Shown here: positions 1 to 64,000 of the stretch, in pieces
How positions within the stretch are numbered: position 1 is the stretch's first letter
How the letters are laid out: each line of letters starts with the position of its first letter
Virus record (IMG/VR): IMGVR_UViG_2799112265_000002
Span: 32,001-96,000 of that record
Source of the DNA: a virus
Lineage: Duplodnaviria > Caudoviricetes
Length of the DNA stretch: 64,000 nucleotides
Direction: 5' to 3' (one strand)
Program-made: the position numbers and the translations under genes
Notes under the pieces: model-generated
Told to the model about the DNA's origin: nothing
The model's input: the letters and a program-made list of their open reading frames with translations, nothing else
Database searches by the model: none

Positions 1-2
1 TC

Positions 3-215
3 AGTTTCGCCAACGTCGACTTCGGCATGCGGCTGACCCTCTCGGACTTCTACAAGACCATCCTGGCCGTGGACGGTGTCCGCTACGTCGACATCCCCAT
101 GGTCGCCCGCGCGGATGCGGCCCAGACCGGTACCGCCGACATCGTCATGCGGGCCTGGGAGATCCCCAAGGTCGGCAACATCTCGTCCATCACGATGACC
201 GGAGGTATCGGCTAA
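3..215 (+). CDS. Baseplate J-like protein, C-terminal fragment (partial)
   Basis: Frame is open from the window edge (SFANVDFGMRLTLSDFYKTILAVDGVRYVDI), resembling baseplate J C-termini; followed by a tail-I-like gene. Confidence 0.65.
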   Translation, partial: SFANVDFGMRLTLSDFYKTILAVDGVRYVDIPMVARADAAQTGTADIVMRAWEIPKVGNISSITMTGGIG

Positions 216-865
216 TGGCCGCCGTCTACCCGAAGCAGTACAAGTCCTTCCCCGTCCACAAGAACAACACCGAGGACATCGACGCCAGCCACGTGAACAA
301 CCTCCAGGACGAGGTGCTGGCCATTCAGCAGACCCTGGGACTCCTCCCGCACCAGGACCAGGGCCTCAAGGGCAAGATGAAGCAGTACACCTGGAACTCC
401 GTCGCCGACCGGCTCGACGCCATCCAACGGGGCCAGGGCACCCCTGCCGTCTTCCTCCAGAAGTCAGCCGACTCCGTCCCCCGCCCGGCCACCGGCACCA
501 AGAGCAAGACCCTCTCCTTCCCGCGGCCGTCGTACGACCCCGAGGGCTTGTGGAACGGCTCCACCATCACCGCCAACCGCACCGGCTGGTGGATCATCAC
601 CGCCCGCGCCAAGTGGCTGAACTGGACCCCGTACACCAAGTCCCCGTACACCGACCGCGAGATCGACATCTGGGTGGGCGGCCAGCAGGTCGCTACGAAC
701 GACAACCTTCCCAGCCCCGACGGCAACACCCACCAGATGGTCACCTACCAGAACTGGGTCACCGCGGGCCAGAAGATCGAGATGCACCTGTACCACGACG
801 TGGTCGGCAAGACCCTCGCCGTGGGCGACCTGCACCTGGCGGCGTGCATGATCCGGGAGCACTAA
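215..865 (+). CDS. Minor tail / tail fibre-associated protein
   Basis: TAATG coupling; N-terminal DASHVNNLQDEVLAIQ motif typical of phage tail fibre N-termini; beta-rich C-terminus. Confidence 0.6.
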   Translation: MAAVYPKQYKSFPVHKNNTEDIDASHVNNLQDEVLAIQQTLGLLPHQDQGLKGKMKQYTWNSVADRLDAIQRGQGTPAVFLQKSADSVPRPATGTKSKTLSFPRPSYDPEGLWNGSTITANRTGWWIITARAKWLNWTPYTKSPYTDREIDIWVGGQQVATNDNLPSPDGNTHQMVTYQNWVTAGQKIEMHLYHDVVGKTLAVGDLHLAACMIREH

Positions 866-2848
866 GTGGGAACCTACGGACAGTCCATATACGGGCTGTC
901 GCAGTACGGGACGGACATCCATCCCGACTTCGACGTCAGCCCGTTCACAGCCACGCCCGTGGACTACAGCACCGTCTCGCTGGACTGGAAGGCCCCAGCC
1001 GGTTCCTGGGACTCCCTGCGCCTGATCCGCAACCGCTACGGGTGGGCCGTCAACGAGAACGACGGCGAGGTCCTGCTCGATCAGTCGCACCAGGCAACCT
1101 CGTTCGTCGACACCAGCGTGGTCGGCGGGCACTGGCTGTACTACACGATCTTCATCTCCGCCTCCGGCCAGTGGTCCCGCGCGGGCACCGTCTCCTGCCT
1201 GATGCCGAAGAACAACGGCTACACCGACCTGCTGTACAGCTTGATCCCCGAGCACTACAAGGTCGACGTCAAGCAGGGCAACAACCTCACCGACGACTCC
1301 AACACGCTAAACCCCTACCTCAAGCCGTTCCTGAGCATCTTCGGGTTCGGCTTCGACATCGTGCAGTCGTACTACGACAGCAACCGCTACACCAACGACG
1401 CGATGCGGACCCGCTTCGACAACATCGCCCAGTTGGCCACGCAGTTCGGCATCCAGTACGAAGCCTCGGCGCCGGCCTACCTCTTCAGGCAGCGAGTGCG
1501 GGACGCAGCCACCCTCGGCCGGCAGAAGGGGACCCTGGAGCAGATCCGCTCGGTCATCTCCGAAACCACTGGATACGACGCAGACCTCCGGGCCGGCGTC
1601 AACCTCATGCTCTCCGACGACCAAGCCGACTTCGACCACCCCACCTTCCCGCAGTGGGACTCCGGCGTGAACTACGCCTCGGGGGAGAAGGTGGAGTTCG
1701 GCGCCTACCTGTACCAGGCTGGCAGTAACGGCGCCTACGGCCAGTCCCAGGCACCCACCGGCACCAACACCTCCAACGCCTACTGGACGGTCGTCTCCTA
1801 CGGCACCGACAGCACCCTCGTGGACGCCAACGGGCACGTGGCCGGGTGGGAGGAGATCTCCTTCACCGCGGGCGTCACCCCAGGCACCAACGGTGTCCTC
1901 GTCGGCATCGGTGTGCAGAACCCGACCAACCCCGACGACAAGGCGGGCAACGCCTTGTGGGTCCGCAACACGAACAGCGGCGGCTCGGTCGCCACGATAG
2001 GTGTGCGCTCCGTCGGCCGGGTCTCGGGGCAGTCCTCCATGGATCCGCAGCAGCCAGTCCTTTCCGGCATCCCCGTCCCGTACACCTGGAAGGCCTGGGA
2101 CCCGGACATCGACTACCAGCCTGGCGACATGGTCCTCTACCACGGCCGCGTCTACCAGGCCCTGACCGCCTCGGTTAACGTCTCCCCGCCGGCCACCCCG
2201 ACCGCGAACACCCAGTGGACCCCGCTCGGCTACGACGACCGCGTGCAGATGTGCCTGTCCGGATACGCGCAGGCGTACTCCGGCGAGCAGGTGAATGTGT
2301 ACCCGTTCGTCGAGTACTACGACTCCCACGGCTCCCTGATCACCGCGCTCTACTCGGACTCCGTCCCCGCCTACCAGGTCCTCGACTCCTTCTCCCAGGG
2401 CTGGAACGACTGGACCACCCGCACCACCGACCTGGGCTCCGCGACCTGGACCGAGACCCTGGGCCAGTGGACCTCCGGCGGCTACTCGGGAGGATCGGCC
2501 TACCCGGTGGGCACCACGGCGTCCATTGCCACCATCGCCGGCCACGCGGACGGCACGGTGTCGGCAACGTTCCTGACCAACCCCGGCAACACCCTCAAGC
2601 AGGGCGTCGTCTTCCGCCTCCAGGACGCCAGCAACTACTGGCGGGCCGGGCGGACGGGCCTGTACCTCGTCCAGTCCGGCTCTGTGGCCAACACCTACAC
2701 CTACTCGACCTCCTTCTCGGACGGTGACCGGATCACGGCCGCCTTCTCCGGCAGCAACATCACGATCTATCGGAACGGAACCCAGGTGCTCACCATCACC
2801 AACTCGGCGCTCAGCACCGCCACGCGTGTCGGAATGGCGGTGACGTGA
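866..2848 (+). CDS. Phage tail protein I-like baseplate wedge protein with two CBM5/12-like modules
   Basis: FRQRVRDAATLGRQKGT tail-I motif; WDSGVNYASGEKVEFGAYLYQA and WDPDIDYQPGDMVLYHGRVYQA carbohydrate-binding repeats. Confidence 0.75.
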   Translation: MGTYGQSIYGLSQYGTDIHPDFDVSPFTATPVDYSTVSLDWKAPAGSWDSLRLIRNRYGWAVNENDGEVLLDQSHQATSFVDTSVVGGHWLYYTIFISASGQWSRAGTVSCLMPKNNGYTDLLYSLIPEHYKVDVKQGNNLTDDSNTLNPYLKPFLSIFGFGFDIVQSYYDSNRYTNDAMRTRFDNIAQLATQFGIQYEASAPAYLFRQRVRDAATLGRQKGTLEQIRSVISETTGYDADLRAGVNLMLSDDQADFDHPTFPQWDSGVNYASGEKVEFGAYLYQAGSNGAYGQSQAPTGTNTSNAYWTVVSYGTDSTLVDANGHVAGWEEISFTAGVTPGTNGVLVGIGVQNPTNPDDKAGNALWVRNTNSGGSVATIGVRSVGRVSGQSSMDPQQPVLSGIPVPYTWKAWDPDIDYQPGDMVLYHGRVYQALTASVNVSPPATPTANTQWTPLGYDDRVQMCLSGYAQAYSGEQVNVYPFVEYYDSHGSLITALYSDSVPAYQVLDSFSQGWNDWTTRTTDLGSATWTETLGQWTSGGYSGGSAYPVGTTASIATIAGHADGTVSATFLTNPGNTLKQGVVFRLQDASNYWRAGRTGLYLVQSGSVANTYTYSTSFSDGDRITAAFSGSNITIYRNGTQVLTITNSALSTATRVGMAVT

Positions 2849-4074
2849 TGACCACGTACGACATCACCTTCAGCGCCGACGACGACTGGACTCCGGGGAT
2901 CCCCGTCTCCGGCGCCATCGTCGTGCGCAGCTACCGGGTGTCCTCACCCGAGCTGGACGGCACGCTGGCGATCGGCGGATCCATCGGTATCAAGATCCCC
3001 CGGCCGCAGCCGCTGGCACCCGAGGCCGGGCAGTTCACCGTCGGCGGTCACCTCGCGGTCGCAATCAAGGTGCCGGCCGCGGCGTTCAAGGACTTCTCCC
3101 ACTACCCGTACCAGGGTGTGGACCCGGCCATGGCGTGGTTCGGTATCAACTCCGGTTCGCTGAAGTCGGCCGTCGCGGGCTCCTACAGCCGCCCCTACGC
3201 CGCGTTCACCGGCCCGGTGGACTATCCCGTCTCCGGCAGCGGCTACGCCTGGAAGCGGGCCGCGTACGCCTCCGTGGGGTTCAAGTTCGCGTCCATGTCG
3301 GCGAACAAACACCAGATCCTCGACGCGGTGCAGTTCGAGCCGCTGCCGCTGGGATCTACCGGCCCGAGCAACTACCAGAACGCCCGTGAGATCCAGGTCA
3401 TCATCAAGCCGACCCGGTTGAATTACGCGACCAACCCCAACATGGAATCCGGCATCAGCGGCTACGGCTCGACCGGCCAGGCCACGCTCGCAGCGGACGC
3501 CTACCACTGGCAAGGCACCCAGTCCCTGAAGGTCACCGTGCCGTCCACGGCGACCGCGGACAGCGGTATCTCCGTCCAGGCGACCGGCCTGATCCCGGGA
3601 CGTACCTACACCATGAGCGCCAAGGTGGCCATCGCTCAGGGCTGCGGAGACATCGCCCCGTGGTCCGGCACCGGCTCGACGCAGTTGGGCGCAGCGAAGT
3701 GGACGCAGGCCGCCAGCCGCGTGGATCCCAAGAACAAGCGCTGGCGGACCCTGTATGTCACCTTCACCGCCTCCTCCTCGTCGCTGAATGTGGGCATGAA
3801 CGTCCTCAAGAGCACCATGGCCGCGGGCCTGTCGAGCATCTTCTGGGTCGACGGGGTTTTGATCGAGGAAGGCGCCTCCGTCCGTGACTACTTCGACGGC
3901 TCCATGGGCGAGGACTACCTGTGGGAGCAGGGCGGATCCCCGAACCTCGCGCGCTCGTACTACTACGAGAACTACATCGAGCGCAGTTACCTGATCCAAA
4001 CGCTGCTCGAAGAGAATGTTCCTTTGGGAATCACGGCGAATGCCCCTCAGTACGCCGTTCTGCCGACCCAGTAA
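2845..4074 (+). CDS. Minor tail protein with carbohydrate-binding (CBM4/9-like) domain
   Basis: NYATNPNME...GLIPGRTYTMSA...WVDGVLIEEG...YFDGS pattern common in actinophage tail proteins. Confidence 0.7.
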   Translation: MMTTYDITFSADDDWTPGIPVSGAIVVRSYRVSSPELDGTLAIGGSIGIKIPRPQPLAPEAGQFTVGGHLAVAIKVPAAAFKDFSHYPYQGVDPAMAWFGINSGSLKSAVAGSYSRPYAAFTGPVDYPVSGSGYAWKRAAYASVGFKFASMSANKHQILDAVQFEPLPLGSTGPSNYQNAREIQVIIKPTRLNYATNPNMESGISGYGSTGQATLAADAYHWQGTQSLKVTVPSTATADSGISVQATGLIPGRTYTMSAKVAIAQGCGDIAPWSGTGSTQLGAAKWTQAASRVDPKNKRWRTLYVTFTASSSSLNVGMNVLKSTMAAGLSSIFWVDGVLIEEGASVRDYFDGSMGEDYLWEQGGSPNLARSYYYENYIERSYLIQTLLEENVPLGITANAPQYAVLPTQ

Positions 4075-4095
4075 CCACGACCGTTAAGGATCCCC

Positions 4096-4707
4096 ATGTT
4101 CACCAACTACGCCGACGCAGCCGCGCTCGTCGTCGGCCTGGTGCTGCCCGCCATCGTCGCAGTGGTCACCAAGCCGTCCACCAATTCCACCGTCAAGGGT
4201 GCCGCGCACGCCGTCCTGGCCGTCGCTACCGGCACCGCGGCCGTCTACAAGGAGCACCCCTCCGGCTTCGTGTGGGCGCCCGCTGTGGTCGCCGCGTTCC
4301 TGGCCTGGCTGTCCGGTACGGCCTTCTACCACTCCCTGCTGAAGAAGTACGCGTGGTTCGGCGCGCTCCAGAACCTGTTCGTGGCCGAGGCCAAGATCGT
4401 CCTTAATACCGAGAGCCACCAGGTGGAGCAGTACTTCCAGGTGGCGCAGGTGGCCGAGCAGTCCGAGGACGAGCAGGGCATCACCAACGACTTCCCCTTG
4501 AGCACCGACGTCGTCTCCTCCGGCGTGCAGGAGGTCGTCGAGGCGGCCGAGAAGATCCCGGTCGTCGGCACGGTCGTCCAGTCCCTGGAGCCTGTCGTCG
4601 TTCCGGCCGTCGTCTCCGTTGCGCAGACCGCGGTGGACCCGGCCGGCACCAACAACATCCCCGTCGTGCAGCCGCAGACCAGCGGCCTGGGCCCGAGGGC
4701 GATCTGA
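4096..4707 (+). CDS. Holin-like membrane protein
   Basis: About three N-terminal hydrophobic segments, acidic tail, AAGGA RBS. Confidence 0.55.
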   Translation: MFTNYADAAALVVGLVLPAIVAVVTKPSTNSTVKGAAHAVLAVATGTAAVYKEHPSGFVWAPAVVAAFLAWLSGTAFYHSLLKKYAWFGALQNLFVAEAKIVLNTESHQVEQYFQVAQVAEQSEDEQGITNDFPLSTDVVSSGVQEVVEAAEKIPVVGTVVQSLEPVVVPAVVSVAQTAVDPAGTNNIPVVQPQTSGLGPRAI

Positions 4708-4709
4708 TC

Positions 4710-4997
4710 ATGGACTGGTTCCGGCTGCTGCTGATCGCGCTCGCCACCTTCACCGCGTGGGAGTGGCTGCGCGAGCTGCTGCCCTTCGCGATCCCGGCCG
4801 CCCTCCAGCCGCTCGTCGTGGTCGGCCTGGCCTACGAGGCCCAGCGGGTGCCCGGCCCATGGCTGGCGGCCACAGCAGCGGCCGGAGTGGTCGCGCTGCT
4901 GCACGTCCAGGTCCGCGGGGGAGGGGTGGATACGACCCCGATCCGCTTCCCTCGCCGGCACCCCTCTACCGGCCGCAGGGTCCCTGACCTGCCCTAA
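4710..4997 (+). CDS. Small membrane protein
   Basis: Hydrophobic helices; follows the holin-like gene. Confidence 0.65.
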   Translation: MDWFRLLLIALATFTAWEWLRELLPFAIPAALQPLVVVGLAYEAQRVPGPWLAATAAAGVVALLHVQVRGGGVDTTPIRFPRRHPSTGRRVPDLP

Positions 4998-5012
4998 CGT
5001 GTAAACCACTTT

Positions 5013-5041
5013 GAAGACCCCGCTTTACAAGCGGGGTTTTC
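5013..5041 (+). terminator. Intrinsic terminator
   Basis: AAGACCCCGC-tttacaa-GCGGGGTTTT hairpin after the structural block. Confidence 0.75.
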
Positions 5042-5070
5042 TTGCATTTAGAAGACGTAACCGCTAACGT
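5042..5070 (+). promoter_or_regulatory. Sigma70/HrdB-type promoter
   Basis: TTGCAT-17nt-TAACGT upstream of 5122. Confidence 0.55.
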
Positions 5071-5121
5071 CTTCTTCGTCGCCGATCACGGCGGCCACCA
5101 CACCAACACCGGGAGCAGAAC

Positions 5122-6333
5122 TTGAGTAAGCAGCCCATCACCCTGGCCTTCGCTGGCGCCGCTGACGTCGACCCCGAGAACATCAAGGACCTGCTCAACG
5201 ACTGGCTCGGCTTCGGCGACGAGGACGAGGCAGGCTTCTTCAAGCCCAGCGACCGCGAGATCCACCTCATCTTCCCGATCACCCGGGACCACCTGTCGGA
5301 CGGCCTGGAGACGGTCCTCGCCTGGACCGAGAAGGCCGACCTGCCCTACATCGCCGTCGCTGACAACAAGCGCAGTCGCGCCACCGAGTCCTTCCTGACG
5401 GACGCCGAGGAGGTCGTCCACCACTCCAACGTCACCGCTGGAGTCGTCGACCTGCTGAAGGAGGCCGACAGTGCGGGCGACGAGGTGCACCTGATCCTGC
5501 TGTGGGGTGACGAGGGCAGCGTCGAGGCCGAACTCCTCCTGGACGCGGCCGAGCAGGCGGGCATCAAGGCCAAGGACCTGACCGCCGGCCTCGACGACAT
5601 CTCCTTCGGTGAGCAGCCGCAGGCCGAGCCGGAGCCCGAGCCGGAGCCCGAGCCGGAGCAGCCCAAGCGTGGCCGGCGCCGCGGCCGTCGCTCCGAGCCC
5701 GAGGAGGTCCAGCCGGAGGAGGAGCCGCTGACGGAGGACGAGCCGGCGGAGCCCGAGGAGGAGCCCAAGCCGCGCCGTCGCGGTCGCAAGGCCGACCCGG
5801 AGCCGGAGCCCGAGGTGAACCCGGTCGAGGAGGACATCCAGGAGCAGCAGGAGACCCTGGAGCAGCAGGTCAACCAGGCTGCCCAGAAGGTCCAGCGCGA
5901 GGCGCAGCCGGTCGCCGACAAGGACCTCGACCTCCTGCTGATCGGCGCCGCTTTGGAGGGTGCCTACAACGCCTTCCGGCTGGAGGACGAGCGCAACGCA
6001 GTCATCAACCAGGCCGCGGTCCGCTACCGGCCGCTGACGGAACTGCTCCAGAAGGCGCTTAATACCGTGGCCGACGCGGCCCACAACCAGGAGGCCGCCA
6101 AGCAGGAGCGTGCGGCCGTCCAGGAGGACAAGCAGGAGGACGAGGAGTCGGAGCAGCCGGCGCGTCGGCGCCGTGGCCGTCCGCGCGACGAGTCCAAGAC
6201 CTTCGCCTTCCTGGTCGACGAGGACGGCAACTACACCCGACGCGGTCGCGGTCGCATACCGGCCGGACAGAAGGTCGTCCACCTGACCCGGGCAGAGATC
6301 GAGGAGAAGGGCCTCGAACTCGACGGGGAGTAA
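5122..6333 (+). CDS. Acidic low-complexity protein with AT-hook-like RGR(P) motifs
   Basis: Strong GC3 codon bias; EP repeats; RRRGRR, RRRGRK, RRRGRPR and RRGRGRIP motifs. Confidence 0.75.
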   Translation: MSKQPITLAFAGAADVDPENIKDLLNDWLGFGDEDEAGFFKPSDREIHLIFPITRDHLSDGLETVLAWTEKADLPYIAVADNKRSRATESFLTDAEEVVHHSNVTAGVVDLLKEADSAGDEVHLILLWGDEGSVEAELLLDAAEQAGIKAKDLTAGLDDISFGEQPQAEPEPEPEPEPEQPKRGRRRGRRSEPEEVQPEEEPLTEDEPAEPEEEPKPRRRGRKADPEPEPEVNPVEEDIQEQQETLEQQVNQAAQKVQREAQPVADKDLDLLLIGAALEGAYNAFRLEDERNAVINQAAVRYRPLTELLQKALNTVADAAHNQEAAKQERAAVQEDKQEDEESEQPARRRRGRPRDESKTFAFLVDEDGNYTRRGRGRIPAGQKVVHLTRAEIEEKGLELDGE

Positions 6334-6342
6334 GTGAGCAAC

Positions 6343-6401
6343 GCAAAAGCCCCCGGCGCTGAAGAGGTTCGAGACCTCAATTCACTGCCGGGGGCTTTTG
6401 C
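6343..6401 (+). terminator. Long stem-loop / terminator
   Basis: GCAAAAGCCCCCGGC...GCCGGGGGCTTTTGC inverted repeat. Confidence 0.65.
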
Positions 6402-6495
6402 CCACCACACCCCGAGGCCCACCACAAACCCCGAGATGGGAAGAACCTAACATGCCCAGCCGACTTAATATCAACGGCGGATTCGGAGCCGCCGA

Positions 6496-7500
6496 GTGAG
6501 CATCCTGATCATGTCCGAGGTGTTCACGCACTCGAACACCCGCCTCGCCACGCGGCTCGTTCTGCTCGCGCTGGCGGACGCGGCCAACGACACCCACCGG
6601 ATGTGCTGGGAGTCCGCCGACACCATCGCGGGCAAGGCCCGTGTGTCCAAGCGGCAGGCGTACGTGTCCCTGGCCGCGCTGGAGAAGGACGGCATCGTCG
6701 AGCACGTACCGGAGGACCAGATCCCACTGGAAGCGCTGCGGTACAAGTCCGTGGTCCGGCGCATCAAGCCGGTATCGGAATGGCCCGAGAGTGCAGATTC
6801 TGCACCCCCTGAAAGTGCAGATTCTGCACCCCCTGTGTCGAAGTTTTCACCCAACCCCAATAACCAACTAGAAGTTAGAGATATAGAAGAAACTTCGTTT
6901 CTTCCACCGCGCCGTTCGGCACGGTCTGATCCCGGCGAAGCCGAGGAGATACCTGCCAGGCCGGGCGGCAAGGGATGGGACGCGGTCCGCGCTCCGCGCC
7001 AGGGCGGCCGGAAGAAGACCAAGAAGCAGGCGGCCATCGAGGCGGCTCAGGCGGAACTGGAACTCGACCCGGCGTACGTCGTGGCCCAGGCCCTCGGCGA
7101 AGAAGATGCAGGAAGCGTCCAGGACGGCCGTCTCCCGGCCTCGGACGACGACCTGGCCCCTCCGGTCCGGCGACCTCGTGAGAAGCGCTCCCTGCGGCCT
7201 TCTGAGGTTCTGGCCTCGTTCTTCGAGAAGCGGGCCTTGGAGGTGGGTCACCCGGTTCCCGGCGCGGTCAACCTCGGAGCCCTCGCCGGGAACTTCGGCC
7301 GGTGGATGAAGGAGGGTGTCCGGTACGAGGAGATCACCAAGATGATCATCACCTATTGGTCCGTCTCCTGGAACCGGTCGGAGAACGTGCCGGCCTGGAA
7401 GGACTTCCTCGCCGCCCGCGGTCTGCTGACCGAGCGGCTGGGCAAGGCCGAGAACGCGATGGAGAAGCACCGGCACGACGAGGACTACTGGTCCATGTGA
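6496..7500 (+). CDS. Phage replication initiator (N-terminal wHTH, lambda O-like organisation)
   Basis: LVLLALADAAND...CWESADTIAGKARVSKRQAYVSLAALEKDG wHTH; internal iterons; upstream of DnaC/DnaB. Confidence 0.8.
   Translation: MSILIMSEVFTHSNTRLATRLVLLALADAANDTHRMCWESADTIAGKARVSKRQAYVSLAALEKDGIVEHVPEDQIPLEALRYKSVVRRIKPVSEWPESADSAPPESADSAPPVSKFSPNPNNQLEVRDIEETSFLPPRRSARSDPGEAEEIPARPGGKGWDAVRAPRQGGRKKTKKQAAIEAAQAELELDPAYVVAQALGEEDAGSVQDGRLPASDDDLAPPVRRPREKRSLRPSEVLASFFEKRALEVGHPVPGAVNLGALAGNFGRWMKEGVRYEEITKMIITYWSVSWNRSENVPAWKDFLAARGLLTERLGKAENAMEKHRHDEDYWSM
6787..6905. repeat. Putative replication origin: two 24-bp iterons plus AT-rich tract
   Basis: GARAGTGCAGATTCTGCACCCCCT at 6787 and 6811, each holding the palindrome GTGCAGA-T-TCTGCAC; AT-rich tract at 6841-6905. 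Confidence 0.7.
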
Positions 7501-7633
7501 CCGACCCGAAGGGGCGGGCTGCTACGGCGGTCCGCCCCTTCCCTGTTTGTAAAACGTTCAGCAAACACGTAATCGGTAAGGCGTAACTGTGGTAGCCTCC
7601 TGAGCGTTGAACCACCACCACAAGGAGGCCACC

Positions 7634-8290
7634 TTGGCGACAGACCCCCGGGTCCACGCCCTGCGGATGTCCGAGTACGGGATCCCGAAGCGGCTCCGCG
7701 GCCTGCGGCTTAATACCAGCGACGCACCCTGGAAGAGCGAGTGCCAGGAGTGGGTCGACAACCTGCGCGATCATTACGTCACCGACAAGCGGCCCCTGGA
7801 CCAGTACCCCGAGGACTGGAGCCAGATCGGCAAGGGCCTGCTGTTCCTGGGCCCTCCCGGCACCGGCAAGACCTCCCTGGCCACCGCCACGCTCCTGGAG
7901 TGCTACTTCGAGCAGCGCGTCCCGGTGTACTTCCTGGCCTACGCCGACTACGTCTCCATGTCGATCGAGCAGATGAGCCTGTCCGACCGCAAGGAGCCCG
8001 AGGCCATCGCCCGGTGGTGGCAGATCGAGGACGCCCTGAACTCCGCCCGCACGGCGCCCGTGCTGCTGCTCGACGACGTCGGCAAGGAGCACCGCACCAA
8101 GTCCGGCTACGCAGAGAACGAGCTGGACGTGCTGCTGCGCCTGCGGCACCGCGAGGGGCGCCCCACGCTCATCACCTCCAACGTCCCGCCGAAGGACTGG
8201 GGCGTGATCTACCACGAGTCCATGGGCTCCTTCATCCAGGAGTCCTTCCACATGATCAAGATGGTTGGGAGCGACCGCCGTGCAGCGTGA
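7634..8290 (+). CDS. dnaC: DnaC/IstB-like helicase loader AAA+ ATPase
   Basis: Walker A GPPGTGKT, Walker B LLLDDVG, PTLITSN; AAGGAGG RBS before TTG at 7634. Confidence 0.85.
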   Translation: MATDPRVHALRMSEYGIPKRLRGLRLNTSDAPWKSECQEWVDNLRDHYVTDKRPLDQYPEDWSQIGKGLLFLGPPGTGKTSLATATLLECYFEQRVPVYFLAYADYVSMSIEQMSLSDRKEPEAIARWWQIEDALNSARTAPVLLLDDVGKEHRTKSGYAENELDVLLRLRHREGRPTLITSNVPPKDWGVIYHESMGSFIQESFHMIKMVGSDRRAA

Positions 8291-8347
8291 ACTGTTGACT
8301 TCCCACAACGGGCTTAATACCCGGCTCCGCGAGGCGGAGCGCACCTG

Positions 8348-8803
8348 ATGGAACGGGGCGACATCTCCAACGAGGTCGTCCCCCGCCTGGTCATCGCGTT
8401 CGAGGGCATGCTCGGCGTCCTGCCGGAGAAGCCGGAGCGCGTGCACGAGCTGGTCGCCCGCAGGTTCGGGCGCCGGCAGCGCATGGCCAAGCGGACTGTG
8501 GACGCGTACGAGATCAACGACGCGCTGGCCCGGGTCATCTGGGACACCGTCTGGCGGTTCCGCTACTCGGTCGACGTCGTCACCTACCTCGGAGACGACG
8601 CTGTCGGGCCCCTGGAGGCCCGTCTGGACGCCGAAGGGCTTCCCATCGGCCGGGTGTGGGCCACGACCCCTGAGCGGCTGGCACGACGCCTGCCCTACAT
8701 GCCGGACGTCGCCGCGATCTTCGACAACGAACACCACCTGATCTACGGCAGCAAGGGCCGTTCCCTGCCCGCTGCCCCCACCACCCTCATAGGAGCGTTG
8801 TAG
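8348..8803 (+). CDS. Hypothetical protein, possible degenerate HAD fold
   Basis: Codon bias; VIAFEGML start resembles HAD motif I without the aspartates. Confidence 0.65.
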   Translation: MERGDISNEVVPRLVIAFEGMLGVLPEKPERVHELVARRFGRRQRMAKRTVDAYEINDALARVIWDTVWRFRYSVDVVTYLGDDAVGPLEARLDAEGLPIGRVWATTPERLARRLPYMPDVAAIFDNEHHLIYGSKGRSLPAAPTTLIGAL

Positions 8804-10068
8804 TGGCGGACTTCGAGCGCCTGCTCGTGTCCCGCGTCATCCAGGACAAGGACCTGGCCGACGTCGCGGACGCGGGCATCACCGCGGACTTCTTCGGCGA
8901 CCCCGACAACAAGGCCGTCTTCAAGGCCATCCTGCGACACAAGGCCACCTACGGCGAGGTCCCCAGCCTCGCCACCATCAAGACCGACTTCCCGACGTAC
9001 AAGTTCGTCAAGGTCGAGGACAGCATGCAGGTGCTGACCGACCGACTGCGCGAGCAGCACACCCTGGACCTGCTGGAGCAGGGCCTGGCCGACTCGGTCG
9101 ACGCACACGAAGAGGGCAACGCCAAGGCGGCCATGGAGGCGCTGGCACACACGCTGGCGTCCATCGCCTCGGCGGTGCCCAACTCCCGGGACACCGACCT
9201 GACGGAGACCGGGCAGGCACGGCTGGCCCGCTACCTCACGCTCAAGGACCTGCCCGACGGCCTGCGAGGTATCCCGACCGGCTTCCAGACCATCGACCGC
9301 GCCACCCAGGGCCTCCAGAAGGAGCAGTTGATCACCTTCGTCGGCCCTCCCAAGGCCGGTAAGTCCACGCTGCTCCTTCTGGCCGCCATGGCCGCGCACC
9401 TGTACGGCGTGAAGGTCCTGTTCATCGGCTTCGAAATGAGTAATGAGGAGCAGGAGGAACGTTTCGACGCCATCCGCGCGGGGATTTCCCACGCCCGGCT
9501 GAGGAACGGAACGCTCAAGAAGGCCGAGTGGGACAGGCTTGAAAGGGCCCTGCGGGAATTGGAGGCGATGCCCTCGTTCTTCCTGTCGTCGGACTCCATG
9601 AATGCGACGACGCTGACTGGTGTCGAGGCGAAGATTGACTCGCTGCGGCCCGAGGTCGTCATTATCGACGGCATCTACATGATGCAGGACGAACTCGGAG
9701 AGGCTCAGGGATCTCCGCAGGCGCTCACGAATCTCACCCGTGGGTTCAAGCGCATGGCGAAGAACCGGCAGTTGCCCATTCTCATCTCCACGCAGGTCCT
9801 CGAATGGAAGATGAACAAGAAGAAGGGGATCACCTCCGACTCTATCGGTTATTCGTCTTCCTTCGCCCAGGACTCCGACGTGATTCTCGGTGTCGAGTCC
9901 ACGGAGGACGCGAACATCAACAAGATCAAGGTGGTCCTGGCCCGTAACTGCCCGCCGCTGGAGACCTACTGCCAGTGGGACTGGGAGACCGGCAAGTTCG
10001 AGGAACTGAACGAGGACCCGTTCGCCATGGACGAGGTGAACACCGATGGATACGTCGGCGCCTTCTGA
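8803..10068 (+). CDS. dnaB: DnaB-like replicative helicase
   Basis: GIPTGF, GPPKAGKS, FEMS, IIDGIYMM, QDSDVIL motifs. Confidence 0.92.
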   Translation: MADFERLLVSRVIQDKDLADVADAGITADFFGDPDNKAVFKAILRHKATYGEVPSLATIKTDFPTYKFVKVEDSMQVLTDRLREQHTLDLLEQGLADSVDAHEEGNAKAAMEALAHTLASIASAVPNSRDTDLTETGQARLARYLTLKDLPDGLRGIPTGFQTIDRATQGLQKEQLITFVGPPKAGKSTLLLLAAMAAHLYGVKVLFIGFEMSNEEQEERFDAIRAGISHARLRNGTLKKAEWDRLERALRELEAMPSFFLSSDSMNATTLTGVEAKIDSLRPEVVIIDGIYMMQDELGEAQGSPQALTNLTRGFKRMAKNRQLPILISTQVLEWKMNKKKGITSDSIGYSSSFAQDSDVILGVESTEDANINKIKVVLARNCPPLETYCQWDWETGKFEELNEDPFAMDEVNTDGYVGAF

Positions 10069-10345
10069 GCCCCGCCTGGTGGTCCTCGCCGGGAACTTCC
10101 GGGAGTTCCTGTTCTGGTGCCGGGAGAACAAACGAAACCCCCGTGACCGGAACCTTATCTACGCCAGCGAAATGCACCGCCTGCAAGGCCTCGGCCCTAT
10201 CAGGTGGATCTCATACGGCACCGCCTATATGCGCCGCGACTACTGGGAAATGCGCCAGTACCTGAACTACCTGGAGAGGAGATACCAGTGCCCCGAGCAA
10301 AAGCCGGATGGGACGCAATCGGAAACCCCATCCCTGGAAACGTGA
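10046..10345 (+). CDS. Hypothetical protein
   Basis: Protein-like ORF filling the gap between helicase and primase. Confidence 0.55.
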   Translation: MDTSAPSEPRLVVLAGNFREFLFWCRENKRNPRDRNLIYASEMHRLQGLGPIRWISYGTAYMRRDYWEMRQYLNYLERRYQCPEQKPDGTQSETPSLET

Positions 10346-11250
10346 CCGCGTGCCTGGACACCCTGGAACTCGACTACAAGGTCCAGGGCGACGAAATACA
10401 CATGCCGTGCCCCATGCATGAGGCGCGCACCGGAAAGAAAGACGCACACCCATCCTTTTCCATAAACTTCGACGAAGGGTATTTCAACTGCTTCTCCTGC
10501 GGATACCGCGGGGCCTTCTGGGTCCTCGTCCGCGACGTCCTGGACCTGGACGCGAGCGAGGCCAAGAACTGGGTCAGGAAGCGGGGCGGAGCGGAGCGCG
10601 TCCGGAAGTACCTGGAGAAGAAGAAGCAGCGCGCTGAGCAGGTCGACACGACCAAGCAGATCAACGAGGCGTCGCTGGCCCTGTACACCACGCCGCCGCT
10701 GAGCGCCTGCGCCGAGCGGTTCTTCCTGCCGGAGGACGCCGAGACGTGCGGGGTGCTGTGGGATCCGGCCCGGGACATGTGGATCATCCCGGTCCGCGAC
10801 CCCGACACCGGGATGCTGTGGGGCTGGCAGGAGAAGAACGAGCGGTACTTCCGCAACCGGCCGCCGGGCATGGCGAAGTCCAAGACGCTCTTCGGCTTGC
10901 ACACCTACGACGACGACGTGGCCGTGCTGGTCGAGTCGCCGCTGGACGTGGTCCGGCTGTGGACGTGCGGGATCCGCGGGGGCTTGGCTTCCTACGGCGC
11001 CGGAGTCTCCGACGCGCAGATGTCCCTGATCCGCGACCACTTCGACACCGTCATCGTCGCCCTCGACAACGACGACGCCGGAGCGAAGGCCTGCCAGCGC
11101 CTGAAGGACGAGTGGACCGGCCGCGGCCTGACCCTCAAGTTCCTCGACTACTCCGTGGCCCCGCACGCCAAGGACCCCGGAGACATGAACGCCGACCAGA
11201 TCAAGGCCGCCGTCCGCGGCGCCTACTCATCCATCCTCGCCCGTTTCTAG
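10288..11250 (+). CDS. DNA primase (CHC2 zinc finger + TOPRIM)
   Basis: CPMH...CFSC zinc finger; VESPLD and LDNDDAG TOPRIM motifs; AGGAG RBS. Confidence 0.9.
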   Translation: MPRAKAGWDAIGNPIPGNVTACLDTLELDYKVQGDEIHMPCPMHEARTGKKDAHPSFSINFDEGYFNCFSCGYRGAFWVLVRDVLDLDASEAKNWVRKRGGAERVRKYLEKKKQRAEQVDTTKQINEASLALYTTPPLSACAERFFLPEDAETCGVLWDPARDMWIIPVRDPDTGMLWGWQEKNERYFRNRPPGMAKSKTLFGLHTYDDDVAVLVESPLDVVRLWTCGIRGGLASYGAGVSDAQMSLIRDHFDTVIVALDNDDAGAKACQRLKDEWTGRGLTLKFLDYSVAPHAKDPGDMNADQIKAAVRGAYSSILARF

Positions 11251-11297
11251 GAGCACACCGTGACGCTTAATACCTGCCCCCGCGAGGGGGACCCCCG

Positions 11298-11594
11298 ATG
11301 AAGGCACCCGAGGGCTACGAGCACCTGGGCCAGGAGTTCTGGGACCGCGTCGAGCCGGACCCGGACACCGACTGCCTGATCTACCAGTCCACCGCCACGC
11401 GGCCTTACTACCAGGGCAAGTCCCTGCTGACCTTCCTCACTGGAGGGGATGGCAGTCAGAAGCACAGGGCCTGCCGGCGTCGCATGTGTGCCAACCCTGA
11501 CCACATCCAGTCAGGGCACTTCAACCCCGGCACCCCGTTCGCCAAGAGGCCGCGGACCCGGGGACAGTTCAACCGGCAGTACAGCCAGTGCTAG
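11298..11594 (+). CDS. HNH-like protein (possibly degenerate)
   Basis: DCLIY...HRACRRRMCANPDHI resembles the HNH_3 zinc loop. Confidence 0.55.
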   Translation: MKAPEGYEHLGQEFWDRVEPDPDTDCLIYQSTATRPYYQGKSLLTFLTGGDGSQKHRACRRRMCANPDHIQSGHFNPGTPFAKRPRTRGQFNRQYSQC

Positions 11595-13231
11595 CCGTCG
11601 ACTTGCACGCGTACCAGGAGGAGGCGGTAGACCGCGCCGTCGAGCGCGGCTCCCTCCTGATCGCCTACGAGATGGGCCTGGGCAAGACCGTCATCGCCCT
11701 GGCCGCCATCGAGGAGCTGCTGGAGAAGGGGGAGGTGGAGACCGCGGTCATCGTGGTGCCGGCGAACCTCAAGTACCAGTGGGCCAAGTCCATCGCCCGC
11801 CTCACCGACGTGCCGACCCGTACGGTCACGGTGCGCGAGGACGGGCTGAAGCAGGAGATCACCGTCCCCACGGAGGAGTACTGCGTCCTGATCGACGGCG
11901 ACGCGAAGAAGCGCGCCGGGCTGTACGCCAAGGTCAAGACGCTCCGGCCGGAGTACGTGATCCTCGGCTACGAGAACGTCGTCAACGACTGGAACTACGT
12001 GAGGAGGATCAAGCCGGAGTGCATCGTCCTCGACGAGTGCACGGCCATCAAGACCTTCCGGGCCCAGCGCACGCGGAAGATCAAGAGGCTCACCGCGCCG
12101 TACCGCTTCGGCATGACCGGCACCCCGGTGGAGAACGGGAAGCCCGAGGAGCTGTTCTCGATCATGCAGTGGGTCGACGACCAGGTCCTCGGCCGCTTCG
12201 ACCTGTTCGACAAGTCGTTCATCGTGAGGAACCGCTTCGGTGGTGTCCAGCAGTACAAGAACTTGCCGGTCCTGCACGCCAAGCTGGCCGAGGTGATGGT
12301 CAGGAAGACGCGCCTGGACGACGATGTGCGGCCGTACCTGCCCGAGGTACAGGAGTCCATCATCCCGGTCGTGCTGGACCCCAAGACGAAGAAGGCCTAC
12401 AAGGCCATCTCCGCGGACCTGCTCGCCGAGCTGCGGGCGCTCGGGCCCAACACAGGCAACTTCGACTTGTTCGCCCACTACCACGGAGGAGACACCCCGA
12501 ACGAGAACAGTCAGCAGGGCAAGATCATGTCTCGCATGCAGGCCCTGGACATGCTGCTGAACCACCCGGACCTGATCGTCATGTCCGGGCAGCAGTATGA
12601 GGAGAGCCAGGAGGCACGCTCACGCGGCGCCGAGAAGAAGACCTGGCCCGGCTCGAAGTACGCCTACGAGGTGTGGCAGTCCGGCCTGCTCGACGAGGTC
12701 ACCACGTCCCCGAAACTGGACGCCGTGGCGGCAGCGATCGAGGACATCCTGGCGGTGCCCGGCAACAAGGTGATCGTCTTCAGCGTCAACCCTGACATGC
12801 TCGACCTGATCGGGGACAGGCTGCCGGCGGGATCCTTCGTCACCTACACCGGCCGGATGTCCTCCGCGGCCAAGGCCTACGCCGCCCAGCGATTCGAGGC
12901 TGACCCGGACTGCCGGGTGTTCCTGTCCAGTCACGCGGGCGCCTTCGGCACCGACCTGTACATGGCCAACTACCTGATCAACTACGACCTCGCCTGGAGC
13001 GCGGGTAAGCAGGACCAGATCAACGCCCGGCACAACCGGGCCAGCAGTCAGTTCCGGGACATCTACATCCTGAACGCCATCACCCAGGGGACCACCGAGC
13101 CGCGCAAGCTGTCGATGCTGGCGCACAAGCGGCGGGTCGGCTCGGCCATCACGGACGGGCGCGGGGCGGATGAGAAGGGGCGCATCGAGAACGACGTGCA
13201 GACGCTGACTCAGTGCCTGGACGCGGCGTAA
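11588..13231 (+). CDS. SNF2-family helicase
   Basis: MGLGKT, LDECT, MTGTPVEN, QINARHNR motifs. Confidence 0.9.
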   Translation: MLAVDLHAYQEEAVDRAVERGSLLIAYEMGLGKTVIALAAIEELLEKGEVETAVIVVPANLKYQWAKSIARLTDVPTRTVTVREDGLKQEITVPTEEYCVLIDGDAKKRAGLYAKVKTLRPEYVILGYENVVNDWNYVRRIKPECIVLDECTAIKTFRAQRTRKIKRLTAPYRFGMTGTPVENGKPEELFSIMQWVDDQVLGRFDLFDKSFIVRNRFGGVQQYKNLPVLHAKLAEVMVRKTRLDDDVRPYLPEVQESIIPVVLDPKTKKAYKAISADLLAELRALGPNTGNFDLFAHYHGGDTPNENSQQGKIMSRMQALDMLLNHPDLIVMSGQQYEESQEARSRGAEKKTWPGSKYAYEVWQSGLLDEVTTSPKLDAVAAAIEDILAVPGNKVIVFSVNPDMLDLIGDRLPAGSFVTYTGRMSSAAKAYAAQRFEADPDCRVFLSSHAGAFGTDLYMANYLINYDLAWSAGKQDQINARHNRASSQFRDIYILNAITQGTTEPRKLSMLAHKRRVGSAITDGRGADEKGRIENDVQTLTQCLDAA

Positions 13232-13438
13232 CTTCCAGGATCCCATGCAGGACGTCGAGTGGTTGTAAAGGGTTTCCCGCGTGTCACTATCAAAGCATGC
13301 GAGAAGACCCACTCGACGTCCTGCTCCGTGAGGGGCTGGAGGACGTCATGCACCCCCCGGAGGAGCAGGAGGACTGGGACCTGACCCCCGTCCGCCTGGC
13401 TCGTCGCGGTGCCGTCGCCGACCGCTGGTGAACGATGT

Positions 13439-13489
13439 AAAGCGGTTTCCGTAGATCCGTTGACAAGGGCATATGCCTCTCCGTAGAGT
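13439..13489 (+). promoter_or_regulatory. Promoter cassette
   Basis: AAAGCGGTTT at 13439; TTGACA(13460)-18nt-TAGAGT. Confidence 0.75.
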
Positions 13490-13547
13490 CGACCTCACCA
13501 AGCAGGAACCGAACAGAGGATCGAATCGCTACGCAGGGGAGACGCAA

Positions 13548-13895
13548 GTGACCACCATCGCTGAAGCACTCGGCATCGACTGGACCGCCCGCCTCTCGGA
13601 CGAGTCCCCCGAGTACCGCCTGACCCACCACGCGCAGAAGCAGGCGCAGGCCAAGGGCTGGACGTCCCAGCAGGTCCTGGACGCCGCCAACCGCCCGCAC
13701 CACACGTACCCCTCCGGCCGCGTACCTGGCCAGTACCGCCACGTGAAGGGCGACATCGTCGCCATCGTGGACCCCGTACAGCACCGCGTCGTCACCGTCT
13801 ACCAGGACGTCGAGGAGACCGACCTCCGTCCGGACCAGACCGACCGGGACGCGCAGACCTACGCCAAGCGCCACGCCTCCCTCGGCTGCAAGTAA
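13548..13895 (+). CDS. DUF4258-like (RelE-fold) protein
   Basis: YRLTHHAQKQAQAKGW...VVTVY pattern; has its own promoter and a GGAG RBS. Confidence 0.6.
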   Translation: MTTIAEALGIDWTARLSDESPEYRLTHHAQKQAQAKGWTSQQVLDAANRPHHTYPSGRVPGQYRHVKGDIVAIVDPVQHRVVTVYQDVEETDLRPDQTDRDAQTYAKRHASLGCK

Positions 13896-13919
13896 CACCT
13901 TCGAAACGCGTAATCGATA

Positions 13920-13949
13920 TGGACTTCTGCAAAGACGTAATGGTAGAGT
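13920..13949 (+). promoter_or_regulatory. Promoter
   Basis: TGGACT-18nt-TAGAGT, with CGTAAT boxes at 13909 and 13936. Confidence 0.55.
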
Positions 13950-13995
13950 CGTATCTGCTCAACCGACCTACTACGTAGAAAGAGAGCCCCGCTCT

Positions 13996-14472
13996 ATGGC
14001 TACAGTCCCGAGACGAGCAACCCGACGCACCGAGCGCCCCATCTCCCTCGACCAGGCCGCGCCCTGGGAGAAGACCCGGCAGTTCCTGGCCCTGAAGTTC
14101 CAGGAGGCCGACATCGTCAGCCGCAAGAACAAGTTGCGCGACGAGGTCTCCGCCCACGTGGACGCCAACGGCGAGACCGACGAGAAGGGCAGCAAGTTCT
14201 GGCGCCTGCCGACGCCCATCGAGGTCAACGGCCAGACCTTCACCGAGGTCAAGCGCGAACGCCGCGTCTCCCAGTCCCTCGACGAGGAGAAGACCGACGA
14301 ACTGGTCACCGCCAAGGGTGTCCGGAACCGCGTCTTCAAGACGGTCGAGATGGAGGTCCTGGACCAGGACGAGTTGTACGTCCTCAACCAGGAGGGCGTC
14401 ATCTCCGACGACGAACTGGACGGCCTCTGGGTCGAGAACGTGTCCTTCGCTTTCAAGCCCATCCGCGGCTGA
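13996..14472 (+). CDS. Hypothetical protein
   Basis: Strong codon bias; charged helical protein. Confidence 0.75.
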   Translation: MATVPRRATRRTERPISLDQAAPWEKTRQFLALKFQEADIVSRKNKLRDEVSAHVDANGETDEKGSKFWRLPTPIEVNGQTFTEVKRERRVSQSLDEEKTDELVTAKGVRNRVFKTVEMEVLDQDELYVLNQEGVISDDELDGLWVENVSFAFKPIRG

Positions 14473-14487
14473 CAGGAGTCCCACCAC

Positions 14488-14958
14488 ATGAGCACCATCG
14501 CCAACAGCATCGACCAGGCCTTCGCCGAGATCGGCGAGCAGTTCTACCCCGGCTCGACGCGCCCCTTGGTACGTCACCGGAACCGGCTTAATACCGAGGC
14601 CGCCCCGTCGGCGGCCGACCCCAGTGCCTGGGACGCCAAGCCGCGCAAGTACGTGGTCGGTGGCGTGGAGACCGAGTTCTTCACCGTCGGCCAGTTGGCC
14701 CAGGCCCTCGGCCGGCAGCCGGTCACGATCCGGAAGTGGGAGCGCGAGGGAGTCATCCCGAAGAGCACCTTCCAGTCCCCGGGCCGTGACGGAGACGTCC
14801 GCGGCCGGCGCCGCCTCTACACCCGCGCGCAGGTTGAGGGCATCGTCCGCATCGCGCACGAGGAGGGCGTCCTGGTCTCCCACCAGAAGCCCATCAAGGA
14901 CACCCAGTTCACCCCCCGGGTGATCGCCCTGTTCGAGCGTCTGGCGGCCGAGCAGTGA
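14488..14958 (+). CDS. MerR-like HTH DNA-binding protein
   Basis: FTVGQLAQALGRQPVTIRKWEREGVIP...RRLYT. Confidence 0.8.
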   Translation: MSTIANSIDQAFAEIGEQFYPGSTRPLVRHRNRLNTEAAPSAADPSAWDAKPRKYVVGGVETEFFTVGQLAQALGRQPVTIRKWEREGVIPKSTFQSPGRDGDVRGRRRLYTRAQVEGIVRIAHEEGVLVSHQKPIKDTQFTPRVIALFERLAAEQ

Positions 14959-15188
14959 GGGTCGTCAAGAGCGCCAAGCATCACGTGTCCATGGGGAACT
15001 TCGAGTGGGTGGAGTTCGGCTACGAGGTCGACATCGACTCCGACGACTTCCCCAAGGCGCGGTCCCTTGAGGACCTGGACAAGATCGCCACCGACCAGAT
15101 CGACAAGGCCCTCGCGGCCGACATCGAAGAGGCCCGGCTGAACACCGCCGAGAAGAACTCCTACATCCACTTGTTCCGACAGGAGTAA
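14955..15188 (+). CDS. Hypothetical protein
   Basis: GTGA overlap, codon bias. Confidence 0.7.
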   Translation: MRVVKSAKHHVSMGNFEWVEFGYEVDIDSDDFPKARSLEDLDKIATDQIDKALAADIEEARLNTAEKNSYIHLFRQE

Positions 15189-15190
15189 CC

Positions 15191-15664
15191 GTGCAGCCTG
15201 CTGAGTTCCCCTTCGTGGAAGGCGTCCACTACGAGGTAGCCGAGAACGGCTGCTGGGAGTGGCGGCTGACCCGAACCCCTCGGGGATACGGGCAGGCATG
15301 GGACGCACGGGTCAAGAAGACCCGCTACGCGCACCGGATCGCGTGGGAGTACGCCAACGGCAGGTCCCTGGAGCCGAGTGAGGTGGTTCGCCACGACTGC
15401 GACAACCCTCCCTGCATCCGCCCCAAGGACCTGCTGGTGGGCACCCAGGCCGACAACCTCCGGGACATGCGCGAGCGAAACCGGCAGGCCCGTGGGGACA
15501 ACCACGGCCGGGCCAAGCTGACCGACGAGGAGGTCGCTGCCATACGCGCCGAGTACACCGGCGCTCGCGGTGAGAAGACTCGCCTGGCCAAGAAGTACAA
15601 CGTCCACAAGACACGGATCGGCCAGATCCTCTCTGGCGACCGACCTACTAATCAGGAGAACTGA
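15191..15664 (+). CDS. HNH homing endonuclease
   Basis: CWEW, YAHRIAW, HDCDNPPCIRPKDL..GTQADN; C-terminal HTH. Confidence 0.9.
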   Translation: MQPAEFPFVEGVHYEVAENGCWEWRLTRTPRGYGQAWDARVKKTRYAHRIAWEYANGRSLEPSEVVRHDCDNPPCIRPKDLLVGTQADNLRDMRERNRQARGDNHGRAKLTDEEVAAIRAEYTGARGEKTRLAKKYNVHKTRIGQILSGDRPTNQEN

Positions 15665-15666
15665 GT

Positions 15667-16479
15667 ATGCCCCGCACTCTGACCCGCCGCCGTACCGCCC
15701 GCGACACCGAGGCCTACTCGCCGGCCGACGAGCCGGAGGAGGAGCACGGCTACGCCGACGAGGAGGATGAGGCCCCCACCCGCGGCTCCCGTCGCGGCGC
15801 CCGCCAGTCGCTTAATACCGAGGAGGCCGGCACCTCCTCCCGCCGTTCGCGGCGTCCCTCCCGCGACGAGGACGACGAGGACGACGAGCCCGCGCCGAAG
15901 GTCGGCGGAAAGGGCTGGGGCTCCTACGAGAAGACCAAGCAGGCCTCCTCCGGCTTCCCCGACAACTTCAAGGCGACCGGCGAGTCCGTCATCGTCCACT
16001 TCCTGGACGACGAACCGTTCCTGGTCTTCCTCCAGCACTGGATCGAGCGCAAGGGCAAGAAGTCCTTCACGTGCCTCGAAAGCAAGTGCCCGCTGTGCGA
16101 CGACGCCGGGGACAAGCCGTCCCAGCAGGTGTGCTTCAACGTCGTCGACTTCACCGACCCCGAGGACCCGCAGATCAAGGTCTGGCAGGTCGGCCCGATG
16201 GTCGCCGACATCCTGAAGAACTACGCCAAGGACAAGAAGACGTCGCCGATCAACCGCGACGACCTGTACTTCTCGGTCCGCAAGGAGACCAAGAACAACA
16301 AGACCACCTACTACATCACGCCCGTCAAGGAGCGTGACCTCCTCGACGACTGGGACATCGAGCCCCTGGAGGACGAGGACCTGGAGGAATTCGACTCCAA
16401 GGCCTACGACGAGGGCATCCTCCAGGTCACCCGGCGCAGCGAACTCAAGGACATCGTCCGGGAAATCCTGAACGACTAG
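15667..16479 (+). CDS. Single-stranded DNA-binding protein (T4 gp32-like)
   Basis: QHW...TCLESKCPLC zinc motif; acidic termini; next to the polymerase. Confidence 0.7.
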   Translation: MPRTLTRRRTARDTEAYSPADEPEEEHGYADEEDEAPTRGSRRGARQSLNTEEAGTSSRRSRRPSRDEDDEDDEPAPKVGGKGWGSYEKTKQASSGFPDNFKATGESVIVHFLDDEPFLVFLQHWIERKGKKSFTCLESKCPLCDDAGDKPSQQVCFNVVDFTDPEDPQIKVWQVGPMVADILKNYAKDKKTSPINRDDLYFSVRKETKNNKTTYYITPVKERDLLDDWDIEPLEDEDLEEFDSKAYDEGILQVTRRSELKDIVREILND

Positions 16480-16559
16480 GCCCCCGCGGGGAGGCTCTGG
16501 CGCCAGCTCGGCGCTGGGCCTCCCCCTCAGCTTCCCACCCACCACCACCGGAGCCCGCT

Positions 16560-18536
16560 GTGCAGATCCGCAACTCCGTCATCCTCACCCCCGACCGACT
16601 TAATACCTTGGTCGAGCGCTTCATGGAGCGCCCGGCCTTCGCATTCGACATCGAGACGTTCGGCGCCAACCGAAACGTTCCGACGCAGAACGTCGCCAAC
16701 TGGATAAGCCTGGCCACCGACGGCGAGGCCTACGCCATCCCGTTCGGCCACCCCAACGGCGACGTCCTGATCAGCAAGGCCACGCGCAAGAAGAACCGGC
16801 TTACCGGCAAGTTCGACGCCATCCCGGCCGTCTACGACGCCCCACCGGAGCAGATGCTGCCCTCCGAGGTGTTCAGCATCCTCAAGCCCCTGTTCTTCGC
16901 CGAGGACAAGATCAAGATCGCGCACAACGCGACCTTCGACCTGATCTCCACGGCCAAGTACTGGGGTGAGATCTGCCCGCCGGAGTACAGCGACACCATC
17001 GTGCTCCAGTGGCTCCTCGACGAAAACATGAAGCAGAAGAGCCTCGACGCCCTGGTCAAGCGCTACTACAAGGTCGACTACAAGGACAACGTCGGTAAGT
17101 GCGTCGAGGCCCACCCCTTCTCCAAGGTCGCGCACTACGCGTACATGGACGCGAAGTACACGTGGCTGCTCTGGAAGCGATTCCAGAAGCAGATCCGGGA
17201 GCAGAACCTGACCCACGTGCGGCGCCTGGAGGAGGACGTCCTGGGTGTCCTGCTGGACATGGGCATCACCGGGGCGCCGGTCGACGAGGCAGCGATGCGC
17301 GAGCTGGTCCAGGACATGCAGGCCCGGCTCGTCGAGATCGAGGGCAGCATCTACCGGGCCGCGGGCAAGCAGTTCAACTTGAACGCCCCGGCGCAGAAGG
17401 CCGAGGTGCTGTACGCCCCGAAGAAGGACGGCGGCCAGGGCCTCAAGCCCCTGAAGCCGACCGACGGCGGGAAGAAGAAGCGGGACGCCGGCCAGGAGCT
17501 GGAGTGGAAGGACTTCAGCACCGACTCCGACTCCCTGGAGAAGCACCCGAACAACCCCGTCGTCAAGGCGATGCTGGAGTACGCGGAAGTCAGCAAGCTG
17601 CTGTCGTACCCGGTGGCCTACCTCGGAGACCCCGAGGACAAGGACAAGCCCTGCCGGATCTTCGACGGCCGGATCCATGCCGACTTCGTCCAGTACGGGA
17701 CGGTGACTGGACGATTCTCCTGCCGGGAACCCAACCTCCAGAACATCCCCCGGCCGGACACGGAACTGGGTAAGAAGATCCGCGGTCTGTTCATCGCGCC
17801 GCCCGGCTACAAGCTGGTCGTCGCGGACTACGGCCAGATCGAACTCGTCGTCCTCGCGCACTTCATCGGCCGCGGTGACCTCTACAAGGGGTTCCACCAG
17901 GGAGTCGACCCGCACTCGGCGACGGCCGCCGCGCTGATGGGTGTGGACCCGCAGGAGTTCATGCGGCGGGTCAAGGAGGGCGACCGAACCTGCATCGACT
18001 TCCGCCAGGTGGCCAAGGGCATCAACTTCGCCGTCGTGTACGGCGCGGGCCCGGACAAGGTGGCCTCGATGGCTGGCATCTCCGTCAAGGACGCGAAGAA
18101 GTTCATGGAGATGCACCAGAAGATGTTCCCGGAGATCTACCGCTTCAAGGAAGAGGTCATACGCGTCTGCCGGTCGCGCCGTCCTCCGCACATCCGGACG
18201 CTGCTGGGCCGCAAGCGGCGCCTGCCGCTCATCCTCAGCCAGAACAACGGCCTGCGGATGGGCGCCGAGCGTCAGGCAGTGAACAGCCTCATCCAGGGCA
18301 GCGCGGCCGACCTGATCAAACTCGCGATGATCCGGCTGAACAACTCCCTGCCGGACGACATGCGCCTGATCCTCTCCGTGCACGACGAACTCGTGACACT
18401 CGCGCCGGAGGACAAGGCCGAGGAATGCGCTGCGCTGGTCCGGGAGGCCATGCTCGGCGAAGGAATCCAGAAACTGCTCAAGGTACCGCTCTCGTCGGAC
18501 GTGAAAATCGTGGACCGCTGGTCGGAGGCAAAGTAA
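16560..18536 (+). CDS. polA: Family A DNA polymerase (3'-5' exonuclease + polymerase)
   Basis: FDIET, AHNATFD, TGRFSCREPNLQNIP, ADYGQIE, AKGINFAVVYG, VHDEL. Confidence 0.95.
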   Translation: MQIRNSVILTPDRLNTLVERFMERPAFAFDIETFGANRNVPTQNVANWISLATDGEAYAIPFGHPNGDVLISKATRKKNRLTGKFDAIPAVYDAPPEQMLPSEVFSILKPLFFAEDKIKIAHNATFDLISTAKYWGEICPPEYSDTIVLQWLLDENMKQKSLDALVKRYYKVDYKDNVGKCVEAHPFSKVAHYAYMDAKYTWLLWKRFQKQIREQNLTHVRRLEEDVLGVLLDMGITGAPVDEAAMRELVQDMQARLVEIEGSIYRAAGKQFNLNAPAQKAEVLYAPKKDGGQGLKPLKPTDGGKKKRDAGQELEWKDFSTDSDSLEKHPNNPVVKAMLEYAEVSKLLSYPVAYLGDPEDKDKPCRIFDGRIHADFVQYGTVTGRFSCREPNLQNIPRPDTELGKKIRGLFIAPPGYKLVVADYGQIELVVLAHFIGRGDLYKGFHQGVDPHSATAAALMGVDPQEFMRRVKEGDRTCIDFRQVAKGINFAVVYGAGPDKVASMAGISVKDAKKFMEMHQKMFPEIYRFKEEVIRVCRSRRPPHIRTLLGRKRRLPLILSQNNGLRMGAERQAVNSLIQGSAADLIKLAMIRLNNSLPDDMRLILSVHDELVTLAPEDKAEECAALVREAMLGEGIQKLLKVPLSSDVKIVDRWSEAK

Positions 18537-19006
18537 TGGGACTGTTCAGCAGGAAGAACAAGGACGAAGACAACCCGCTCGACGCGCTTAATACCGACGA
18601 CGACCTCCAGGTCGACATCTACACCCCGCAGATGCTGACCAAGCGCCTGGCCTGGGACATCGTCCCGTGCAGCGAGGTCGAGCGGCTGATCCCCCTCATG
18701 GGGCTCACCCCTGACAGCCCCGACGTCTCCGACATGGAGCACAAGGCCAGCCACGACAGGATCGACGCGCTCGCACCCCTGAAGGAAATGCTAGCGCTGT
18801 TCATCCCGATAGTTTCTGGCATTACCGCCTCGGCTATGCTGGTTAACTCCGGAAATTCCGTGGACGAGGAAACCGCAGCAGTTCTTCAGCGGCATCATTC
18901 CGTAGTCGTCCGCGCCGGAATTGTGGCGATCCTCGCCAATCTCCTCGACATGGGAATCATCAGTTACGCGGATGGAGTGCAGTTCGGTGACGAACTTCTG
19001 GGCTAA
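18536..19006 (+). CDS. Hypothetical protein
   Basis: TAATG coupling to polA. Confidence 0.7.
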   Translation: MGLFSRKNKDEDNPLDALNTDDDLQVDIYTPQMLTKRLAWDIVPCSEVERLIPLMGLTPDSPDVSDMEHKASHDRIDALAPLKEMLALFIPIVSGITASAMLVNSGNSVDEETAAVLQRHHSVVVRAGIVAILANLLDMGIISYADGVQFGDELLG

Positions 19007-19445
19007 CAAACTGGGGGCGGCCACTCGACCGGCCGCCCCGGCCCCGGCCCCTGCGCCGGTACAGCAGCAGCCGCAGGGCGGAGCCTGGTGGAAGCCGCAG
19101 CCGACAGCGGCCTACCCCACCCCGCCCCAGCCCCAGCCCCAGCAGACAGTGCCACTTAATACCGAGGGCCAGGCACCGGCCCGCGCAATGGTGGCCAAGC
19201 AGGACACTCACTGCCCTGACTGCGGAGGCTCGAACTACTTCAAGCCGGTGGGCATGCACAACGCCATGTCGCAGTGCTACGAGTGCGGCTACAACCCGCG
19301 CTTCCAGCAGTCGACCGCCGGCCTGCCGTCTGGCAGCGGAGGAGACGGACCCGCCACGCCCGCCAAGCAGGTCGCCTCGGGCGGTCTGGGCGGCCGGAGC
19401 AACTACAACCCCGGCGCCATCATCCGGCCCGACGGCTCGGTCTAA
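18987..19445 (+). CDS. Zinc-ribbon protein with Pro/Gln-rich N-terminus
   Basis: CPDCG...CYECGY; GGAG RBS before GTG. Confidence 0.7.
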   Translation: MTNFWANKLGAATRPAAPAPAPAPVQQQPQGGAWWKPQPTAAYPTPPQPQPQQTVPLNTEGQAPARAMVAKQDTHCPDCGGSNYFKPVGMHNAMSQCYECGYNPRFQQSTAGLPSGSGGDGPATPAKQVASGGLGGRSNYNPGAIIRPDGSV

Positions 19446-19488
19446 GCGCCCTCCTCCCTGATCATCACGACTGAACGGAATTACCCCG

Positions 19489-21438
19489 GTGACCACCCTG
19501 CTCACTACTGCCGGTGACCTTGCAGACCCTTACCGTAGTTTCATCGCCAAATCGCGCTACTCCAGGTGGCTCGACGACGAGAACCGGCGCGAGACCTGGA
19601 CCGAGACCGTCGCGCGCTACGTGACATTCATGCTGGCCCAGTTGAAGGACAAGCACGACTACACCCCCGACCCCCAGGTGGTCGACGAGATCCACGCGGC
19701 CATCCTCAACCACGAGGTCATGCCGTCCATGCGCGCCGTCATGACGGCCGGCCCCGCCCTGGACCGCTCGAACATCGCCGGGTTCAACTGCTCGTACCTG
19801 CCGCTGAAGGACGCCCGCGCTCTCGACGAGTTGCTGTACATCCTCATGAACGGCACGGGCGTGGGCTACAGCGTCGAGCGCAAGTACACCGACCAGTTGC
19901 CCCCGGTGCCGGACGCCCTGCGCCAGACCAAGGACAAAATCGTGGTGCACGACAGCAAGGAGGGGTGGGGAATCGGCTTCCGGCTGCTGCTAGAGGATCT
20001 GTGGCAGGGCAAGGTGCCGACGTGGGACCTGTCCAAGGTGCGTCCGGCCGGGGCCCGGCTTAATACCTTCGGAGGTCGAGCCTCCGGTCCTGAGCCGCTG
20101 AACGAACTGTTCGAGTTCGTGGTGCAGAAGTTCCACCAGGCCGCCGGTCGTAAGTTCAGGCCGATCGAGGTCCACGACATCGCCTGCAAGATCGCATCCG
20201 TGGTGGTCGTGGGTGGCGTGCGCCGGTCCGCGATGATCAGCCTGAGCGACCTGGACGACAAGGAGATGGCCGAGGCCAAGTCGGGGGAATGGTGGGTCGA
20301 GCACCCCTACCGCGCCCTCGCCAACAACAGCGCGGTCTACACCGACGGCATGCGGCACGAGGACTTCCGCACCGAGTGGGACTCCCTCGTTGCCTCCGGC
20401 AGCGGTGAGCGCGGCATCTTCCACCGCGGGGCGGCGCAGAGGCAGGCCGCACGGTTCGGCAAGCGGGAGTCCGACACCGACTACGGGACCAACCCGTGCT
20501 CGGAGATCATCCTCCGGCCGTTCTCTTTCTGTAACTTGTCCGAGGTCGTCGTCCGGGCCGAGGACACCCCCGAGACCCTGACCCGGAAGGTGCGTCTGGC
20601 GGCTGTCCTCGGCACGTGGCAGTCGACCCTGACCGACTACCCGTACCTGCGCGACGAGTGGCGCAAGAACGCGGAGGAGGAGCGCCTGCTGGGCGTCTCC
20701 CTCACCGGGGTCTACGGCAACCCCTACACCAACGGAAGCAAGGGTATGGGGCTGACGTCGCTCGCCCTGACCGTCCTGCGCTCGGAGGTCGTCGAGGCCA
20801 ACGCTGCCGAGGCCCGGCGCATCGGTATCGCGGCCTCGGTAGCGACCACCTGCGTCAAGCCGTCCGGCACGGTATCCCAGTTGGTGGACTGCGAGTCCGG
20901 CCTGCACCAGAAGCACGCGAAGTTCTACTTCCGGCGGGTGCGGGTGGACAAGAAGGACCCGATCGCGTTCGTACTCATCGACGCCGGCCTGCCGTACGAG
21001 GAGGACGCCTACAACAGCGCCGCGTGGGTGTTCACCTTCGCTCAGCGGGCTGCCGAGGGGGCCCTCGTCCGTGAGGACGTGTCGGCCATCGAGCACCTGG
21101 AACTGTGGTTGGCCTATCAGCGCGCGTGGTGCGAGCACAAACCGTCGGTGACCATCTCCGTGCGCGAGCACGAGTGGGAGCAGGTCGGCGAGTGGGTGTG
21201 GGAGCACCTGGACGAGATCTCCGGCGTCTCCTTCCTGCCGTACTCGGATCACACGTATGTGCAGGCGCCGTACGAGGAGTGCACCGAGGCCGAGTACGAG
21301 GCGCTGGCCGCGAAGAACCACCGCGTGGAGTGGTCGGACCTGGCGTTCTACGAGACGTTCGACCAGACGAAGGGCTCCCAGGAACTGGCCTGCTCCGCGG
21401 CCGGCGGCTGTGAGGTCGTCGACCTCGTGACCACCTGA
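19489..21438 (+). CDS. nrdJ: Class II (B12-dependent) ribonucleotide reductase
   Basis: FNCSY, VVGGVRRSA, TNPCSEI, CVKPSGT and a C-terminal CSAAGGC cysteine pair. Confidence 0.93.
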   Translation: MTTLLTTAGDLADPYRSFIAKSRYSRWLDDENRRETWTETVARYVTFMLAQLKDKHDYTPDPQVVDEIHAAILNHEVMPSMRAVMTAGPALDRSNIAGFNCSYLPLKDARALDELLYILMNGTGVGYSVERKYTDQLPPVPDALRQTKDKIVVHDSKEGWGIGFRLLLEDLWQGKVPTWDLSKVRPAGARLNTFGGRASGPEPLNELFEFVVQKFHQAAGRKFRPIEVHDIACKIASVVVVGGVRRSAMISLSDLDDKEMAEAKSGEWWVEHPYRALANNSAVYTDGMRHEDFRTEWDSLVASGSGERGIFHRGAAQRQAARFGKRESDTDYGTNPCSEIILRPFSFCNLSEVVVRAEDTPETLTRKVRLAAVLGTWQSTLTDYPYLRDEWRKNAEEERLLGVSLTGVYGNPYTNGSKGMGLTSLALTVLRSEVVEANAAEARRIGIAASVATTCVKPSGTVSQLVDCESGLHQKHAKFYFRRVRVDKKDPIAFVLIDAGLPYEEDAYNSAAWVFTFAQRAAEGALVREDVSAIEHLELWLAYQRAWCEHKPSVTISVREHEWEQVGEWVWEHLDEISGVSFLPYSDHTYVQAPYEECTEAEYEALAAKNHRVEWSDLAFYETFDQTKGSQELACSAAGGCEVVDLVTT

Positions 21439-21566
21439 AACTCGTTAAAAGATCTTGCTCTGACTAGTTGATACATCGCTGGACCGGTAGTGCGATTCCG
21501 ATTACGGTATTGCACTACCGGTTCTTTATTACGTCTTCTCGACTACGGGATTGGAACCCACACCAC

Positions 21567-22850
21567 ATGCCGCTTAATACCTGCGCGGGTGGCCCCGACA
21601 AGGAAGCCCTCGCACTCGTCGCAAAGATCAACAAGGCGCACCCGGGCGCCGTCTGCTTCGCCTCGGAGATGCGCATCCCCAAGCGGTTCACCTCCGGCTC
21701 ACTGTCCCTGGACATCGCCCTCGGTGGCGGCTGGCCGGGCAACCAGTGGGTCGAGGTCATCGGCCGCGAGTCCCACGGCAAGACCGCCATCGTCTACAAG
21801 ACCCTCGCCGCCAACCAGAAGAAGGACCCCACCTTCACCTGCCTGTGGATCGCCGCGGAGCACTACGACGTCGACCAGGCCTCCGCCCTCGGCGTCGACA
21901 ACGAGCGCGTCCTGGTGGTCCCCACCCAGGCCATGGAGTTCGCCTACCAGACCATGCTCGACTTCGCCGAGTCCCGCTCCGTCGACATGATCGTCCTCGA
22001 CTCCTACCCCGCGTTGATCGCGGACGAGGAGCAGGAGAAGGACATGGACGAGGCCGTCATGGCGCTCGGAGCGAGACTGACGGGCAAGTTTTTTCGCAAG
22101 AGCGGGGCGGCCACCAAGCGGTCCATGACGGACGCCGACGACCGCCCGCTGTTGGGGATCGTCATCAATCAGTACCGGGACGCCATCGGCAAGTTCTCAC
22201 CCCACGGCACACCGACAACCACCCCGGGCGGCAACGCCAAGAACTACGCGTTCTACACCCGCGTCGAGGTCCGGCGCGACGAGTGGATCCAGGAGTCCCG
22301 GCCGGGCAAGGGCAAGGTGAACGTCGGCCAGGTCATCAAGGTCAAGACCATCAAGAACAAGTCCGCCGCCCCGCAGCAGACCGCGACGATCGACTTCTAC
22401 TTCCGCAGCGCCCCCTTCATGAACTTCGCCCGCGGTGACTACGACACCGTCAAGGAGATCATGATCATGGGGATCCTCTTCGACGTCATCCAGCGCAAGG
22501 GCGCGTACTTCCAGATCGACAACGGCGAGTACGACGACAAGGGCAAGCCGGTCCTGCGCTGGCAGGGCAAGGACGCCATGCTCGACCACATCCGCCAGGA
22601 CCTGGACCTCCAAGAGGCCCTGTACGAGAAGATCCTCGTCGCCTCCAAGAAGGTCGACGAGCGGTCCATTTCCGAGGAGGACCTGGAGGCCGCCGAGTCG
22701 GCCGGCACCAAGAAGGTCCGGCGCCGTCCCTCTGGAGTCATCGACGACGGTCGGTACGAGCCCGGCACCGACCCGGAGAAGGACGCGAAGATCATGGCCC
22801 AGATGAACGCCCAGATGATGGCCGACGGGCTTAATACCGAGGCCGCCTGA
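21567..22850 (+). CDS. recA: RecA-like recombinase
   Basis: SGSLSLDIALGGG, GRESHGKT, INQYR, TPGGNA; likely start at ATG 21567. Confidence 0.92.
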   Translation: MPLNTCAGGPDKEALALVAKINKAHPGAVCFASEMRIPKRFTSGSLSLDIALGGGWPGNQWVEVIGRESHGKTAIVYKTLAANQKKDPTFTCLWIAAEHYDVDQASALGVDNERVLVVPTQAMEFAYQTMLDFAESRSVDMIVLDSYPALIADEEQEKDMDEAVMALGARLTGKFFRKSGAATKRSMTDADDRPLLGIVINQYRDAIGKFSPHGTPTTTPGGNAKNYAFYTRVEVRRDEWIQESRPGKGKVNVGQVIKVKTIKNKSAAPQQTATIDFYFRSAPFMNFARGDYDTVKEIMIMGILFDVIQRKGAYFQIDNGEYDDKGKPVLRWQGKDAMLDHIRQDLDLQEALYEKILVASKKVDERSISEEDLEAAESAGTKKVRRRPSGVIDDGRYEPGTDPEKDAKIMAQMNAQMMADGLNTEAA

Positions 22851-22982
22851 TGGTGGCCGTGCTCTCCCTCCTCCTGGCTTTCGCGGCCGTCTACATCGTG
22901 GTCCTCGGCGTCCGCTACTCCCGGCGCCAGGGCCGCGCCCACCTCAAGTTCCTCATCCTCGCCAACCTCCTGGAGAAGACCT

Positions 22983-23327
22983 ATGGCGGACATGCTGAAG
23001 AAGTCCCAGAAGCAGGAGCGGCGAGGAGCGGAACTGCTGGGCGGGACGGTGAACGCCGGGAGCGGAAACGGCTGGGTCAGAAAGAACGACGTACGCACCC
23101 CTGAGTACAGCGTCGAGTACAAGGTCACCGGCAAGAAGCAGTACTCCCTGAAGGACGCAGAACTTCAGACCGCGGAGAAACAGGCCCTCCTCGACGGCAG
23201 GGAAATGCTCTTCGGGATCCAGATGGAAAGCGGAAGGAACTGGATCGTGATGAGCGAGGAAACATTCCTCACGCTTAATACCCAGGCGTTCCCGGACGCC
23301 GACCCCGACGAGGTGCTGTCGTGGTAA
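22983..23327 (+). CDS. PD-(D/E)XK nuclease / resolvase-like protein
   Basis: QERR..., GSGNG..KNDV, VEYK. Confidence 0.7.
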   Translation: MADMLKKSQKQERRGAELLGGTVNAGSGNGWVRKNDVRTPEYSVEYKVTGKKQYSLKDAELQTAEKQALLDGREMLFGIQMESGRNWIVMSEETFLTLNTQAFPDADPDEVLSW

Positions 23328-23758
23328 TGCACCTGCGGATGAACGCCCCCGAATGGGACGGCGGAGGCAACCCGGACAAGGAAGCCTCCTGCCGGAAGTT
23401 CCGGCCGACGAGAGAGCACGACGACTTCTTCGGCGACGGGACCGGAGAGGAATCCGAGGCCAAGCACATCTGCAACGGCACCTATACCGACCGGGTGTGC
23501 CCCCTCAGAGAACAGTGCCTGTCCTTCGCGCTGATCAACAACGAGCACTACGGAGTCTGGGGCGGCCTGACCGTCCTGGAGCGGGCCTACATCAGGAGGT
23601 TCGTCCCCAAGAACGAATGGAGTTACGACCGTGCCCCGAGCCGGGAGGACATCGAAGCCGTCTGGCCAGACCGGCTCCCGCCGGAAGACGACGAAGCCGA
23701 CGGGGAAGATGGCGGCGCTGGCGGAGACGAAGAAGAACTCCTCGGTGCTACTGGGTGA
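23321..23758 (+). CDS. whiB: WhiB-family transcription factor
   Basis: Four cysteines (C..C..CPLREQC) plus GVWGG. Confidence 0.9.
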   Translation: MVMHLRMNAPEWDGGGNPDKEASCRKFRPTREHDDFFGDGTGEESEAKHICNGTYTDRVCPLREQCLSFALINNEHYGVWGGLTVLERAYIRRFVPKNEWSYDRAPSREDIEAVWPDRLPPEDDEADGEDGGAGGDEEELLGATG

Positions 23759-24887
23759 CATCCACAAGCACCTGCTCGACCAACACGGCAAGCCCACGGA
23801 CCGCCGGCAGGACATCATCCACCCCTCGGAGATGGCCAAGGCCGACTGGTGCCCCCGCCAGACCTACTACAGGCTGGCGGGGGTTTCCCCCGAGAAGGAC
23901 CGCTCGTTCTCCGCGCAACTGGAGGGCGTTTTTGAAGAGGGCCACATGATCCACGCGAAGTGGCAGAAGTGGCTCCAGCAGATGGGCCGCCTGTGGGGGA
24001 AGTGGAAGTGCCCCGTCTGCGACTACTGGGAGATGGGTACGGCCGGACGCATAGCCTGCCCGTCCTGCCGGAACCGCTCCGACCTCGCTGGCTACCCGGT
24101 GTACCTGGAGTACGCCGAGGTGCCACTGGCCGCCGAGCACGAGTTCCTGATCGCCGGGCACGAGGACGGCGCCGTGGAGGACCTGAACGCCCTCGTGGAG
24201 ATCAAGTCCATCGGCATCGGCACCGTCCGCTTCGACAACCCCGAGCTGCTGCGCGAGTACACGGTGAAGACCGAGGACGGCAAGACCGTCACCGACCTGG
24301 ACGGCCTGTGGAAGGCGCTGCGGCGCCCGTTCGGCAGCCACATCCGGCAGACGCAGATCTACCTGCGGCTGTGCAAGGAGATGGGCCTGCCCTACGACAA
24401 GGTGATCTTCCTCTACGAGTACAAGGCGACGCAGGCCCAGAAGGAGTTCGTCGTCAAGTACAACCCGGAGATCGCCGAGCCCCTGTTCGAGACCGCGCTC
24501 GACATCAAGTACGCCCTGAAGAAGGGCAAGCCACCACCGCGGCCGGAGTTCGCCGGCCAGGACAAGAAGGTCTGCAAGGACTGTCCGTTCATGTCGACCT
24601 GTTGGGAGACCACCACCAATGACCAGAGCGGTATCACGGAGGGGCTGGGAAGCCGTCCAGAGCCCGAGCACGAAGGCGATACGCCGGATGGAGCGGGAGG
24701 ACCTGTACCTGCCTCCGAAGCCCGAGGGCGACATGCCAGAACTGCCCCCGGATCCCACCGAACTCGACGACAGCGAACTGATGCAGTTGTTCGCCCGGAC
24801 GACAGCGTGGGTGGAGTACACGGGCAGCCGGCTGGCAGCGGCGGAGGTGGACGAAAAGTCGTGCGCCGACACACTCGAAAGCCATAA
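23631..24887 (+). CDS. Cas4-like PD-(D/E)XK exonuclease (start uncertain)
   Basis: IHPSE..WCPR, GHMIH, GHEDG, VEIKS, QTQIY, CKDCPF..C. Confidence 0.85.
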   Translation: MPRAGRTSKPSGQTGSRRKTTKPTGKMAALAETKKNSSVLLGDIHKHLLDQHGKPTDRRQDIIHPSEMAKADWCPRQTYYRLAGVSPEKDRSFSAQLEGVFEEGHMIHAKWQKWLQQMGRLWGKWKCPVCDYWEMGTAGRIACPSCRNRSDLAGYPVYLEYAEVPLAAEHEFLIAGHEDGAVEDLNALVEIKSIGIGTVRFDNPELLREYTVKTEDGKTVTDLDGLWKALRRPFGSHIRQTQIYLRLCKEMGLPYDKVIFLYEYKATQAQKEFVVKYNPEIAEPLFETALDIKYALKKGKPPPRPEFAGQDKKVCKDCPFMSTCWETTTNDQSGITEGLGSRPEPEHEGDTPDGAGGPVPASEARGRHARTAPGSHRTRRQRTDAVVRPDDSVGGVHGQPAGSGGGGRKVVRRHTRKP

Positions 24888-25128
24888 GGCCCTATCCGCC
24901 GTCCGCAATGCGTCCGCCAAGACAGTGACGCAGGCCAAGGCCATGGCGCACGAGGACCCGGAGTACATCGCGGCCCAGGAGGCCAAGACGGCCGCCTACG
25001 CCTACCGCAAGATGGTCCAGGCCCTGCACCAGTCCGCCGAGGGCCGCAACACACTCCTGAGCCGCGAGCTGACCCGCCGGGTCGGCCGTGGTGACCGCGA
25101 GGCGCGCGCCGGCAGGATGAGCGCATGA
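24619..25128 (+). CDS. Hypothetical helical protein (UvsY-like position)
   Basis: GGAG RBS; coiled-coil character; overlaps the exonuclease tail. Confidence 0.7.
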   Translation: MTRAVSRRGWEAVQSPSTKAIRRMEREDLYLPPKPEGDMPELPPDPTELDDSELMQLFARTTAWVEYTGSRLAAAEVDEKSCADTLESHKALSAVRNASAKTVTQAKAMAHEDPEYIAAQEAKTAAYAYRKMVQALHQSAEGRNTLLSRELTRRVGRGDREARAGRMSA

Positions 25129-25550
25129 GGACCGTACGCCGGTCCGTGACGCGCATGGAGCAGCCCCGGCCGCCGTGGGAGTGGCGCAACCACTTCCGGG
25201 CCGGGGCGCCCCGGACGTGCCTCACCTCGCACCGGGATCCGGTCTACGTACGCCGCGGTGAGCACGTCTACAAGGTCGGTCAGTTCGACTGGCTGCTGCG
25301 CCTGTACCAGCACGTCGGCGTCTCCGAGCAGTCGGTGCGCTGGGAGGGCTATGTCCTGTATGACCTGGATTGCGAAATGCCCGTAATCAGGTTGTCAAGC
25401 GATTGGTTGGAATACGTTGACAACCGTCGAGAGATCGTGTTTCGTATCAGCAAGAAGGACGCCCTGGCAGCCGGCGGGGAGATCGAAACCCCCGACGGAG
25501 TCCGCTTCGCCGTCCCACTCAGCGCCTACTCATCCCACGAAGGGCAGTAA
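25125..25550 (+). CDS. Hypothetical protein
   Basis: ATGA overlap. Confidence 0.65.
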   Translation: MRTVRRSVTRMEQPRPPWEWRNHFRAGAPRTCLTSHRDPVYVRRGEHVYKVGQFDWLLRLYQHVGVSEQSVRWEGYVLYDLDCEMPVIRLSSDWLEYVDNRREIVFRISKKDALAAGGEIETPDGVRFAVPLSAYSSHEGQ

Positions 25551-25558
25551 CCCACCAC

Positions 25559-26293
25559 ATGTCGCTTAATACCTCGGTCGCTCCGGCGGCCGTCACCTTC
25601 CGCAGCACGATCACCGCGACGCTCGACACCGAGACCGTTGCCGGGTCGGACGCCAAGATCTGTAAGGCCGCCCGGGTCTCCACGGTCGGCGCCGCCGCGG
25701 CGGAGACCGGTGAAGCCCGCGGCCTGATCAACTACCTCATGAAGAACAGGCACGGCTCCCCGTTCGAGCACGCGCAACTGTCCTTCCTCGTCGAGGCCCC
25801 GATCTTCGTCGCCCGCGAGTTCATGCGTCACAGGGTCGGCTGGAGTTATAACGAAACCAGCGGCAGGTACCGGGAGTTGGAGCCCGTCTTCTACATGCCG
25901 CCGGCCTCCCGCCCTCTGGTCCAGGTCGGCAAGGCGGGGGAGTACTCCTTCGAGCACGGCACCCACGAGCAGTACGACGCCGTCGAGCACTCCTTCGGCG
26001 TCATCTACCGCGCCGCCTACAGCCACTACCAGCAGATGCTGGGCCGGGGAGTGGCCCGCGAGGTCGCCCGCAGCGTCCTGCCGGTCGGCACGTTCACCTC
26101 CTTCTACGCCACCTGCAACCCGCGGTCGCTGATGCACTTCCTCAGCCTGCGTACCACCTCCGCGTGGGCCACCTTCCCCTCTTTCCCCCAGGAGGAGATC
26201 GAGCGGGTCGCCGACGACATGGAGAAGGCATTCTCCCTGCACTTCCCACTCACGTGGGAGGCCTACCTCGACAACGGAAGGGTCTGCCCGTGA
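25559..26293 (+). CDS. thyX: FAD-dependent thymidylate synthase
   Basis: HGSPFEH, RHRVGWSYNETSGRY, NPRSLMHFLSLR. Confidence 0.95.
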   Translation: MSLNTSVAPAAVTFRSTITATLDTETVAGSDAKICKAARVSTVGAAAAETGEARGLINYLMKNRHGSPFEHAQLSFLVEAPIFVAREFMRHRVGWSYNETSGRYRELEPVFYMPPASRPLVQVGKAGEYSFEHGTHEQYDAVEHSFGVIYRAAYSHYQQMLGRGVAREVARSVLPVGTFTSFYATCNPRSLMHFLSLRTTSAWATFPSFPQEEIERVADDMEKAFSLHFPLTWEAYLDNGRVCP

Positions 26294-26451
26294 GCCGCCG
26301 AAACGACGACCGTCCCACCGTCATCGCCCTCCTGGCCCTCGCCGCCGTCCTCCTCTCCCTGAGCACCTGGGCATGGACCTCCGCCCCCTGCGGGATGTGG
26401 AAGTGGGAGAAGGCCGGCGACGTGCCCGCCCGGTGCGTGATGCACCGATGA
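26290..26451 (+). CDS. Small membrane protein
   Basis: 4-nt overlaps at both ends; one hydrophobic segment. Confidence 0.6.
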   Translation: MSRRNDDRPTVIALLALAAVLLSLSTWAWTSAPCGMWKWEKAGDVPARCVMHR

Positions 26452-26837
26452 ACACCCCCCTCCTCGTCACCGTGATTGCCGCGTGGGTCGGCGTTCTGCT
26501 CTTCATGGCCTGGACCCTGATCAACGTCGCCGCCGAGCGCGACAGGCTGAAGGACGAACTGATCATGGAGCGCGTCCGGCGCCGGAAGATCGAAGAAGAG
26601 TCCCTGGCCCTGGTCGAGAAGGTCACCCCGCTGATCGAGAAGACCGACTGGATGACCGGCCGCTGGCACGGCCAGTTCAACACCCTCGTCCGCATGGAGA
26701 ACCGCCGGAACGAGAGCGTGGACGCCGCCCGCCGGGCCCTGTGGAGCATCCCCCTCGTCGCCGAGCACATCAGGACCAGCCTCACCTTCGGCGACCACCT
26801 GAACGTCACCGAGTACCGCAACGGAGAGAGCAAGTGA
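26448..26837 (+). CDS. Membrane-anchored coiled-coil protein
   Basis: N-terminal TM segment; ATGA overlap. Confidence 0.65.
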   Translation: MNTPLLVTVIAAWVGVLLFMAWTLINVAAERDRLKDELIMERVRRRKIEEESLALVEKVTPLIEKTDWMTGRWHGQFNTLVRMENRRNESVDAARRALWSIPLVAEHIRTSLTFGDHLNVTEYRNGESK

Positions 26838-27433
26838 ACGCCACCACCGCCCCCGTCGACCCCGACACCGAGATCGTCGAGTCCTGGCTGCCGCGGTACA
26901 TCGGCCTCCACGGCTTCGCCGGCACCGGCAAGGACGCCGTCGCCAAGATCCTCGCCAACTACGGGTACGAGCGGGTCGCCTTCGCCGACGTCCTGCGCGA
27001 GGCCCTGTACGTCCTCAACCCGATCGTGTCGTACGGCTACACGGGACAGCAGTGGCTGAGCGAGGTCGTCGACCACCTCGGATGGGACCTGGCCAAGCGC
27101 GAGTACCCGGAGATCCGCCGGATGCTCCAGGTCCTCGGCACCGAGGTCGGCCGCGAGATGATCGACCAGAACGTCTGGGTCAACTCGGTGTTCAAGAAGT
27201 TGGAGGAGGGCAAGAAGTACGTCTTCACCGACGTCCGCTTCGTCAACGAGCACCAGGCGATCGACTCCCGCCTCGGCCTGCTGGTCAAGATCGACCGCCC
27301 CGGCTACGGCCCCGTCAACGCCCACAAGAGCGACAAGGGCCTGCCCGACGAGTGGTTCGACGTCCGGATCGTCAACGACGGCAGCCTTGAGGACCTTAAT
27401 ACCAAGGTGCGCGAGATGCTGAGGCTCGCATGA
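26834..27433 (+). CDS. Deoxynucleoside monophosphate kinase
   Basis: IGLHGFAGTGKD, FADVLRE, LQVLGTE, TDVRFVNE. Confidence 0.9.
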   Translation: MNATTAPVDPDTEIVESWLPRYIGLHGFAGTGKDAVAKILANYGYERVAFADVLREALYVLNPIVSYGYTGQQWLSEVVDHLGWDLAKREYPEIRRMLQVLGTEVGREMIDQNVWVNSVFKKLEEGKKYVFTDVRFVNEHQAIDSRLGLLVKIDRPGYGPVNAHKSDKGLPDEWFDVRIVNDGSLEDLNTKVREMLRLA

Positions 27434-27768
27434 CGAACCGGTCGAAGCAAAAGGGCACCAGTTTCGAGTCTTCCGTCCTCCCGGCCATCAAGGAGAAGCA
27501 GCCGCTGGCCGAGCGCCGGGCCCTGGAGGGAAAGCAGGACAAGGGAGACTTCTACATCCCCGGCGAGGACCGCTTCGTGATCGAGGCGAAGAACCACAAG
27601 GAGATGGACCTCTCCGGCTGGCTGAGGGAAGCCACCACCGAGGCCGCCAACGCGAATGTCCCCCACGGAGTCGTATTCCACAAGAAGAGGGGTACCACGG
27701 ACCCGAGAGAGCAGTACGCGACCATGAAGGTCGGTACGTTCCTCGACCTGGTTTACCCGGAAGAGTAA
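27430..27768 (+). CDS. Holliday junction resolvase (Hjc-like)
   Basis: SKQKGTSFE, DKGD, VIEAKN. Confidence 0.8.
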   Translation: MTNRSKQKGTSFESSVLPAIKEKQPLAERRALEGKQDKGDFYIPGEDRFVIEAKNHKEMDLSGWLREATTEAANANVPHGVVFHKKRGTTDPREQYATMKVGTFLDLVYPEE

Positions 27769-27784
27769 CTAGGTGACGCAGCAG

Positions 27785-27816
27785 GCCCCAGGTGAGGACG
27801 ACACCCTGGGGCCTGT
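27785..27816 (+). terminator. Stem-loop / terminator
   Basis: GGCCCCAGG...CCTGGGGCC followed by TGTTGT. Confidence 0.5.
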
Positions 27817-27889
27817 TGTCATTAACACAAGATTCCTGTGCCTCCGTATTCTCGAATTGTGATCAGAATCGGACACACAGGAGTCATCA

Positions 27890-28189
27890 ATGGGAGTTCA
27901 GTACGACGACGAGGGGGCCGGTAACGAGGCCATCCTGCGCGTCAAGAGTTCTTCGAGCGCGGCCAGCCTGGCCAGCGCCATCTCTCACGCCGTTTATGAC
28001 GGCAAGCGGGTGACCCTACGAGCCATCGGGGCCGGAGCGGTAAATCAAGCCATGAAGGCCATCGCCATCGCGAACTCGTTCGTGGCGCCCCGCGGAATCG
28101 TGCTCGACTGCCGGCCCGGATTTACCACCGTCACCACGCAGGATGCCGGAGATATCTCCGCGCTGCTGCTGCGGATCTTCGTCCACTGA
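27890..28189 (+). CDS. spoVS: SpoVS-family (Alba-like) nucleic-acid-binding protein
   Basis: LRVKSSS..SLASAI...RAIGAGAVNQAMKAIAIA..F...CRPGF matches the SpoVS signature. Confidence 0.88.
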   Translation: MGVQYDDEGAGNEAILRVKSSSSAASLASAISHAVYDGKRVTLRAIGAGAVNQAMKAIAIANSFVAPRGIVLDCRPGFTTVTTQDAGDISALLLRIFVH

Positions 28190-28245
28190 CGTTCTAATCC
28201 GCTGCCTTTTCGTCTCTACACTGGGTTTGATCCAGTGGAGGCGTA

Positions 28246-28527
28246 ATGAATGGTGTGGCGGAAGAAGGACGCAACGGCTCCTTCTCGACCGGAGCTATGG
28301 AAACTAAGTTCCCGTCGATAAACCTCCAGCCCGTGGCGCGATTCCAGCCGACATCGGTATTCGACGAGACGCAGGTTCGCGGCTCAGCGAACGGCCTGGG
28401 TTCCGAGGACTACGACCGTAAGCGCATCGGCGGGGGATTCGCCCCGTCCACTAACGGCGCCTCGAAAGGGACCTACGACAAGCGGCTGTGGATCGACAAG
28501 AACCCGTACCGAACCATCGGCGGCTGA
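28246..28527 (+). CDS. Hypothetical protein
   Basis: GGAGG RBS. Confidence 0.7.
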   Translation: MNGVAEEGRNGSFSTGAMETKFPSINLQPVARFQPTSVFDETQVRGSANGLGSEDYDRKRIGGGFAPSTNGASKGTYDKRLWIDKNPYRTIGG

Positions 28528-28541
28528 TTAAGGAGCCAGCA

Positions 28542-28883
28542 GTGGCGAAGAAGAAGAACAGCGGCATCACGACGACGGACAACCCGTCGCTGCGGCCGAC
28601 CATGGGCACCGACGCCTCCCGGCTGGCCAACGTCGCCAAGCCGATCAAGGGCCGCAGCGTGCCGAAGAAGGGCAACGCCAAGGGCGGCTTCCTGGAGGCC
28701 GCGACCGCCAAGCACCGCCCCGGCATCCTGGAGCGCAACGGCGCCTCCCTGCGGCCTACCGCGATCCTCTACCAGGCCAACGCCGCCGAGGCCGGCGCGG
28801 TCCAGCGCAACGTCGTGACCGTTCCGTCCGCCATCGGCAACCGGGACTTCTACGCGAGGCGCCAGTACGGCCAGGGCATGTGA
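28542..28883 (+). CDS. Basic hypothetical protein
   Basis: AAGGAG RBS, GTG start. Confidence 0.7.
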   Translation: MAKKKNSGITTTDNPSLRPTMGTDASRLANVAKPIKGRSVPKKGNAKGGFLEAATAKHRPGILERNGASLRPTAILYQANAAEAGAVQRNVVTVPSAIGNRDFYARRQYGQGM

Positions 28884-28896
28884 GCAGGTAGCGACC

Positions 28897-29454
28897 ATGT
28901 CCAGCAACTGGCAGTACTTGCCACCGATGGGCATCGGGCAGCCGGGCGCTCCAGTGCGCGCGAATGGTGGAGCAGGAACAGATGGGCTCACCTTCCGCGA
29001 TGGTCTGGACGCCCGGCGCGCTGCTATGGGCGCTCGCACGCCCTCCGCGGAGTACCCCGACGGCTACCTCGGCACGATCAACGACAGACGACGCGACCGC
29101 GTCATGGAGGGCGTCCAGAAGCGCCTGACCGACCGCAGCTACCAGCGCGGTGTCCACAAGGGCGACGTGATCGACCGCTCCGACTACTTCTGGCCGGACG
29201 CCGGGGGAGTCAACCCCCAGGCAGGTCTCGTCTACGAGGCCCGCGGCCTGCGCTGGACCCAGTCCGGCACCCCCGAGGAGCGCCTGGCCCACATGGGCAA
29301 GAACGCAGCCCTCAGCCCCGCGGAGATGGGCGCCCTTCAGCAGAAGTACGGCATCTCCGAGGTCATGGCCGACATCGACCCGGTGCGCAGCGAGCGGCTG
29401 AAGAAGCTGCTGCCGTCCGCCTCCCCGTACAACTCGCCCGACCAGTGGAGGTGA
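28897..29454 (+). CDS. Hypothetical protein
   Basis: Codon bias. Confidence 0.75.
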   Translation: MSSNWQYLPPMGIGQPGAPVRANGGAGTDGLTFRDGLDARRAAMGARTPSAEYPDGYLGTINDRRRDRVMEGVQKRLTDRSYQRGVHKGDVIDRSDYFWPDAGGVNPQAGLVYEARGLRWTQSGTPEERLAHMGKNAALSPAEMGALQQKYGISEVMADIDPVRSERLKKLLPSASPYNSPDQWR

Positions 29455-29569
29455 GCGTGCGCTCGAAGGAGTTCCGCGGCCAGATCGCCGCGATCAAGAA
29501 GGCCACGCCCAAGACCCCCGACCAGTCCATCCGTGACGCGCAGAAGACACAGGGAGCAGGTTCGTCGTA

Positions 29570-31159
29570 ATGCTCACGAAGAAGGAAATCGCCGCCCAGA
29601 ACCGGGACTTCAAGGCGACACAGAGGGGCGCAGCCGCGCAGATCAAGGCGGTCACCCCGCGCGCCAACAAGAAGACGCCCGGTCCGGGAGCGTACTTCGG
29701 AAGTGGCACCCCCGTCGCTCCCAAGGACACCCCGAAGGCCTCGGAAGTCGCTCCACCGGAGGGCTCCGGCATACCCGCGGTCACCCCCAGGCAGGAGAAG
29801 AAGGCCGCGGGGGTCAAGAAGCAGTTCAACAGCATCCGCGACACCTCGACCACGACGAAGAACCTGGCCAAGCGGCAAGCCCACGAGGCGGCCCACCCTG
29901 AGCGCTGGCAGTCCATCCAGGACCACCCGGGCGCCGGGTCGAACCCCCGCCAGTCCTACGGGCTGATGGGGAACACCGACAAGGCGCCGAACCTGCACGG
30001 CCAGCAGGAGCTGGAGGCCGTCAAGCGCGAGGGCAACACCTTCGTCTCTGACACCTCCGCCGATGTCTGGCACGGCCAGCACACCATGAACCCGACCCGG
30101 GACATGATGCCGGTGAACAAGCGGTGGGAGGACCACACTCCGGCGGAGCAGGCTCGTGTGCTGCGCTCGGCTGCGAAGTTCGGCGTCACCCCCGACTCCG
30201 CGCACCGTGCGCTGGCGGCCCAGGTGGACCGCGCCTACGCCCACGAGGGCGGGCACCACGACTCCTTCTACAGCCCGGCCGAGGACCACACCCGCGACGG
30301 CTCCCTGAGCCCGCGTGCGCGCCTGAAGGTGTCCGCGCAGGAGAATGGCGTCCCCTTCGGCGTCCAGGCCGCTGCGAACGCCATCACGTCCCCGCAGAAC
30401 GTCTTCGTGCGCCCGGACAAGAACACCGGCAAGGCCGTCTACCCGAACGACGAGGCCGCCTCCCACGCGATCCAGTGGGCGAAGTCGGGCAGGACCGGCG
30501 AGCAGTACGAGCGGCACCCGGACTACTACGTCCCGGCCGCCGACAAGGTGAAGAAGATCGTCACCTCGAAGTCCGGGCAGAAGAAGATGGAACTGGTGAA
30601 GCGGGACGACGACCCCCGCGCGTACCCGGTCAACGGCTACCCGGCCAACGCGAAGACGGCGATCGACGTCACCCACCAGGTCCTCAACGGCAAGCAGTTG
30701 TCGGACGCGTGGAAGCCGACTGCCGGCGAGAAGGTCTCGGCGTATCACAACTCGTGGGTCGACCCTCACGGCTCCAGCCAGTTCTGGGTGTCCGACACCC
30801 ACTCCGGCGGTGGCGCTTTCGCCCCGCACCTGGAGGACAAGAAGGGCTCCGGCAGCCAGCAGGCCTACATGGGCATCAAGGGCATCCACGCCTTCCACGA
30901 CCACATCGCGCGGAATGTGATGCAGGAGCGGGGCCTGAATTCGCTCACCAACATGCAGTCCGCCCAGTGGAGCGAGGAGAAGCGGCGCCGCGGCGACAAC
31001 CACGACGCATCGCTTAATACCTACGGCAAGAGCGGGCTTAATACCGAGGTCCACCCGGACCAAGGTCACCTGGAGGAGGGCGGTAGCAGCCTGTCCGCCC
31101 GCGGCATTGTTCCGAGCAGCAATGCGGTGGCCGCCGCTGTACGAGGACGGCGAAAGTAA
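29570..31159 (+). CDS. Basic protein with C-terminal HhH-glycosylase-like domain, paralogous to 50399-51034
   Basis: AITSPQN, KVSAYHNSWVDP, VSDTH and MQSAQW align with motifs of the 50.4-kb gene. Confidence 0.65.
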   Translation: MLTKKEIAAQNRDFKATQRGAAAQIKAVTPRANKKTPGPGAYFGSGTPVAPKDTPKASEVAPPEGSGIPAVTPRQEKKAAGVKKQFNSIRDTSTTTKNLAKRQAHEAAHPERWQSIQDHPGAGSNPRQSYGLMGNTDKAPNLHGQQELEAVKREGNTFVSDTSADVWHGQHTMNPTRDMMPVNKRWEDHTPAEQARVLRSAAKFGVTPDSAHRALAAQVDRAYAHEGGHHDSFYSPAEDHTRDGSLSPRARLKVSAQENGVPFGVQAAANAITSPQNVFVRPDKNTGKAVYPNDEAASHAIQWAKSGRTGEQYERHPDYYVPAADKVKKIVTSKSGQKKMELVKRDDDPRAYPVNGYPANAKTAIDVTHQVLNGKQLSDAWKPTAGEKVSAYHNSWVDPHGSSQFWVSDTHSGGGAFAPHLEDKKGSGSQQAYMGIKGIHAFHDHIARNVMQERGLNSLTNMQSAQWSEEKRRRGDNHDASLNTYGKSGLNTEVHPDQGHLEEGGSSLSARGIVPSSNAVAAAVRGRRK

Positions 31160-31162
31160 CCC

Positions 31163-31462
31163 ATGCAGAACGCAGATTCTGTCTACGACCGGTCGCATCC
31201 GTGGGATTCTCTTCCAGAGCGGATTCTCACGGACGCGCTCGGCGTCGCTGACATTCCGGGCGATGTGCTCGCACTCCAGAGCGCACCGCCCCCGGTCGTC
31301 CGGCCTCTGTTTCCTCCGAGGTTCGGATACAGGGATACGGCCCTGGGTATTCAGGACGTGCTCCAGGTAGACAAGACCTACCCGTCCCCTTCGGCGAACT
31401 TCTATACCGGAACCGAGGGCGGATATTCTGGAAGTCCACGGTCAACTATTGGGGGTTTCTGA
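31163..31462 (+). CDS. Hypothetical protein
   Basis: Tightly packed ORF. Confidence 0.65.
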   Translation: MQNADSVYDRSHPWDSLPERILTDALGVADIPGDVLALQSAPPPVVRPLFPPRFGYRDTALGIQDVLQVDKTYPSPSANFYTGTEGGYSGSPRSTIGGF

Positions 31463-31631
31463 TGGCCGGCAAGAAGGCGCACCGGGCAGATGACAAGCGA
31501 AACTCCGGCATGTCGCACAACGTGCCTCGTACGGCACGCGCGGGTTCCGTCGGCGCCGCGAAGCCAGCAGTGATGCACTTTTTCCACGACCGGCGCAGCG
31601 GATTCAACGGAAACGGAAAGCGAGCGAGGTA

Positions 31632-31880
31632 ATGGCATACGCCCCCACGCGTTCGATGAACGCAGAACTCAACGAAGGCGCCACGGACGGCAAGTACAAG
31701 AAGATCGTCGTCGACCGCGGCGGCCTCGGTGTGGCTGACTCGGCCACCGTGCGCCATCGCGTCGACCTCTACGACGTCTGGTACGGGCGTCACGAGGACG
31801 AGGTCAAGATCCGCCCCGACGGCCAGGCCGTGCACACCCCCAACTACGTCCAGACACCACCGAGCCAGGCAGGATTCTGA
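31632..31880 (+). CDS. Hypothetical protein
   Basis: GAGG RBS. Confidence 0.7.
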   Translation: MAYAPTRSMNAELNEGATDGKYKKIVVDRGGLGVADSATVRHRVDLYDVWYGRHEDEVKIRPDGQAVHTPNYVQTPPSQAGF

Positions 31881-31885
31881 GTCTG

Positions 31886-32869
31886 ATGTCCCTCCACGGA
31901 GTCGACCTCTCCAACAACAACGACGCGGCGCACGTCGCGTCCGCCATCGCGAGCAAGACCAACGCCTTCATCATCGCCAAGGCATCCGAGGGTGAGCACA
32001 CGGGCGACGCGAAGCACGCCGGCATCGTCAAGGCGGCCCGCACCGCACGGAAGGCCGTCGGCCACTACCACTTCGGGCACCCCACCCAGGACCCGATCAC
32101 CGAGGCCAAGCACTTCCTCGCCGCTGCCGGCGCGCAGGTGGGCGAGGTCCTGGCGCTCGACCTGGAGGCCTCCGAGGGCACCTGGCACCAGCGTCTCGAC
32201 TACGCGCTGAAGTTCCTGGCGTACGTGAAGGCGCAGACGAAGGCGTCTCCGCTGTTCTACACGTACACCTCGTACATCACCGGCCTGCTGTCGGTGGCGA
32301 CGGCCGAGCAGGCCAAGGAGTTGAAGGCCTACCCGCTGTGGGCGGCTGACCCGAACAACCCTGCCGGTCACCCGGCTATCGAGGGCTGGGGTGTGTGGAC
32401 GATCCACCAGTACGGGATCGTCAGCAACATCGACCAGAACATGCTGAACGGCGACCTTAATACCTGGAAGGCCCTGGCCATCCCGGCTCCGGCGCCCAAG
32501 CCTGCTCCGGCCCCTGCTCCGGCTCCCAAGCCGACCCCTGCTCCGGCCCCTGCTCCTGCTCCAACCCCTGTGAAGGCGTACACCATGGTCATCTTCGGTA
32601 TCGGCAGTGACGCGATGACGGCCGCCGCGGCTTGCGAGTCGTTCCAGCCCAAGGGTGCGGTCGCCACAGCCCGCCTGGACGTCGCCCAGGCTGCACTGAA
32701 GGCGGGTGACCAGGTCATCGCGGTCGGCGGCCCGGCCAACACCGCGATCGGCTTCAAGCACGCCAAGGCCGGCACCGTCGCCGTCTCCGGCAAGCAGATC
32801 GCCGTCCAGGGCGCCACGGCCGGCGACTCCTACGTCCTGCTCGGCCGCTACCTGGCCACCGGCAAGTAA
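31886..32869 (+). CDS. Endolysin: GH25 muramidase, Pro-Ala linker, cell-wall-binding domain
   Basis: GVDLS, IAKASEG, GHYHF, LDLE, IHQY, IDQN; (PA)n linker. Confidence 0.92.
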   Translation: MSLHGVDLSNNNDAAHVASAIASKTNAFIIAKASEGEHTGDAKHAGIVKAARTARKAVGHYHFGHPTQDPITEAKHFLAAAGAQVGEVLALDLEASEGTWHQRLDYALKFLAYVKAQTKASPLFYTYTSYITGLLSVATAEQAKELKAYPLWAADPNNPAGHPAIEGWGVWTIHQYGIVSNIDQNMLNGDLNTWKALAIPAPAPKPAPAPAPAPKPTPAPAPAPAPTPVKAYTMVIFGIGSDAMTAAAACESFQPKGAVATARLDVAQAALKAGDQVIAVGGPANTAIGFKHAKAGTVAVSGKQIAVQGATAGDSYVLLGRYLATGK

Positions 32870-32884
32870 CACGTTCTGCAAACG

Positions 32885-32932
32885 GCATCCCGGTTACGCC
32901 TTCCGAAGGCATAACCGGGATGCTATTGTTTT
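32885..32932 (+). terminator. Intrinsic terminator
   Basis: GCATCCCGGTTA...TAACCGGGATGC plus a T-rich tail. Confidence 0.7.
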
Positions 32933-32964
32933 GACGGTCAACAACCCCTTGAGGAAGGACACAC

Positions 32965-33450
32965 GTGAGCGAGCACGTACGGCTGCTGCTCTGCAAGACC
33001 TGCGGCTCCCTGGAGGAACTGCCGGACTACGAGGGCGACCCCAGGAACGACTACCTCCTCGACGCCCTGGTCAAGCGCCACCCCGACCACATCGCACACC
33101 CGATGATGCGGGTGGAGAAGAAGCACTGGGACTCCCCGTCCACCAAGGACGCGATCATCGCCCAGATCCGCGAGAAGACCGGCCACACCGGCCTCGACCC
33201 CGCGTTCTACAACGCCAAGAACACCTTCCAGGAGGACGCACACTCCTGCTGGCAGAAGCACCTGCGCAACCCCGGCTGCAACGACTACAAGACCGCGTCC
33301 AAGCGCCTCACCCCGGACACGGCCGCCGAACGCAAGGCCGCAGGCCTCCCGAAGTACCGCAGCGCCCAGGACCGCTACCTGTGCGAGTTCTGCCCCGTGC
33401 ACTCCCTCGTGGTCCAGGCGGCCCGCGAGAAGGCCGGACTCTACAAGTAA
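32965..33450 (+). CDS. Cys/His-rich zinc-binding protein
   Basis: CKTC, CWQKH, CND, CEFCP. Confidence 0.75.
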   Translation: MSEHVRLLLCKTCGSLEELPDYEGDPRNDYLLDALVKRHPDHIAHPMMRVEKKHWDSPSTKDAIIAQIREKTGHTGLDPAFYNAKNTFQEDAHSCWQKHLRNPGCNDYKTASKRLTPDTAAERKAAGLPKYRSAQDRYLCEFCPVHSLVVQAAREKAGLYK

Positions 33451-33479
33451 CCCCACCCGAACCACACTTGGAGCACAAC

Positions 33480-33860
33480 ATGCCTGACGTCCCGATCCTC
33501 GGCCAGACCTCCGCCCCGCTTAATACCGGCGACCTCACGCCCGAGCAGCGTGAGGTCCTGGCCAAGATGGCCGAGGAGAACCCGCCGGCCGAGGACGAGA
33601 TCGGCACCCCCGTCACCACGGCGTTCATCGTCGCCGTCGGCCTGGACGGAGCGGTCATCGCCACCGCCGACCTCACCGAGAAGTACGTGCCCCGCCGCGG
33701 CGCCACCCCCGACGACATCTACGGCGCGGCCTCCGTCGTCCTCAAGGACCTCCAGTCCATGGAGACGGCCCAGCGCACGCAGCAGGCCATGATGATGATG
33801 GGCCAGGCCATGCAGCGACAGGCCGAAGAGCAGCGGCTGCGCGCTTCCCTCAAGATCTGA
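33480..33860 (+). CDS. Hypothetical protein
   Basis: GGAG RBS; starts MPDVPILG. Confidence 0.7.
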   Translation: MPDVPILGQTSAPLNTGDLTPEQREVLAKMAEENPPAEDEIGTPVTTAFIVAVGLDGAVIATADLTEKYVPRRGATPDDIYGAASVVLKDLQSMETAQRTQQAMMMMGQAMQRQAEEQRLRASLKI

Positions 33861-33875
33861 GCGGAAATACCAACT

Positions 33876-33927
33876 GGAAAGCCCTCAGATTCCATTCCAT
33901 AGCGGAGCGGATTCTGGGGGCTTTCCC
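33876..33927 (+). terminator. Stem-loop
   Basis: GGAAAGCCCTCAGA...TCTGGGGGCTTTCC. Confidence 0.55.
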
Positions 33928-33949
33928 TATTCCAGCTAGAATCGAAACC

Positions 33950-34942
33950 ATGGCCGGATACGAGTTCTACCTCAATCGAGCAACGACCCAGGGCGCCCAG
34001 CCGGATTTTCACGCCGGAGCCTCCGGGTATTTCAGCGCGCCCCAGAGCGGACTCGACCCGCACATTTTCGACGGGGACCACATCAAGGCGGACGTCCGGG
34101 ACCACATCCTCGGCGTCTTCTACCACTTCCTGGACCTCCGGTACACCGGTCGTACCAGGTGGCTGGGCGTGTGGCTCGCCGGATCCGGCATCTCCTACCA
34201 GTGGGCCGGCGACCGCGGAAACGGCGACCTGGACGTGCTCTTCGGCATCGACTATCCAGAGTTCTGCCAGTCTAACCCGGCCTTCCAGGGAATGCCCGAG
34301 GACGAATTCGCCGACCTCCTTAATACCGACCTGAAGAAGACCCTGTGGCCCGCCACCGCGTCCACCAATTTCCACGGCCAGACGTACGAGGTCACCTACT
34401 ACCTCAACCCCGGCACCACCCGGGACTCCATCGCGGCAATTCACCCCTACGCCGCCTACAACCTCACCCACGGCCGCTGGGACATCCGGCCGCCGTCCCT
34501 GCCGTCCAACCCCCGGGACCTGTACCCGGCCGAGTGGTGGAAGCACATCGACGCCGAGCAGGCCCACGCCCACGTCCTCGTCGACCGCTACACCAAGCTG
34601 CGCTCGATGCTGGCCAGCACCCACCCCAACTCGCCGACCTTCAAGAACCTGATCACCTCCCAGCGCCTCGTCGTCGAGCAGGCCAAGACCCTCTTCGACG
34701 ACATCCACCTCGGCAGGAAGGCCGCCTTCGGTGCCGGGGGACAGGGCTACGGCGACTACGCAAACTTCCGCTGGCAGGCACACAAGGAGAGCGGCGTCGT
34801 CAACGCCCTGTCCACGCTGGCCACCGCGGACGTCGAGGCCCGCAAGGCAGCGGAGACCGAACAGTACGGGGCTCCACTCGACGACGCCGCCACGGCCCTG
34901 GCCAAGGCGGCTCTGTGGAACACCCCCTACCGGAGGTCGTAA
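33950..34942 (+). CDS. Pol-beta superfamily nucleotidyltransferase
   Basis: LAGSGISYQW...GDLDVL (GS + DxD). Confidence 0.75.
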   Translation: MAGYEFYLNRATTQGAQPDFHAGASGYFSAPQSGLDPHIFDGDHIKADVRDHILGVFYHFLDLRYTGRTRWLGVWLAGSGISYQWAGDRGNGDLDVLFGIDYPEFCQSNPAFQGMPEDEFADLLNTDLKKTLWPATASTNFHGQTYEVTYYLNPGTTRDSIAAIHPYAAYNLTHGRWDIRPPSLPSNPRDLYPAEWWKHIDAEQAHAHVLVDRYTKLRSMLASTHPNSPTFKNLITSQRLVVEQAKTLFDDIHLGRKAAFGAGGQGYGDYANFRWQAHKESGVVNALSTLATADVEARKAAETEQYGAPLDDAATALAKAALWNTPYRRS

Positions 34943-35793
34943 TGGCCAACCCAACCCGCAGCCCCTTCGCCGGCCCACAGTTCGAGCAGACCGCCCTGCC
35001 GGTACTGCGCGACACCCGCACGTCCCACGAGGCCAAGCAGCAGACCGCGCTGCGCGCCAAGTACCACCTGACCCGAGACATACCGCTGCACCTTCAGACG
35101 CACTACAAGCCCGGCGCGCTTAATATCTCGCATCCCGCACCCCACCCGGGCGGGATGCAGACCAAGGTCACCACCATCGGCTCCCCGCGGGACACCGACC
35201 TCATCCACGACGAGGAACGCGACAAGTACCCGCAAGCCGAGGGCCAGATGGTCATGGGCCCGCCACACAACCCGCAGCAGTTCGGACACCTGGACGGCCA
35301 CGGCAACGTCGTCGACCCCAAGATCGGCGACCGCTGGTTCGCCAAGCACGGACCGCAGATGTCCCCGGGCAACGAGACGTTCTGGAACAAGCACGCCAAG
35401 TTCCAGTCCATCAGCACCAGCTCGGTGCTGCACACCGGCCAGACCGCCTACGAGACCGGCTCCCACTCCTACATCACCGGCCCGCTCGCCCCCGACCACC
35501 CACACGTCAAGGTGGTCATCCAGGGAGGCACCCCGTACGTCGCCGACGCACACCACCGCCTCGCGGAAGCCCGCGGCCGAGGAGACACCCACGTAGGCGC
35601 CCACGTCCTCAACCTGGACCAGTTCAAGCCCGAACAGGGCCCGTTCATCACCAAGCGGACCCCCACCGAGGACATCAGCGACCACCTGGTGAAGGACCAC
35701 GGCTACAGCCCGCGCTTCCTCGGCCGGGCCGACGCCTTCCACATCCACGCAGACGCGCACCGCCAGGGCCTGCACGAGCACGATCACGGGTGA
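34942..35793 (+). CDS. His-rich protein with ParB/Srx-like domain
   Basis: TAATG coupling; VVIQGGTPYVADAHHRLAEARGRG resembles the ParB DGHHR motif. Confidence 0.6.
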   Translation: MANPTRSPFAGPQFEQTALPVLRDTRTSHEAKQQTALRAKYHLTRDIPLHLQTHYKPGALNISHPAPHPGGMQTKVTTIGSPRDTDLIHDEERDKYPQAEGQMVMGPPHNPQQFGHLDGHGNVVDPKIGDRWFAKHGPQMSPGNETFWNKHAKFQSISTSSVLHTGQTAYETGSHSYITGPLAPDHPHVKVVIQGGTPYVADAHHRLAEARGRGDTHVGAHVLNLDQFKPEQGPFITKRTPTEDISDHLVKDHGYSPRFLGRADAFHIHADAHRQGLHEHDHG

Positions 35794-35799
35794 CCCGAC

Positions 35800-36294
35800 A
35801 TGACAGCAACCGTAGCCATCGTCATCGAAGGCGTGCTGATGCGGGAAGTCGGAGACGCCGTCATCACCCAGGGCCAGCGCCTGTACTGGGGCCTGATGGA
35901 GTCCTACAAGGTCGCCCTGATCACCGATGACACCGACGTCGAGCCGGTCCAGCACTGGCTGAAGGTAAACGGCTTCAACAAGCACCCCTACCTCATCCCG
36001 GCACACCTCAAGGACCCCGAGGACGAGGGCCAGCGAAGGCTCAAGCAGATCTCCCGCCTGCGACAGGCCGGCTGCAACGTCGAGCTGGTCATCGAGCCCA
36101 ACCCGCAGATCGCCGCCTACCTCATGGCCCACGGCATCGGGGTCCTCAACTACCTGCACCCCAACTACAGCAACCCCCGGTTCCGCCCCGACTACCAGGA
36201 CACCGTCACCCCCTGGTCCGAGCTGGTCGGCGAGGTGGAGCGGCAGCGAGCACTACGCGAAGAAGACCCGAGACAACACATGGAGATCCTGTGA
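35800..36294 (+). CDS. HAD-fold-like protein (motif I degenerate)
   Basis: IVIEGVL...ALITD...QHWLKVNG...VIEPNP. Confidence 0.55.
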   Translation: MTATVAIVIEGVLMREVGDAVITQGQRLYWGLMESYKVALITDDTDVEPVQHWLKVNGFNKHPYLIPAHLKDPEDEGQRRLKQISRLRQAGCNVELVIEPNPQIAAYLMAHGIGVLNYLHPNYSNPRFRPDYQDTVTPWSELVGEVERQRALREEDPRQHMEIL

Positions 36295-36581
36295 CCGTCC
36301 CCCTGGTGATCGAGATCGCCCGCACGCTCAACGCCCTCGTCGGAGCGGCCTTCTCGGCCCTGCTCCTGCGGGCCACCCTCCCCGTCTGGCGCCAGCTCGG
36401 CGCCGCGGAGAAGTGGCTGGCCGCCGCCCTGTTCATCTACAGCGCCAACGTGTGCGTCTTCAGCGCCTTGTTCTGGACCTCGCCGACCTCCGGACGGTCC
36501 TGGATCAACGTCGGCTTCCTCATCAGCCTCCTCGCCGCGCACCGCTACCTCTACTTCGTCCGGAGGGACACCAGACCATGA
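36291..36581 (+). CDS. Small membrane protein
   Basis: Three hydrophobic segments; 4-nt overlaps. Confidence 0.7.
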   Translation: MTVPLVIEIARTLNALVGAAFSALLLRATLPVWRQLGAAEKWLAAALFIYSANVCVFSALFWTSPTSGRSWINVGFLISLLAAHRYLYFVRRDTRP

Positions 36582-38500
36582 ACGTCGGAAACATCAGCGC
36601 CATCGCCAACGGGTTCACATCGAGACTGAACCGGCTCCAGTTCCCGAACAACCCCCGCCCCGCCGCACAGCGCAGCACAGGCGGTCAGAACGCCCCCCAG
36701 AAGACCGCCGCACCGGCATCCAACCCTGGACAGGCCACCGCCGGCCCTGGCCGCGCCCGAGCCAACACCAGCGCCCCAGCCGCAGCCCCGGCCCCCGCCG
36801 GCCGCTCCCGCGCCAACACCCCGGCCCCGGCACCGTCCGCCGGCACGCGCCCTCGCCCCAACGCCCCGACGCCCACGGTCACCGCAGGAGACTTCCACTT
36901 CCAGCAGGCGATGGCCCGCTCGGCCGATCTGCTCCACCGAACGGACCGGACGAAGGCCAAGTCCCCCGAGGGCAAGTCCATCATGCGTGACGCCGACCGC
37001 GCCCGCGGAAGGGACTACGGCACCCTCGTCGCCCAGGACCGCGCGAACGTGGCAGGCGCCAGGGCCGACCTCAACTCCCACTTCGACGCTGTCAAGACGG
37101 AGATCTTCCGCAGCCACGTGTCCCGCACAGCGCAGCCGACCCCAACCCCTCAGCCGGCTTCTCCCGCGCAGCCGTCCCCGGCACCGAAGAAGGTTGCTGC
37201 GGCTCCCGTCCAGGGGTCGCAGAAGCCCTCCCCGGCTCCGGCGCCGGCCCCTGGCCGCGGAGCGGCGAAGCCCAAGCAGGTTCCAACCTCCCCGGTGAAC
37301 AGCGACCAGCAGTTCGACCAGAAGAACTACGCCCCGGCCGCCACGGCCGCTCCGCGTCCGACCCGGAAGTACACCCCTCCGCAGCCCGAGGCGCCAGCCG
37401 GAGGCATGCCGGCCGCACCCGCCAAGCCGAAGCCTGCCCAGAAGGCCACTCCGACGGTCAAGGCACCTGCCGTCCCGGAGCGCCTGTACTCCTCGGATTA
37501 CGGCGGTACGAAGGTGAAGGTCCAGGTGACCACGCCGGAGCACACCCGGGACGACGCCCAGACGTGGAAGGAGGTCGAGAAGGCCTACCCCAACGCGGAG
37601 TCCATCAGGGTCCACCACGCCGGTGGCACCTACTCCCTCATGAAGATGCGCGGCAACGCCCCGGAGCACTCCTCCAGCGCCATCAAGGGCCGCGAGGCGC
37701 TGATCCCGGACCTGCCTCGGAAGGAACGTTTCGCCAAGGGCAAGCCCGCCGCTCCCCGCGCCGAGGAGACCCCGGAGCACACCCGGTTCGAGGCGGGAGA
37801 GGGACAGATGGCCTTCGGGGACGAGCCTGCCGGTAAGCCCCCGAAGAAGGTGGAGGGCGTGAAGATGGCGGCCTCCAAGCGCCCGCAGACCTCGAAGTGG
37901 GGAGGCCTGCGACAGGAGAAGCCGACGCCCCCGCCCGTGCAGGTGCACCCCAAGCCGAAGGCGACCGTCCCGGCTCCGGTGAAGAACCCCCAGCAGTTCC
38001 CGTCGAGCGACGAGTTCAACAGCATGCTGAACGACGTCGTCAACGAGTCCAAGGCCCCGGCTGCTCCCGCCGAGCAGCCTGCCGCTTTGGCCAAGGCCGG
38101 GGTGCGCGAGACGCGGCTGAAGATAGGCGGTAAGGAGCAGGTCATCCGCACCGTCCACAACGGATCCACGGCGCAGTTGGAGGCCAAGCACACCCGGGCC
38201 GTGAAGGCGGCTCTGGCGAAGGCGCACGAACCCGAGGTGACGGCAGCGCAGCGCAGCCTGGACTCTGCCACCGCGATCGGCGCCAACAAGTCGACCATCG
38301 CCTCCCGCAAGTCGGAACTGGCCCAGGCGAAGCGGAAGGCCGCCGGATACAACCACGTCGACCCGTTCACCACGGCAGCCAAGGCGAAGCCCGCGAAGGT
38401 CCGGTACACGACCGAGGTGCCCGAGCACCTGAAGCCGTTCATGGGCGACGGCCCGGACGACCCGAACCAGTCCCGGTTCTACGGGATCGGCAAGAAGTAA
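36578..38500 (+). CDS. Large Pro/Ala/Lys-rich low-complexity protein
   Basis: GGAGG RBS; 640-aa open frame. Confidence 0.75.
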   Translation: MNVGNISAIANGFTSRLNRLQFPNNPRPAAQRSTGGQNAPQKTAAPASNPGQATAGPGRARANTSAPAAAPAPAGRSRANTPAPAPSAGTRPRPNAPTPTVTAGDFHFQQAMARSADLLHRTDRTKAKSPEGKSIMRDADRARGRDYGTLVAQDRANVAGARADLNSHFDAVKTEIFRSHVSRTAQPTPTPQPASPAQPSPAPKKVAAAPVQGSQKPSPAPAPAPGRGAAKPKQVPTSPVNSDQQFDQKNYAPAATAAPRPTRKYTPPQPEAPAGGMPAAPAKPKPAQKATPTVKAPAVPERLYSSDYGGTKVKVQVTTPEHTRDDAQTWKEVEKAYPNAESIRVHHAGGTYSLMKMRGNAPEHSSSAIKGREALIPDLPRKERFAKGKPAAPRAEETPEHTRFEAGEGQMAFGDEPAGKPPKKVEGVKMAASKRPQTSKWGGLRQEKPTPPPVQVHPKPKATVPAPVKNPQQFPSSDEFNSMLNDVVNESKAPAAPAEQPAALAKAGVRETRLKIGGKEQVIRTVHNGSTAQLEAKHTRAVKAALAKAHEPEVTAAQRSLDSATAIGANKSTIASRKSELAQAKRKAAGYNHVDPFTTAAKAKPAKVRYTTEVPEHLKPFMGDGPDDPNQSRFYGIGKK

Positions 38501-38526
38501 CCCAACGAGATTCGGAGAAACAACCC

Positions 38527-40065
38527 GTGGAACTGTACTTCGGCGGTAGCGAGATCCCCGGCTGGCGCAAGATGCTGGCCGAGGAAGGCGTCGAGACCGT
38601 CAGCCTGTCTTACATGGGCCTGCGGCGCCGGACCAAGTTCGTGCGCCCCTGGCTCATCGCCGACCACTACCTGGAAGGCCAGAAGGTCTTCCTGGACTCC
38701 GGTGCCTACACCGTGAACAAGGCCGACGACGACAAATACACGACGGCGGAACTCAAGGAGATCGCCGCGCATTACGAGGCATTCGTCCAGCAGAACATCG
38801 ACTCGCTTAATATGGTGTCCGAGTTCGACGCGGTCGTTCTCGGACGGGAATGGATAGAGGCCCGGCGCGAGGATTTCTGGGAGGACATCCCCGAAGACAA
38901 GTTCCTTCCCATCTGGCACGCGGAATGGGGCGTCGAAGAACTCGACCGCCTCGCCCAGCGCTATAAGCGTGTCGGAGTAACCCAGACGGATTTGGACGGA
39001 CGGAATCTCGCCCCGGTCCTCAACGAGATCACCAGGAAATACGGAACGCTCCTCCACGGCGTCGCAATGACGAAGCCCGCGGAAATGGCGGCCGTGAACT
39101 GGGATTCCGTCGCGTCCACCTCCTGGATATCCCCCTCGCAGTACGGCGACACCATCGTGTGGACCGGCCGCGAATTGAAGCGGTACCCGAAGAAATACAA
39201 GGACCAGGCCCGTAAGAGGCACCGCACCCTTTTCCAGGAAGCCGGCTTCGACCCCGACAAGATCGAGGACGGAGACAACGACGAGATCCTGCGATTCACC
39301 ATCTGGTCCTGGCAGCAACTCGCGGCGTCCATCGAGCAGCACCGGGCGCCCGAGGCCGAACCAGTTACTACTTCCCCTTCAGGGCTACTGGCCGCTTTCG
39401 CTCAAACACCCGGGGGCACAGTTGATACGGCCACTGGAGAAATGGTCAACGGCGTAGCAACTCCCACCCCTCGCAGGGACCGGCCGCGTACCAACTTGCC
39501 GGTCATCGGCCTGGTGCAGGAGAAGGAGGTCTACACCGACCCCGAAGACGGCGTGAACAAGGAGCGGGACGTCCCGCTGGTGACTGTCCGCTCCCAGTCC
39601 ATGCGGATCTGCTCGTCGTGCTTCCTGGCTCAGAAGTGCCCGGCCTTCGACAAGGACGCGAACTGTGCGTACGACATTCCGGTCGAGGTGAAGAGTAAGC
39701 AGCAGATGCGCTCGCTCCAGGATTCCCTCATCGAGATGCAGGCGCAGCGGGTCCTCTTCATGAAGATGGTGGAGGACATGACCGGTGGTTACGCGGATCC
39801 GAACCTCTCCGGCGAGATCGACCGTCTCCAGAAACTGGTGAAGGTGAAGACGGAACTGGAGCAGGACTCCTTCTCCGTGAAACTGGAGGCCAAGGGGAAC
39901 GGCGCCCAGGCCGGCATGATCAGCCGACTGTTCGGAAAGGACGCCGGTGAGCAGATGACCGCCCTGGAGCGACCCATCCCTGCGGACCGGATGATCGAGC
40001 AGGGCAGCGGATTCATCGACGCCGAGATCGTCGATGTACCAACTTTCTACAACCAGGAAGGCTAG
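38527..40065 (+). CDS. TGT/DpdA-like TIM-barrel protein fused to a 4-Cys domain
   Basis: LYFGG, LSY, FLDSGAYT, PIWH, LHG, DSVASTSW; CSSC..KCP..NC. Confidence 0.65.
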   Translation: MELYFGGSEIPGWRKMLAEEGVETVSLSYMGLRRRTKFVRPWLIADHYLEGQKVFLDSGAYTVNKADDDKYTTAELKEIAAHYEAFVQQNIDSLNMVSEFDAVVLGREWIEARREDFWEDIPEDKFLPIWHAEWGVEELDRLAQRYKRVGVTQTDLDGRNLAPVLNEITRKYGTLLHGVAMTKPAEMAAVNWDSVASTSWISPSQYGDTIVWTGRELKRYPKKYKDQARKRHRTLFQEAGFDPDKIEDGDNDEILRFTIWSWQQLAASIEQHRAPEAEPVTTSPSGLLAAFAQTPGGTVDTATGEMVNGVATPTPRRDRPRTNLPVIGLVQEKEVYTDPEDGVNKERDVPLVTVRSQSMRICSSCFLAQKCPAFDKDANCAYDIPVEVKSKQQMRSLQDSLIEMQAQRVLFMKMVEDMTGGYADPNLSGEIDRLQKLVKVKTELEQDSFSVKLEAKGNGAQAGMISRLFGKDAGEQMTALERPIPADRMIEQGSGFIDAEIVDVPTFYNQEG

Positions 40066-40077
40066 TTAGTACTTCTC

Positions 40078-40227
40078 ATGACCATCTACAAGCAGGATGA
40101 GTCTTTCGGCGCTCCGGATGTGGACGGGCCCGGCGAGGTCGTGTGCAAGCGGTGTTACGGCACCGGAGAGGACCGGGACGGGGCGGACTGTGTCCCGTGC
40201 GAGGGTAACGGTACGGTGCTGGTATGA
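40078..40227 (+). CDS. Small DnaJ-type zinc-finger protein (49 aa)
   Basis: CKRCYGTG and CVPCEGNG; below the ORF-track length cutoff. Confidence 0.7.
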   Translation: MTIYKQDESFGAPDVDGPGEVVCKRCYGTGEDRDGADCVPCEGNGTVLV

Positions 40228-40607
40228 ACAGAAACCTCAGCCTGAAGAGCGCCCTCCTCGTAATCGGAATTCTCGCCGTCCCGGTAGCAGGAATCTCCGC
40301 AATCCCGAATCAGACTTCTCCCCGACTTAATACCGGAATTTCCCAGGAGGATTCTTCCAAGACCGAAGGGGATTCGAATCCGCAACCGGTCGCCACGGTA
40401 ACCCGATACGCGGAGGTGCCGGCGCATCCGAATTCGGGCACGTGCAAGGTGTCGCTCGTAATCGGCCCGTCGCCCGCGGTGCCGGCGCCCACGTCCTCGG
40501 CCACGCCATACGCACCTGTGGCAGGGCTGGCGCATACGCATTCTGTGCAGGTCAAGATTCCGTGCCCCGTGAAGACAGAGACGGAAACACCAACGTCTAC
40601 CAAGTAA
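40224..40607 (+). CDS. Secreted/membrane hypothetical protein
   Basis: Signal-peptide-like N-terminus; ATGA overlap. Confidence 0.55.
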   Translation: MNRNLSLKSALLVIGILAVPVAGISAIPNQTSPRLNTGISQEDSSKTEGDSNPQPVATVTRYAEVPAHPNSGTCKVSLVIGPSPAVPAPTSSATPYAPVAGLAHTHSVQVKIPCPVKTETETPTSTK

Positions 40608-40692
40608 CCCGACCGCGGGCAACCGATAAGGGCCGTGAGCAGCGTGTGATGCAGCTCACGGCCCTTTGCCATTACGCATTCACGATTACGGC

Positions 40693-40760
40693 TTGACGGG
40701 AACCGGTTCGGAAGGCGTAACGTTCTCCGCGTCAGCAACCAACCGCTCCGACCAGGAGGA
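40693..40760 (+). promoter_or_regulatory. Promoter plus conserved leader
   Basis: TTGACG-19nt-TAACGT; ACCAACCGCTCCGACCAGGAGG leader. Confidence 0.6.
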
Positions 40761-40764
40761 CACC

Positions 40765-41070
40765 ATGGCCCGCGGCAGCCGCAAGCGCACCTGGTACACC
40801 CGACTCCGCAGCTCCTACCCCGTCGCCTGGTACTGCCTCCACCGCGACACCCGTAAGTCCACCGAGGGCATGCCCTGGGACACCCCCTGGGCGCGGTTCG
40901 TGGTCCTCCAGACCGAGACCGAGGACGGCCGCCCGCTTGACACCGTGCTCACCCCGAACGAGGCCCGCGTCCTGGCCCGCCGCCTGAACATGGCGGCCGA
41001 CGGCGTCGAGCAGTCGAACATCCGGCAGGGCAACGGCTGGACCGCCGACGCGGTCCGCGAGGAGGCCTGA
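40765..41070 (+). CDS. Hypothetical protein
   Basis: AGGAGG RBS. Confidence 0.75.
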   Translation: MARGSRKRTWYTRLRSSYPVAWYCLHRDTRKSTEGMPWDTPWARFVVLQTETEDGRPLDTVLTPNEARVLARRLNMAADGVEQSNIRQGNGWTADAVREEA

Positions 41071-41073
41071 GAC

Positions 41074-41595
41074 ATGACCACCCGAGACAACCAGCGCCAG
41101 CGCCTGTACGACGCCGAGAACATGGTCCGCGATGTCCTCGACTCCCTCGCTCAGGCCGACGTGCCCACCTTCGACTTCTACGGCTCCAGCCTGCTCGTCC
41201 CGCTGGAGCGGAAGTTCGGAGACCTGGAGAGCATCCAGCGCTACATCGACGCCGTCCTCGCACTCAACTGGGTCCGCGACACATGGCCCGAGCGCACCGT
41301 CCTGCCCGTGCGGGTACGCAAGCGCAAGGGGAAGGTGCACGCGCACTACGAGCCGCTGACGCGCACCCTCGCCGTCCCCGACCACACCAACAGCCGCGGC
41401 TGGGCTATGCGCGAGATCGTCATCCTGCACGAGCTGGCGCACCACCTGGACATGTCCGCGGAGCACCACGGGCCCGTGTTCGCCTCCACCTTCCTGCACC
41501 TGGTGCGCGAGGTGATGGGGCCGGAGGTCGGCCTGCTGCTCACCGACTCCTTCACCCGCCACGGCGTCGCCTTCGGCGTCCTCGCCACCGTCTGA
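41074..41595 (+). CDS. TIGR04338 (Rv0185-like) HEXXH metallohydrolase
   Basis: RDNQRQRLYDAE, AHYE, WAMREIVILHELAHH, HGPVF. Confidence 0.85.
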   Translation: MTTRDNQRQRLYDAENMVRDVLDSLAQADVPTFDFYGSSLLVPLERKFGDLESIQRYIDAVLALNWVRDTWPERTVLPVRVRKRKGKVHAHYEPLTRTLAVPDHTNSRGWAMREIVILHELAHHLDMSAEHHGPVFASTFLHLVREVMGPEVGLLLTDSFTRHGVAFGVLATV

Positions 41596-41604
41596 GAGGA
41601 CACC

Positions 41605-41799
41605 ATGAACCTGCTCGCCTTCCGGTACATGCTGTACAAGCTGCTCACCGGCCGGACCAAGGTGCCCGAGCTGCACGACATCCTCAGCGTCACCCACCTC
41701 AATCCCGAGAGCACCGGGTCGTGGTCCCTGATGGTCTCGGTGGACAACCTGGGGGAGCTGCGCACCTACCGCATCGACATCACGGAGCTGCCGCGGTGA
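41605..41799 (+). CDS. Hypothetical protein
   Basis: GAGGA RBS. Confidence 0.65.
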   Translation: MNLLAFRYMLYKLLTGRTKVPELHDILSVTHLNPESTGSWSLMVSVDNLGELRTYRIDITELPR

Positions 41800-42263
41800 T
41801 CGCGCTGCTCTACACGAAGTGGGAGGTCGGCCTGGAGTCCTGGGCCGCCTCCTACGGGTGCGACATCGAGCAGGCCCCGCGCGAGCTGGGCTACTACCTG
41901 TCGGCCGCCTCCGACGACCTGCCCGGCTGGGAGGACGCCGAGGCGTGGGCCTACCTGCTGCACACCGGGCCGGCCCGCGTGAAGGACGGCCGCATCATTC
42001 TCAACCTGCACTTCCGGCTCGACGTCGACCCCGTGAAGTGGATGGACATGCGCGAGGACTGGGACCGCAGCATCCCCATCGTGCACGGCGTGCGCCGCGA
42101 CGTCCTGCGCTACTTCGCCTGGCAGTTGTACACCAGCGGCGCCATCAGCGAGACCGACGCCGTCATGACCGTCAAGCGCGCCCGGGAGGGCCGCCGGTCC
42201 TGGCAGCACCACATCCCCGATCAGGTCACCGTCTACCGGCCCGAGCACCGCTACCGCGGCTGA
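41796..42263 (+). CDS. Hypothetical protein
   Basis: GTGA overlap. Confidence 0.65.
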   Translation: MIALLYTKWEVGLESWAASYGCDIEQAPRELGYYLSAASDDLPGWEDAEAWAYLLHTGPARVKDGRIILNLHFRLDVDPVKWMDMREDWDRSIPIVHGVRRDVLRYFAWQLYTSGAISETDAVMTVKRAREGRRSWQHHIPDQVTVYRPEHRYRG

Positions 42264-42273
42264 GAGGAACCCC

Positions 42274-42480
42274 ATGTCCCGCATGGACAAGCAGCGCGAG
42301 GCCCGCCTGCGCAACGCCGTCGCCCGCCTGATCAACGCCGGCCTGCGTCAGGCGCCCGTGAGCGACGACGACCCGGTGAGCGCCGACGACCTGTTCGTGT
42401 GGGAGATCGTCAAGGTCGTCCGCAACAGCGCCCTGAACGAGGCCCGCGACGCCGTCGACCGGCTCCGCATCCGAGACTGA
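42274..42480 (+). CDS. Hypothetical protein
   Basis: GAGGA RBS. Confidence 0.7.
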   Translation: MSRMDKQREARLRNAVARLINAGLRQAPVSDDDPVSADDLFVWEIVKVVRNSALNEARDAVDRLRIRD

Positions 42481-42562
42481 AAGCAGTTCCTAGAAGTCGC
42501 TTGACAACGCGTTCTACAAACCCGTAACGTCTCACTCGTCACCAACCGCTCCGACCAGGAGG
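42480..42562 (+). promoter_or_regulatory. Promoter cassette
   Basis: AAAGCAGTTC; TTGACA(42501)-18nt-TAACGT; conserved leader/RBS. Confidence 0.85.
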
Positions 42563-42567
42563 AATCC

Positions 42568-43422
42568 ATGAGCGACAAGATGCTGGACAAGCTGGCCAAG
42601 ATCCTCAACCAGGCCGAGAACGCCTCCACCCCCGAAGAGGCCGCCACCTTCATGAAGAAGGCGCAGGCCCTGGCCACCCTCACGAGCATCGACCTCGCCG
42701 TGGCGCGGCAGCACACCGCCAAGCGCGAGCAGCGCGAGCAGCCGACCCACAAGACGATCACCATCGGCCAGCCCCGCAAGAACAACAACGCGCGCCTGGT
42801 CAACCTGTTCATCGCCATCGCCGACCAGAACGACGTCAAGGTCAACATCGCGATGAACTCCACGTTCGTGATCGCGTTCGGCATGCCCTCGGACATCGAG
42901 GTCGTCGAGGCCCTGTACGCCTCCCTGCTGTACCAGATGACCGAGGCCGCCAATGCCTGGCTGAAGCTGGGCGAGTACAAGAAGGAGACCGTCCTGCGCA
43001 GGGTCACCAAGCGCGACGCCTGGGGCCCGTACAAGGACCTCGTCGAGCGGCCCATGGACGGCCGCACCGCCCGCGCCAACTTTTACGAGGCGTTCACCAA
43101 CCGCATCTCCTCGCGCCTGTGGGAGGCCCGCCAGGAGGCCCTGGAGAAGGTCAAGAAGAACGTCTACACCCTGCCCACCACGGGGGAGAACGGCGTCGAG
43201 TACGAGGTCGAGGTGTCGGCCGCGCTGGTCCTCAAGGAGAAGTCCGACGAGGTGAAGGACTACTACGAGAAAGCCTCCACCGCGAAGGGCTCCTGGAAGG
43301 GCGCCGGCAGCACCGCGCACACCAGCACCACCGCCCGCCGAGCCGGCGACGAGGCCGGCCAGTCCGCCCGCCTGGGCAGCGCCAAGGCCATCGGTGGCCA
43401 GCGCACGTCCATCGCGGCCTGA
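42568..43422 (+). CDS. DUF2786 domain protein (Rv0184-like)
   Basis: MLDKLAKILNQAENASTPEEAATFMKKAQAL N-terminus. Confidence 0.85.
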   Translation: MSDKMLDKLAKILNQAENASTPEEAATFMKKAQALATLTSIDLAVARQHTAKREQREQPTHKTITIGQPRKNNNARLVNLFIAIADQNDVKVNIAMNSTFVIAFGMPSDIEVVEALYASLLYQMTEAANAWLKLGEYKKETVLRRVTKRDAWGPYKDLVERPMDGRTARANFYEAFTNRISSRLWEARQEALEKVKKNVYTLPTTGENGVEYEVEVSAALVLKEKSDEVKDYYEKASTAKGSWKGAGSTAHTSTTARRAGDEAGQSARLGSAKAIGGQRTSIAA

Positions 43423-43444
43423 TCACCCAAGGAGACATGCACTC

Positions 43445-43690
43445 ATGCGCACCATCGCCCGAGGCACGAAGAAGATGCTGGCCGTCAAGGCCGAGTTCAC
43501 CGAGATTAAGGTCTACGACGCCAGCTCCGGCGAGATGATCCCGGCTGACGCCGACCGCGCGTGGCAGGAACTCTTCACCCGCGACAAGGCGCGGCTCGTG
43601 GAGTCCTCCGACGCCACCAAGTACTTCATCCGCATCCACTCCAACCGCTGGTACGAGCTGACGCGCCCCGCCGAGGCTCCCACCGCGTGA
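43445..43690 (+). CDS. Hypothetical protein
   Basis: AAGGAG RBS. Confidence 0.65.
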   Translation: MRTIARGTKKMLAVKAEFTEIKVYDASSGEMIPADADRAWQELFTRDKARLVESSDATKYFIRIHSNRWYELTRPAEAPTA

Positions 43691-43796
43691 TTCCTACGCA
43701 CCCCCTGCGTACGGGCCGTCCGACTCGACACCTGAGCCGGGCGGCCCGTACCGTTCCCACCGGACAGCAACCACCTCGAACCAGGAGGGGCCCACC

Positions 43797-44120
43797 ATGG
43801 CCACGAACCGACAGATGAGCCGCGCCGACTACGAGACGATCTCCGCAGCCATCGCCGAATCCGAGGCAGACCTCCCCGGCCGGCGCACCGTCGCCTTCGA
43901 CATCGCCGACGCCCTCACCGGTACCGCCGACCGCTACGACCCCGTGCTCTGGCTTCGCCAGTGCGACATCGGCCCGGTCTCGCCGGCTGACGTCGCCGAC
44001 TGGAGCAAGCGCCTGGAGCTGCGCGTCGTGTCCATCGGCAAGCGACGCCGAACCTCTCTCGACATGGGTTACGACCACGTCGAGCAGTACGTCGGTGCGG
44101 ACGGCAAGCCCCTGGACTGA
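43797..44120 (+). CDS. Hypothetical protein
   Basis: AGGAGG RBS. Confidence 0.7.
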   Translation: MATNRQMSRADYETISAAIAESEADLPGRRTVAFDIADALTGTADRYDPVLWLRQCDIGPVSPADVADWSKRLELRVVSIGKRRRTSLDMGYDHVEQYVGADGKPLD

Positions 44121-44206
44121 AAGCAGTTCATCGAAACCGCTTGACAACGCGTAATCACGCCGCATAGGGTCCTCACATCGGCAACCAACCACTCCAACCA
44201 GGAGGG
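44120..44206 (+). promoter_or_regulatory. Promoter cassette
   Basis: AAAGCAGTTC; TTGACA(44141)-18nt-TAGGGT; conserved leader. Confidence 0.85.
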
Positions 44207-44212
44207 ACCCTG

Positions 44213-45082
44213 ATGTACCTCACCACCCAGTCCCCGGTCGAGATCGACACCGCGCTGGCCGACCTGTACGGCAAGCTGGCCGACATCAACACCGCCCGGT
44301 TCCGTGTCCACCGGCTCTGGAAGCAGATCGAAGAGACCGAGCCCGGCTCCTACGAGTCCCACCTGCCGGAGCGCTCCCCGGAGCGTAAGCGCGCTCTCTA
44401 CCGCGAACTCCTGGACCTCGCCGCCAAGGCGGACACCCTCCAGGCCAAGGAGATCAACCCCCGCGAGGAGGAGTGGATCCGCCGGGGCCGCTGGAACCGC
44501 TACTACCTGGTGGACAACACCAACGGCCACGTCCACAAGGACACGAGCTGCACCACCTGCTTCTTCGACACGAAGTACGCGTGGCTCGTCGAGCAGTCCG
44601 GCCTGAGCGCCGAGGAGCTGGTCGAGCTGGCCGGCGAGATGGCCTGCACGGTGTGCTTCCCCTGGGCGCCGGTCGACACCCTCAAGCGCAAGTCGAAGCT
44701 GGAGGCGCCGGAGCGCAAGAAGGCCCGCCTGGAGCGTGAGGCCAAGAAGGCCGAGCGGGAGGCCAAGAAGGCCGCCAAGGCCATCGCCAACCCCGACGGC
44801 ACCCCGCTGAAGGTCTTCAAGGGCCACTACCCCGAGCGCCAGGTCGTCCGCAACGGCAAGGTCGTCAAGGTCCACCCGGCCCACGACGCCTACAAGACGC
44901 TGGAGACCCTGCACGCGGCCCGTGGCTGGCTCACGGACTTCTACTACTGGAACAAGGGCGGCGCGCACCCCTCGTTCCGCAAGGAGTCCCTGGACGACGT
45001 CGCCAAGGCCGTCGCCCACAAGGAGGGCAAGGACGTCGAGACCGTCCTGGCCGAGGCCAAGAAGCGGGCCGCACGTCGGTAA
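44213..45082 (+). CDS. Hypothetical metal-binding protein
   Basis: GHVH..CTTC and CTVCFP motifs. Confidence 0.8.
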   Translation: MYLTTQSPVEIDTALADLYGKLADINTARFRVHRLWKQIEETEPGSYESHLPERSPERKRALYRELLDLAAKADTLQAKEINPREEEWIRRGRWNRYYLVDNTNGHVHKDTSCTTCFFDTKYAWLVEQSGLSAEELVELAGEMACTVCFPWAPVDTLKRKSKLEAPERKKARLEREAKKAEREAKKAAKAIANPDGTPLKVFKGHYPERQVVRNGKVVKVHPAHDAYKTLETLHAARGWLTDFYYWNKGGAHPSFRKESLDDVAKAVAHKEGKDVETVLAEAKKRAARR

Positions 45083-45151
45083 GCCGTAACTCGGAAGCCG
45101 TAGGGAAGAACCCGTAACCTGGGAATCTTCCCTACGGCCCCGGAGGCACCC

Positions 45152-45298
45152 ATGCACGCCCAGAAGCAAGACCCCGAGCACGTGCGCGCTGTCGTCGAGC
45201 GTAGGCGCAGCGCCGCGGCCGGCAAGCACGACTCCCGACCGCGCCGGGCCAGGACCCGGCAGTCAGTCAAGCGCGCAGCGCTACGAGATCAGGAGTAG
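45152..45298 (+). CDS. Small basic protein
   Basis: GGAGG RBS; 48 aa, Arg-rich. Confidence 0.6.
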   Translation: MHAQKQDPEHVRAVVERRRSAAAGKHDSRPRRARTRQSVKRAALRDQE

Positions 45299-45301
45299 AC
45301 C

Positions 45302-45553
45302 ATGACCGAGCAGGCCGAAGAGCTGAAGTGCTTGGAGAACCGCACGGGCGAGTGCAGCGGCGCCGTGAAGTACCGCGCCCCGCTGTCCGGCACCGGCCGG
45401 TCCTTCCCTCGCTGCGACGCCCACTGGGCGGCACGGCTGAAGAAGCAGAAGGAGATCCGCAACCGGTACGCGCCGGCCTCCGACGTACCGCCGCGCGGCT
45501 TCGACCCGACATTCTGTGGGGAGTCGTGGGACGAGGACCGCAGTATCGCGTAA
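45302..45553 (+). CDS. Small Cys-containing protein
   Basis: AGGAG RBS; C..C..RCDAH; FDP..GESW. Confidence 0.75.
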   Translation: MTEQAEELKCLENRTGECSGAVKYRAPLSGTGRSFPRCDAHWAARLKKQKEIRNRYAPASDVPPRGFDPTFCGESWDEDRSIA

Positions 45554-45634
45554 AGCAGTTTGTGGGGATCGCTTGACAATGTCGAGCGGTCCCCATTAGC
45601 GTTTCCATCACAACAACCGCTCCCAACCAGGAGG
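45552..45634 (+). promoter_or_regulatory. Promoter cassette
   Basis: AAAGCAGTTT; TTGACA(45573)-18nt-TAGCGT; conserved leader. Confidence 0.85.
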
Positions 45635-45639
45635 TCACC

Positions 45640-45855
45640 ATGCTGGTCACCGTCGCCGTCGAGGACCTGGACACCATCGAGAACCACGGCTCGGTCATCG
45701 CTATCACCGGCACCACCGAGGACAACACCCGCGTCACCTTCGCCGGGGACACCCGCGTCATGGGCGGCCTGATCGAGTGGGTCGAGGAGGCGGGAGACAC
45801 CCTCGTGCAGATCGAGGCCTGGCAGGTCCTGGGCACCGTGCAGCCGGCGGCCTGA
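45640..45855 (+). CDS. Hypothetical protein
   Basis: AGGAGG RBS. Confidence 0.75.
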   Translation: MLVTVAVEDLDTIENHGSVIAITGTTEDNTRVTFAGDTRVMGGLIEWVEEAGDTLVQIEAWQVLGTVQPAA

Positions 45856-45856
45856 C

Positions 45857-46099
45857 ATGGCATCGAGCCCCTTCCGGTCGTTCCTCCCGGCTGAGCGCCA
45901 GGAGGCGGCCGAGGCCCTGATCCGGCTCCGCGAGAAGGAGCTGAAGGTCCTGGAGCGCCGCTGGCGCCAGGAGCGAAAGATCACACGTCAGCGCCTGCTG
46001 CTGACCAGGATCCAGGCGACGCGGAACAACATTGTCAGTTGGCAGGACTACATTTCCGAGGGTTGCCCCCGCGTCCCCAACGCCACCACCCGAGTTTGA
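45857..46099 (+). CDS. Hypothetical protein
   Basis: Tight packing. Confidence 0.6.
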   Translation: MASSPFRSFLPAERQEAAEALIRLREKELKVLERRWRQERKITRQRLLLTRIQATRNNIVSWQDYISEGCPRVPNATTRV

Positions 46100-46113
46100 T
46101 CAGGAGCACCCCC

Positions 46114-46329
46114 GTGGAGAACTTCAAGGTCCTGTACACCGCCGACGGTGAGCGGCGGGTGACTGGCGTCAGCTACAGCCGGAGCGCGGCGGAGACGGCC
46201 GCCAAGCAGATGGGCGGCACGGTCGTCGGCCCCTTCAAGCCCGGCCAGGTGGTCGAGCCGGAGGACGTCGAGCAGCCCCGCGCCGGCCGCGTCGTCCAGC
46301 GCAAGCACACCACGAGGAGTCACGCATGA
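46114..46329 (+). CDS. Hypothetical protein
   Basis: AGGAG RBS, GTG start. Confidence 0.65.
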   Translation: MENFKVLYTADGERRVTGVSYSRSAAETAAKQMGGTVVGPFKPGQVVEPEDVEQPRAGRVVQRKHTTRSHA

Positions 46330-47171
46330 GCCACCGCACCGCCTACGACGAGGCTCTGGACGCCATGCTGGAGGCTGGTATCTCCCGCGGTCGTGCGGAC
46401 GAGCTGCTGCACGCCGTGTGGGAGCAGGGGAAGACCGCTGCCGCGCAGCCCAAGGGCGAGGTCGTCCTCGCGCCGGGGGAGGTGTACGTCAAGGACCTGG
46501 TGGTCGGCGACATCGTCGAGGAGCGCTTCCCTCACTGGTTCCGCCGGAAGATCGTCGTCAAGATCACCGATAAGTCCGCCGTCTTCCGCACCGACAACGG
46601 CCAGGACGGCCGCGCTGCGCTCACCTCCAAGCGCAAGGGCAAGGTCATCGACAACAAGGTCACCAGGGTGGGCCACTACGATCTCACCGACGAGCTGCTG
46701 GGCGAGCTGTCGCTCTGGCACTCCATGGGAGACCTTCGGCGCGCACGGTGGCGCCGCGGTCTGCTGGAGGAGCTGCCGCCATTCTACGAGATCTTCGGGT
46801 ACAGCAGCCCGGAGGAGTTGCCGTTCTGGGACGCGAAGCCAGGGGAGACCGTCGACACGGTGACGATTGCCGGTGGCGTGCGCGTGAACATCAAGCGGTA
46901 CGACAACGAGCAGACCGTGGTGGACGGCAAGACCATCAACGTGACGTGCTGGGGCGCCTCCGTGGTGGACCCCGACCACGACCACGAGTTCGCTGTCCTG
47001 GGCTGGCGCTACCGCGATCAGGACACCGCGCGTAAGACCGTCGACATGCTCGACCACGCTATCCGGGGCGGCTACAACCTGGAGATGGCTGTGCACACGG
47101 TGTGCAATGTGGGCAACGACAACCTGCCCACGATCGACCGGTGGCGCGAGAAAGCCAAGCAGGCCGAGTAG
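46326..47171 (+). CDS. Hypothetical protein
   Basis: GAGGAG RBS; ATGA overlap. Confidence 0.8.
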   Translation: MSHRTAYDEALDAMLEAGISRGRADELLHAVWEQGKTAAAQPKGEVVLAPGEVYVKDLVVGDIVEERFPHWFRRKIVVKITDKSAVFRTDNGQDGRAALTSKRKGKVIDNKVTRVGHYDLTDELLGELSLWHSMGDLRRARWRRGLLEELPPFYEIFGYSSPEELPFWDAKPGETVDTVTIAGGVRVNIKRYDNEQTVVDGKTINVTCWGASVVDPDHDHEFAVLGWRYRDQDTARKTVDMLDHAIRGGYNLEMAVHTVCNVGNDNLPTIDRWREKAKQAE

Positions 47172-47186
47172 TCCCTGGTCCCCAAG

Positions 47187-47223
47187 AAGCCCCCACCGCG
47201 CCCAGCCGGCCGGCGGGGGCTTT
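47187..47223 (+). terminator. Intrinsic terminator
   Basis: AAGCCCCC...GGGGGCTTT. Confidence 0.6.
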
Positions 47224-47244
47224 CGCATGTCCAGGGAACGCTAT

Positions 47245-47295
47245 AAAGCGGTTCATGAGAACCGATTGACAACGCATTCTTCAAACGCGTAACGT
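47245..47295 (+). promoter_or_regulatory. Promoter cassette
   Basis: AAAGCGGTTC; TTGACA(47266)-18nt-TAACGT. Confidence 0.85.
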
Positions 47296-47335
47296 CGTCC
47301 TCGTCAACAAGCCGCCCCCGCATCAGGAGGAAGCC

Positions 47336-47560
47336 GTGAGCCTGGACGCGCAGCCGCTCAACATCGACGCCGAGTTCCCCTCCCACATCCGCGCGAAGCT
47401 GGCCGAGATCATGGCCGTCGGGCCGGCGCTGGCGGACGAGGTCGCGCTGCTCGACCTCTCCGAGGACGTCTCGGACGCCCTCCACCTCGGCAAGGTCGAC
47501 TTCGACGACCACGACGCGCTGCTCGACGAGATCCGCGAGGCCCGCGGCTCCCTCATCTGA
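47336..47560 (+). CDS. Small acidic protein
   Basis: AGGAGG RBS. Confidence 0.7.
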   Translation: MSLDAQPLNIDAEFPSHIRAKLAEIMAVGPALADEVALLDLSEDVSDALHLGKVDFDDHDALLDEIREARGSLI

Positions 47561-47597
47561 CCAGACCACCAACCGCCCGAACCAGGAGGCACGCCCC

Positions 47598-47759
47598 ATG
47601 TTCACGCACTGCGACCGCTGCGGCAACGATCACCCCGGCCAGCTCGTCCGGCATGACGACGGCGCGCAGGAAGCGCTCTGCTTCACGTGCTGGAACCCGA
47701 TCCGGGGGACCGTGAAGGTCCTCAACTGGATCAACAAGCACGGCAAGTTGCAGTTCTGA
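47598..47759 (+). CDS. Small zinc-finger protein (53 aa)
   Basis: CDRC...CFTC; AGGAGG RBS with conserved leader. Confidence 0.65.
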   Translation: MFTHCDRCGNDHPGQLVRHDDGAQEALCFTCWNPIRGTVKVLNWINKHGKLQF

Positions 47760-47768
47760 CCTGGCAGG

Positions 47769-47902
47769 ATCGGACATCCCGCCGCATCCAGATCGGAAAT
47801 ACTCGGCGGACCGAATCGGAAATCCGCGACGGACCAAATCGGATTTTCTTCGCGCGCACGATCGGATTTCGCGCGTAGATATCTCCTGGTTCCTGGATCG
47901 GA
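47769..47902. repeat. ATCGGA array with 23-bp period
   Basis: ATCGGA at 47769, 47792, 47815, 47838, 47861, plus one at 47897. Confidence 0.8.
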
Positions 47903-48218
47903 TTTTCGCCCCTCGCGGGGGCGCCCCCGCCCGCGCCCTCGCTCCCCGCCCGCGCCCCCGCCGCGCCCCTCCCGGGCCCGCCGGCCGCGGACGCTGGCCA
48001 GCCCCTCGCCGGCTCCGCTGGCCGTCGCCGGCCTCGCTGGCCGTCGGGCTCAGCGCTCGCCGCGCCGTTCACCGGCTCCGCCGGCTGCCACACCCCCGCT
48101 GACCTGGGCCTTCGCCGGGTCCGCGGGCATGAAAAAAGGCCCCCACCGCGTCCTGCTGGCCGGTGGGGGCCTTACGTGTTCCATGAAACGCCTTCTACCT
48201 GCGGTTTTCAAGGGTTGA

Positions 48219-48268
48219 AAAGCGATTTCCTGAGTACGCTTGACAACACGTAATGCGCCCTGGATAGT
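48219..48268 (+). promoter_or_regulatory. Promoter cassette
   Basis: AAAGCGATTT; TTGACA(48240)-17nt-GATAGT. Confidence 0.7.
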
Positions 48269-48320
48269 CGGCCTTCCGCTCGACGCACACGGCGCCGAGC
48301 ACACGGAAGGAACGCACGAC

Positions 48321-49496
48321 ATGAGCGCCAAGACGATCACCCGCCCCCAGGCCCTGGCCCTGCGCAACGCGGACGAGCTGCCGGAAGAGCTGCTGCGCCC
48401 CGTGGACGCACTGCGCGGCCTGCGCGTCGTGGACGCCCGCCCCAACACCTGCGCCGCCCTGGTCCGCCTGGGCCTGGCCGAGGAGATCGAGGGTCAGCAC
48501 GTACTCACCCGCGCCGGGGAGAACGTCCGGGCCATCACGGAGCTGGACTACCTCCCGCGCCTTGACCTGATCGCCGCCATGGTCGCCGCCGAAGCTGAGG
48601 AAGCCGCGTTGGCTGCTGAGCAGGAAAAGCACCGCCCGGAGGATGGCACCTACTACCCGGCCGAGGAAGGCGCCAAGACCTGGCGCGCGGCCTGCCCGAT
48701 GTACCGCGACGGGCGCCGCGTCTCCGCCGTGGTGGAGAACGGCGGCCAGGACCTTTACGTCTACGTGGGCGGAGAGATCATCTACGACGGCGACATGCCC
48801 GCCTTCGTCAAGACCTCCGGCGACGTGATCCCGTTCGTGCGTCAGTACGCGGAGGGTTGGGCCCTGGCCCGCGAATACCGCACCCTGTGGAGCTACCGTG
48901 ACCACGCCGGGCGCGTCTGGGGCCCGTACGCCGATGCCGAGTTTGCCCACACCGACGGTTCCGCCGAACGGTACTGCCGGGGCATCGTCGACACGACCGG
49001 CGCCGGTGAAGTGATCCGCATTGACCGCCGCCCGGAGCACTTCGAGACGACCGGCCGCAACTGGACCGACACGCGCACCGTCGTGCACGTGGCTGGCGCC
49101 CCGGCCGAGGCCGCGTGGAACGCCGCCTTTGAAAAGGGCCGTGCCCTCGGTAAGGACTACGCCGCAGCGCACGACTACGCCGACGAGGTCATTCGCAACG
49201 CGCGCATTCGCGCCGAGGCCGCCCCCGCGCCCGTCTCGGTCTACGTCACCACCGCGGACGCCGAGCGCATCGAATACGCGCACGTCCCCAACGGTGACCC
49301 CTCCCGCGTCGCTCACTTCCTGGACGCTGCCCGCGCCGTGCCCACTTACCGGGACGCCAGCACGGACCAGGTGAGCCGCTGTGAGCGCGTCGAGTGCGAG
49401 GAGCGCCCCCGCTTCATCGGGACCGCGTACGGCCGCCCTGAGCGCCTGTGCAGCTTCCACAGCTACGCCACCCAGGGCCGCCGCCCCATCGCCTAG
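48321..49496 (+). CDS. Hypothetical multidomain protein
   Basis: GGAAGG RBS before ATG 48321; the TTG start in the ORF track is the -35 box. Confidence 0.75.
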   Translation: MSAKTITRPQALALRNADELPEELLRPVDALRGLRVVDARPNTCAALVRLGLAEEIEGQHVLTRAGENVRAITELDYLPRLDLIAAMVAAEAEEAALAAEQEKHRPEDGTYYPAEEGAKTWRAACPMYRDGRRVSAVVENGGQDLYVYVGGEIIYDGDMPAFVKTSGDVIPFVRQYAEGWALAREYRTLWSYRDHAGRVWGPYADAEFAHTDGSAERYCRGIVDTTGAGEVIRIDRRPEHFETTGRNWTDTRTVVHVAGAPAEAAWNAAFEKGRALGKDYAAAHDYADEVIRNARIRAEAAPAPVSVYVTTADAERIEYAHVPNGDPSRVAHFLDAARAVPTYRDASTDQVSRCERVECEERPRFIGTAYGRPERLCSFHSYATQGRRPIA

Positions 49497-49558
49497 CCAC
49501 CCCTCAGCACCACACCCCACACCACCACCAACCCACCCCCAAACCAGGGAGTTTCGAA

Positions 49559-50305
49559 ATGCGTACTGCCAACATCCCCGCCCTGTCCGTCTCGCCGGTC
49601 GCCTCCGTCGTCGAGGGGGCCCGTCGGTTCGCCGCCCGTAACGGCCTGCCGACCCGTGACCACTGGGACTACTCCCGCGTAGTGGTGACCCCGGACGCCG
49701 TCGCCAAGATCGGCGCGGCTTACATGGAACTGCCGTTCATCGACAACGGCGCCCCGGCCGCCTGGAAGGCCATGCGCGAAGAGGTGATGCGACAGCTTGA
49801 GTTCGTCACCGCCCCCGCGTCGCGCGGCGGTCTCGGCATCACGGTGAGCGTTGAGGACGCCGACCCGTACGACGTCACCCAGCCGGGCGGCACCCGCGCT
49901 TTCTTCGATGACGTCGCCAACGGCCGCATGCGCGTTCTGTCCACCGCCGTCACCGGCTCGCACTTCTTCTTCAGTGACGACGAAAACGACGCCTTCCGCG
50001 CGGTGCACGACATCTTCGGCCACTGCGGCACCGGGCGCGGTGTCGACCGCCACGGGGAAGAGGCCGCGTACCGCAAGCACGCGCTTATGTTCTCGCCCCT
50101 CGCCCGTAAGGCGCTGGCCACCGAAACCCGTGGACAGAATCACGCGATGATCGCCAACGGCGGTGAATTCCAGGCGCAGAAGGTCGCCATCCTGCCGAAG
50201 TGGGCGCGCGACTTCGAAGCGGTCCGCCCGGCGTCCATGGCCGACTACCGCGCCGCCCTGAAGCAGGCCGCCAAGATGCACGCCTCCCAGGGCCTCGCCG
50301 GCTGA
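49559..50305 (+). CDS. Conserved phage protein with FRAVHDxFGH...GEE...TETRGQN (zincin-like) motif
   Basis: Motifs visible in the translation; GGGAG RBS. Confidence 0.75.
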   Translation: MRTANIPALSVSPVASVVEGARRFAARNGLPTRDHWDYSRVVVTPDAVAKIGAAYMELPFIDNGAPAAWKAMREEVMRQLEFVTAPASRGGLGITVSVEDADPYDVTQPGGTRAFFDDVANGRMRVLSTAVTGSHFFFSDDENDAFRAVHDIFGHCGTGRGVDRHGEEAAYRKHALMFSPLARKALATETRGQNHAMIANGGEFQAQKVAILPKWARDFEAVRPASMADYRAALKQAAKMHASQGLAG

Positions 50306-50398
50306 GACGCCGTCAGACACACCCCCCACGGGCCCGGGGGAGCGACCCCCGGGCCCTACACCACCCAACCAACCGCCCCACGCCAGGGAGCCCCGTTC

Positions 50399-51034
50399 AT
50401 GATCCCCTGCAAGCCTTCCGACTCCACCCGTCGCCGCTACGTCGCCAACATCGTTTCCGTGTTCAACCGCGCCACCGATGACCAAAAGCAGCGCGGCGCC
50501 AATTGGTATGTCACCGCTCACGAACTCGCCGAATTCCTCTCCGAGGGAAACACGCGCGCGGGAGCGGGAGTGATCGCCGCACTGAGCGCCAATAAGGCAT
50601 GGGACATAAACCAGCGCCTTGCCCGCGACGCATTCGCCGGTAACCCCCACGGCCACACCGGGGACAACCTGGCCAAGGTCGCAAAGATCCTGTCCGGCAC
50701 CGACCCGGCGGAGGTCCTGCCGATGGATGCCAAGACCGGGAATTTTTACCGCTGCATTCTCGACCCGTCCGACGCCGAAGCCGTCTGCATCGACCGCCAC
50801 GCGCACGATGTCGCCGTGGGCAGCCCCTGGGGTGACCGTGACCGGGGACTGGGCAGCAAGGGCCGTTACGCCGTTCTGTCGCTCGCCTACCGCAACGCAG
50901 CCGCCCGGCTGGAGGTGCTGCCGTCCGTCGTCCAGGCCACGACGTGGGTTGTCTGGACTGAGTCTCTCGCCGGAGTGAAGCGGCGCCCGGTGGTGGAGCG
51001 CTACGCCCACCAGACCGACGACCGCGACGCCTGA
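50399..51034 (+). CDS. HhH-glycosylase-like (DUF7178-type) phage protein
   Basis: WY, AGVIAALS, KTGNFY..ILDP, VCIDRHA, QATTW. Confidence 0.7.
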   Translation: MIPCKPSDSTRRRYVANIVSVFNRATDDQKQRGANWYVTAHELAEFLSEGNTRAGAGVIAALSANKAWDINQRLARDAFAGNPHGHTGDNLAKVAKILSGTDPAEVLPMDAKTGNFYRCILDPSDAEAVCIDRHAHDVAVGSPWGDRDRGLGSKGRYAVLSLAYRNAAARLEVLPSVVQATTWVVWTESLAGVKRRPVVERYAHQTDDRDA

Positions 51035-51067
51035 CCGACCCCCACCCAACGACAGGAGACACAGACC

Positions 51068-51190
51068 ATGATCCGCACCGCCCGCGCCACCGTCCGCGCC
51101 TACCGCGCCCAGCGCGCCCGCTTCGCCGACCCGGCGCGCGTCAGCACCGGCCGCGCTGGCGCCGCGTTCCTCCGGACGTCCGGCCGCTAG
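51068..51190 (+). CDS. Small Arg/Ala-rich protein
   Basis: AGGAG RBS; followed by a hairpin. Confidence 0.5.
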   Translation: MIRTARATVRAYRAQRARFADPARVSTGRAGAAFLRTSGR

Positions 51191-51794
51191 ACACAGCAGC
51201 CCCACGAACGCCCCTCGCCGCCCTTCTCCGGGCCGGTGGGGGGCTTTCTGCTGTCCTGGTTCAGTGAGGGGTAAGACGGACCCAGAGAGGCCCGCTGGTG
51301 GCTTCCCAGGGCCGCCCCGCCTCCACGGCCGCCCGTCCCTCCGTGGTCATGCGCGCGTCTAGCTCCCCACACGACCGCTTGAGCACCGCCCCCCGCCACG
51401 CTGGCGACAGGTGGGCCAGGGAGCGGCGGCAGGAGGAGCGCAGCGCGCCTAGAGCCCCGTCCACATCCCCTAGGTCACTGCTGTAAGCCAGCCCGGCCCA
51501 GTCCGACCCCCACGACATCGCGAGCCCCATACGGCCACCCTGCGCCCCCTCGTCCAGGGCCGCCAATTCGGGGCCAGGGGGAGCGCACCACCGCGGCCGC
51601 ACAAGAGGCGTACGTCATCCCCCACGCCAGTACGTCAACGGCTTAACGTACGGCCGCCCGTGGTCCAGGTCGCCGACGACGTCCACGCAATCCGGGGCCA
51701 GGGGAAGGCTCCCCCACTGCTGACCACTCCCAGGGACACAGCACCACCACACACACGGCCATGCGGTCGCCAGTCAAAGCCGCGTAACTCGCCA

Positions 51795-52128
51795 TTTGCT
51801 GAGTTGCTACAGCGTGTTTGCTCACCCTGGTATCTCGGGGCCTATTTGCAGCTTTGCAATTCCCCGAATCTCGGCAGTGGCCTGTTTGCATTTTGTCGAT
51901 TTAGGGGGCTGATATTTGCAGCGCTCGGGGGTTGACAGGCCGGCGACGACGTGCTTAGCGGCCATGTGTGGCGCAGCTCACGCCCTGGGGAAGGGTGCAG
52001 ATACCGCACGGAAGCGCGAGGCTTGGAATTCGTCGGCTCAGGGGGTTGACAAGCCGGCTGTCAATATGATCCAAGGAATTTGCAGAATTTGCCCCCCCTA
52101 CCCTTAAGCAAACATTTGCGAAAGCAAA
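51795..52128. repeat. Non-coding TTTGC/GCAAA repeat cluster
   Basis: TTTGC at 51795, 51817, 51845, 51853, 51885, 51915, 52079, 52088, 52115; GCAAA at 52108, 52124. Confidence 0.7.
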
Positions 52129-52157
52129 GGGCCTAGACAGCCGCGCAGCGCGACGAG

Positions 52158-52655
52158 TTGCAGATGGGGACAGTGACACAGTGGCGGGAACTCGGGGATT
52201 TGGGGGTTATCAAGCGGCTGTCACTGAAGACTACGCTGGCTGGTCCGCGAGCGGGAGCAGGTGAGGGCGTGTCGAAGGCAGTGCACTTCGGGGAAGAGGC
52301 CGGCGCACCAGACAGCATCTGGGGGACGTACTGGTTCCGGCGGTCGCTCGCGCCCAGGTTGCGGGAGACGGGGGACAGGGACCTCGAACACCTGGCGTCG
52401 TGGCTGGAGCGAGACGGGGAATTGGGTGAGCGAGCGGACGGGAACTTCCTGGTTCCTGAACTGCTGTGGCCGGCTGACCCGGATGACGAGGAGTACGCGG
52501 AGTGGTCGGCCGGCCGGGACCGGCTGGCGCGCATCGCTGATGCAGTCGAGCGACTGGTCGGAGATGCAGAACTGGACGACCCTCGGATGGTCGAGCTGGT
52601 CGACGGGCTGAAGTGGTCTGCGGAGCGGTGCACCAGTCCGTGGATTGGGTGGTAG
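52158..52655 (+). CDS. Hypothetical protein (start uncertain)
   Basis: Acidic protein-like ORF. Confidence 0.5.
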   Translation: MQMGTVTQWRELGDLGVIKRLSLKTTLAGPRAGAGEGVSKAVHFGEEAGAPDSIWGTYWFRRSLAPRLRETGDRDLEHLASWLERDGELGERADGNFLVPELLWPADPDDEEYAEWSAGRDRLARIADAVERLVGDAELDDPRMVELVDGLKWSAERCTSPWIGW

Positions 52656-52754
52656 CGCTAGGTCGCCGAGGTCGAGGCCGGCGAGCTGACCAGGGAGGTT
52701 GTGCAACTGAGTGACTACCGATAACGTCGGTGATCCAATGAGAGGGGGCCGTCG

Positions 52755-53300
52755 ATGGTGGTGGGACCGCAGATTACAGCCGAAGAGGCGGAGGCAGACC
52801 TGCGCGCTGCGGGGTACGAGCCGCTGGAGCCGTACCCGATGCACGTCCGGGAGTTGTGGAAGGTGCGCTGCTCGACCTGCGGGTACGAGTGGACGCTCAA
52901 CCTGAACAAGGTGCGGACGGGGCAGCGTTGCAACCACGTGCGGACGACGCCGAAGGCTGCCGTCGAGGAGCTGCTGGCCCTGGGTTTCGAGCCTTTGGAG
53001 GAGTACCCGGGCAGGCGTGATACGCCGTGGCTGATGCGCTGCGTCGAGTGCAAGAAGCCGCGACGTGTCCGGCTGGCGAACGTGAAGGGCCGGGGCCCCT
53101 GCTCGTGTGTGGAGAAGCGCAAGCAGGCGGAGGCGGAGCTGCGCGCGGCCGGCTATGAGCCGCTGGACCCGTTCCCGGGGATGGTCCGTAAGCCGTGGCG
53201 CTCGCGGTGCGTCGAGTGCGGGTCGGAGCGCCGGCCGAGCATCGACACCCTGCGGCAGGGGCGCGGGCGCTGCAAGCACATGGACAGCCGGCTGCGGTAG
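52755..53300 (+). CDS. Triple zinc-ribbon repeat protein
   Basis: Three ~60-aa repeats: LRAAGYEPLEPYP...W..RCxxC...C. Confidence 0.75.
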   Translation: MVVGPQITAEEAEADLRAAGYEPLEPYPMHVRELWKVRCSTCGYEWTLNLNKVRTGQRCNHVRTTPKAAVEELLALGFEPLEEYPGRRDTPWLMRCVECKKPRRVRLANVKGRGPCSCVEKRKQAEAELRAAGYEPLDPFPGMVRKPWRSRCVECGSERRPSIDTLRQGRGRCKHMDSRLR

Positions 53301-53308
53301 TTCGGGGG

Positions 53309-53497
53309 CTACGTGCGGGGTTCGAGGAAGACGCCGTAGGGACGCTCCTCGTATATGGACTTGCCGTACCTGCGGAGCGTGCCGTGCACGACGACGTCGT
53401 AGCCCATGCGGCGGGCGGTCGCCACGTACTTACGGGACTCGCGGACGGCGTCGGCCTTGGTGCCACGCCACAACAAAGCGTCGGACAGGTTGCGCAT
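53309..53497 (-). CDS. Small hypothetical protein, probably leaderless
   Basis: Minus-strand TTGCCC-18nt-TACTGT ends 7 nt before the ATG. Confidence 0.55.
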   Translation of the reverse strand: MRNLSDALLWRGTKADAVRESRKYVATARRMGYDVVVHGTLRRYGKSIYEERPYGVFLEPRT

Positions 53498-53536
53498 GGT
53501 TCGTACAGTAAGCGGAGCCGGTGGTTCCGGGCAACG

Positions 53537-53586
53537 AAAGCGGTTCGCGTGAATCGCTAGACAACAGGGGTACGAACCCGTAGTGT
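53537..53586 (+). promoter_or_regulatory. Promoter cassette
   Basis: AAAGCGGTTC; TAGACA(53558)-17nt-TAGTGT. Confidence 0.7.
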
Positions 53587-53619
53587 TAACGCGTAATTGA
53601 GAACGGCGTAGGAGGAGTT

Positions 53620-53787
53620 GTGGCGAAGTACGTGGTGTTCCTGCACGGTCACGCCAGCGCGCGGGTCGAGGTCGAGGCCGGCGACTTGCAGGAGGCGAAC
53701 CGCAAGGCGGTCGAGGTCGCCCCCAGGACGAAGTACGTCAGGAGCTGGACGCCGGTCATGGGCAGCAAGATCGAGGGGGGAAAGTGA
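53620..53787 (+). CDS. Hypothetical protein (55 aa)
   Basis: AGGAGGAG RBS; starts MAKYVVFLHG. Confidence 0.65.
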   Translation: MAKYVVFLHGHASARVEVEAGDLQEANRKAVEVAPRTKYVRSWTPVMGSKIEGGK

Positions 53788-54038
53788 GCGAGCAGGTCGA
53801 CTACCGCGAGATCGAGGACAAGGTGCTGCGCCGGGCGTGGAAGGCGCGCACGTTCCGCGACTACTACGGCGCGGTCGGGGCGGAGGCCCGGCGGTTCCCG
53901 CCGCGGACGTTGGACGTGTCGGTGACCGGCCGGATGGTGGTGACGCCCCCGCCGCTGCGTACGGTGCCGCGCGAGGACGGCAAGAAGACGCTGGCCGACC
54001 TGGTCGAGCTGTTGATCGAGAAGGGACAGGCGAAGTGA
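53784..54038 (+). CDS. Hypothetical protein
   Basis: GTGA overlaps. Confidence 0.65.
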   Translation: MSEQVDYREIEDKVLRRAWKARTFRDYYGAVGAEARRFPPRTLDVSVTGRMVVTPPPLRTVPREDGKKTLADLVELLIEKGQAK

Positions 54039-54265
54039 CGGATTCGGGGCAGGCGCGGAGCGCCGTACACCTGGGTGAGGGTGCGTACAAGACGCTGACG
54101 CTGCTGGAGACGACCGGGCCGGCGCCGCTGACGGCCACGCACAAGCGGAGCATGACGCTGCTGGCGTGGCTGGTCGAGCAGGAGCTGGTCGGGCTCCGCG
54201 GTCAGCTCATGGACCTGACGGACAAGGGTCGCGAGGCTTTGGGGCAGGCGCGGAGCGCCGAGTAG
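54035..54265 (+). CDS. Small wHTH-like protein
   Basis: LVEQELV...LTDKGRE pattern. Confidence 0.6.
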   Translation: MTDSGQARSAVHLGEGAYKTLTLLETTGPAPLTATHKRSMTLLAWLVEQELVGLRGQLMDLTDKGREALGQARSAE

Positions 54266-54312
54266 GCCCACCGGCCCAATTTCGAGCATTTAACTACGGC
54301 GGGGAGGATTTG

Positions 54313-54819
54313 ATGATGGCTGAAGAGATGACGACGAACCGGGCCGAGGCGATCGAGCGGGCGAAGAAGCACCCGGCCGGCATGTTCGTCAACGTGCACC
54401 GACGGGTGCTTCAGGCGATGGAGATGCTGGGGCTGGCGGAGCTGGCGGCCGACGGGGAGTTCTACCTGACCGACAAGGGGCGGGGCGAGAGCAAGCCGGA
54501 GGAGTCGAAGGTCGAGGAGCCGGCCGAGAACGCCACGGTCCGGATGCTGAAGGAGGAGTTCGACGCCATCTCCGACAACACTCCGGTCGGTATGGAGCGC
54601 GTCAACGCCACCGTCAGGGGGATGCTCCGCCAGAAGTACGCGGAAGGTGCGGCCTGGGCGATCCAGGAGCTGCGTGCCAGCGCCGCCGCGGCGCAGCGGT
54701 CCTACGAGAGCACGCAGGAGAAGGACTACAAGCGCATGGAGGAGACGCTGCGCACGGCTGCGAACGTGCTGGCGATGGACCTTCGTAAGCGCCTGATCGA
54801 CGACAGGGAAGAGGTCTGA
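54313..54819 (+). CDS. Hypothetical protein
   Basis: GGAGG RBS; YLTDKGR motif. Confidence 0.7.
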   Translation: MMAEEMTTNRAEAIERAKKHPAGMFVNVHRRVLQAMEMLGLAELAADGEFYLTDKGRGESKPEESKVEEPAENATVRMLKEEFDAISDNTPVGMERVNATVRGMLRQKYAEGAAWAIQELRASAAAAQRSYESTQEKDYKRMEETLRTAANVLAMDLRKRLIDDREEV

Positions 54820-55021
54820 GATGCGTATCGGTACGCGAATCGGGCCGGTCGGTGTGGGGTTCAGTACTCGGCGGAGGCGTAGGAGGAAGGGGACCGGGCC
54901 GCTGGGCACCGTGGTCTTCCTGCTCATGGTCGGGTACCTGATCTATTGGAACCACTGACGTACGCCCGCGGAGGGCCCCTGCCTGGGAGACCGGGTGGGG
55001 GCCCTTTGTGTTACGCGTTTT

Positions 55022-55071
55022 AAAGTGGTCTGTCGAAACCGCTTGACGGTACCTAGTTGCTCGGATAGATT
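55022..55071 (+). promoter_or_regulatory. Promoter cassette
   Basis: AAAGTGGTCT; TTGACG(55043)-17nt-TAGATT. Confidence 0.7.
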
Positions 55072-55131
55072 CCTCTTACTGCTTCGGAAGACGTAAGTAC
55101 GAAGCCGTAACAGGAAGCGTGAGGGGTTCGT

Positions 55132-55395
55132 GTGAGCCAGCAGCAGAAGGCACCGCTCCCGGTCGGAGCGCGCATCGCCTACATGCCGGACGGGTACAGC
55201 CTGGTGCCGGCCGTCGTGGTCGCGATCGAGCGGACCAACTCCGGGAGCTGGCGCGGGGACATCCGCACGCAGGACGGCCTGCTGGAGAACCGCTCGCTGA
55301 ACCCGGAGTACTTCATCCGGCAGCAGCACCTCCAGCAGGTGAACCGGACGGCCTGGGCGAACATCTGGGACGAGCTGGCGGCGGAGGGCAAGTGA
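55132..55395 (+). CDS. Hypothetical protein
   Basis: GAGG RBS; downstream of a promoter. Confidence 0.65.
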   Translation: MSQQQKAPLPVGARIAYMPDGYSLVPAVVVAIERTNSGSWRGDIRTQDGLLENRSLNPEYFIRQQHLQQVNRTAWANIWDELAAEGK

Positions 55396-55719
55396 TGCAC
55401 GAGAACCCCACGGATGCCTGGGCGCACCAGGAAGGCCCGCTCGAACTGGGTGAGCTGGGTGCCGGCATCGGTATCGACCCGAGCCTGTGCGGAGACGGCT
55501 TCCCCCGCGAGGAGTGCCCCAACGGCGCCAAGTGCGCCGACAAGGGCTAGCTCAGTCTCCGGTCCGGTCCGTCGACAGCGAAGGAGTCGGCGGGCCGGGC
55601 CGGTCCTACCACCTGGAGATTGGCGTGAGACGCCTTAATACCTAGTCCGGGTATTCGGGTGCCCGGCGGGCGGCGTCCCACCGGGCACCTGTCCCACCAC
55701 CGAGAGGTGCAACTCTCCG

Positions 55720-56427
55720 ATGGGACTCCTCAACCCTATCCAGAGCTGGCGCGCAAGACGCGCGAGCAAGCCTGAGACAGAGCCTGTCTCACCCCCTTCT
55801 CGCCCGCTGGGCGGCCTGCACGCGACCGGTCTGGTCATCGGGTTCTCCACGATCCTGGTGGCGCTGGCGTTCGTGGCGCTGGTCGGTATGCGGGTGAGCT
55901 GGGTGCCCCTCCGAGACACCGCGGACGGCATCGGCCTGCACGAGGTCAGGGAGTTCTACCCCCTGGTCATCGACGGGCTGGACGGTCTGGCGGTGGTGGC
56001 CTCCCTCGCGCTGGTCGGCTCCCCGGGATACCGGTGGGCGATCGGCACGGTGGTCGGGCTCACCGCTATCTCACTCGTGCTCAACGTTGCTCACGGCTCC
56101 GCGTACGCGGGTGTGACCGGGCAGTCGGACGCCACGACGTGGGGACACGTGATCCTCGCGTCGGCCGCGCCGACCGTCTGTATCGCCCTCGGCACGCACC
56201 TGGCCGCACTCACCTTCCACCGGCTGGCGGGAGTGCTGGGACAGCGACGAGACAGCGTTGAGACACGGGAGCCGGAGGAGCCGAGGAAGCTGCTCACCAC
56301 GGCGGAGGTGGCGGACCGGCTGGGCATCAGCCGGAGCACGGTCGGCACCCGCGTCGACCGTGGGCAGCTCACGCCGGTCGTGAAGGATCCCAAGCTGGGC
56401 AACCTCTTCGACCCGGCGTCTCTGTGA
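55720..56427 (+). CDS. DUF2637 membrane protein with C-terminal HTH
   Basis: YPLVIDG, SLVLNVAH, four TM segments; LTTAEVADRLGISRSTV HTH. Confidence 0.8.
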   Translation: MGLLNPIQSWRARRASKPETEPVSPPSRPLGGLHATGLVIGFSTILVALAFVALVGMRVSWVPLRDTADGIGLHEVREFYPLVIDGLDGLAVVASLALVGSPGYRWAIGTVVGLTAISLVLNVAHGSAYAGVTGQSDATTWGHVILASAAPTVCIALGTHLAALTFHRLAGVLGQRRDSVETREPEEPRKLLTTAEVADRLGISRSTVGTRVDRGQLTPVVKDPKLGNLFDPASL

Positions 56428-56480
56428 CATCCCGACGGGGCTCGGCATGAGTCGGGCCCCGTCTCAACCCTGGAGGAACT

Positions 56481-56744
56481 GTGTCTCACACCTGGGAGAT
56501 CGAGATCCCGACCCCGCTGATCCAGGTCGTCGCGAGCGAGCACTGGAAGAGCGGTGCCGTCCGTGGGTACGGCGGCTACAACGAGTTCGAGGTCGTCATC
56601 TCCATCGGCGACGTGGAACTGGTTCGCCGGACCGGCGACGACAACGAGCCGGACGACTGGGGCCACTACCTGTCCCTGGACGAGCTGCGCGAGCGGACCG
56701 TCAAGGAGTTCGGCGAGCGCCTGAAGGAGGTGCTGGGCCTGTGA
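56481..56744 (+). CDS. Hypothetical protein
   Basis: GGAGG RBS. Confidence 0.7.
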   Translation: MSHTWEIEIPTPLIQVVASEHWKSGAVRGYGGYNEFEVVISIGDVELVRRTGDDNEPDDWGHYLSLDELRERTVKEFGERLKEVLGL

Positions 56745-57034
56745 GCCTGGAATCGCTGCTGGCCTACATGGGGATCGACACCGACCTCATCATCATCGAC
56801 GAGATCAACGACCTGGAGTCCTTCGAGGGCCCCGAGTTCGACTGCTCCTGAGAGGAACACCATGACCGACCTGAACGAGCCCAAGCACGCCGCGGAGCCG
56901 GAGAAGCCCTTCAAGCAGGTGCTGCGCGAGTCCGCGGTACGCACGCTGATCGAGGGCGCTGCGTGGGCCGTCGGCTTTGCCGTCGTCTACCTGATCCTGT
57001 TCTCCTTCACCCACTGACCCGAGGAGCACCCACC

Positions 57035-57487
57035 ATGTCGCTTAATACCGTGACGGCCCCGGCGGCCGTCGAGATCACCCTGGACGAGGCGAAGTCCCTC
57101 CTGGCCCGTGCGGTCGAGGAGCGTGGCGCCGGCTACACGTACCAGATGCTCACGATCGACGAGCAGTCCCTGTGTGCGTACTTCGACCCGAAGACGAAGG
57201 CGCCGTCCTGCATCGTCGGCCAGGTGCTGGCCTACAAGGGCGTCACCTACGACGACCTGGCGGGCCAGGAGGTCAACACCTACGCCAACATCGAGGCCCT
57301 GAACGACCAGGGCGTGGTGAAGGTCGACAACGACACCCAGGCGCTGCTGGAGATCGCGCAGTCCGAGCAGGACGCCGGCATGCCGTGGGGGCGGGCCGTC
57401 GAGGAGGCGCTGGCGACGTACGAGGGGCGTGCGCAGGCCTACGAGGAAGACGGCTACGACGACCCGTCGCTGGCCTACTGGTTCTGA
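57035..57487 (+). CDS. Hypothetical protein
   Basis: GAGGAG RBS; CAY..PSCIVG..Q..QD.G.PWG actinophage-type motif. Confidence 0.75.
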   Translation: MSLNTVTAPAAVEITLDEAKSLLARAVEERGAGYTYQMLTIDEQSLCAYFDPKTKAPSCIVGQVLAYKGVTYDDLAGQEVNTYANIEALNDQGVVKVDNDTQALLEIAQSEQDAGMPWGRAVEEALATYEGRAQAYEEDGYDDPSLAYWF

Positions 57488-58140
57488 TGGCGACGCCGAA
57501 CATCCTGCTGAGCGGGGTCGTGGGCAGCACTGCCTTCGGCCTTGCTCGGCCCGGCTCGGACATCGACCGGCTGGGCATCTTCGTCCGTCCGACTCCGGAG
57601 TTCTTCCGCATCGGCGCCGTCCACAAGGACTCGCTGGTCTCGAAGGATCCGGACGTCACGCTGCACGAGGTCGGCAAGTACGTGAACCTCGCGCTGAAGT
57701 GCAACCCGACGATCATGGACCTGCTCTACCTGGAGTCCTACGAGGAGCAGTCGTGGGAGGGGGAGTGGCTGGTCGACATCCGCGAGGACTTCCTCTCTGA
57801 GCCCTATGTGCGCTCGGCGTACGGCGGGTACGCCATGGGGCAGATCAAGCGGATCAAGCAGGAGCTGGCCAACGAGGCCAGGCAGAAGCGGGTGGCCAAG
57901 CACGCCCGGCACTGCTTCCGGCTGCTGCGCCAGGGCCAGCAACTGCTGGAGTACGGCACGCTCACGGTCCGCGTGCCGGACCCCGACTTCTACTGGGCGT
58001 TCGACGAGATGTCGGCCGACCAGATCGAGAAGGAGTTCTGGAAGGCGTTCGACACCTTCAACGACCGGCTCGGCATCCTGCCGGCGCAGCCGAGGACCGA
58101 CCGCCTCCAGGACTTCATCAACTACGTGCGGAGGATTTGA
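57487..58140 (+). CDS. RlaP/YcgL-like Pol-beta nucleotidyltransferase
   Basis: GSTAFGLARPGSDIDRLGIF, KCNPT, KHARHCFRLL. Confidence 0.85.
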   Translation: MATPNILLSGVVGSTAFGLARPGSDIDRLGIFVRPTPEFFRIGAVHKDSLVSKDPDVTLHEVGKYVNLALKCNPTIMDLLYLESYEEQSWEGEWLVDIREDFLSEPYVRSAYGGYAMGQIKRIKQELANEARQKRVAKHARHCFRLLRQGQQLLEYGTLTVRVPDPDFYWAFDEMSADQIEKEFWKAFDTFNDRLGILPAQPRTDRLQDFINYVRRI

Positions 58141-58259
58141 GTGAAGTGGCTTCGGGACGTCCCTGACGGCGTCTGGATCGCGGCCCTGCTGGTGGACGCA
58201 GCGGCGGCCGTCTACGTCGGGCACGCCCTTCTGGTGGCGTCTGGACACTGACCTGACCT

Positions 58260-58293
58260 GCGAAGACCCCCTGCTGCGGCGGGGGGTCTTCGC
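58260..58293 (+). terminator. Stem-loop terminator
   Basis: GCGAAGACCCCC...GGGGGTCTTCGC. Confidence 0.65.
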
Positions 58294-58450
58294 ATGCCCG
58301 CACAACCCCACGAGAGTGTGACGCAGGCCATACAGGTTCCGTTGAACGCGTTTCTGATTACGCCTTTCCATTACGCGTTTCTCGTTATAGGTTTCTCTGT
58401 GTCGGGGCCACTCCAGGACCACCGAGAACCGCAGCAACGAGGAGCACCGA

Positions 58451-58861
58451 ATGACCGCCATCACCGACGAGCAGCGCCGCCTCTACATCCGCGAGTTCCT
58501 GAACAACCAGGGCCACCACGGGCTCGGCGCGGTGCTGGCGGAGATCACCGACGGGGACGAGAGCGACACCTACCTGGACTTCGGGGCCTCCCTCCAGATC
58601 CAGGACTGCTCCCGCAGCGTGACGCTCGACTTCGGTGTCTACGGCGGGACTACCTCGCAGGACGATCGCGACCAGCTCCGCAAGGACCTGGAGAACGCCC
58701 GCGCCAAGGCCGACCGGCTCAAGGGCGCCGTCCTCCTCTTCGTCCAGAAGCTGGACGAGGCGCTGAGCGACGTCGAGCAGGACCTCAACAAGCGCGACCG
58801 GCGGGCCGCGAAGAAGAACAAGCACAAGCGCAAGGCCAAGAAGGCCGCGAAGAAGGGCTGA
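58451..58861 (+). CDS. Hypothetical protein with basic C-terminal tail
   Basis: GAGGAG RBS. Confidence 0.75.
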   Translation: MTAITDEQRRLYIREFLNNQGHHGLGAVLAEITDGDESDTYLDFGASLQIQDCSRSVTLDFGVYGGTTSQDDRDQLRKDLENARAKADRLKGAVLLFVQKLDEALSDVEQDLNKRDRRAAKKNKHKRKAKKAAKKG

Positions 58862-58863
58862 AC

Positions 58864-59091
58864 ATGACCGCGAAGCAGGACGACCGCCCCACCATGAACC
58901 TCGGCCACCTGGCCATCCCCCACGAGAGTGCGAGCCAGGACTGGCTCCGGCGCCAGGGAGAGAAGCGCCGCGCGGCCGTAGAGATCGTCGCCGCGGAGTC
59001 CAAGAAGTGGTGGGCCGTGCACGCCCTCCCGGACTCCTTCTACGAGCAGTTCGCCGAGCGCATCGTCACGGCCCTCGACCAGCGTCTCTGA
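58864..59091 (+). CDS. Hypothetical protein
   Basis: Tight packing. Confidence 0.6.
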   Translation: MTAKQDDRPTMNLGHLAIPHESASQDWLRRQGEKRRAAVEIVAAESKKWWAVHALPDSFYEQFAERIVTALDQRL

Positions 59092-59125
59092 CACACCCCA
59101 CAACCACACACCGAGGAGAGCGCAC

Positions 59126-60235
59126 ATGGCGCACCTGTACGACCTGTTCAAGCCCAAGGACCTGCTCGACAACCTCGGTAAGGGGTACGTCCGGACGCAG
59201 ACCAGCCCGGACGGCAGCCGCGTCATCTTCAACTACACGAACCAGACCCAGTACGAGGGCGCCTGGAACGAGGTCACCAAGCAGACCCGCGGACTGATCA
59301 TCGACTCCAAGACGGAGAAGATCGTCTCCCGGCCGTTCCAGAAGTTCTTCAACTACGAGCAGTTGAACCACGCCGACCAGGCCGACCTGATGCACCACGA
59401 GGTGGAGACCTTCAAGAAGTGGGACGGCTCGCTGGGAGTCGGCTACACGCTTAATACCGGGGAGTTCCGCATCGCGACGCGGGGCTCCTTCACCTCCCCG
59501 CAGGCCGAGCACGCCAACCGGATCCTCACCGAGCGGTACCCGACCTTCGAGCCGATCCTGGGCCTGACGTACCTCTTCGAGATCGTCTACCCGGCCAACC
59601 GCGTCGTCGTCGACTACAAGGACCTGGACGACCTGGTCCTGCTCGCGGTGATCAACACCGCGACCGGCCTCACGCTGGCCCACGGCGACTACGACTGGCC
59701 CGGCCCGGTCAACCAGCCGGTGCACTACAAGTCGCTGGGAGAGGTCCTGGCGAAGGTAGAGAACTGGCCGGATAAGAACGCCGAAGGCTTCGTCGTGCGC
59801 TTCCCGCACAACGACCTGCGGGTGAAGTTCAAGTACGACGAGTACAAGCGCCTGCACCGGATCCTGACGAACGTCTCCACGCTGTCGGTGTGGGAAGCGC
59901 TGGCCGCGGGCCAGGGCATCGGGGAGTTCATCGACCACGTGCCGGACGAGTTCTACTCCTGGGTCCACCAGCAGGTGCACCGGCTGGAGGCCGACTTCGA
60001 CCGCGAGCATGCGGCCGTCCTCGACGACTACGAGTACATCGTCAGGCGCCTGCGCCGGCCGGAGACGGACGGCAAGAAGCGGCGCAAGGAGTTCGCGCTC
60101 CAGGCCCAGACGACGCCGTACCCGGGCCTGCTGTTCCGTCTCTACGACGGCCACGACATCACCGCGGACGTCTGGAAGCGGGTGCGCCCGGAGTTCGAGA
60201 AGCCGTTCTGGACGCCGTCGGAGGACGCCGCCTGA
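59126..60235 (+). CDS. RNA ligase (T4 Rnl1-like)
   Basis: RGLI, RPFQKFFN, KWDGSL, TRGSF, FEIV, EGFVV, RVKFK. Confidence 0.93.
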   Translation: MAHLYDLFKPKDLLDNLGKGYVRTQTSPDGSRVIFNYTNQTQYEGAWNEVTKQTRGLIIDSKTEKIVSRPFQKFFNYEQLNHADQADLMHHEVETFKKWDGSLGVGYTLNTGEFRIATRGSFTSPQAEHANRILTERYPTFEPILGLTYLFEIVYPANRVVVDYKDLDDLVLLAVINTATGLTLAHGDYDWPGPVNQPVHYKSLGEVLAKVENWPDKNAEGFVVRFPHNDLRVKFKYDEYKRLHRILTNVSTLSVWEALAAGQGIGEFIDHVPDEFYSWVHQQVHRLEADFDREHAAVLDDYEYIVRRLRRPETDGKKRRKEFALQAQTTPYPGLLFRLYDGHDITADVWKRVRPEFEKPFWTPSEDAA

Positions 60236-60534
60236 TGGAGCCCGACGACTTCGGCGGGTGGTTCGAGGAAGCGGAGCTGGTGGGCGGGCAGAAGCTGCTC
60301 GCCCACCCCCGTAAGGACTGCCTGGGCCGGCACTGCTGCATCCACAACCCCTCCGAGCACCACATGCGCGAGTGGCCGCAGAACTTCCGGCCGGACAAGA
60401 CGCTCACCGAGCGGATCTGTCCCCACGGGTTCGGTCACCCCGACCCAGACGACCTCGAATACAAGCGGATCTACGTCGGCAGGTGGGAGTACCTGGTCGC
60501 CGAGGTCCACGGCTGCGACGGGTGCTGCCAGTGA
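60235..60534 (+). CDS. Cys/His-rich hypothetical protein
   Basis: CCIHNPSEHHM, ERICPHGFGHPDPD, HGCDGCC. Confidence 0.75.
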   Translation: MEPDDFGGWFEEAELVGGQKLLAHPRKDCLGRHCCIHNPSEHHMREWPQNFRPDKTLTERICPHGFGHPDPDDLEYKRIYVGRWEYLVAEVHGCDGCCQ

Positions 60535-60578
60535 CCGTGAAGTGCCTGTGCTGCCGTCCCACCACGAAGGAGAAGCCT

Positions 60579-61448
60579 GTGACCACCCTGACCATGACCA
60601 AGGGCCTGCCGGGCTCGGGGAAGACCACCTGGGCCCGGGAGCAGGTGCTCAAGGCCATCCCGGGCTCGGTCGTCATCGTCTGCAAGGACGACCTGCGGGC
60701 GATGCTGCACGCCGACCGCTTCCACGGCAAGCACGAGCGGCAGATCGTCAAGGCCCGCGACACGATGGTGGAGATGTTCCTGCTCCAGGGGGTCTCCGTG
60801 ATCGTCGCGGACACCAACCTCAACCCGGCCCACGAGGAGCGGCTGGCCCGCATCGCGGAGGGCAAGGGGGCGCGGTTCTTCGTCAAGGACTTCACCGACG
60901 TCTCGCTTAATACCTGCGTCCGCCGCGACCTGAAGCGGGAGAAGAGCGTCGGCGAGAAGGTCATCAGGGACATGTACGAGAAGTACCTGGCCCCCAAGCC
61001 TGCCGACCCTCCGGAGTACCTCCACGGCCGGCCGCACGCCGTCCTGGTGGACCTCGACGGCACGCTGGCCAAGATGGCCGACCGCAGCCCCTTCGACTGG
61101 GACCGCGTGGACGAGGACGACGCGCACCAGGACGTCGTCGACCTGGTGAACACCCTGCGGGACGCGGGCGCCGAGATCGTCTTCGTCTCCGGCCGTGACG
61201 CTCGGGCCTACAAGCGGACCCGGTCCTGGCTGACGCAGCACGTGGGTGACTGGACGAGCCTGTCCCCGCTGCTGATGCGCTCCGAGTACGACATGCGCAA
61301 GGACTCGATCGTGAAGGAGGAGATCTACCGACAGGAGATCCTGGGACGCTACAACGTGTGGCTGGTCCTGGACGACCGCGACCAGGTCGTCGACATGTGG
61401 CGCAATCTCGGCTTGCGTGTCCTCCAGGTGGCGCCCGGAAACTTCTGA
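60579..61448 (+). CDS. pnk: Polynucleotide kinase / 3'-phosphatase (PseT-like)
   Basis: GLPGSGKTT kinase; DLDGTLA, SGR, LDDR HAD phosphatase. Confidence 0.93.
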   Translation: MTTLTMTKGLPGSGKTTWAREQVLKAIPGSVVIVCKDDLRAMLHADRFHGKHERQIVKARDTMVEMFLLQGVSVIVADTNLNPAHEERLARIAEGKGARFFVKDFTDVSLNTCVRRDLKREKSVGEKVIRDMYEKYLAPKPADPPEYLHGRPHAVLVDLDGTLAKMADRSPFDWDRVDEDDAHQDVVDLVNTLRDAGAEIVFVSGRDARAYKRTRSWLTQHVGDWTSLSPLLMRSEYDMRKDSIVKEEIYRQEILGRYNVWLVLDDRDQVVDMWRNLGLRVLQVAPGNF

Positions 61449-61467
61449 GTTTGCTCTCAATAACTAC

Positions 61468-61497
61468 GCCCCCGTCTCAGATTTTGAGGCGGGGGCA
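61468..61497 (+). terminator. Stem-loop
   Basis: GCCCCCGTCTCA...TGAGGCGGGGGC. Confidence 0.55.
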
Positions 61498-61900
61498 AGT
61501 AGTACCCGCTAGTAGCTTGACAATTCACGCCCTACGACTCCGTAAGTAAACCTGTGATCCCCGTCACTTCAACACAGCGTTGAAGTGCCCATTTCGGGCA
61601 GTTACCTCAAGTAACGGTAAAGATCAGCGCGCGTAGATGAACTTTTAAGTACCTGAAAGTCAAGGAAGAGCAAAGAAACGCTGTTGCGTAAGGACCGTCG
61701 GGGCTGTTCGCGTTCATCTTCCGATGCTAAGTTCCGTGCACAGGCCATCCATTAGTTCTTCACAGTCGATCCCCGCGCTCTTTGCGTCAGGCAAGGACTT
61801 GAAACTCGGCTCCGTGAAGGGGATTTGGCCAGCACCATGTGTCTTCACGCGCTCCACCCTCACATCAGGGAGCGCGTTGTTGGAGGGGTTAACCAGGGCC

Positions 61901-62812
61901 ATGAACACAACCAGGCGCGACGGCCAGGACACGGGAGAGCAGGACGTCCGGGAGCTGCGTCGCCTTCATGCGGGGAGCACGCACACACCCGGCGTCGACA
62001 ACGTCCCGTACGTGCGTGACAAGGAAGACGTACCGCACGAGGAAGCGCTCCCCGACTTCTACGGCCTCGACGACGCGGAGTTCCCGACCATCCAAGAGGT
62101 CAAGGACGAGCTGTCCGCCATGGTGGACGCCGGGGAACTGTGCATGGGCTGGGACGCCGAGCAGCAGGCGTTCACCTACTGGTTCCCCGCGGACGAGGAA
62201 GAAGTGTGGGAGGACCTGGCACCTGAACCCACTCCTACCGCACGCCGCCGCAAGACCTTCCGCCCCAAGGGCTTCCGTCGTGCCGTACTGACCGTGGCAG
62301 CCACCGTGGCGCCGCTGCTCCTGGGCATGGTCGCCGAAGCCTCCCTGGACGAGCACGCGCAAAACCGCCGGCCCGGACTGGACCACCCTGACCTGGCGGG
62401 AGGCTGGGCAGAAGAGCCCACGTCGGCCCCCACGTCGGCCTCCATAGCAGCCGACATCGTCACCGAGCCCTTCGAGGCCCGGCCCGACGGGGACAACTAC
62501 GCCCGACATGCCCGGCCGACCGCTGCGACGGCCACGCACATGGCCAGTAGCTACGTCGGCAGGCACCGCAAACTCTCGGGGGCGTCCGTGCCCAAGAAGA
62601 CCGACGCCAAGAGGCCCGACGCCAAGAGGACCGACTCGACGACGGCGAAGACGCCGTCACCGGCCCCTGCGAAGAAGCGCACACTCCCCTCTCCCAGCCC
62701 GATCGGGGCTGCCCCGGAGATGCCGGCCGGCGGGGCCCGGCCGAAGCGCGAAAACCCTGTTCAGGAGGTTGTGCACAACGTTCTGAGCCCCGTCGAGTCG
62801 CTTCTCAGGTAG
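61901..62812 (+). CDS. Membrane-anchored hypothetical protein
   Basis: One TM segment; acidic N-terminus, Pro/Lys-rich C-terminus; YVGRHRK motif. Confidence 0.6.
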   Translation: MNTTRRDGQDTGEQDVRELRRLHAGSTHTPGVDNVPYVRDKEDVPHEEALPDFYGLDDAEFPTIQEVKDELSAMVDAGELCMGWDAEQQAFTYWFPADEEEVWEDLAPEPTPTARRRKTFRPKGFRRAVLTVAATVAPLLLGMVAEASLDEHAQNRRPGLDHPDLAGGWAEEPTSAPTSASIAADIVTEPFEARPDGDNYARHARPTAATATHMASSYVGRHRKLSGASVPKKTDAKRPDAKRTDSTTAKTPSPAPAKKRTLPSPSPIGAAPEMPAGGARPKRENPVQEVVHNVLSPVESLLR

Positions 62813-62840
62813 TCGTTGTCAAGAACTGCCTGCGAAACGC

Positions 62841-62870
62841 TTGACAGAACGCGTAATCCGGAAGCAGTAT
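62841..62870 (+). promoter_or_regulatory. Promoter
   Basis: TTGACA-18nt-CAGTAT with an internal CGTAAT. Confidence 0.6.
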
Positions 62871-62925
62871 GTCGGCATGCCTCGTGCTGCTTCCGGTGCG
62901 GGGTCGTCGAGAGATTGAGGGAGTC

Positions 62926-63297
62926 ATGGGCGAGCGCGTCAGAAAGTTCTGCGACCGCAAGGTGAAGCGGGGCAGGAAGGCCGAGGTCTGTGGCCAGGAC
63001 GTGCCCAACGACGAGTCCACGGTCTTCCAGATCGGTACCACCCGGTACGAGGCGGACCTGTGCCAGGAGCACCAGGACGAGATGCTGGAGGCCATGGAGC
63101 CCTACACGTCCATCGCCCACACGGCCCGCAAGCGCGTCGGTACACAGGTGCGCAAGGCCATCCAGGGTAAGGGCGGCCAGGCATTCACAGCTCAGGACGT
63201 CCGCCAGTGGCTGCGCGAGGAGCGCGGCTACGACGTGCCGGACACCGGCCGGCTGACCAAGGCCTGGATCGAGGAGTTCGAGGCGGCCCACCAGTAG
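62926..63297 (+). CDS. lsr2: Lsr2-like nucleoid-associated protein
   Basis: YEADL; VRQWLREERGYDVPDTGRL..WIEEFEAAH. Confidence 0.85.
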   Translation: MGERVRKFCDRKVKRGRKAEVCGQDVPNDESTVFQIGTTRYEADLCQEHQDEMLEAMEPYTSIAHTARKRVGTQVRKAIQGKGGQAFTAQDVRQWLREERGYDVPDTGRLTKAWIEEFEAAHQ

Positions 63298-63731
63298 CTT
63301 TCATCCGCCTCAGCGAGGGTCGGAGGACCACAGGTCCCCCGGCCCTTTTTCGCGCCCGAGAACAGTGTCCTACCCCCCGCCTCGCGCGAGGAGAGGGGGC
63401 AGTGGCCTGCGATTACAAACACGTAATCGTGATCGTGTAGAAAAGACTCATGCAGATGAGCGAGCGACAGCCGGCCCAGGGGAACCACCTCCCCTCCGCC
63501 AGCCTGCCCATGCTCGTCCTCCCGGTCCACGAGGCATTCTGCCTGGGCCGCGGCGCGTTCCCCGCCCGCTAGGGCAGCTCCTGGTACCTCACCGCCAGTT
63601 GCAGCGTAAGACCCAGCGGGGAACCCTTCCCAACGTTGTCCAGTTAGTTGCTCGATGTGCTTGACAAGCCATAGTGCTGATACGGTAAGTTGTACAACGT
63701 TCTTCAAAGGTGTTCTACGGAACGTCTTCTT

Positions 63732-63805
63732 CTGGATGTAGCGCAGCCCGGTAGCGCGCCTGCTTTGGATGCAGGGGGTCGCAGGTTCGAATCCTGCCAT
63801 CCAGA
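63732..63805 (+). tRNA. tRNA-Pro(TGG)
   Basis: Acceptor stem CTGGATG/CATCCAG; anticodon arm CCTGC-TTTGGAT-GCAGG; GGTTCGAATCC T-arm. Confidence 0.93.
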
Positions 63806-63810
63806 CTCAA

Positions 63811-63883
63811 GGCCCTTTGGCAGAGGAAGTTAATGCGCCCGCCTGAAAAGCGGGAGATCTTGGTGCGATTCCAAGGGGGGCCA
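63811..63883 (+). tRNA. tRNA-Phe(GAA)
   Basis: Acceptor stem GGCCCTT/GGGGGCC; anticodon arm CCCGC-CTGAAAA-GCGGG; atypical T-loop TGCGATT. Confidence 0.85.
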
Positions 63884-64000
63884 CTTTGTCCAGACGCCGA
63901 GCCCTGTTCCTGGACAAAAACTGCAATCAACCCTGAACAGGGGCGGGAGACCGAAACGCATTACTGGGGCGAATCCGCAGAACCTGTGTGGTAGGGAGCA

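Follow-up and report, generated by a model that had tools for sequence, protein, structure and literature searches.

The window, meaning the whole 64-kb stretch of DNA analysed, belongs to a temperate phage record of 105,651 bp whose host is of the high-GC actinobacterial type. The phage encodes a serine integrase and a tyrosine recombinase, its read depth was similar to that of host contigs, and nearly all of its genes lie on one strand. The GC content, previously put at ~68%, was measured at 64–69% and thus is not 68% throughout. The 9-bp word CTTAATACC occurs 26 times in the window, always on the plus strand, with no copy of GGTATTAAG (Table 1). Three copies of CTTAATAT were also found, at 6464, 35119, and 38806. 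As CTTAATA and TTAATA both gave plus/minus counts of 29/0, these three copies are real; they are members too, which makes CTTAATA the core of the word.

This recount agreed with the preliminary description (26 exact and three variant copies, none noticed on the minus strand), and the pattern was stronger than first claimed. In 100 dinucleotide shuffles of the window, the mean was 0.03 copies of CTTAATACC (maximum 1). The whole record (105.6 kb) contains 37 forward copies and one reverse copy, compared with 0/0 for a reversed-pattern control. When synonymous codons were shuffled 200 times within 115 plus-strand genes, a mean of 5.5 forward copies (maximum 8; mostly copies outside the shuffled genes) and 1.0 reverse copies remained. 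Most genes carry the word once, as do tiny leader genes. Of the 38 copies, 33 fall within genes and 17 are mid-gene; eight are 11–77 nt upstream of a start codon, and in 10 genes the word occupies codons 3–21. Early-type (replication) and late-type (tail) modules both contain it. Copies are spaced ~2.8 kb apart on average, with site-free gaps of 10.7 and 15.3 kb; the copy at 40326 is the last ahead of the variable accessory region at 40.3–55.6 kb, which is motif-free. The earlier proposal of a phage-wide control signal held in that the word is genome-wide and strictly co-oriented with genes, while several of the proposed mechanisms (promoter, double-stranded DNA stoperator, and nucleoid or packaging mark) were unsupported or weakened.

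Table 1. Copies of the word in the window and associated features.
Position	Strand	Sequence or feature	Location	Downstream hairpin and remarks
4402..4410	+	CTTAATACC	codon 103/203, ORF 4096-4707	weak hairpin
6058..6066	+	CTTAATACC	codon 313/403, ORF 5122-6333	from +0, -12.9 kcal/mol
6464..6472	+	CTTAATATC variant	leader mini-ORF MPSRLNINGGFGAAE-stop, just upstream of replication-initiator gene 6496-7500	6475-6494 (+ strand), at +2
7709..7717	+	CTTAATACC	codon 35/227, DnaC/IstB-like loader	only at +10
8313..8321	+	CTTAATACC	~22-codon leader mini-ORF (SD + GTG); TGA overlaps ATG of gene 8348-8803	8324-8340 (+ strand), contains GGAG of gene 8348-8803
11266..11274	+	CTTAATACC	codon 3 of 13-codon leader ORF MTLNTCPREGDPR-stop (AGGAG + GTG); stop overlaps ATG of gene 11298-11594	11277-11290
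14587..14595	+	CTTAATACC	codon 34/156, MerR-type gene	7 bp, at +2
15811..15819	+	CTTAATACC	codon 49/270, ORF 15667-16479	from +0
16599..16607	+	CTTAATACC	codon 14/658, DNA polymerase I	sister-clade ortholog CTTCATACC
18587..18595	+	CTTAATACC	codon 18/156, ORF 18536-19006	A-type-lineage-specific site
19155..19163	+	CTTAATACC	codon 57/152, ORF 18987-19445	at +2
20059..20067	+	CTTAATACC	codon 191/649, ribonucleotide reductase (RLNTFGGRASG)	6 bp
21573..21581	+	CTTAATACC	codon 3, recA	
22830..22838	+	CTTAATACC	6 codons before recA stop	22841-22858; loop contains TGATG, the stop/start overlap with next ORF
23274..23282	+	CTTAATACC	17 codons before stop, resolvase-like gene 22983-23327	at +2
25565..25573	+	CTTAATACC	codon 3, thyX	
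27395..27403	+	CTTAATACC	12 codons before dNMP kinase stop	ends at ATGA overlap with next gene
31013..31021	+	CTTAATACC	codon 482/529, ORF 29570-31159	
31037..31045	+	CTTAATACC	codon 490/529, ORF 29570-31159	at +2; orthologous to CTTCATACC
32456..32464	+	CTTAATACC	codon 191/327, GH25 lysin	
33519..33527	+	CTTAATACC	codon 14/126, ORF 33480-33860	9 bp, at +3, -18.6 kcal/mol
34319..34327	+	CTTAATACC	codon 124/330, ORF 33950-34942	no clear hairpin
35119..35127	+	CTTAATATC variant	codon 69/292, ORF 34915-35793	strong, at +2, -21.4 kcal/mol
38806..38814	+	CTTAATATG variant	codon 94/512, queuine-tRNA-ribosyltransferase-like gene	at +2, -18.4 kcal/mol
40326..40334	+	CTTAATACC	codon 35, ORF 40224-40607 (weak coding signal)	
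55634..55642	+	CTTAATACC	last three codons of leader ORF GTG-AGA-CGC-CTT-AAT-ACC-TAG, upstream of 55720-56427	
55637..55655	+	leader hairpin 1	leader of 55720-56427	AATACCT pairs with GGGTATT; loop 5-8 nt
55656..55691	+	leader hairpin 2	leader of 55720-56427	11-bp GC-rich terminator-like stem, no U tract
55720..56427	+	gene	C-terminal excisionase/MerR-like HTH_17, and DUF2637	SD within third conserved hairpin
57041..57049	+	CTTAATACC	codon 3, ORF 57035-57487	7 bp
59450..59458	+	CTTAATACC	codon 109/369, Rnl1-type RNA ligase	at +1, -19.7 kcal/mol
60906..60914	+	CTTAATACC	codon 129/308, polynucleotide kinase-phosphatase	

The distribution bears on the idea that the word is a promoter, used by a sigma factor or RNA polymerase specific to the phage and likened to the T4 late type with no -35 box. 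The word is AT-rich and co-oriented, and the eight copies ahead of start codons would fit. However, copies at codons 3–21 and mid-gene would initiate inside the very genes they mark, both early-type and late-type modules carry the word, and its reading frame (see below) would be unexplained. With Pfam and PHROGs, neither a phage sigma factor nor a phage RNA polymerase was found. With 33 of 38 copies intragenic and several at codon 3, the promoter class suggested earlier is most unlikely.

The lone minus-strand copy sits in a minus-strand leader ORF. In 7/7 genomes counted (G000, the present record, to G004, G019, and G020), the opposite-strand copy is single and tracks gene orientation. As nearly all genes lie on one strand, replication and transcription polarity are inseparable except at this copy, and its behaviour argues against a site in single-stranded or nicked DNA (a T5-like strand-specific nick, a lagging-strand primase or ssi-type priming signal, or an HUH-nuclease site). 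Such a site would account for the strict strand specificity, the ~2.8-kb mean spacing, and a word adjoining a hairpin, as at many sites of ssDNA-acting enzymes; the core CTTNATA also resembles CTTGATA, the nick site of pC194-type replicons. It would leave the frame lock and leader ORFs unexplained, and the 10.7- and 15.3-kb gaps contain no site. No HUH or Rep gene was found, and the HNH gene (15191-15664) is missing from G001 and G004, both of which have the system. We consider this explanation very improbable.

All 38 exact copies in the record read CTT-AAT-ACC within an ORF, confirming the Leu-Asn-Thr reading given earlier for genes. The 32 copies in called genes of ≥80 aa constitute all 32 Leu-Asn-Thr tripeptides there, compared with ~5 expected from amino-acid frequencies; the other six lie in a large baseplate ORF, ORF 40224-40607, the minus-strand leader ORF, and three mini-ORFs. 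The ordinary Leu-Asn-Thr described at 15138 (CTG AAC ACC) is present. Earlier placements were likewise reproduced at codon 3 (recA, thyX, and 57035), codon 14 (polA and 33480), codon 18 (18536), and codons 34–35 (the MerR gene, dnaC, and 40224), as well as near the stops of recA (6 codons before), the dNMP kinase gene (12), and 22983 (17). Within called ORFs, 26/26 copies were in frame in G000, 33/37 in G001, and 27/32 in G004, and all nine exceptions were leader mini-ORFs, situated where the frame of the following gene runs on upstream of its start without being translated. The sister word CTTCATACC has open alternative frames without a stop (xxC TTC ATA CCx and xCT TCA TAC Cxx), and ATA (42) and TCA (46) are as frequent as CAT (38) among 29,242 codons, indicating that the lock is not merely stop avoidance.

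Selection on nucleotides rather than peptide, as proposed in the preliminary description, was borne out by relatives. Collinear proteins of motif-free relatives have other residues or codons at these places (CTG CAG ACG at the ribonucleotide reductase site of G005), and the sister lineage shows a one-base change at orthologous places, which converts Asn to His in many proteins. Close relatives carry either CTTAATACC (A-type) or CTTCATAC(C/T/G) (C-type), always in frame. Aligning orthologues, a check proposed earlier, placed A and C words at orthologous positions and revealed independent gains elsewhere in both lineages, every one in frame 0. At C-only sites, A-type phages have CTG CAC ACC, CAG CAC ACC, or CTG CAC CAG; at A-only sites, C-type phages have CTG AAC ACC and similar. 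The site at 31013, for example, is CTG AAC ACC in the sister clade, the same tripeptide in common codons, and that at 34319 is CTG AAC TCG or CTC AAC TCC in relatives. Each genome uses one dialect: G000 has 37 + 1 A-type copies and no CTTCATA, and G001–G004 have 32–39 + 1 C-type copies. Strays do occur, namely one C-type copy in G020 (alongside 29 A-type) and a single A-type copy in L026. A 68%-PolA relative carries four CTTCATAC copies on the gene strand and none on the other, and the two inspected had the same build. An extra tRNA-His(GUG) (85–86 nt; 48–53 bits with the Rfam tRNA model) was found in 3/4 complete C-type and 0/4 A-type genomes; G004 (C-type) lacks it, and all genomes, C-type included, carry tRNA-Asn(GUU). 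This partial association among phylogenetically non-independent genomes links tRNA-His only weakly to the C dialect.

Seemingly intergenic copies fall in leader ORFs of 6–27 codons with their own SD and start, whose stop mostly overlaps or adjoins the following start (ATGA, TGATG, TTGA, or GTGA). At the recA codon-3 place, the sister clade has a separate 10-codon leader ORF (MRLHTYGGPC-stop) overlapping the recA start. ORF 57035 and thyX have almost the same N-terminus (ATG TCG CTT AAT ACC ... CCG GCG GCC GTC), and the 27-nt thyX unit of word and hairpin (LNTSVAPAA) is missing from thyX of G001. Leader ORFs, the hairpin, and the sister dialect were all absent from the preliminary description.

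A GC-rich hairpin begins 0–2 nt downstream of ~70% of copies, compared with ~33% of controls, a third of random GC-rich windows also folding and ~30% of copies having no clear hairpin. Under fixed criteria, hairpins followed 27/38, 28/40, and 27/36 copies versus 1001/3000, 922/3000, and 1039/3000 controls, and the first paired base lay 0–2 nt past the word in 31/38 copies. The mean folding energy was -11.1 kcal/mol for the 32 nt downstream, -7.1 kcal/mol for random windows (p=5e-9), and -6.4 kcal/mol for the 32 nt upstream. Stems are preserved among relatives through compensatory and G·U changes while loops vary; compensatory changes occur in the MerR-type gene hairpin, and that of the 23274 copy is maintained by differing sequences. 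Measured against background, the plus strand folded better than the complementary strand in G001 (p=0.02) and in G004 (p=0.004), with no significant difference in G000.

In the leader of gene 55720-56427, at least five different mini-ORFs or gene ends enter the word and stop right after it. Motif position 4 and its partner form A:U in seven A-type loci and C:G in 10 C-type loci, covarying in 17/17; over 13 distinct rows, the pair was CG in seven, AU in six, and unpaired in none. Overall, 97.4% of cells in the leader fold were paired, compared with 24–42% after sliding partners, and invariant G·U pairs occur. Leader hairpin 2 shows compensatory changes at three pairs and one invariant G·U pair. 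The gene is present in motif-bearing clades and has partial homologues in motif-free proviruses. Among plus-strand complements of the word, covariation was confined to the arm of this leader's hairpin and to the reverse of the copy in the integrase leader; another candidate, located upstream of recA, showed no covariation with the word.

The exclusive dialect of each genome calls for a base-specific reader, and the ribosome by itself gives no reason for it. Such exclusivity would be predicted if the word were a site in RNA for a trans-acting reader specific to the lineage, be it a small RNA or a protein of phage or host, through co-evolution of reader and sites, as in immunity systems. What this reader recognises would be the single-stranded word, displayed 5' of the hairpin; its action would be to terminate or arrest transcription (as a Nun-like 'RNA stoperator'), to cleave or process polycistronic mRNA, or to protect mRNA. 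The frame lock would then be a by-product of constraints on coding, or of ribosome traffic being required. A plus-sense hairpin beside an unpaired word suits an RNA-binding site, masking of the word by its covarying complement in the 55720 leader resembles a decoy or autoregulatory site, and the temperate lifestyle would fit. However, this view does not predict that C-type sites gained independently are frame-locked, nor does it predict the dedicated SD-plus-start leader ORFs, and the complement upstream of recA fails to covary. No candidate reader was found, the known nucleic-acid-binding genes being common to motif-free relatives. Those named earlier (the MerR HTH, WhiB, SpoVS, Lsr2, and 5122 proteins) all have homologues in motif-free G005 and/or BRock, so none is specific to the system; the proposed DUF4258 protein was not found at E<0.05, nor was any match to a RelE-like protein or RNase family at that threshold. 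We regard this reading as possible but rather unlikely.

We favour the interpretation that word and hairpin form a control signal, most probably read as the message is translated, and give a probability of roughly 40% that it is an element of the mRNA which translating ribosomes read as a pause site or a checkpoint for coupling. The composite sense-strand signal would combine a heptamer kept in frame, CUU-AAU-A (CUU-AAU-ACC as the full word, CUU-CAU-AC[C/U/G] in the sister dialect), with a GC-rich hairpin starting 0–2 nt past base nine. When CUU occupies the P site and AAU (or CAU) the A site, the hairpin would start ~12 nt from the first P-site base, which is the mRNA entrance of the ribosome. 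Two successive U-ending codons, decoded by G·U wobble, and then a helix needing unwinding could create a programmed slow step or elongation checkpoint tied to one tRNA species (Asn here, His in the sister lineage). The word nearest to a start is at codon 3, which would place its hairpin at ~+18, just outside the initiating ribosome. At junctions, where word and hairpin lie in the upstream gene's last codons or a dedicated leader ORF and the hairpin holds the next SD or start, ribosome passage through the word would act as a gate on translational coupling, and the word may drive an attenuator-like fold in the leader of gene 55720. We infer the ribosome as reader, its pausing, and a use for the pause, which might conjecturally lie in coupling, in protecting mRNA, or in gating how a temperate phage expresses its lytic genes. 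Several points count against this reading: coupling would be irrelevant for the 17/38 mid-gene copies, ~30% of copies have no clear hairpin, and host tRNAs decode AAU and CAU in any case. There is also no support for productive frameshifting, since the heptamer does not match any known slippery sequence, and neither ORFs nor stops form an unusual pattern in the +1 frame that follows it. Searches of the literature turned up no account of such a signal.

Known systems open to comparison are the stoperators of mycobacteriophages L5/Bxb1 and Streptomyces phage R4, repressor sites found throughout the prophage; those described in L5 are intergenic. On this model, the asymmetric 9 bp would be recognised in double-stranded DNA by an immunity repressor, which would form a roadblock, dependent on orientation, to RNA polymerase during elongation. 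The frame lock (also seen in the CTTCATAC dialect, whose other frames are stop-free), translated leader ORFs, fixed-distance hairpin, G·U pairs, and variable 5–8-nt spacer between word and complement in the 55720 leader play no part in double-stranded DNA binding, and they also count against the nucleoid or packaging mark proposed earlier. A 7–9-bp site is short for a repressor, and no repressor gene was linked to the sites. We judge a stoperator improbable. The likeness lies in the many copies co-oriented with transcription, including the one in the sole minus-strand operon carrying the word, in the temperate lifestyle, and in the site-free variable accessory region. The dialects differ between sister lineages, and stoperators are likewise reported to differ among Cluster A phages (PMC6550527). 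Stoperator systems are reported for Streptomyces phages in PMC10276819, which describes those of phiScoe/R4 as intergenic, whereas 33/38 copies here are intragenic.

The strand bias reported in the preliminary description was confirmed. Within the window, CTTAATACC occurred 26 times on the plus strand and never on the minus strand (shuffle mean, 0.03). The proposal that nucleotides rather than the peptide are selected also held when synonymous codons were shuffled within 115 genes, which left a mean of 5.5 copies (maximum, 8), essentially those outside the shuffled genes. The whole record (G000; 105,651 bp, classed as a provirus) carries nearly all genes on the plus strand according to a GC3-based gene call, and it contained 37 forward copies and one reverse copy. 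The reverse copy lies in frame, with its own hairpin, in a minus-strand leader ORF (a short ORF with its own Shine-Dalgarno [SD] sequence and start, preceding the next gene) upstream of the serine integrase gene, so that each of the 38 copies runs in the direction of its gene. Three CTTAATAT copies (6464, 35119 and 38806) were also recovered. They read in frame as Leu-Asn-Ile or Leu-Asn-Met and carry strong hairpins from 2 nt downstream (−11.7, −21.4 and −18.4 kcal/mol, respectively), indicating that the invariant core is the heptamer CTTAATA. Of 37 copies, 26 were directly preceded by G and 7 by C. Other words in the record were strand-biased as well, namely ACCTACTAC (7/0), ACTACTAC (9/0) and CTACTACGGC (6/0), which may stem from codon-pair preferences or from a peptide that recurs.

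All 38 exact copies read CTT-AAT-ACC within an ORF, 33 of them inside genes and the other five in ORFs or leader mini-ORFs. Every Leu-Asn-Thr tripeptide (32/32) in genes of 80 aa or more was spelled in this way, and ~5 such tripeptides were expected from amino-acid frequencies. Half of the copies (19/38) either belonged to a leader ORF or lay close to a gene boundary, at most 21 codons from a start or 17 codons from a stop. The word never stood upstream of the start of its own ORF, codon 3 being its earliest position. Promoters of the T7 or T4-late type should precede the genes they serve; with 10 copies at codons 3–21 and 17 mid-gene, this explanation fits worse and is scarcely tenable, and no phage RNA polymerase or sigma family was recognized in Pfam or PHROGs. 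The first 13 codons of thyX (25559–25600) and ORF 57035 (57035–57075) were almost identical (ATG TCG CTT AAT ACC ... CCG GCG GCC GTC), and a 27-nt unit was missing from thyX of G001, a complete relative, which suggests that the start-plus-word-plus-hairpin unit can pass from gene to gene by copying. A mobile mini-element or insertion as the general origin was rejected, as most sites are substitutions in collinear proteins and the 27-nt presence/absence is confined to thyX-type N-termini.

We next compared relatives, using 51 IMG/VR loci around PolA (794,051 nt). Loci with 85–93% PolA identity formed two sets, one with CTTAATACC (A-type) and the other with CTTCATAC (C-type). Over all 51 loci, CTTAATACC was found 193 times forward and once in reverse, while CTTCATAC, followed by C or more rarely by T or G, stood exclusively on the gene strand. 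The four complete C-type genomes (G001–G004) had 32–39 copies on the gene strand and one on the opposite strand. Many of the places occupied are orthologous between the dialects, including PolA codon 14, the ribonucleotide reductase (RNR), the start and end of recA, and the MerR-type gene, so that the one-base difference makes Asn in one set His in the other. In motif-free relatives the proteins are collinear and have other residues at these sites; RNR, for example, reads RLNT in A-type phages, RLHT in C-type phages and RLQT, with CTG CAG ACG, in the motif-free G005.

Sites present in only one dialect stand on tripeptides that already exist in the other. At C-only sites, A-type phages have CTG CAC ACC, CAG CAC ACC, CTG CAC CAG or CTG CAC GGC, and at A-only sites, C-type phages have CTG AAC ACC, CTG AAC TCG or similar. 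These results indicate that both lineages gained sites independently, and all of the independent gains were in frame 0. A more distant relative (G011; PolA 68%, 47.5 kb) carried four CTTCATAC copies, all on the gene strand, with the same build in the two inspected. This makes the C form the probable ancestor, so that the frame lock would not derive from the stop-containing A form. No such word was found in G005 (PolA 48%) or in the whole genome of Streptomyces phage BRock (PolA ~52%), where only tRNA T-loop k-mers were recovered. Single copies of the other dialect were seen in a C-type locus (CTTAATACC in L026, recA end) and an A-type genome (CTTCATAC at G020:C1:27987), probably from recombination between lineages.

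The second dialect bears directly on the frame lock. In the A-type word, the other frames hold TAA or TTA-ATA, and this constraint alone could explain its single frame. The C-type word leaves both other frames open (xxC TTC ATA CCx and xCT TCA TAC Cxx), and the codons they would use are about as common as CAT (ATA 42, TCA 46, CAT 38 in the genome examined); stop avoidance thus cannot account for the lock in the sister dialect. Copies within called ORFs were in phase 0 in 26/26 cases in G000, 33/37 in G001 and 27/32 in G004, the nine others all being leader mini-ORFs. Polar DNA words such as Chi and KOPS are oriented, over-represented oligomers that ignore the reading frame and recur in the host chromosome; the present word shows the orientation and the excess, and it does not show the independence of frame. 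Nick or priming sites also fit worse and are very unlikely.

Furthermore, the word is frequently followed by predicted RNA structure. The 32 nt after it folded with a mean of −11.1 kcal/mol, compared with −7.1 in 3000 random windows (p=5e-9) and −6.4 in the 32 nt before it, and the pattern was repeated in G001 and G004. In 31/38 copies the first paired base lay 0–2 nt past the word, i.e. 3–5 nt after AAU. By fixed criteria, hairpins were present in 27/38, 28/40 and 27/36 copies against ~33% of random windows, a ~2-fold enrichment; the hairpin is thus a strong tendency, not a universal feature. Stems were unrelated in sequence between sites, and within one site they were kept by compensatory or G.U changes while loops drifted. 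Relative to background, the plus strand out-folded its complement in G001 (p=0.02) and G004 (p=0.004); the difference was not significant in G000.

Seemingly intergenic copies always belonged to a short ORF that has its SD and start codon and whose stop overlaps or nearly abuts the following start (Table). In C-type genomes, a 10-codon ORF (MRLHTYGGPC-stop, four sequence variants) precedes recA, its stop overlapping the recA TTG or GTG; in A-type genomes this unit is fused in frame, so that the word becomes recA codon 3. At the ends of recA, gene 22983 and the dNMP kinase gene, the hairpin after the word holds the SD or start of the following gene. The region before recA (21438–21566) is conserved, intergenic and comparatively AT-rich, with a 7–8-bp stem (CCGGTAG...CTACCGG) kept in both dialects that may be a promoter or regulatory hairpin.

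Table. Positions of features discussed in the text (window positions, i.e. within bases 32001–96000 of the record, unless a record or locus is named)
Feature	Location	Remarks
Leader ORF MPSRLNINGGFGAAE-stop	word at 6464	before initiator gene
Leader ORF, ~22 codons	word at 8313	TGATG junction
Leader ORF MTLNTCPREGDPR-stop	word at 11266	ATGA junction
Leader ORF M-R-R-L-N-T-stop	word at 55634	upstream of gene 55720-56427
HNH endonuclease gene	15191-15664	in G000; missing from G001 and G004 at corresponding place
Queuine tRNA-ribosyltransferase homologue	38527-40065	512 aa; PHROG 887, E=1e-78
RNA-repair set	57385-61448	RlaP-type nucleotidyltransferase, Rnl1-type RNA ligase, polynucleotide kinase-phosphatase (PNKP)
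c-di-AMP (ydaO-type) riboswitch aptamer, RF00379	63912-64000 and beyond (G000 95912-96051; L110:313-452)	between tRNA-Phe and tRNA-Leu in tRNA cluster
tRNA(GUG)	L104:1538-1623, L105:1502-1587, L106:1502-1587	C-type relatives; class-II-like long variable arm

The leader before gene 55720, which encodes an HTH_17/excisionase-like and DUF2637 protein, allowed the fold to be assessed in detail. Here the ORF has the word as its final three codons, followed immediately by TAG or TAA; bases 4–9 of the word and the T of the stop pair with a downstream GGGTATT across a loop of 5–8 nt. The partner of base 4 matched the dialect in 17/17 loci (7 A-type, 10 C-type), being T opposite A and G opposite C, and the upstream ORFs were unrelated among loci. 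An alignment of 15 of the 17 loci, with two identical rows left out, gave 13 distinct rows, in which 97.4% of cells paired, compared with 24–42% when the partners were slid. The dialect pair was CG in seven rows, AU in six and unpaired in none. The two leader helices showed compensatory changes and invariant G.U pairs, which, together with the variable loop, indicates a plus-sense RNA fold rather than an operator. The word and its complement occur as a pair, with this 5–8-nt variable spacer and G.U pairs, only in the 55720 leader. A trans-acting antisense RNA was rejected, because a conserved plus-strand complement before recA (among the GGTATT/GGTATG matches) does not covary with the dialect, and the complement in the 55720 leader pairs in cis. 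Gene 55720 was also discounted as a candidate for encoding the reader, its homologues in the motif-free proviruses G016–G018 coming without the word.

Downstream of the first hairpin lie a terminator-like stem and then a third hairpin across the SD of the gene. Set beside the textbook features of trp/his-type attenuators, this one leader is similar in that an ORF of 6–8 codons ends in regulatory codons that form one hairpin arm, with a terminator-like stem after it; it differs in that the stem has no U tract and the regulatory codons do not repeat a single amino acid. No antiterminator alternative was conserved in this leader, the structure being seen in G000 and L086 and missing in G001 and L087.

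Reading by the ribosome is the simplest explanation for the strand and frame, for the translated leaders and for the constant distance between word and hairpin. We favor a composite signal on the mRNA in which the word and hairpin would act as a programmed slow step gating completion and coupling, with a probability of about 40%. If CUU occupied the P site and AAU or CAU the A site, the helix would start ~12 nt from the P-site codon, as estimated from ribosome geometry. The use of one dialect per genome is poorly explained by ribosome pausing and argues for a base-specific reader, which could be either the tRNA in the A site or else a distinct protein or RNA. The latter would account for the exclusive dialect, and we regard it as possible, on the doubtful side. 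The preliminary description had named several proteins as candidate readers; the MerR, WhiB, SpoVS, Lsr2 and 5122 proteins are all common to motif-free phages, and the supposed DUF4258 protein fell away, as no DUF4258 or RelE was found. NCBIfam gave nothing useful on reader candidates, and ORF 29570–31159, DUF7178-like by Atlas (0.92–0.93), is a lead only.

Productive frameshifting and bypassing were rejected. No +1 ORF pattern was present (median codons to the first +1 stop, 46 at sites and 32 at controls, p=0.056), and there was no coding gap, orthologous proteins being collinear in frame 0. The heptamer is not slippery either, since G CUU AAU becomes GCU UAA in the −1 frame and tRNA re-pairing fails; a +1 slip from CUU to UUC or UUA would be the sole conceivable one.

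The gene content assigned by Pfam and PHROGs comprises a contractile-tail virion module (terminase, portal, capsid, sheath, tube, baseplate), a replication and nucleotide module (initiator, DnaC-like loader, DnaB, primase, SNF2 helicase, PolA, class II RNR, RecA, resolvases, ThyX, dNMP kinase), and WhiB, SpoVS, Lsr2, a GH25 lysin, an RNA-repair set and a queuine tRNA-ribosyltransferase homologue. At the left end of the record are a tyrosine recombinase and a serine integrase; the latter (G000 1–2055, minus strand, outside the window) has a C-terminal DUF4096 (IS4/5 transposase-like) segment, and its ORF reaches the record edge. By PolA (~52% identity), the closest cultured relatives are Streptomyces phages BRock, Alone3, LuckySocke, GiJojo and pSt2308. 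A scan of genome contigs, aimed at the host chromosome, returned one distant Nonomuraea prophage only. In an 8-Mb public data set, the phage stretch had a depth equal to that of other contigs, which fits a resident prophage. Fragments of relatives were present as contigs in two RNA and two DNA runs, which yielded no usable ends, in small shares that are uninformative on habitat. The motif-free stretch at 40.3–55.6 kb belongs to the variable, accessory part of the genome; neither G001 nor G004 has homologues of most genes there, so recent acquisition explains the gap in sites. The HNH gene is probably a mobile insertion. Two of the three RNA-repair genes contain the word; such a set recalls the T4 answer to anticodon nucleases. 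The c-di-AMP aptamer scored 59.6 bits in G000 and 68–72 bits in three C-type relatives; a phage-borne riboswitch of this class is unusual.

The record's own tRNAs are Pro(UGG), Phe(GAA), Leu(CAA) and Asn(GUU). An additional tRNA(GUG) of 85–86 nt (48–53 bits on the Rfam tRNA model) was present in G001, G002 and G003, not G004, and missing from all four A-type genomes covering the region (G000, G008, G009 and G010). Its distribution agrees with the word having CAU or AAU as middle codon, a thin correspondence among phylogenetically non-independent genomes. Its long variable arm is an odd build for a tRNA-His. The queuine tRNA-ribosyltransferase-like gene, conserved also in BRock and G005, gave no match in Pfam or NCBIfam, and no preQ0-synthesis genes were recognized beside it. 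Its substrate could be DNA, in the manner of DpdA, or GUN-anticodon tRNAs. As a broader and rather unlikely possibility, most cistrons would be tagged with the frame-locked heptamer and hairpin as a genome-wide translational regulon, read by the ribosome and keyed to one wobble-decoded tRNA that the phage can supply or modify. The key would be tRNA-Asn or tRNA-His, both potential substrates of the phage enzyme; one tRNA state would lock or release the whole lytic program, and lineages would re-key from His to Asn by one base per site. Such a re-keyable lock would be the translational counterpart of repressor-stoperator immunity.

If the frame-locked reading is true, this would be the first virus in which a single codon-level word, read by the translation machinery, marks most genes. 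It would add to promoters, repressors and stoperators a new layer of global gene control, possibly one of immunity or of sensing the host. It would also bear on the purpose of phage tRNA genes and phage tRNA-ribosyltransferase-like enzymes. Even with an RNA- or DNA-binding protein as the reader, a concerted change at ~35 sites, turning Asn into His in dozens of proteins, clearly exemplifies how nucleic-acid signals override protein sequence. The system lends itself to testing, as a single base separates the natural dialects, the leader ORFs can serve directly as reporters, and sites can be recoded synonymously or frame-shifted.

Among known systems, recoding cassettes combine a heptamer, a 5–9-nt spacer and a structure, and known +1 sites place CUU in the P site (prfB CUU-UGA-C, Ty1 CUU-AGG-C). 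The present sites resemble them in the CUU-initial in-frame heptamer, the poorly decoded second codon, the fixed short spacer and a stem-loop at the expected mRNA entrance, where the structure follows the A-site codon at about the spacing of a frameshift cassette. They differ in having neither a slippery heptamer that re-pairs in −1 nor a second ORF to serve, and in lying at codons 3–14 of single-domain essential enzymes, with ~38 sites in each genome against one or two cassettes.

Start-associated sequences overlap the ribosome-binding site, a few bases before the start codon. In Cluster K mycobacteriophages, the available part of the report describes them as short, conserved, oriented words tied to gene starts (PMC3203893). 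Around half of the present copies are likewise near a start or a stop/start junction; in contrast, they lie downstream of the start codon, within the translated frame.

Stoperators are 12–13 bp long; the immunity repressor binds them to block elongation, and the site doubles as the operator of the early lytic promoter. In Cluster A mycobacteriophages (L5, Bxb1) and Streptomyces phage R4/phiScoe, they are repressor-bound, intergenic double-stranded DNA sites, according to the accessible parts of the reports (PMC9283540, PMC6550527, PMC10276819). As described there, they share with the present word dozens of copies of one short asymmetric sequence across a temperate phage genome, a genome-wide orientation with transcription, and lineage variants. 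However, the present word lies in ORFs, mostly inside genes, in one frame, with RNA-type downstream hairpins, dedicated translated leaders and no repressor identified. Thus, DNA stoperators are an improbable explanation, despite the common orientation, copy number and dialects.

Searches of the literature with the three motif strings returned unrelated papers only, and those on actinobacteriophage rare codons, stem-loops and ribosome pausing yielded one related work, seen in part (PMC10732093). There, candidate UUA-mediated translational bypassing is described for the phiHau3 terminase gene, a single gene with a non-coding gap and the bldA tRNA. The likeness, as far as that part of the paper extends, lies in pairing a very rare codon with local RNA structure, and in short upstream ORFs that finish close to the main start, proposed as a translational sensor; our case differs in having no coding gap, other codons and a genome-wide spread. 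On the available portions of these sources, the published ideas that come nearest are stoperators and, for the terminase of a Streptomyces phage, rare UUA codons as signals together with candidate bypassing (PMC10732093).

Follow-up and report, generated by a model that had tools for sequence, protein, structure and literature searches.

The DNA uptake sequences of Haemophilus and Neisseria are short, oriented and genome-wide, lie in coding regions and prefer certain reading frames, and in Cluster K mycobacteriophages the start-associated sequences are found ahead of start codons and take in the ribosome-binding site. The stoperators of Cluster A mycobacteriophages are found mostly in short intergenic spaces. 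Cluster A repressors, in the available part of their description, bind 20-30 asymmetric sites of 13-14 bp that are oriented with transcription (PMC6550527). In the extracts available for phage tf, the nick sites (TACTRTGMC) are confined to one strand, with positions common to relatives, and the main site TACTGTGAC is one base off that of PaP3/LUZ24 (TACTATGAC), which its authors regard as co-evolution of nickase and site (PMC3517423). In translation, CUU followed by a slow A-site codon is a classical shift- and pause-prone arrangement, again from a partial source (PMC5009743).

In the phage DNA analyzed here (the window, a stretch of 64,000 nucleotides), CTTAATA occurs 29 times (4402..60914), always on the + strand and always read as Leu-Asn-Thr/Ile/Met; the expectation by shuffling is 0.35, and none of 100 shuffles reaches 29. 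The 105,651-bp record holds 41 copies (40 on + and 1 on -; one per 2.6 kb), and all 41 copies of CTTAATA(CC) are sense with respect to their gene, in frame L-N-T/I/M. By the gene calls of our codon log-odds caller, which are not curated, all 36 genic copies of the record are in frame 0, and sense genic copies in the four complete genomes compared are likewise 36/36, 34/34, 35/35 and 41/41; in these genomes no bona fide copy lies outside a sense reading frame. The sole genuine - strand copy falls in a - strand ORF, again in frame 0, that precedes the gene for the serine integrase; this copy is kept, A/C switch included, in G000, G001 and G004. A fifth window copy outside the gene calls, at 40326, is in frame 0 of a ~130-aa ORF (40224..40607, +) that has a hydrophobic N-terminus and is conserved in four genomes with indels of 9 or 12 nt. 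The first 21 codons hold 11 of the 36 genic copies (~3.4 expected by our own arithmetic), 4 of them at codon 3, and by the same arithmetic 6 copies sit 20-35 nt upstream of a start codon. A block of 15.3 kb (40.33-55.63 kb) contains zero copies; just ahead of it are a hairpin resembling a terminator and a promoter-like sequence of the TTGAC type.

The initial annotation had reported four 'intergenic' copies in frame within tiny ORFs, mostly coupled to the next gene. Reading of the sequence bears out all four, and in three (A-C) the stop codon overlaps the next start, with TGA beginning exactly 33 nt after motif base 1. The coordinates stand, but the minigenes at 11260 and 55625 start with GTG, not ATG. 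In related loci (31-33 per site, 15-23 haplotypes, two clades) the in-frame start is always kept, and the stop/start overlap is kept in 33/33 (site 6464), 33/33 (8313) and 21/31 (11266); length changes are whole codons. The peptides outside L-N/H-T are not conserved, unlike the start codons, frame and overlaps. On our reading the four copies are not intergenic but lie in short reading frames kept by selection, and the minigenes are the limiting case of a composite element spread over the whole genome, in which CTTAATA(CC) is followed by a hairpin.

Minigene A (6452..6499, +; MPSRLNINGGFGAAE, then stop) reads ATG CCC AGC CGA CTT AAT ATC ... GAG TGA and carries the copy CTTAATATC (Leu-Asn-Ile) at 6464..6472. 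Its TGA (6497-6499) overlaps the GTG at 6496 (GTGA) of the replication-initiator gene (6496..7500, +; HTH_36, PHROG 'replication initiation O-like'). In 33/33 loci (19 haplotypes, both motif types) the Leu is preceded by an in-frame ATG at a distance of 3-4 codons; the overlap is GTGA in 29, ATGA in 3 and TTGA in 1, and the peptide varies, with 11, 9 or 8 codons from motif to stop. On these alignments, site 6464 is a conserved upstream ORF of the initiator gene. The loop of its hairpin GGCGG-attcggag-CCGCC (6476..6493, +) holds the GGAG of the downstream gene (6485-6488); the fold by itself is not significant (z -0.31), and CTTCATA-type relatives have a different stem, CTCGG/CCGAG, at this place.

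Minigene B (8280..8348, +; ending in LLTSHNGLNTRLREAERT and stop) reads TTG...CTT AAT ACC...ACC TGA from 8295, although an in-frame GTG at 8280 behind GGGAG is the better start candidate, and it is coupled through TGATG (8346-8350) to a 151-aa gene of unassigned function (8348..8803, +). Its copy CTTAATACC (8313..8321, +) lies in an open frame of >60 codons ending in the same TGATG in 28/33 loci and of <=60 codons in 5; L037 and L048 carry indels of 6 nt that leave the frame intact. By comparison with these loci, minigene B is the retained 3' tail of a ~78-codon small gene that is still present in relatives. The hairpin GCTCCGC-gag-GCGGAGC (8324..8340, +; z -1.96 for 8295-8362), with the next gene's GGAG in its 3' arm, has an invariant stem and a variable loop among relatives.

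Minigene C (11260..11301, +; VTLNTCPREGDPR, then stop), behind AGGAG (11249-11253), ends in ATGA (11298-11301) and carries CTTAATACC at 11266..11274. An in-frame start is present in 31/31 loci (ATG in 30), with the overlap in 21; in 11/31 a ~65-codon ORF carries the motif close to its start, with 58-61 codons from motif to stop, and from this pattern minigene C is the truncated head of a small ORF. The 3' arm of its hairpin CCCCC-gcga-GGGGG (11277..11290, +) is the purine-rich ribosome-binding stretch of gene 11298, and the stem persists in relatives, where the loop is GCAA, GCCA or ACAGC. Minigene D (55625..55645, +; GTG AGA CGC CTT AAT ACC TAG), behind GGAG at 55615-55618, is a 6-codon ORF ending in CTTAATACC-TAG. 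CTTMATACC-TAG is kept in G001, G003 and G004, closing MKTIRLHT, MYGRLHT or an ORF of 58-85 aa. The strong hairpin GGTGCCCGG...CCGGGCACC that follows (55658..55689, +; -37.6 kcal/mol, z -2.79), at the end of the motif-free block, looks like a terminator. Both readings offered in the initial annotation are partly borne out. That of eroded gene starts has some truth in the gene tail at 8313 and in the ORF head at 11266. Also, the first codons of the recA-like gene (21567..22850, +), MPLNTCAGGP, are the fused form of a leader of this kind, which is a separate mini-ORF before recA in the CTTCATA-type G001, G003 and G004 and is fused in frame to RecA here.

Selection on CTTAATA(CC) acts on the nucleotides themselves: of 36 L-N-T tripeptides, 34 are spelled CTTAATAC. 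CTT and AAT are otherwise rare (83 and 80 uses). The count of L-N-[TIM] is 42, where 11.0 would be expected; the CTTCATA genomes have 39-47 L-H-[TIM] (~7 expected), of which 34-41 take the motif form. At lineage-specific sites relatives encode an identical or similar tripeptide by GC-rich codons (for example CTTAATACC versus CTGAACACC and CTTCATACC versus TTGCACACC), and the + strand of this genome has only 3 one-mismatch variants. The motif is also specific to the phage. In a Streptomyces genome of 10.7 Mb, ~40 of 72 CTTMATAYC copies lie in a single orientation inside a ~95-kb prophage and the remaining 10.6 Mb hold ~30 on both strands, which puts the density of the motif in the prophage at ~130 times that of the host chromosome.

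A sister clade, 74-79% identical in nucleotide sequence, uses CTTCATA(CC) (L-H-T) throughout at the same places, suggesting that a lineage-specific trans factor recognizes the element. Among 41 loci with >85% DnaB identity either CTTAATA or CTTCATA is found, never both and never on the - strand; within genomes the types do not mix beyond single stray copies, and five complete CTTCATA genomes have 34-47 sense and 1-3 antisense copies. A - strand XRE protein has a nearly identical HTH in both motif types, and no repressor is linked to the motif. The initial annotation was right that the frame is forced within long genes, since TTA is used as a codon once and ATA 40 times in this genome, and a TAA falls in the third frame. 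The CTTCATA clade uses frame 0 only, even though no stop codon blocks the other frames; other-frame candidate peptides fitting the 9-mer number 0-1 (F-I-P) and 0-4 ([APST]-S-Y-C..) per genome, and this exclusivity can largely be inherited by descent. Most motif sites are, on the clustering of sites, shared by descent: among 71 site clusters, 18 are common to all four genomes and 47 to two or more. A more distant relative (G007) has 46 in-frame CTT-CTA codon pairs where 1.84 are expected, whereas the same hexamer in frame nnC-TTC-TAn is at chance level (18 versus 12.7). No hairpin accompanies the G007 element (z -0.03), which has none of 10 alignable sites in common with this genome and may be a different thing.

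As to the hairpin, MFE averages -9.7 in the 30-nt window from +6 (baseline -6.2). Dinucleotide shuffling gives z values of -1.0 to -1.2 (p 2e-5 to 1e-4) over +7..+46 and ~0 upstream and at +60, and in 32 of the 39 sites the stem begins -2 to +5 nt past the 7-mer. Folded singly, each of seven sites is weak (z <= -1.9 in only 2/7), and hairpins at young lineage-specific sites are no better than motif-less orthologous positions (-11.6 versus -10.3, p 0.23). Sense and antisense folds are equally stable and G-T and A-C stem mismatches equally common (16 versus 14), so the helix could be a DNA feature. In minigenes A-C the hairpin, which begins 3-4 nt beyond the 7-mer (2-3 nt beyond the 9-mer), contains the next gene's ribosome-binding purines, so translation of the minigene should open the next start.

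We tentatively favor, as a reading that falls a little short of probable, an element that acts on the transcript and is read in the translated register. A lineage-specific trans factor would recognize a composite of CTTAATA(CC) and a 3' hairpin, which is oriented with transcription and takes no form other than the sense codons CUU-AAU/CAU-ACC. When CUU occupies the P site and a rare NAU codon the A site, the helix would stand at the ribosome's mRNA entrance, and the outcome on middle and late messages may be a programmed pause or a site where a factor binds; in the minigenes, translation would open the next gene's start by translational coupling. The anatomy, conservation, nucleotide-level selection and phage specificity of the element are given by the counts above, and it is the action on RNA and the part played by the ribosome that we infer. 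The earlier proposal that the site may need to be translated gains from the lack of bona fide copies outside a sense frame in four complete genomes from the conserved minigene starts, frame and overlaps, and from the confinement of the CTTCATA clade to frame 0. It does not amount to proof of a ribosome-level mechanism: most sites are inherited, other-frame candidate peptides are few, and a DNA-level signal obliged to fill three codons would give a similar picture.

That the minigenes are meaningless chance open frames around intergenic copies is highly improbable. Over 15,447 intergenic positions of four genomes (65% G+C), an in-frame start (ATG/GTG/TTG) precedes a stop at a rate of 0.41 (0.16 for ATG), so lying in a tiny ORF is not in itself beyond chance, and there are only four cases here. 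However, a stop overlapping the next start has a rate of 0.073, and start and overlap together 0.036 (3.6%), yet three of four copies show the coupled arrangement (P ~2e-4 by our own binomial arithmetic, post hoc); the conservation over 31-33 loci per site already contradicts chance. The main rival, less likely than the reading we favor, is a DNA-level site, in which the 9-mer is recognized by a phage enzyme or DNA-binding protein: a nickase as in T5, phiKMV and tf-type phages, a TGT/DpdA-like enzyme, or a repressor with syn-oriented 'stoperator' sites. Nine bases are exactly three codons, so the frame would merely be the cheapest way of writing the site into proteins, and the minigenes would be leftovers of genes where copies arose. 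Those at 8313 and 11266 are indeed demonstrable gene remnants, but in minigene A the ATG and the overlap, kept in 33/33 loci of both clades, indicate selection on translation rather than decay. Strand-specific placement, shared positions and a concerted one-base switch of a 9-mer are documented for nick sites (PMC3517423, in part), and sites oriented with transcription for Cluster A repressors (PMC6550527, in part), and this phage is temperate, encoding serine and tyrosine integrases and having a related prophage in a Streptomyces contig; neither model predicts a hairpin 3' of the site, and the single - strand copy tracks its gene and not the DNA strand. Two HNH endonucleases are encoded, together with a TGT/DpdA-superfamily protein (38527..40065, +), a candidate nucleic-acid base-exchange enzyme whose link to the motif is unproven. 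The motif strand, however, has no G for a guanine-exchange enzyme, and BRock-type phages have a TGT-like gene (46-49% identity) without CTTMATA enrichment (0 CTTAATA in the whole record; 1 CTTCATA and no convincing analogue in the 42 kb read). BLAST alignment ends <=25 nt from the motif (19, 15, 19 and 11 versus ~4.2-4.6 expected), in excess also at sites inside genes in G000 (4/22 versus a 3% control rate), would fit a recombinogenic DNA site but may just reflect sites sitting in variable protein segments. The stems lack an RNA-specific G-U excess, as a DNA site would allow, but the G007 enrichment is confined to the in-frame hexamer.

A promoter-like element of middle or late genes, or a processing or stabilizer site, acting on transcription or RNA without the ribosome, seems unlikely. 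Here a phage factor would bind or cut the single-stranded 9-mer, the hairpin would protect the new 5' end, and frame 0 would come from coding cost and descent. The co-orientation with transcription, the hairpin directly 3' of the motif, the motif-free block behind its terminator-like and promoter-like sequences and the six copies 20-35 nt upstream of start codons agree with this, and one motif per 2.6 kb resembles the density of phage-specific promoters in T7 and T4. But the four codon-3 copies (M-x-L-N-T) would cut or start the message inside their own gene, and ThyX here has no alternative downstream start; among the annotated genes, no phage RNA polymerase, sigma factor or endoribonuclease was recognized. 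In addition, RNA-library contigs of relatives span sites 6464 and 11266, which is weak evidence because these are contigs only and DNA carry-over is possible.

Our findings thus point to an undescribed signal tied to transcription or translation, which resembles several known systems in part. Like the nick sites of tf/LUZ24-like, phiKMV-like and T5 phages, it is a 9-nt asymmetric consensus found once per 2-3 kb, at positions common to relatives, with a concerted one-base difference between sisters. In tf, however, all sites are on one DNA strand despite two convergent transcription units, whereas here the - copy follows its gene; the word 'hairpin' is absent from the tf report, and its available part mentions no reading-frame rule or minigene (PMC3517423). 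Like the stoperators of L5 and Bxb1, which are also temperate actinophages, the sites are dispersed, asymmetric, transcription-oriented and lineage-specific, but they measure 9 bp instead of 13-14 bp, lie in a sense frame in every case and have a hairpin behind them (PMC6550527, PMC9283540; both in part). As in prfB (CUU_UGA_C) and Ty1 (CUU_AGG_C), CUU precedes a rare, presumably slow codon (AAU or CAU; CUA in G007), and a nearby stimulatory structure is a theme of such sites in the portion available (PMC5009743). Unlike at CUU +1 shift sites, the +1 frame after the motif has no distinguishing mark and no ORF or stop pattern, and with ~40 sites in essential genes efficient shifting would be lethal; frameshifting is not proposed. 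Unlike the host-wide uptake sequences, the motif is concentrated in the prophage, and unlike the Cluster K start-associated sequences, it is translated. Minigenes A-C resemble leader ORFs with translational coupling (ATGA, GTGA, TGATG): the start is conserved while the peptide varies, the stop falls on the start codon of the next gene, and a stem contains that gene's ribosome-binding purines. Classical leaders, however, have regulatory codon runs or arrest peptides, whereas the conserved content here is the 9-nt element only, which recurs ~37 times in ordinary genes, either deep within them or at their ends.

CTTAATA is found 29 times in the window, always on the + strand, against 0.35 copies expected, and 41 times in the whole genome (40 + and 1 -). 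The full 9-nt form reads CTTAATACC at 38 sites, CTTAATATC at two and CTTAATATG at one, and all 36 copies that fall within genes called by codon log-odds are in frame 0, where they encode Leu-Asn followed by Thr, Ile or Met. The copy at 40326, outside these gene calls, sits in a conserved ORF of about 130 aa, and a copy near the contig end of the relatives is likewise within a conserved ORF; thus, none of the bona fide copies in the four complete genomes compared lies in untranslated DNA. The sole real - strand copy reads in frame within an ORF of that strand, upstream of the serine integrase, and is conserved in three of these genomes (G000, G001 and G004), including the A/C switch that distinguishes the two motif types. 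Motif orientation tracks transcription. The + strand carries nearly all genes in the same gene calls and, since only a few genes lie off it, strand and sense are nearly confounded for the 40 of 41 copies that are on the + strand.

The copies prefer gene boundaries: 11 of the 36 genic copies are in the first 21 codons, four of these at codon 3, and six copies lie in the zone 20-35 nt upstream of a start codon. Two long blocks are free of the motif, one of 10.7 kb covering the tail-fibre genes and one of 15.3 kb (40.33-55.63 kb, + strand) containing small unknown genes. The latter starts downstream of a terminator-like hairpin and of a promoter-like sequence of the TTGAC type, both around 40.62-40.75 kb, and closes at a strong hairpin (55658-55689). 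In the loci of CTTCATA-type relatives that flank this block, TTGACAA, ACTACTA and AGTTCTA are repeated on one strand and may be early promoters. In a 10.7-Mb Streptomyces genome, motif density is about 130-fold greater in the prophage than elsewhere. A host-wide oriented motif such as Chi, KOPS or an uptake sequence was considered and rejected, as there are about 30 copies on both strands of 10.6 Mb of host DNA versus about 40 in one orientation in the roughly 95-kb prophage. An antisense guide RNA was also rejected, the complement, GGTATTAAG or GGTATGAAG, being present only at the single - strand copy.

The initial annotation had placed the four intergenic copies in frame within minigenes, mostly coupled to the next gene, and had suggested that the site may need to be translated or that the minigenes are eroded gene starts. 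All four minigenes are present in the window sequence: A (6452-6499, motif at 6464), B (8295-8348, motif at 8313), C (11260-11301, motif at 11266) and D (55625-55645). Their starts are present as well, with the amendments that those at 11260 and 55625 are GTG and that an in-frame GTG at 8280, behind GGGAG, is a better candidate start than the TTG at 8295. An in-frame start before a stop is expected by chance at 41% of intergenic positions and a stop overlapping the next start at a fraction of 0.073, while the two together, the coupled arrangement, are expected at 3.6% and are observed in three of the four copies. In all three coupled minigenes, the distance from motif base 1 to the first base of TGA is exactly 33 nt. 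Pure chance is excluded as the source of this pattern.

Relatives were collected by a DnaB scan, which yielded 43 loci, with an orthologous copy present in 31-33 of these per site. The starts are conserved throughout, at 33/33 loci for A, 33/33 for B and 31/31 for C, and the overlap of stop and next start is conserved at 33/33, 33/33 and 21/31 loci, respectively. At site A (33 loci, 19 haplotypes) the start is ATG in every locus, 3-4 codons before the Leu codon, and the overlap is GTGA in 29, ATGA in three and TTGA in one; the motif is followed by a stop after 11, 9 or 8 codons, so that length changes by whole codons every time and the peptide is free to vary (MSSRLNINGGFGAAE, MAVSLHTYRFLGAAE, MPLPLHTYRLGRAGN). 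At site B the start is ATG in 11 loci and the overlap is always TGATG, and in 28 loci the frame is open for more than 60 codons, the motif lying within the tail of a longer ORF (...WYEDGRLNIQLRAEAERT-stop). At site C the start is ATG in 30 loci, and in 11 loci the motif heads a longer ORF, with 58-61 codons to the stop. Upstream of recA, three CTTCATA-type genomes have separate mini-ORFs (MRLHTYGGPC-stop, MTLHTCGGCP-stop) that end on the recA start, and in the window genome this leader is fused in frame (MPLNTCAGGP-DKEAL). The conserved starts, the overlaps and the whole-codon changes in relatives therefore indicate that the minigenes are real, selected reading frames, and they are interchangeable with N- or C-terminal extensions of the adjoining genes. 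Both halves of the earlier interpretation thus hold in part: translated frames are maintained, and erosion applies at B, which in the window is evidently what remains of the longer gene seen in relatives.

The 41 loci with 86-96% DnaB identity each contain a single motif type, CTTAATA or CTTCATA, with no copy on the - strand; DNA identity to the window is 83-87% for the CTTAATA loci and 74-79% for the CTTCATA loci. Five complete CTTCATA genomes contain 34-47 sense copies, and a few flanking loci and one prophage each have a single stray copy of the other type. In that prophage, a CTTCATA-type element of Streptomyces (G006:C18:136147), a lone CTTAATACC lies 21 nt before a CTTCATACC, and the equivalent place in the window genome has two CTTAATACC copies 24 nt apart (31013 and 31037); the stray copy may be left over from the other motif type or may mark a small patch of recombination. 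Over four genomes the sites form 71 clusters, 18 common to all four and 47 to two or more, and at shared sites the difference is confined to the fourth motif base.

Selection on the motif acts on nucleotides. The tripeptide L-N-[TIM] is observed 42 times versus 11 expected, 34 of 36 L-N-T tripeptides are written CTT AAT AC, and L-H-[TIM] in the sister clade is observed 39-47 times versus about seven expected; at lineage-specific sites the other genomes have the same or a similar tripeptide in GC-rich codons. ThyX and a 150-aa protein have N-terminal leaders that nearly duplicate each other (25559-25600 and 57035-57076; ATGTCGCTTAATACC...CCGGCGGCCGTC; MSLNT..APAAV), ThyX of one CTTCATA-type genome (G004) has no such leader, and CTTCATACCTACGGGGGC is common to CTTCATA-type genomes at two gene heads. 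Leaders that combine motif and hairpin seem to be acquired, dropped and duplicated as whole units.

The hairpin follows the motif closely. The 30-nt window from +6 has a mean folding energy of -9.7 kcal/mol versus -6.2 kcal/mol elsewhere, the composition-corrected z after the motif lies between -1.0 and -1.2 (p 2e-5 to 1e-4) but is near 0 upstream of the motif and farther downstream, and at 32 of 39 sites the stem begins between -2 and +5 nt from the 7-mer. Neither sense versus antisense folding energy nor G-T versus A-C mismatches discriminate an RNA from a DNA helix, and hairpins at young sites are no better than those at orthologous positions lacking the motif. In the coupled minigenes the predicted stems (6476-6493, z -0.31; 8324-8340, z -1.96; 11277-11290, z -0.29) contain the GGAG/GGGGGA stretch, and relatives keep a stem. 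Since these are the ribosome-binding purines of the next gene, that gene would come under the control of leader translation.

Whether frame implies translation was examined in the sister clade, where the sense genic copies are in frame 0 in 34/34, 35/35 and 41/41 cases, though CTTCATA is free of stops in every frame. The codons that the other frames would require, ATA (32-44 uses) and TCA (37-50 uses), are comparable in rarity to CAT outside the motif (40-46 uses), and codon cost therefore explains frame 0 poorly. The argument from frame to translation is weakened, however, because most sites are inherited, and very few peptides could accommodate the complete 9-mer outside frame 0. A more distant relative (G007; 100-kb record, loci L144-L148, 52% identity in the TGT-like protein) appears to give independent support for frame-specific selection: in-frame CTT-CTA occurs 46 times versus 1.84 expected, while the hexamer in the other frames is at chance (nnC-TTC-TAn, 18 versus 12.67; nCT-TCT-Ann, 1 versus 2.18). 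In the same record NNT-CTA-G occurs 64 times versus 9.9 expected; the element has no downstream hairpin and shares no site with the window genome, and the record encodes 17 tRNAs, including Leu-UAG, and a tmRNA.

The window (65% G+C) covers bases 32,001-96,000 of a 105,651-bp record that is of the provirus class in IMG/VR. Pfam and PHROGs identify virion genes (contractile tail, baseplate, terminase and portal), a replication module (O-like initiator, DnaC-like loader, DnaB, DnaG-type primase, SNF2 helicase and PolA) and, in addition, RNR, RecA, ThyX, dNMP kinase, RNA ligase, PNKP, RlaP, Lsr2, SpoVS and two integrases. An RNA-repair-like module (57487-61445) consists of the RlaP nucleotidyltransferase, a T4 Rnl1-type RNA ligase and a PNKP kinase-phosphatase, with one motif copy in the ligase gene and one in the PNKP gene. 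A 6-kb Megablast query found no match among GenBank phages; the closest named relatives are BRock-type Streptomyces phages (52-53% PolA identity), and one relative was found as a prophage inside a Streptomyces genome. The 'direct terminal repeats' at the record ends of three relatives (G001, G003 and G004) are exactly 126-127 bp, the size of an assembler k-mer overlap, and so may mark circular assemblies and not true phage ends. The phage tRNAs are Pro-TGG, Phe-GAA, Leu-CAA and Asn-GTT (63732-63884 in the window; 96732-96959 in the genome); Rfam and ARAGORN detected only tRNA-Pro and tRNA-Phe in the window, at 63.7-63.9 kb, and no motif copy within a known RNA. G001, G002, G004 and the G006 prophage carry a tRNA-His-GTG of 86 nt, which is absent from G003, G005 and the window genome; it is present in four of six CTTCATA-type genomes and none of one CTTAATA-type genome, numbers too few for a co-variation test.

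A 512-aa protein resembling TGT and DpdA is encoded at 38527-40062 (+). It matches PHROG 887, 'queuine tRNA-ribosyltransferase' (E 9.7e-79); Pfam and PDB sequence searches were without a match, and the protein was placed by PHROGs and fold search only. The AF2 model has a pLDDT of about 90 in the N-domain, and Foldseek returns TGT as the top hit (1q2r, E 3e-6), with Cap10 and DpdA (7ui4) also matched. The protein has a TIM-barrel fold, a four-Cys cluster and invariant D57-S58-G59 and Y61, which we take to resemble the D-S-G-G-Y motif of TGT, and more than 640 homologues occur in actinophage contigs of about 100 kb. The classical TGT substrates are exactly the tRNAs that read NAU and NAC, AAU and CAU included. 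No genes for preQ0 synthesis were detected in the phage, and the sense strand of the motif, CTTMATAYC, has no G; the guanines opposite C1, C8 and C9 are possible targets of the enzyme. The case for the predicted TGT-fold protein as a trans factor for the motif is no more than suggestive: the enzyme occurs in BRock-type phages, which lack the motif (no CTTAATA in the whole BRock record and one CTTCATA in 42 kb), and in G007 the second codon is CUA. The only analogous motif in the 42 kb of BRock examined is GTAGAG (25 versus 8), an ordinary Val-Glu codon pair. Distant loci with a TGT-like gene (L118 and L125-L141) show other one-strand motifs: in L118, apparently non-coding DNA has pairs of ACCTAATC spaced 24 nt apart, and in phages of 39-40% G+C GGCGGTG and GTAGCCG occur 5-7 times versus none on the other strand.

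We tentatively rank first an element that acts on the transcript and is read in its translated register. If CUU occupies the P site, the stem would begin 8-12 nt downstream, and the mRNA entry channel of the ribosome is located 8-12 nt downstream of the P-site codon. The codon that follows CUU is rare outside the motif, with 80 uses of AAT (2.6 per 1000 codons) and 40-46 of CAT (1.3-1.5 per 1000). A slow codon directly after CUU makes the classical arrangement prone to pausing and shifting (PMC5009743), and the sites resemble programmed +1 frameshift sites in having a shift-prone P-site codon before a slow A-site AAU or CAU. There is no conserved +1-frame product or stop after the sites, the median +1 length being 43-48 codons versus 28-33 in controls, with no early stops. 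A specific and, in our view, improbable version is that the translating ribosome decodes in-frame CUU and one defined rare codon, with an mRNA helix at its entrance, about 40 times per genome, so gating or pacing middle and late protein synthesis. The rare codon would be AAU in one clade, CAU in its sister and perhaps CUA in a more distant one, its identity being set by a phage-borne tRNA or tRNA-modification system; the phage tRNA-Asn, the tRNA-His in four of six CTTCATA-type genomes and the TGT-fold enzyme carried by all the phages would be hints of such a system.

A DNA-level site of the nick-site or stoperator type is a rather less likely explanation, though one with strong precedents. The nick sites of phage tf (PMC3517423) match the motif in size (9 nt), strand bias, conserved positions and a concerted one-base switch with relatives, and here too the site sequence co-varies between relatives at orthologous positions (CTTAATA versus CTTCATA, 41 loci); as to confinement to one strand, 40 of the 41 copies here are on the + strand, and the - copy is conserved and sense to its - strand ORF. 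Stoperators (PMC6550527) are alike in number, asymmetry and orientation to the 41 asymmetric, all-sense sites of this phage, which has integrases and a relative that occurs as a prophage. Between the two motif types, the HTH of the single divergently transcribed HTH protein is almost unchanged, which is uninformative as to repressor co-variation. Ends of BLAST alignments between G000, G001, G003 and G004 are enriched at the sites, falling within 25 nt of the motif 2.4-4.5 times as often as at random positions; against controls matched for gene-boundary distance the excess is present at boundary sites in all four genomes and is clear for sites inside genes only in G000 (4/22 versus 3%). It reflects either the location of sites in variable protein segments or marks of recombination junctions. 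A ribosome-independent RNA or promoter-type element is less probable still. Apart from one 8-Mb assembly with the complete set, public runs contain at most 12% of the sequence words; RNA-library contigs of relatives, which are contigs lacking starts, ends and depth, run across the sites at 6464 and 11266.

Dispersed, oriented short motifs are already known in phages as nick sites, stoperators and start-associated sequences, most of them poorly understood, and the motif described here is a new frame-locked variant of these, of which searches of the open literature turned up no description. Its signature is unusually clean: some 40 non-degenerate copies, each of which reads as three sense codons, a hairpin on the 3' side and a one-base change at every site in the sister clade. 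The L-N-T (or L-H-T) tripeptide is in 4- to 6-fold excess and small N-terminal leaders bear the motif, so the phage has reshaped dozens of proteins for a nucleic-acid signal. The natural 'alleles' A and C, together with the conserved minigenes, provide ready-made experiments. A signal read by the ribosome would amount to genome-wide translational control of a new kind; a nick or repressor site would be the first of its type observed to be locked to a reading frame and would extend the reach of these systems to large temperate Streptomyces phages.
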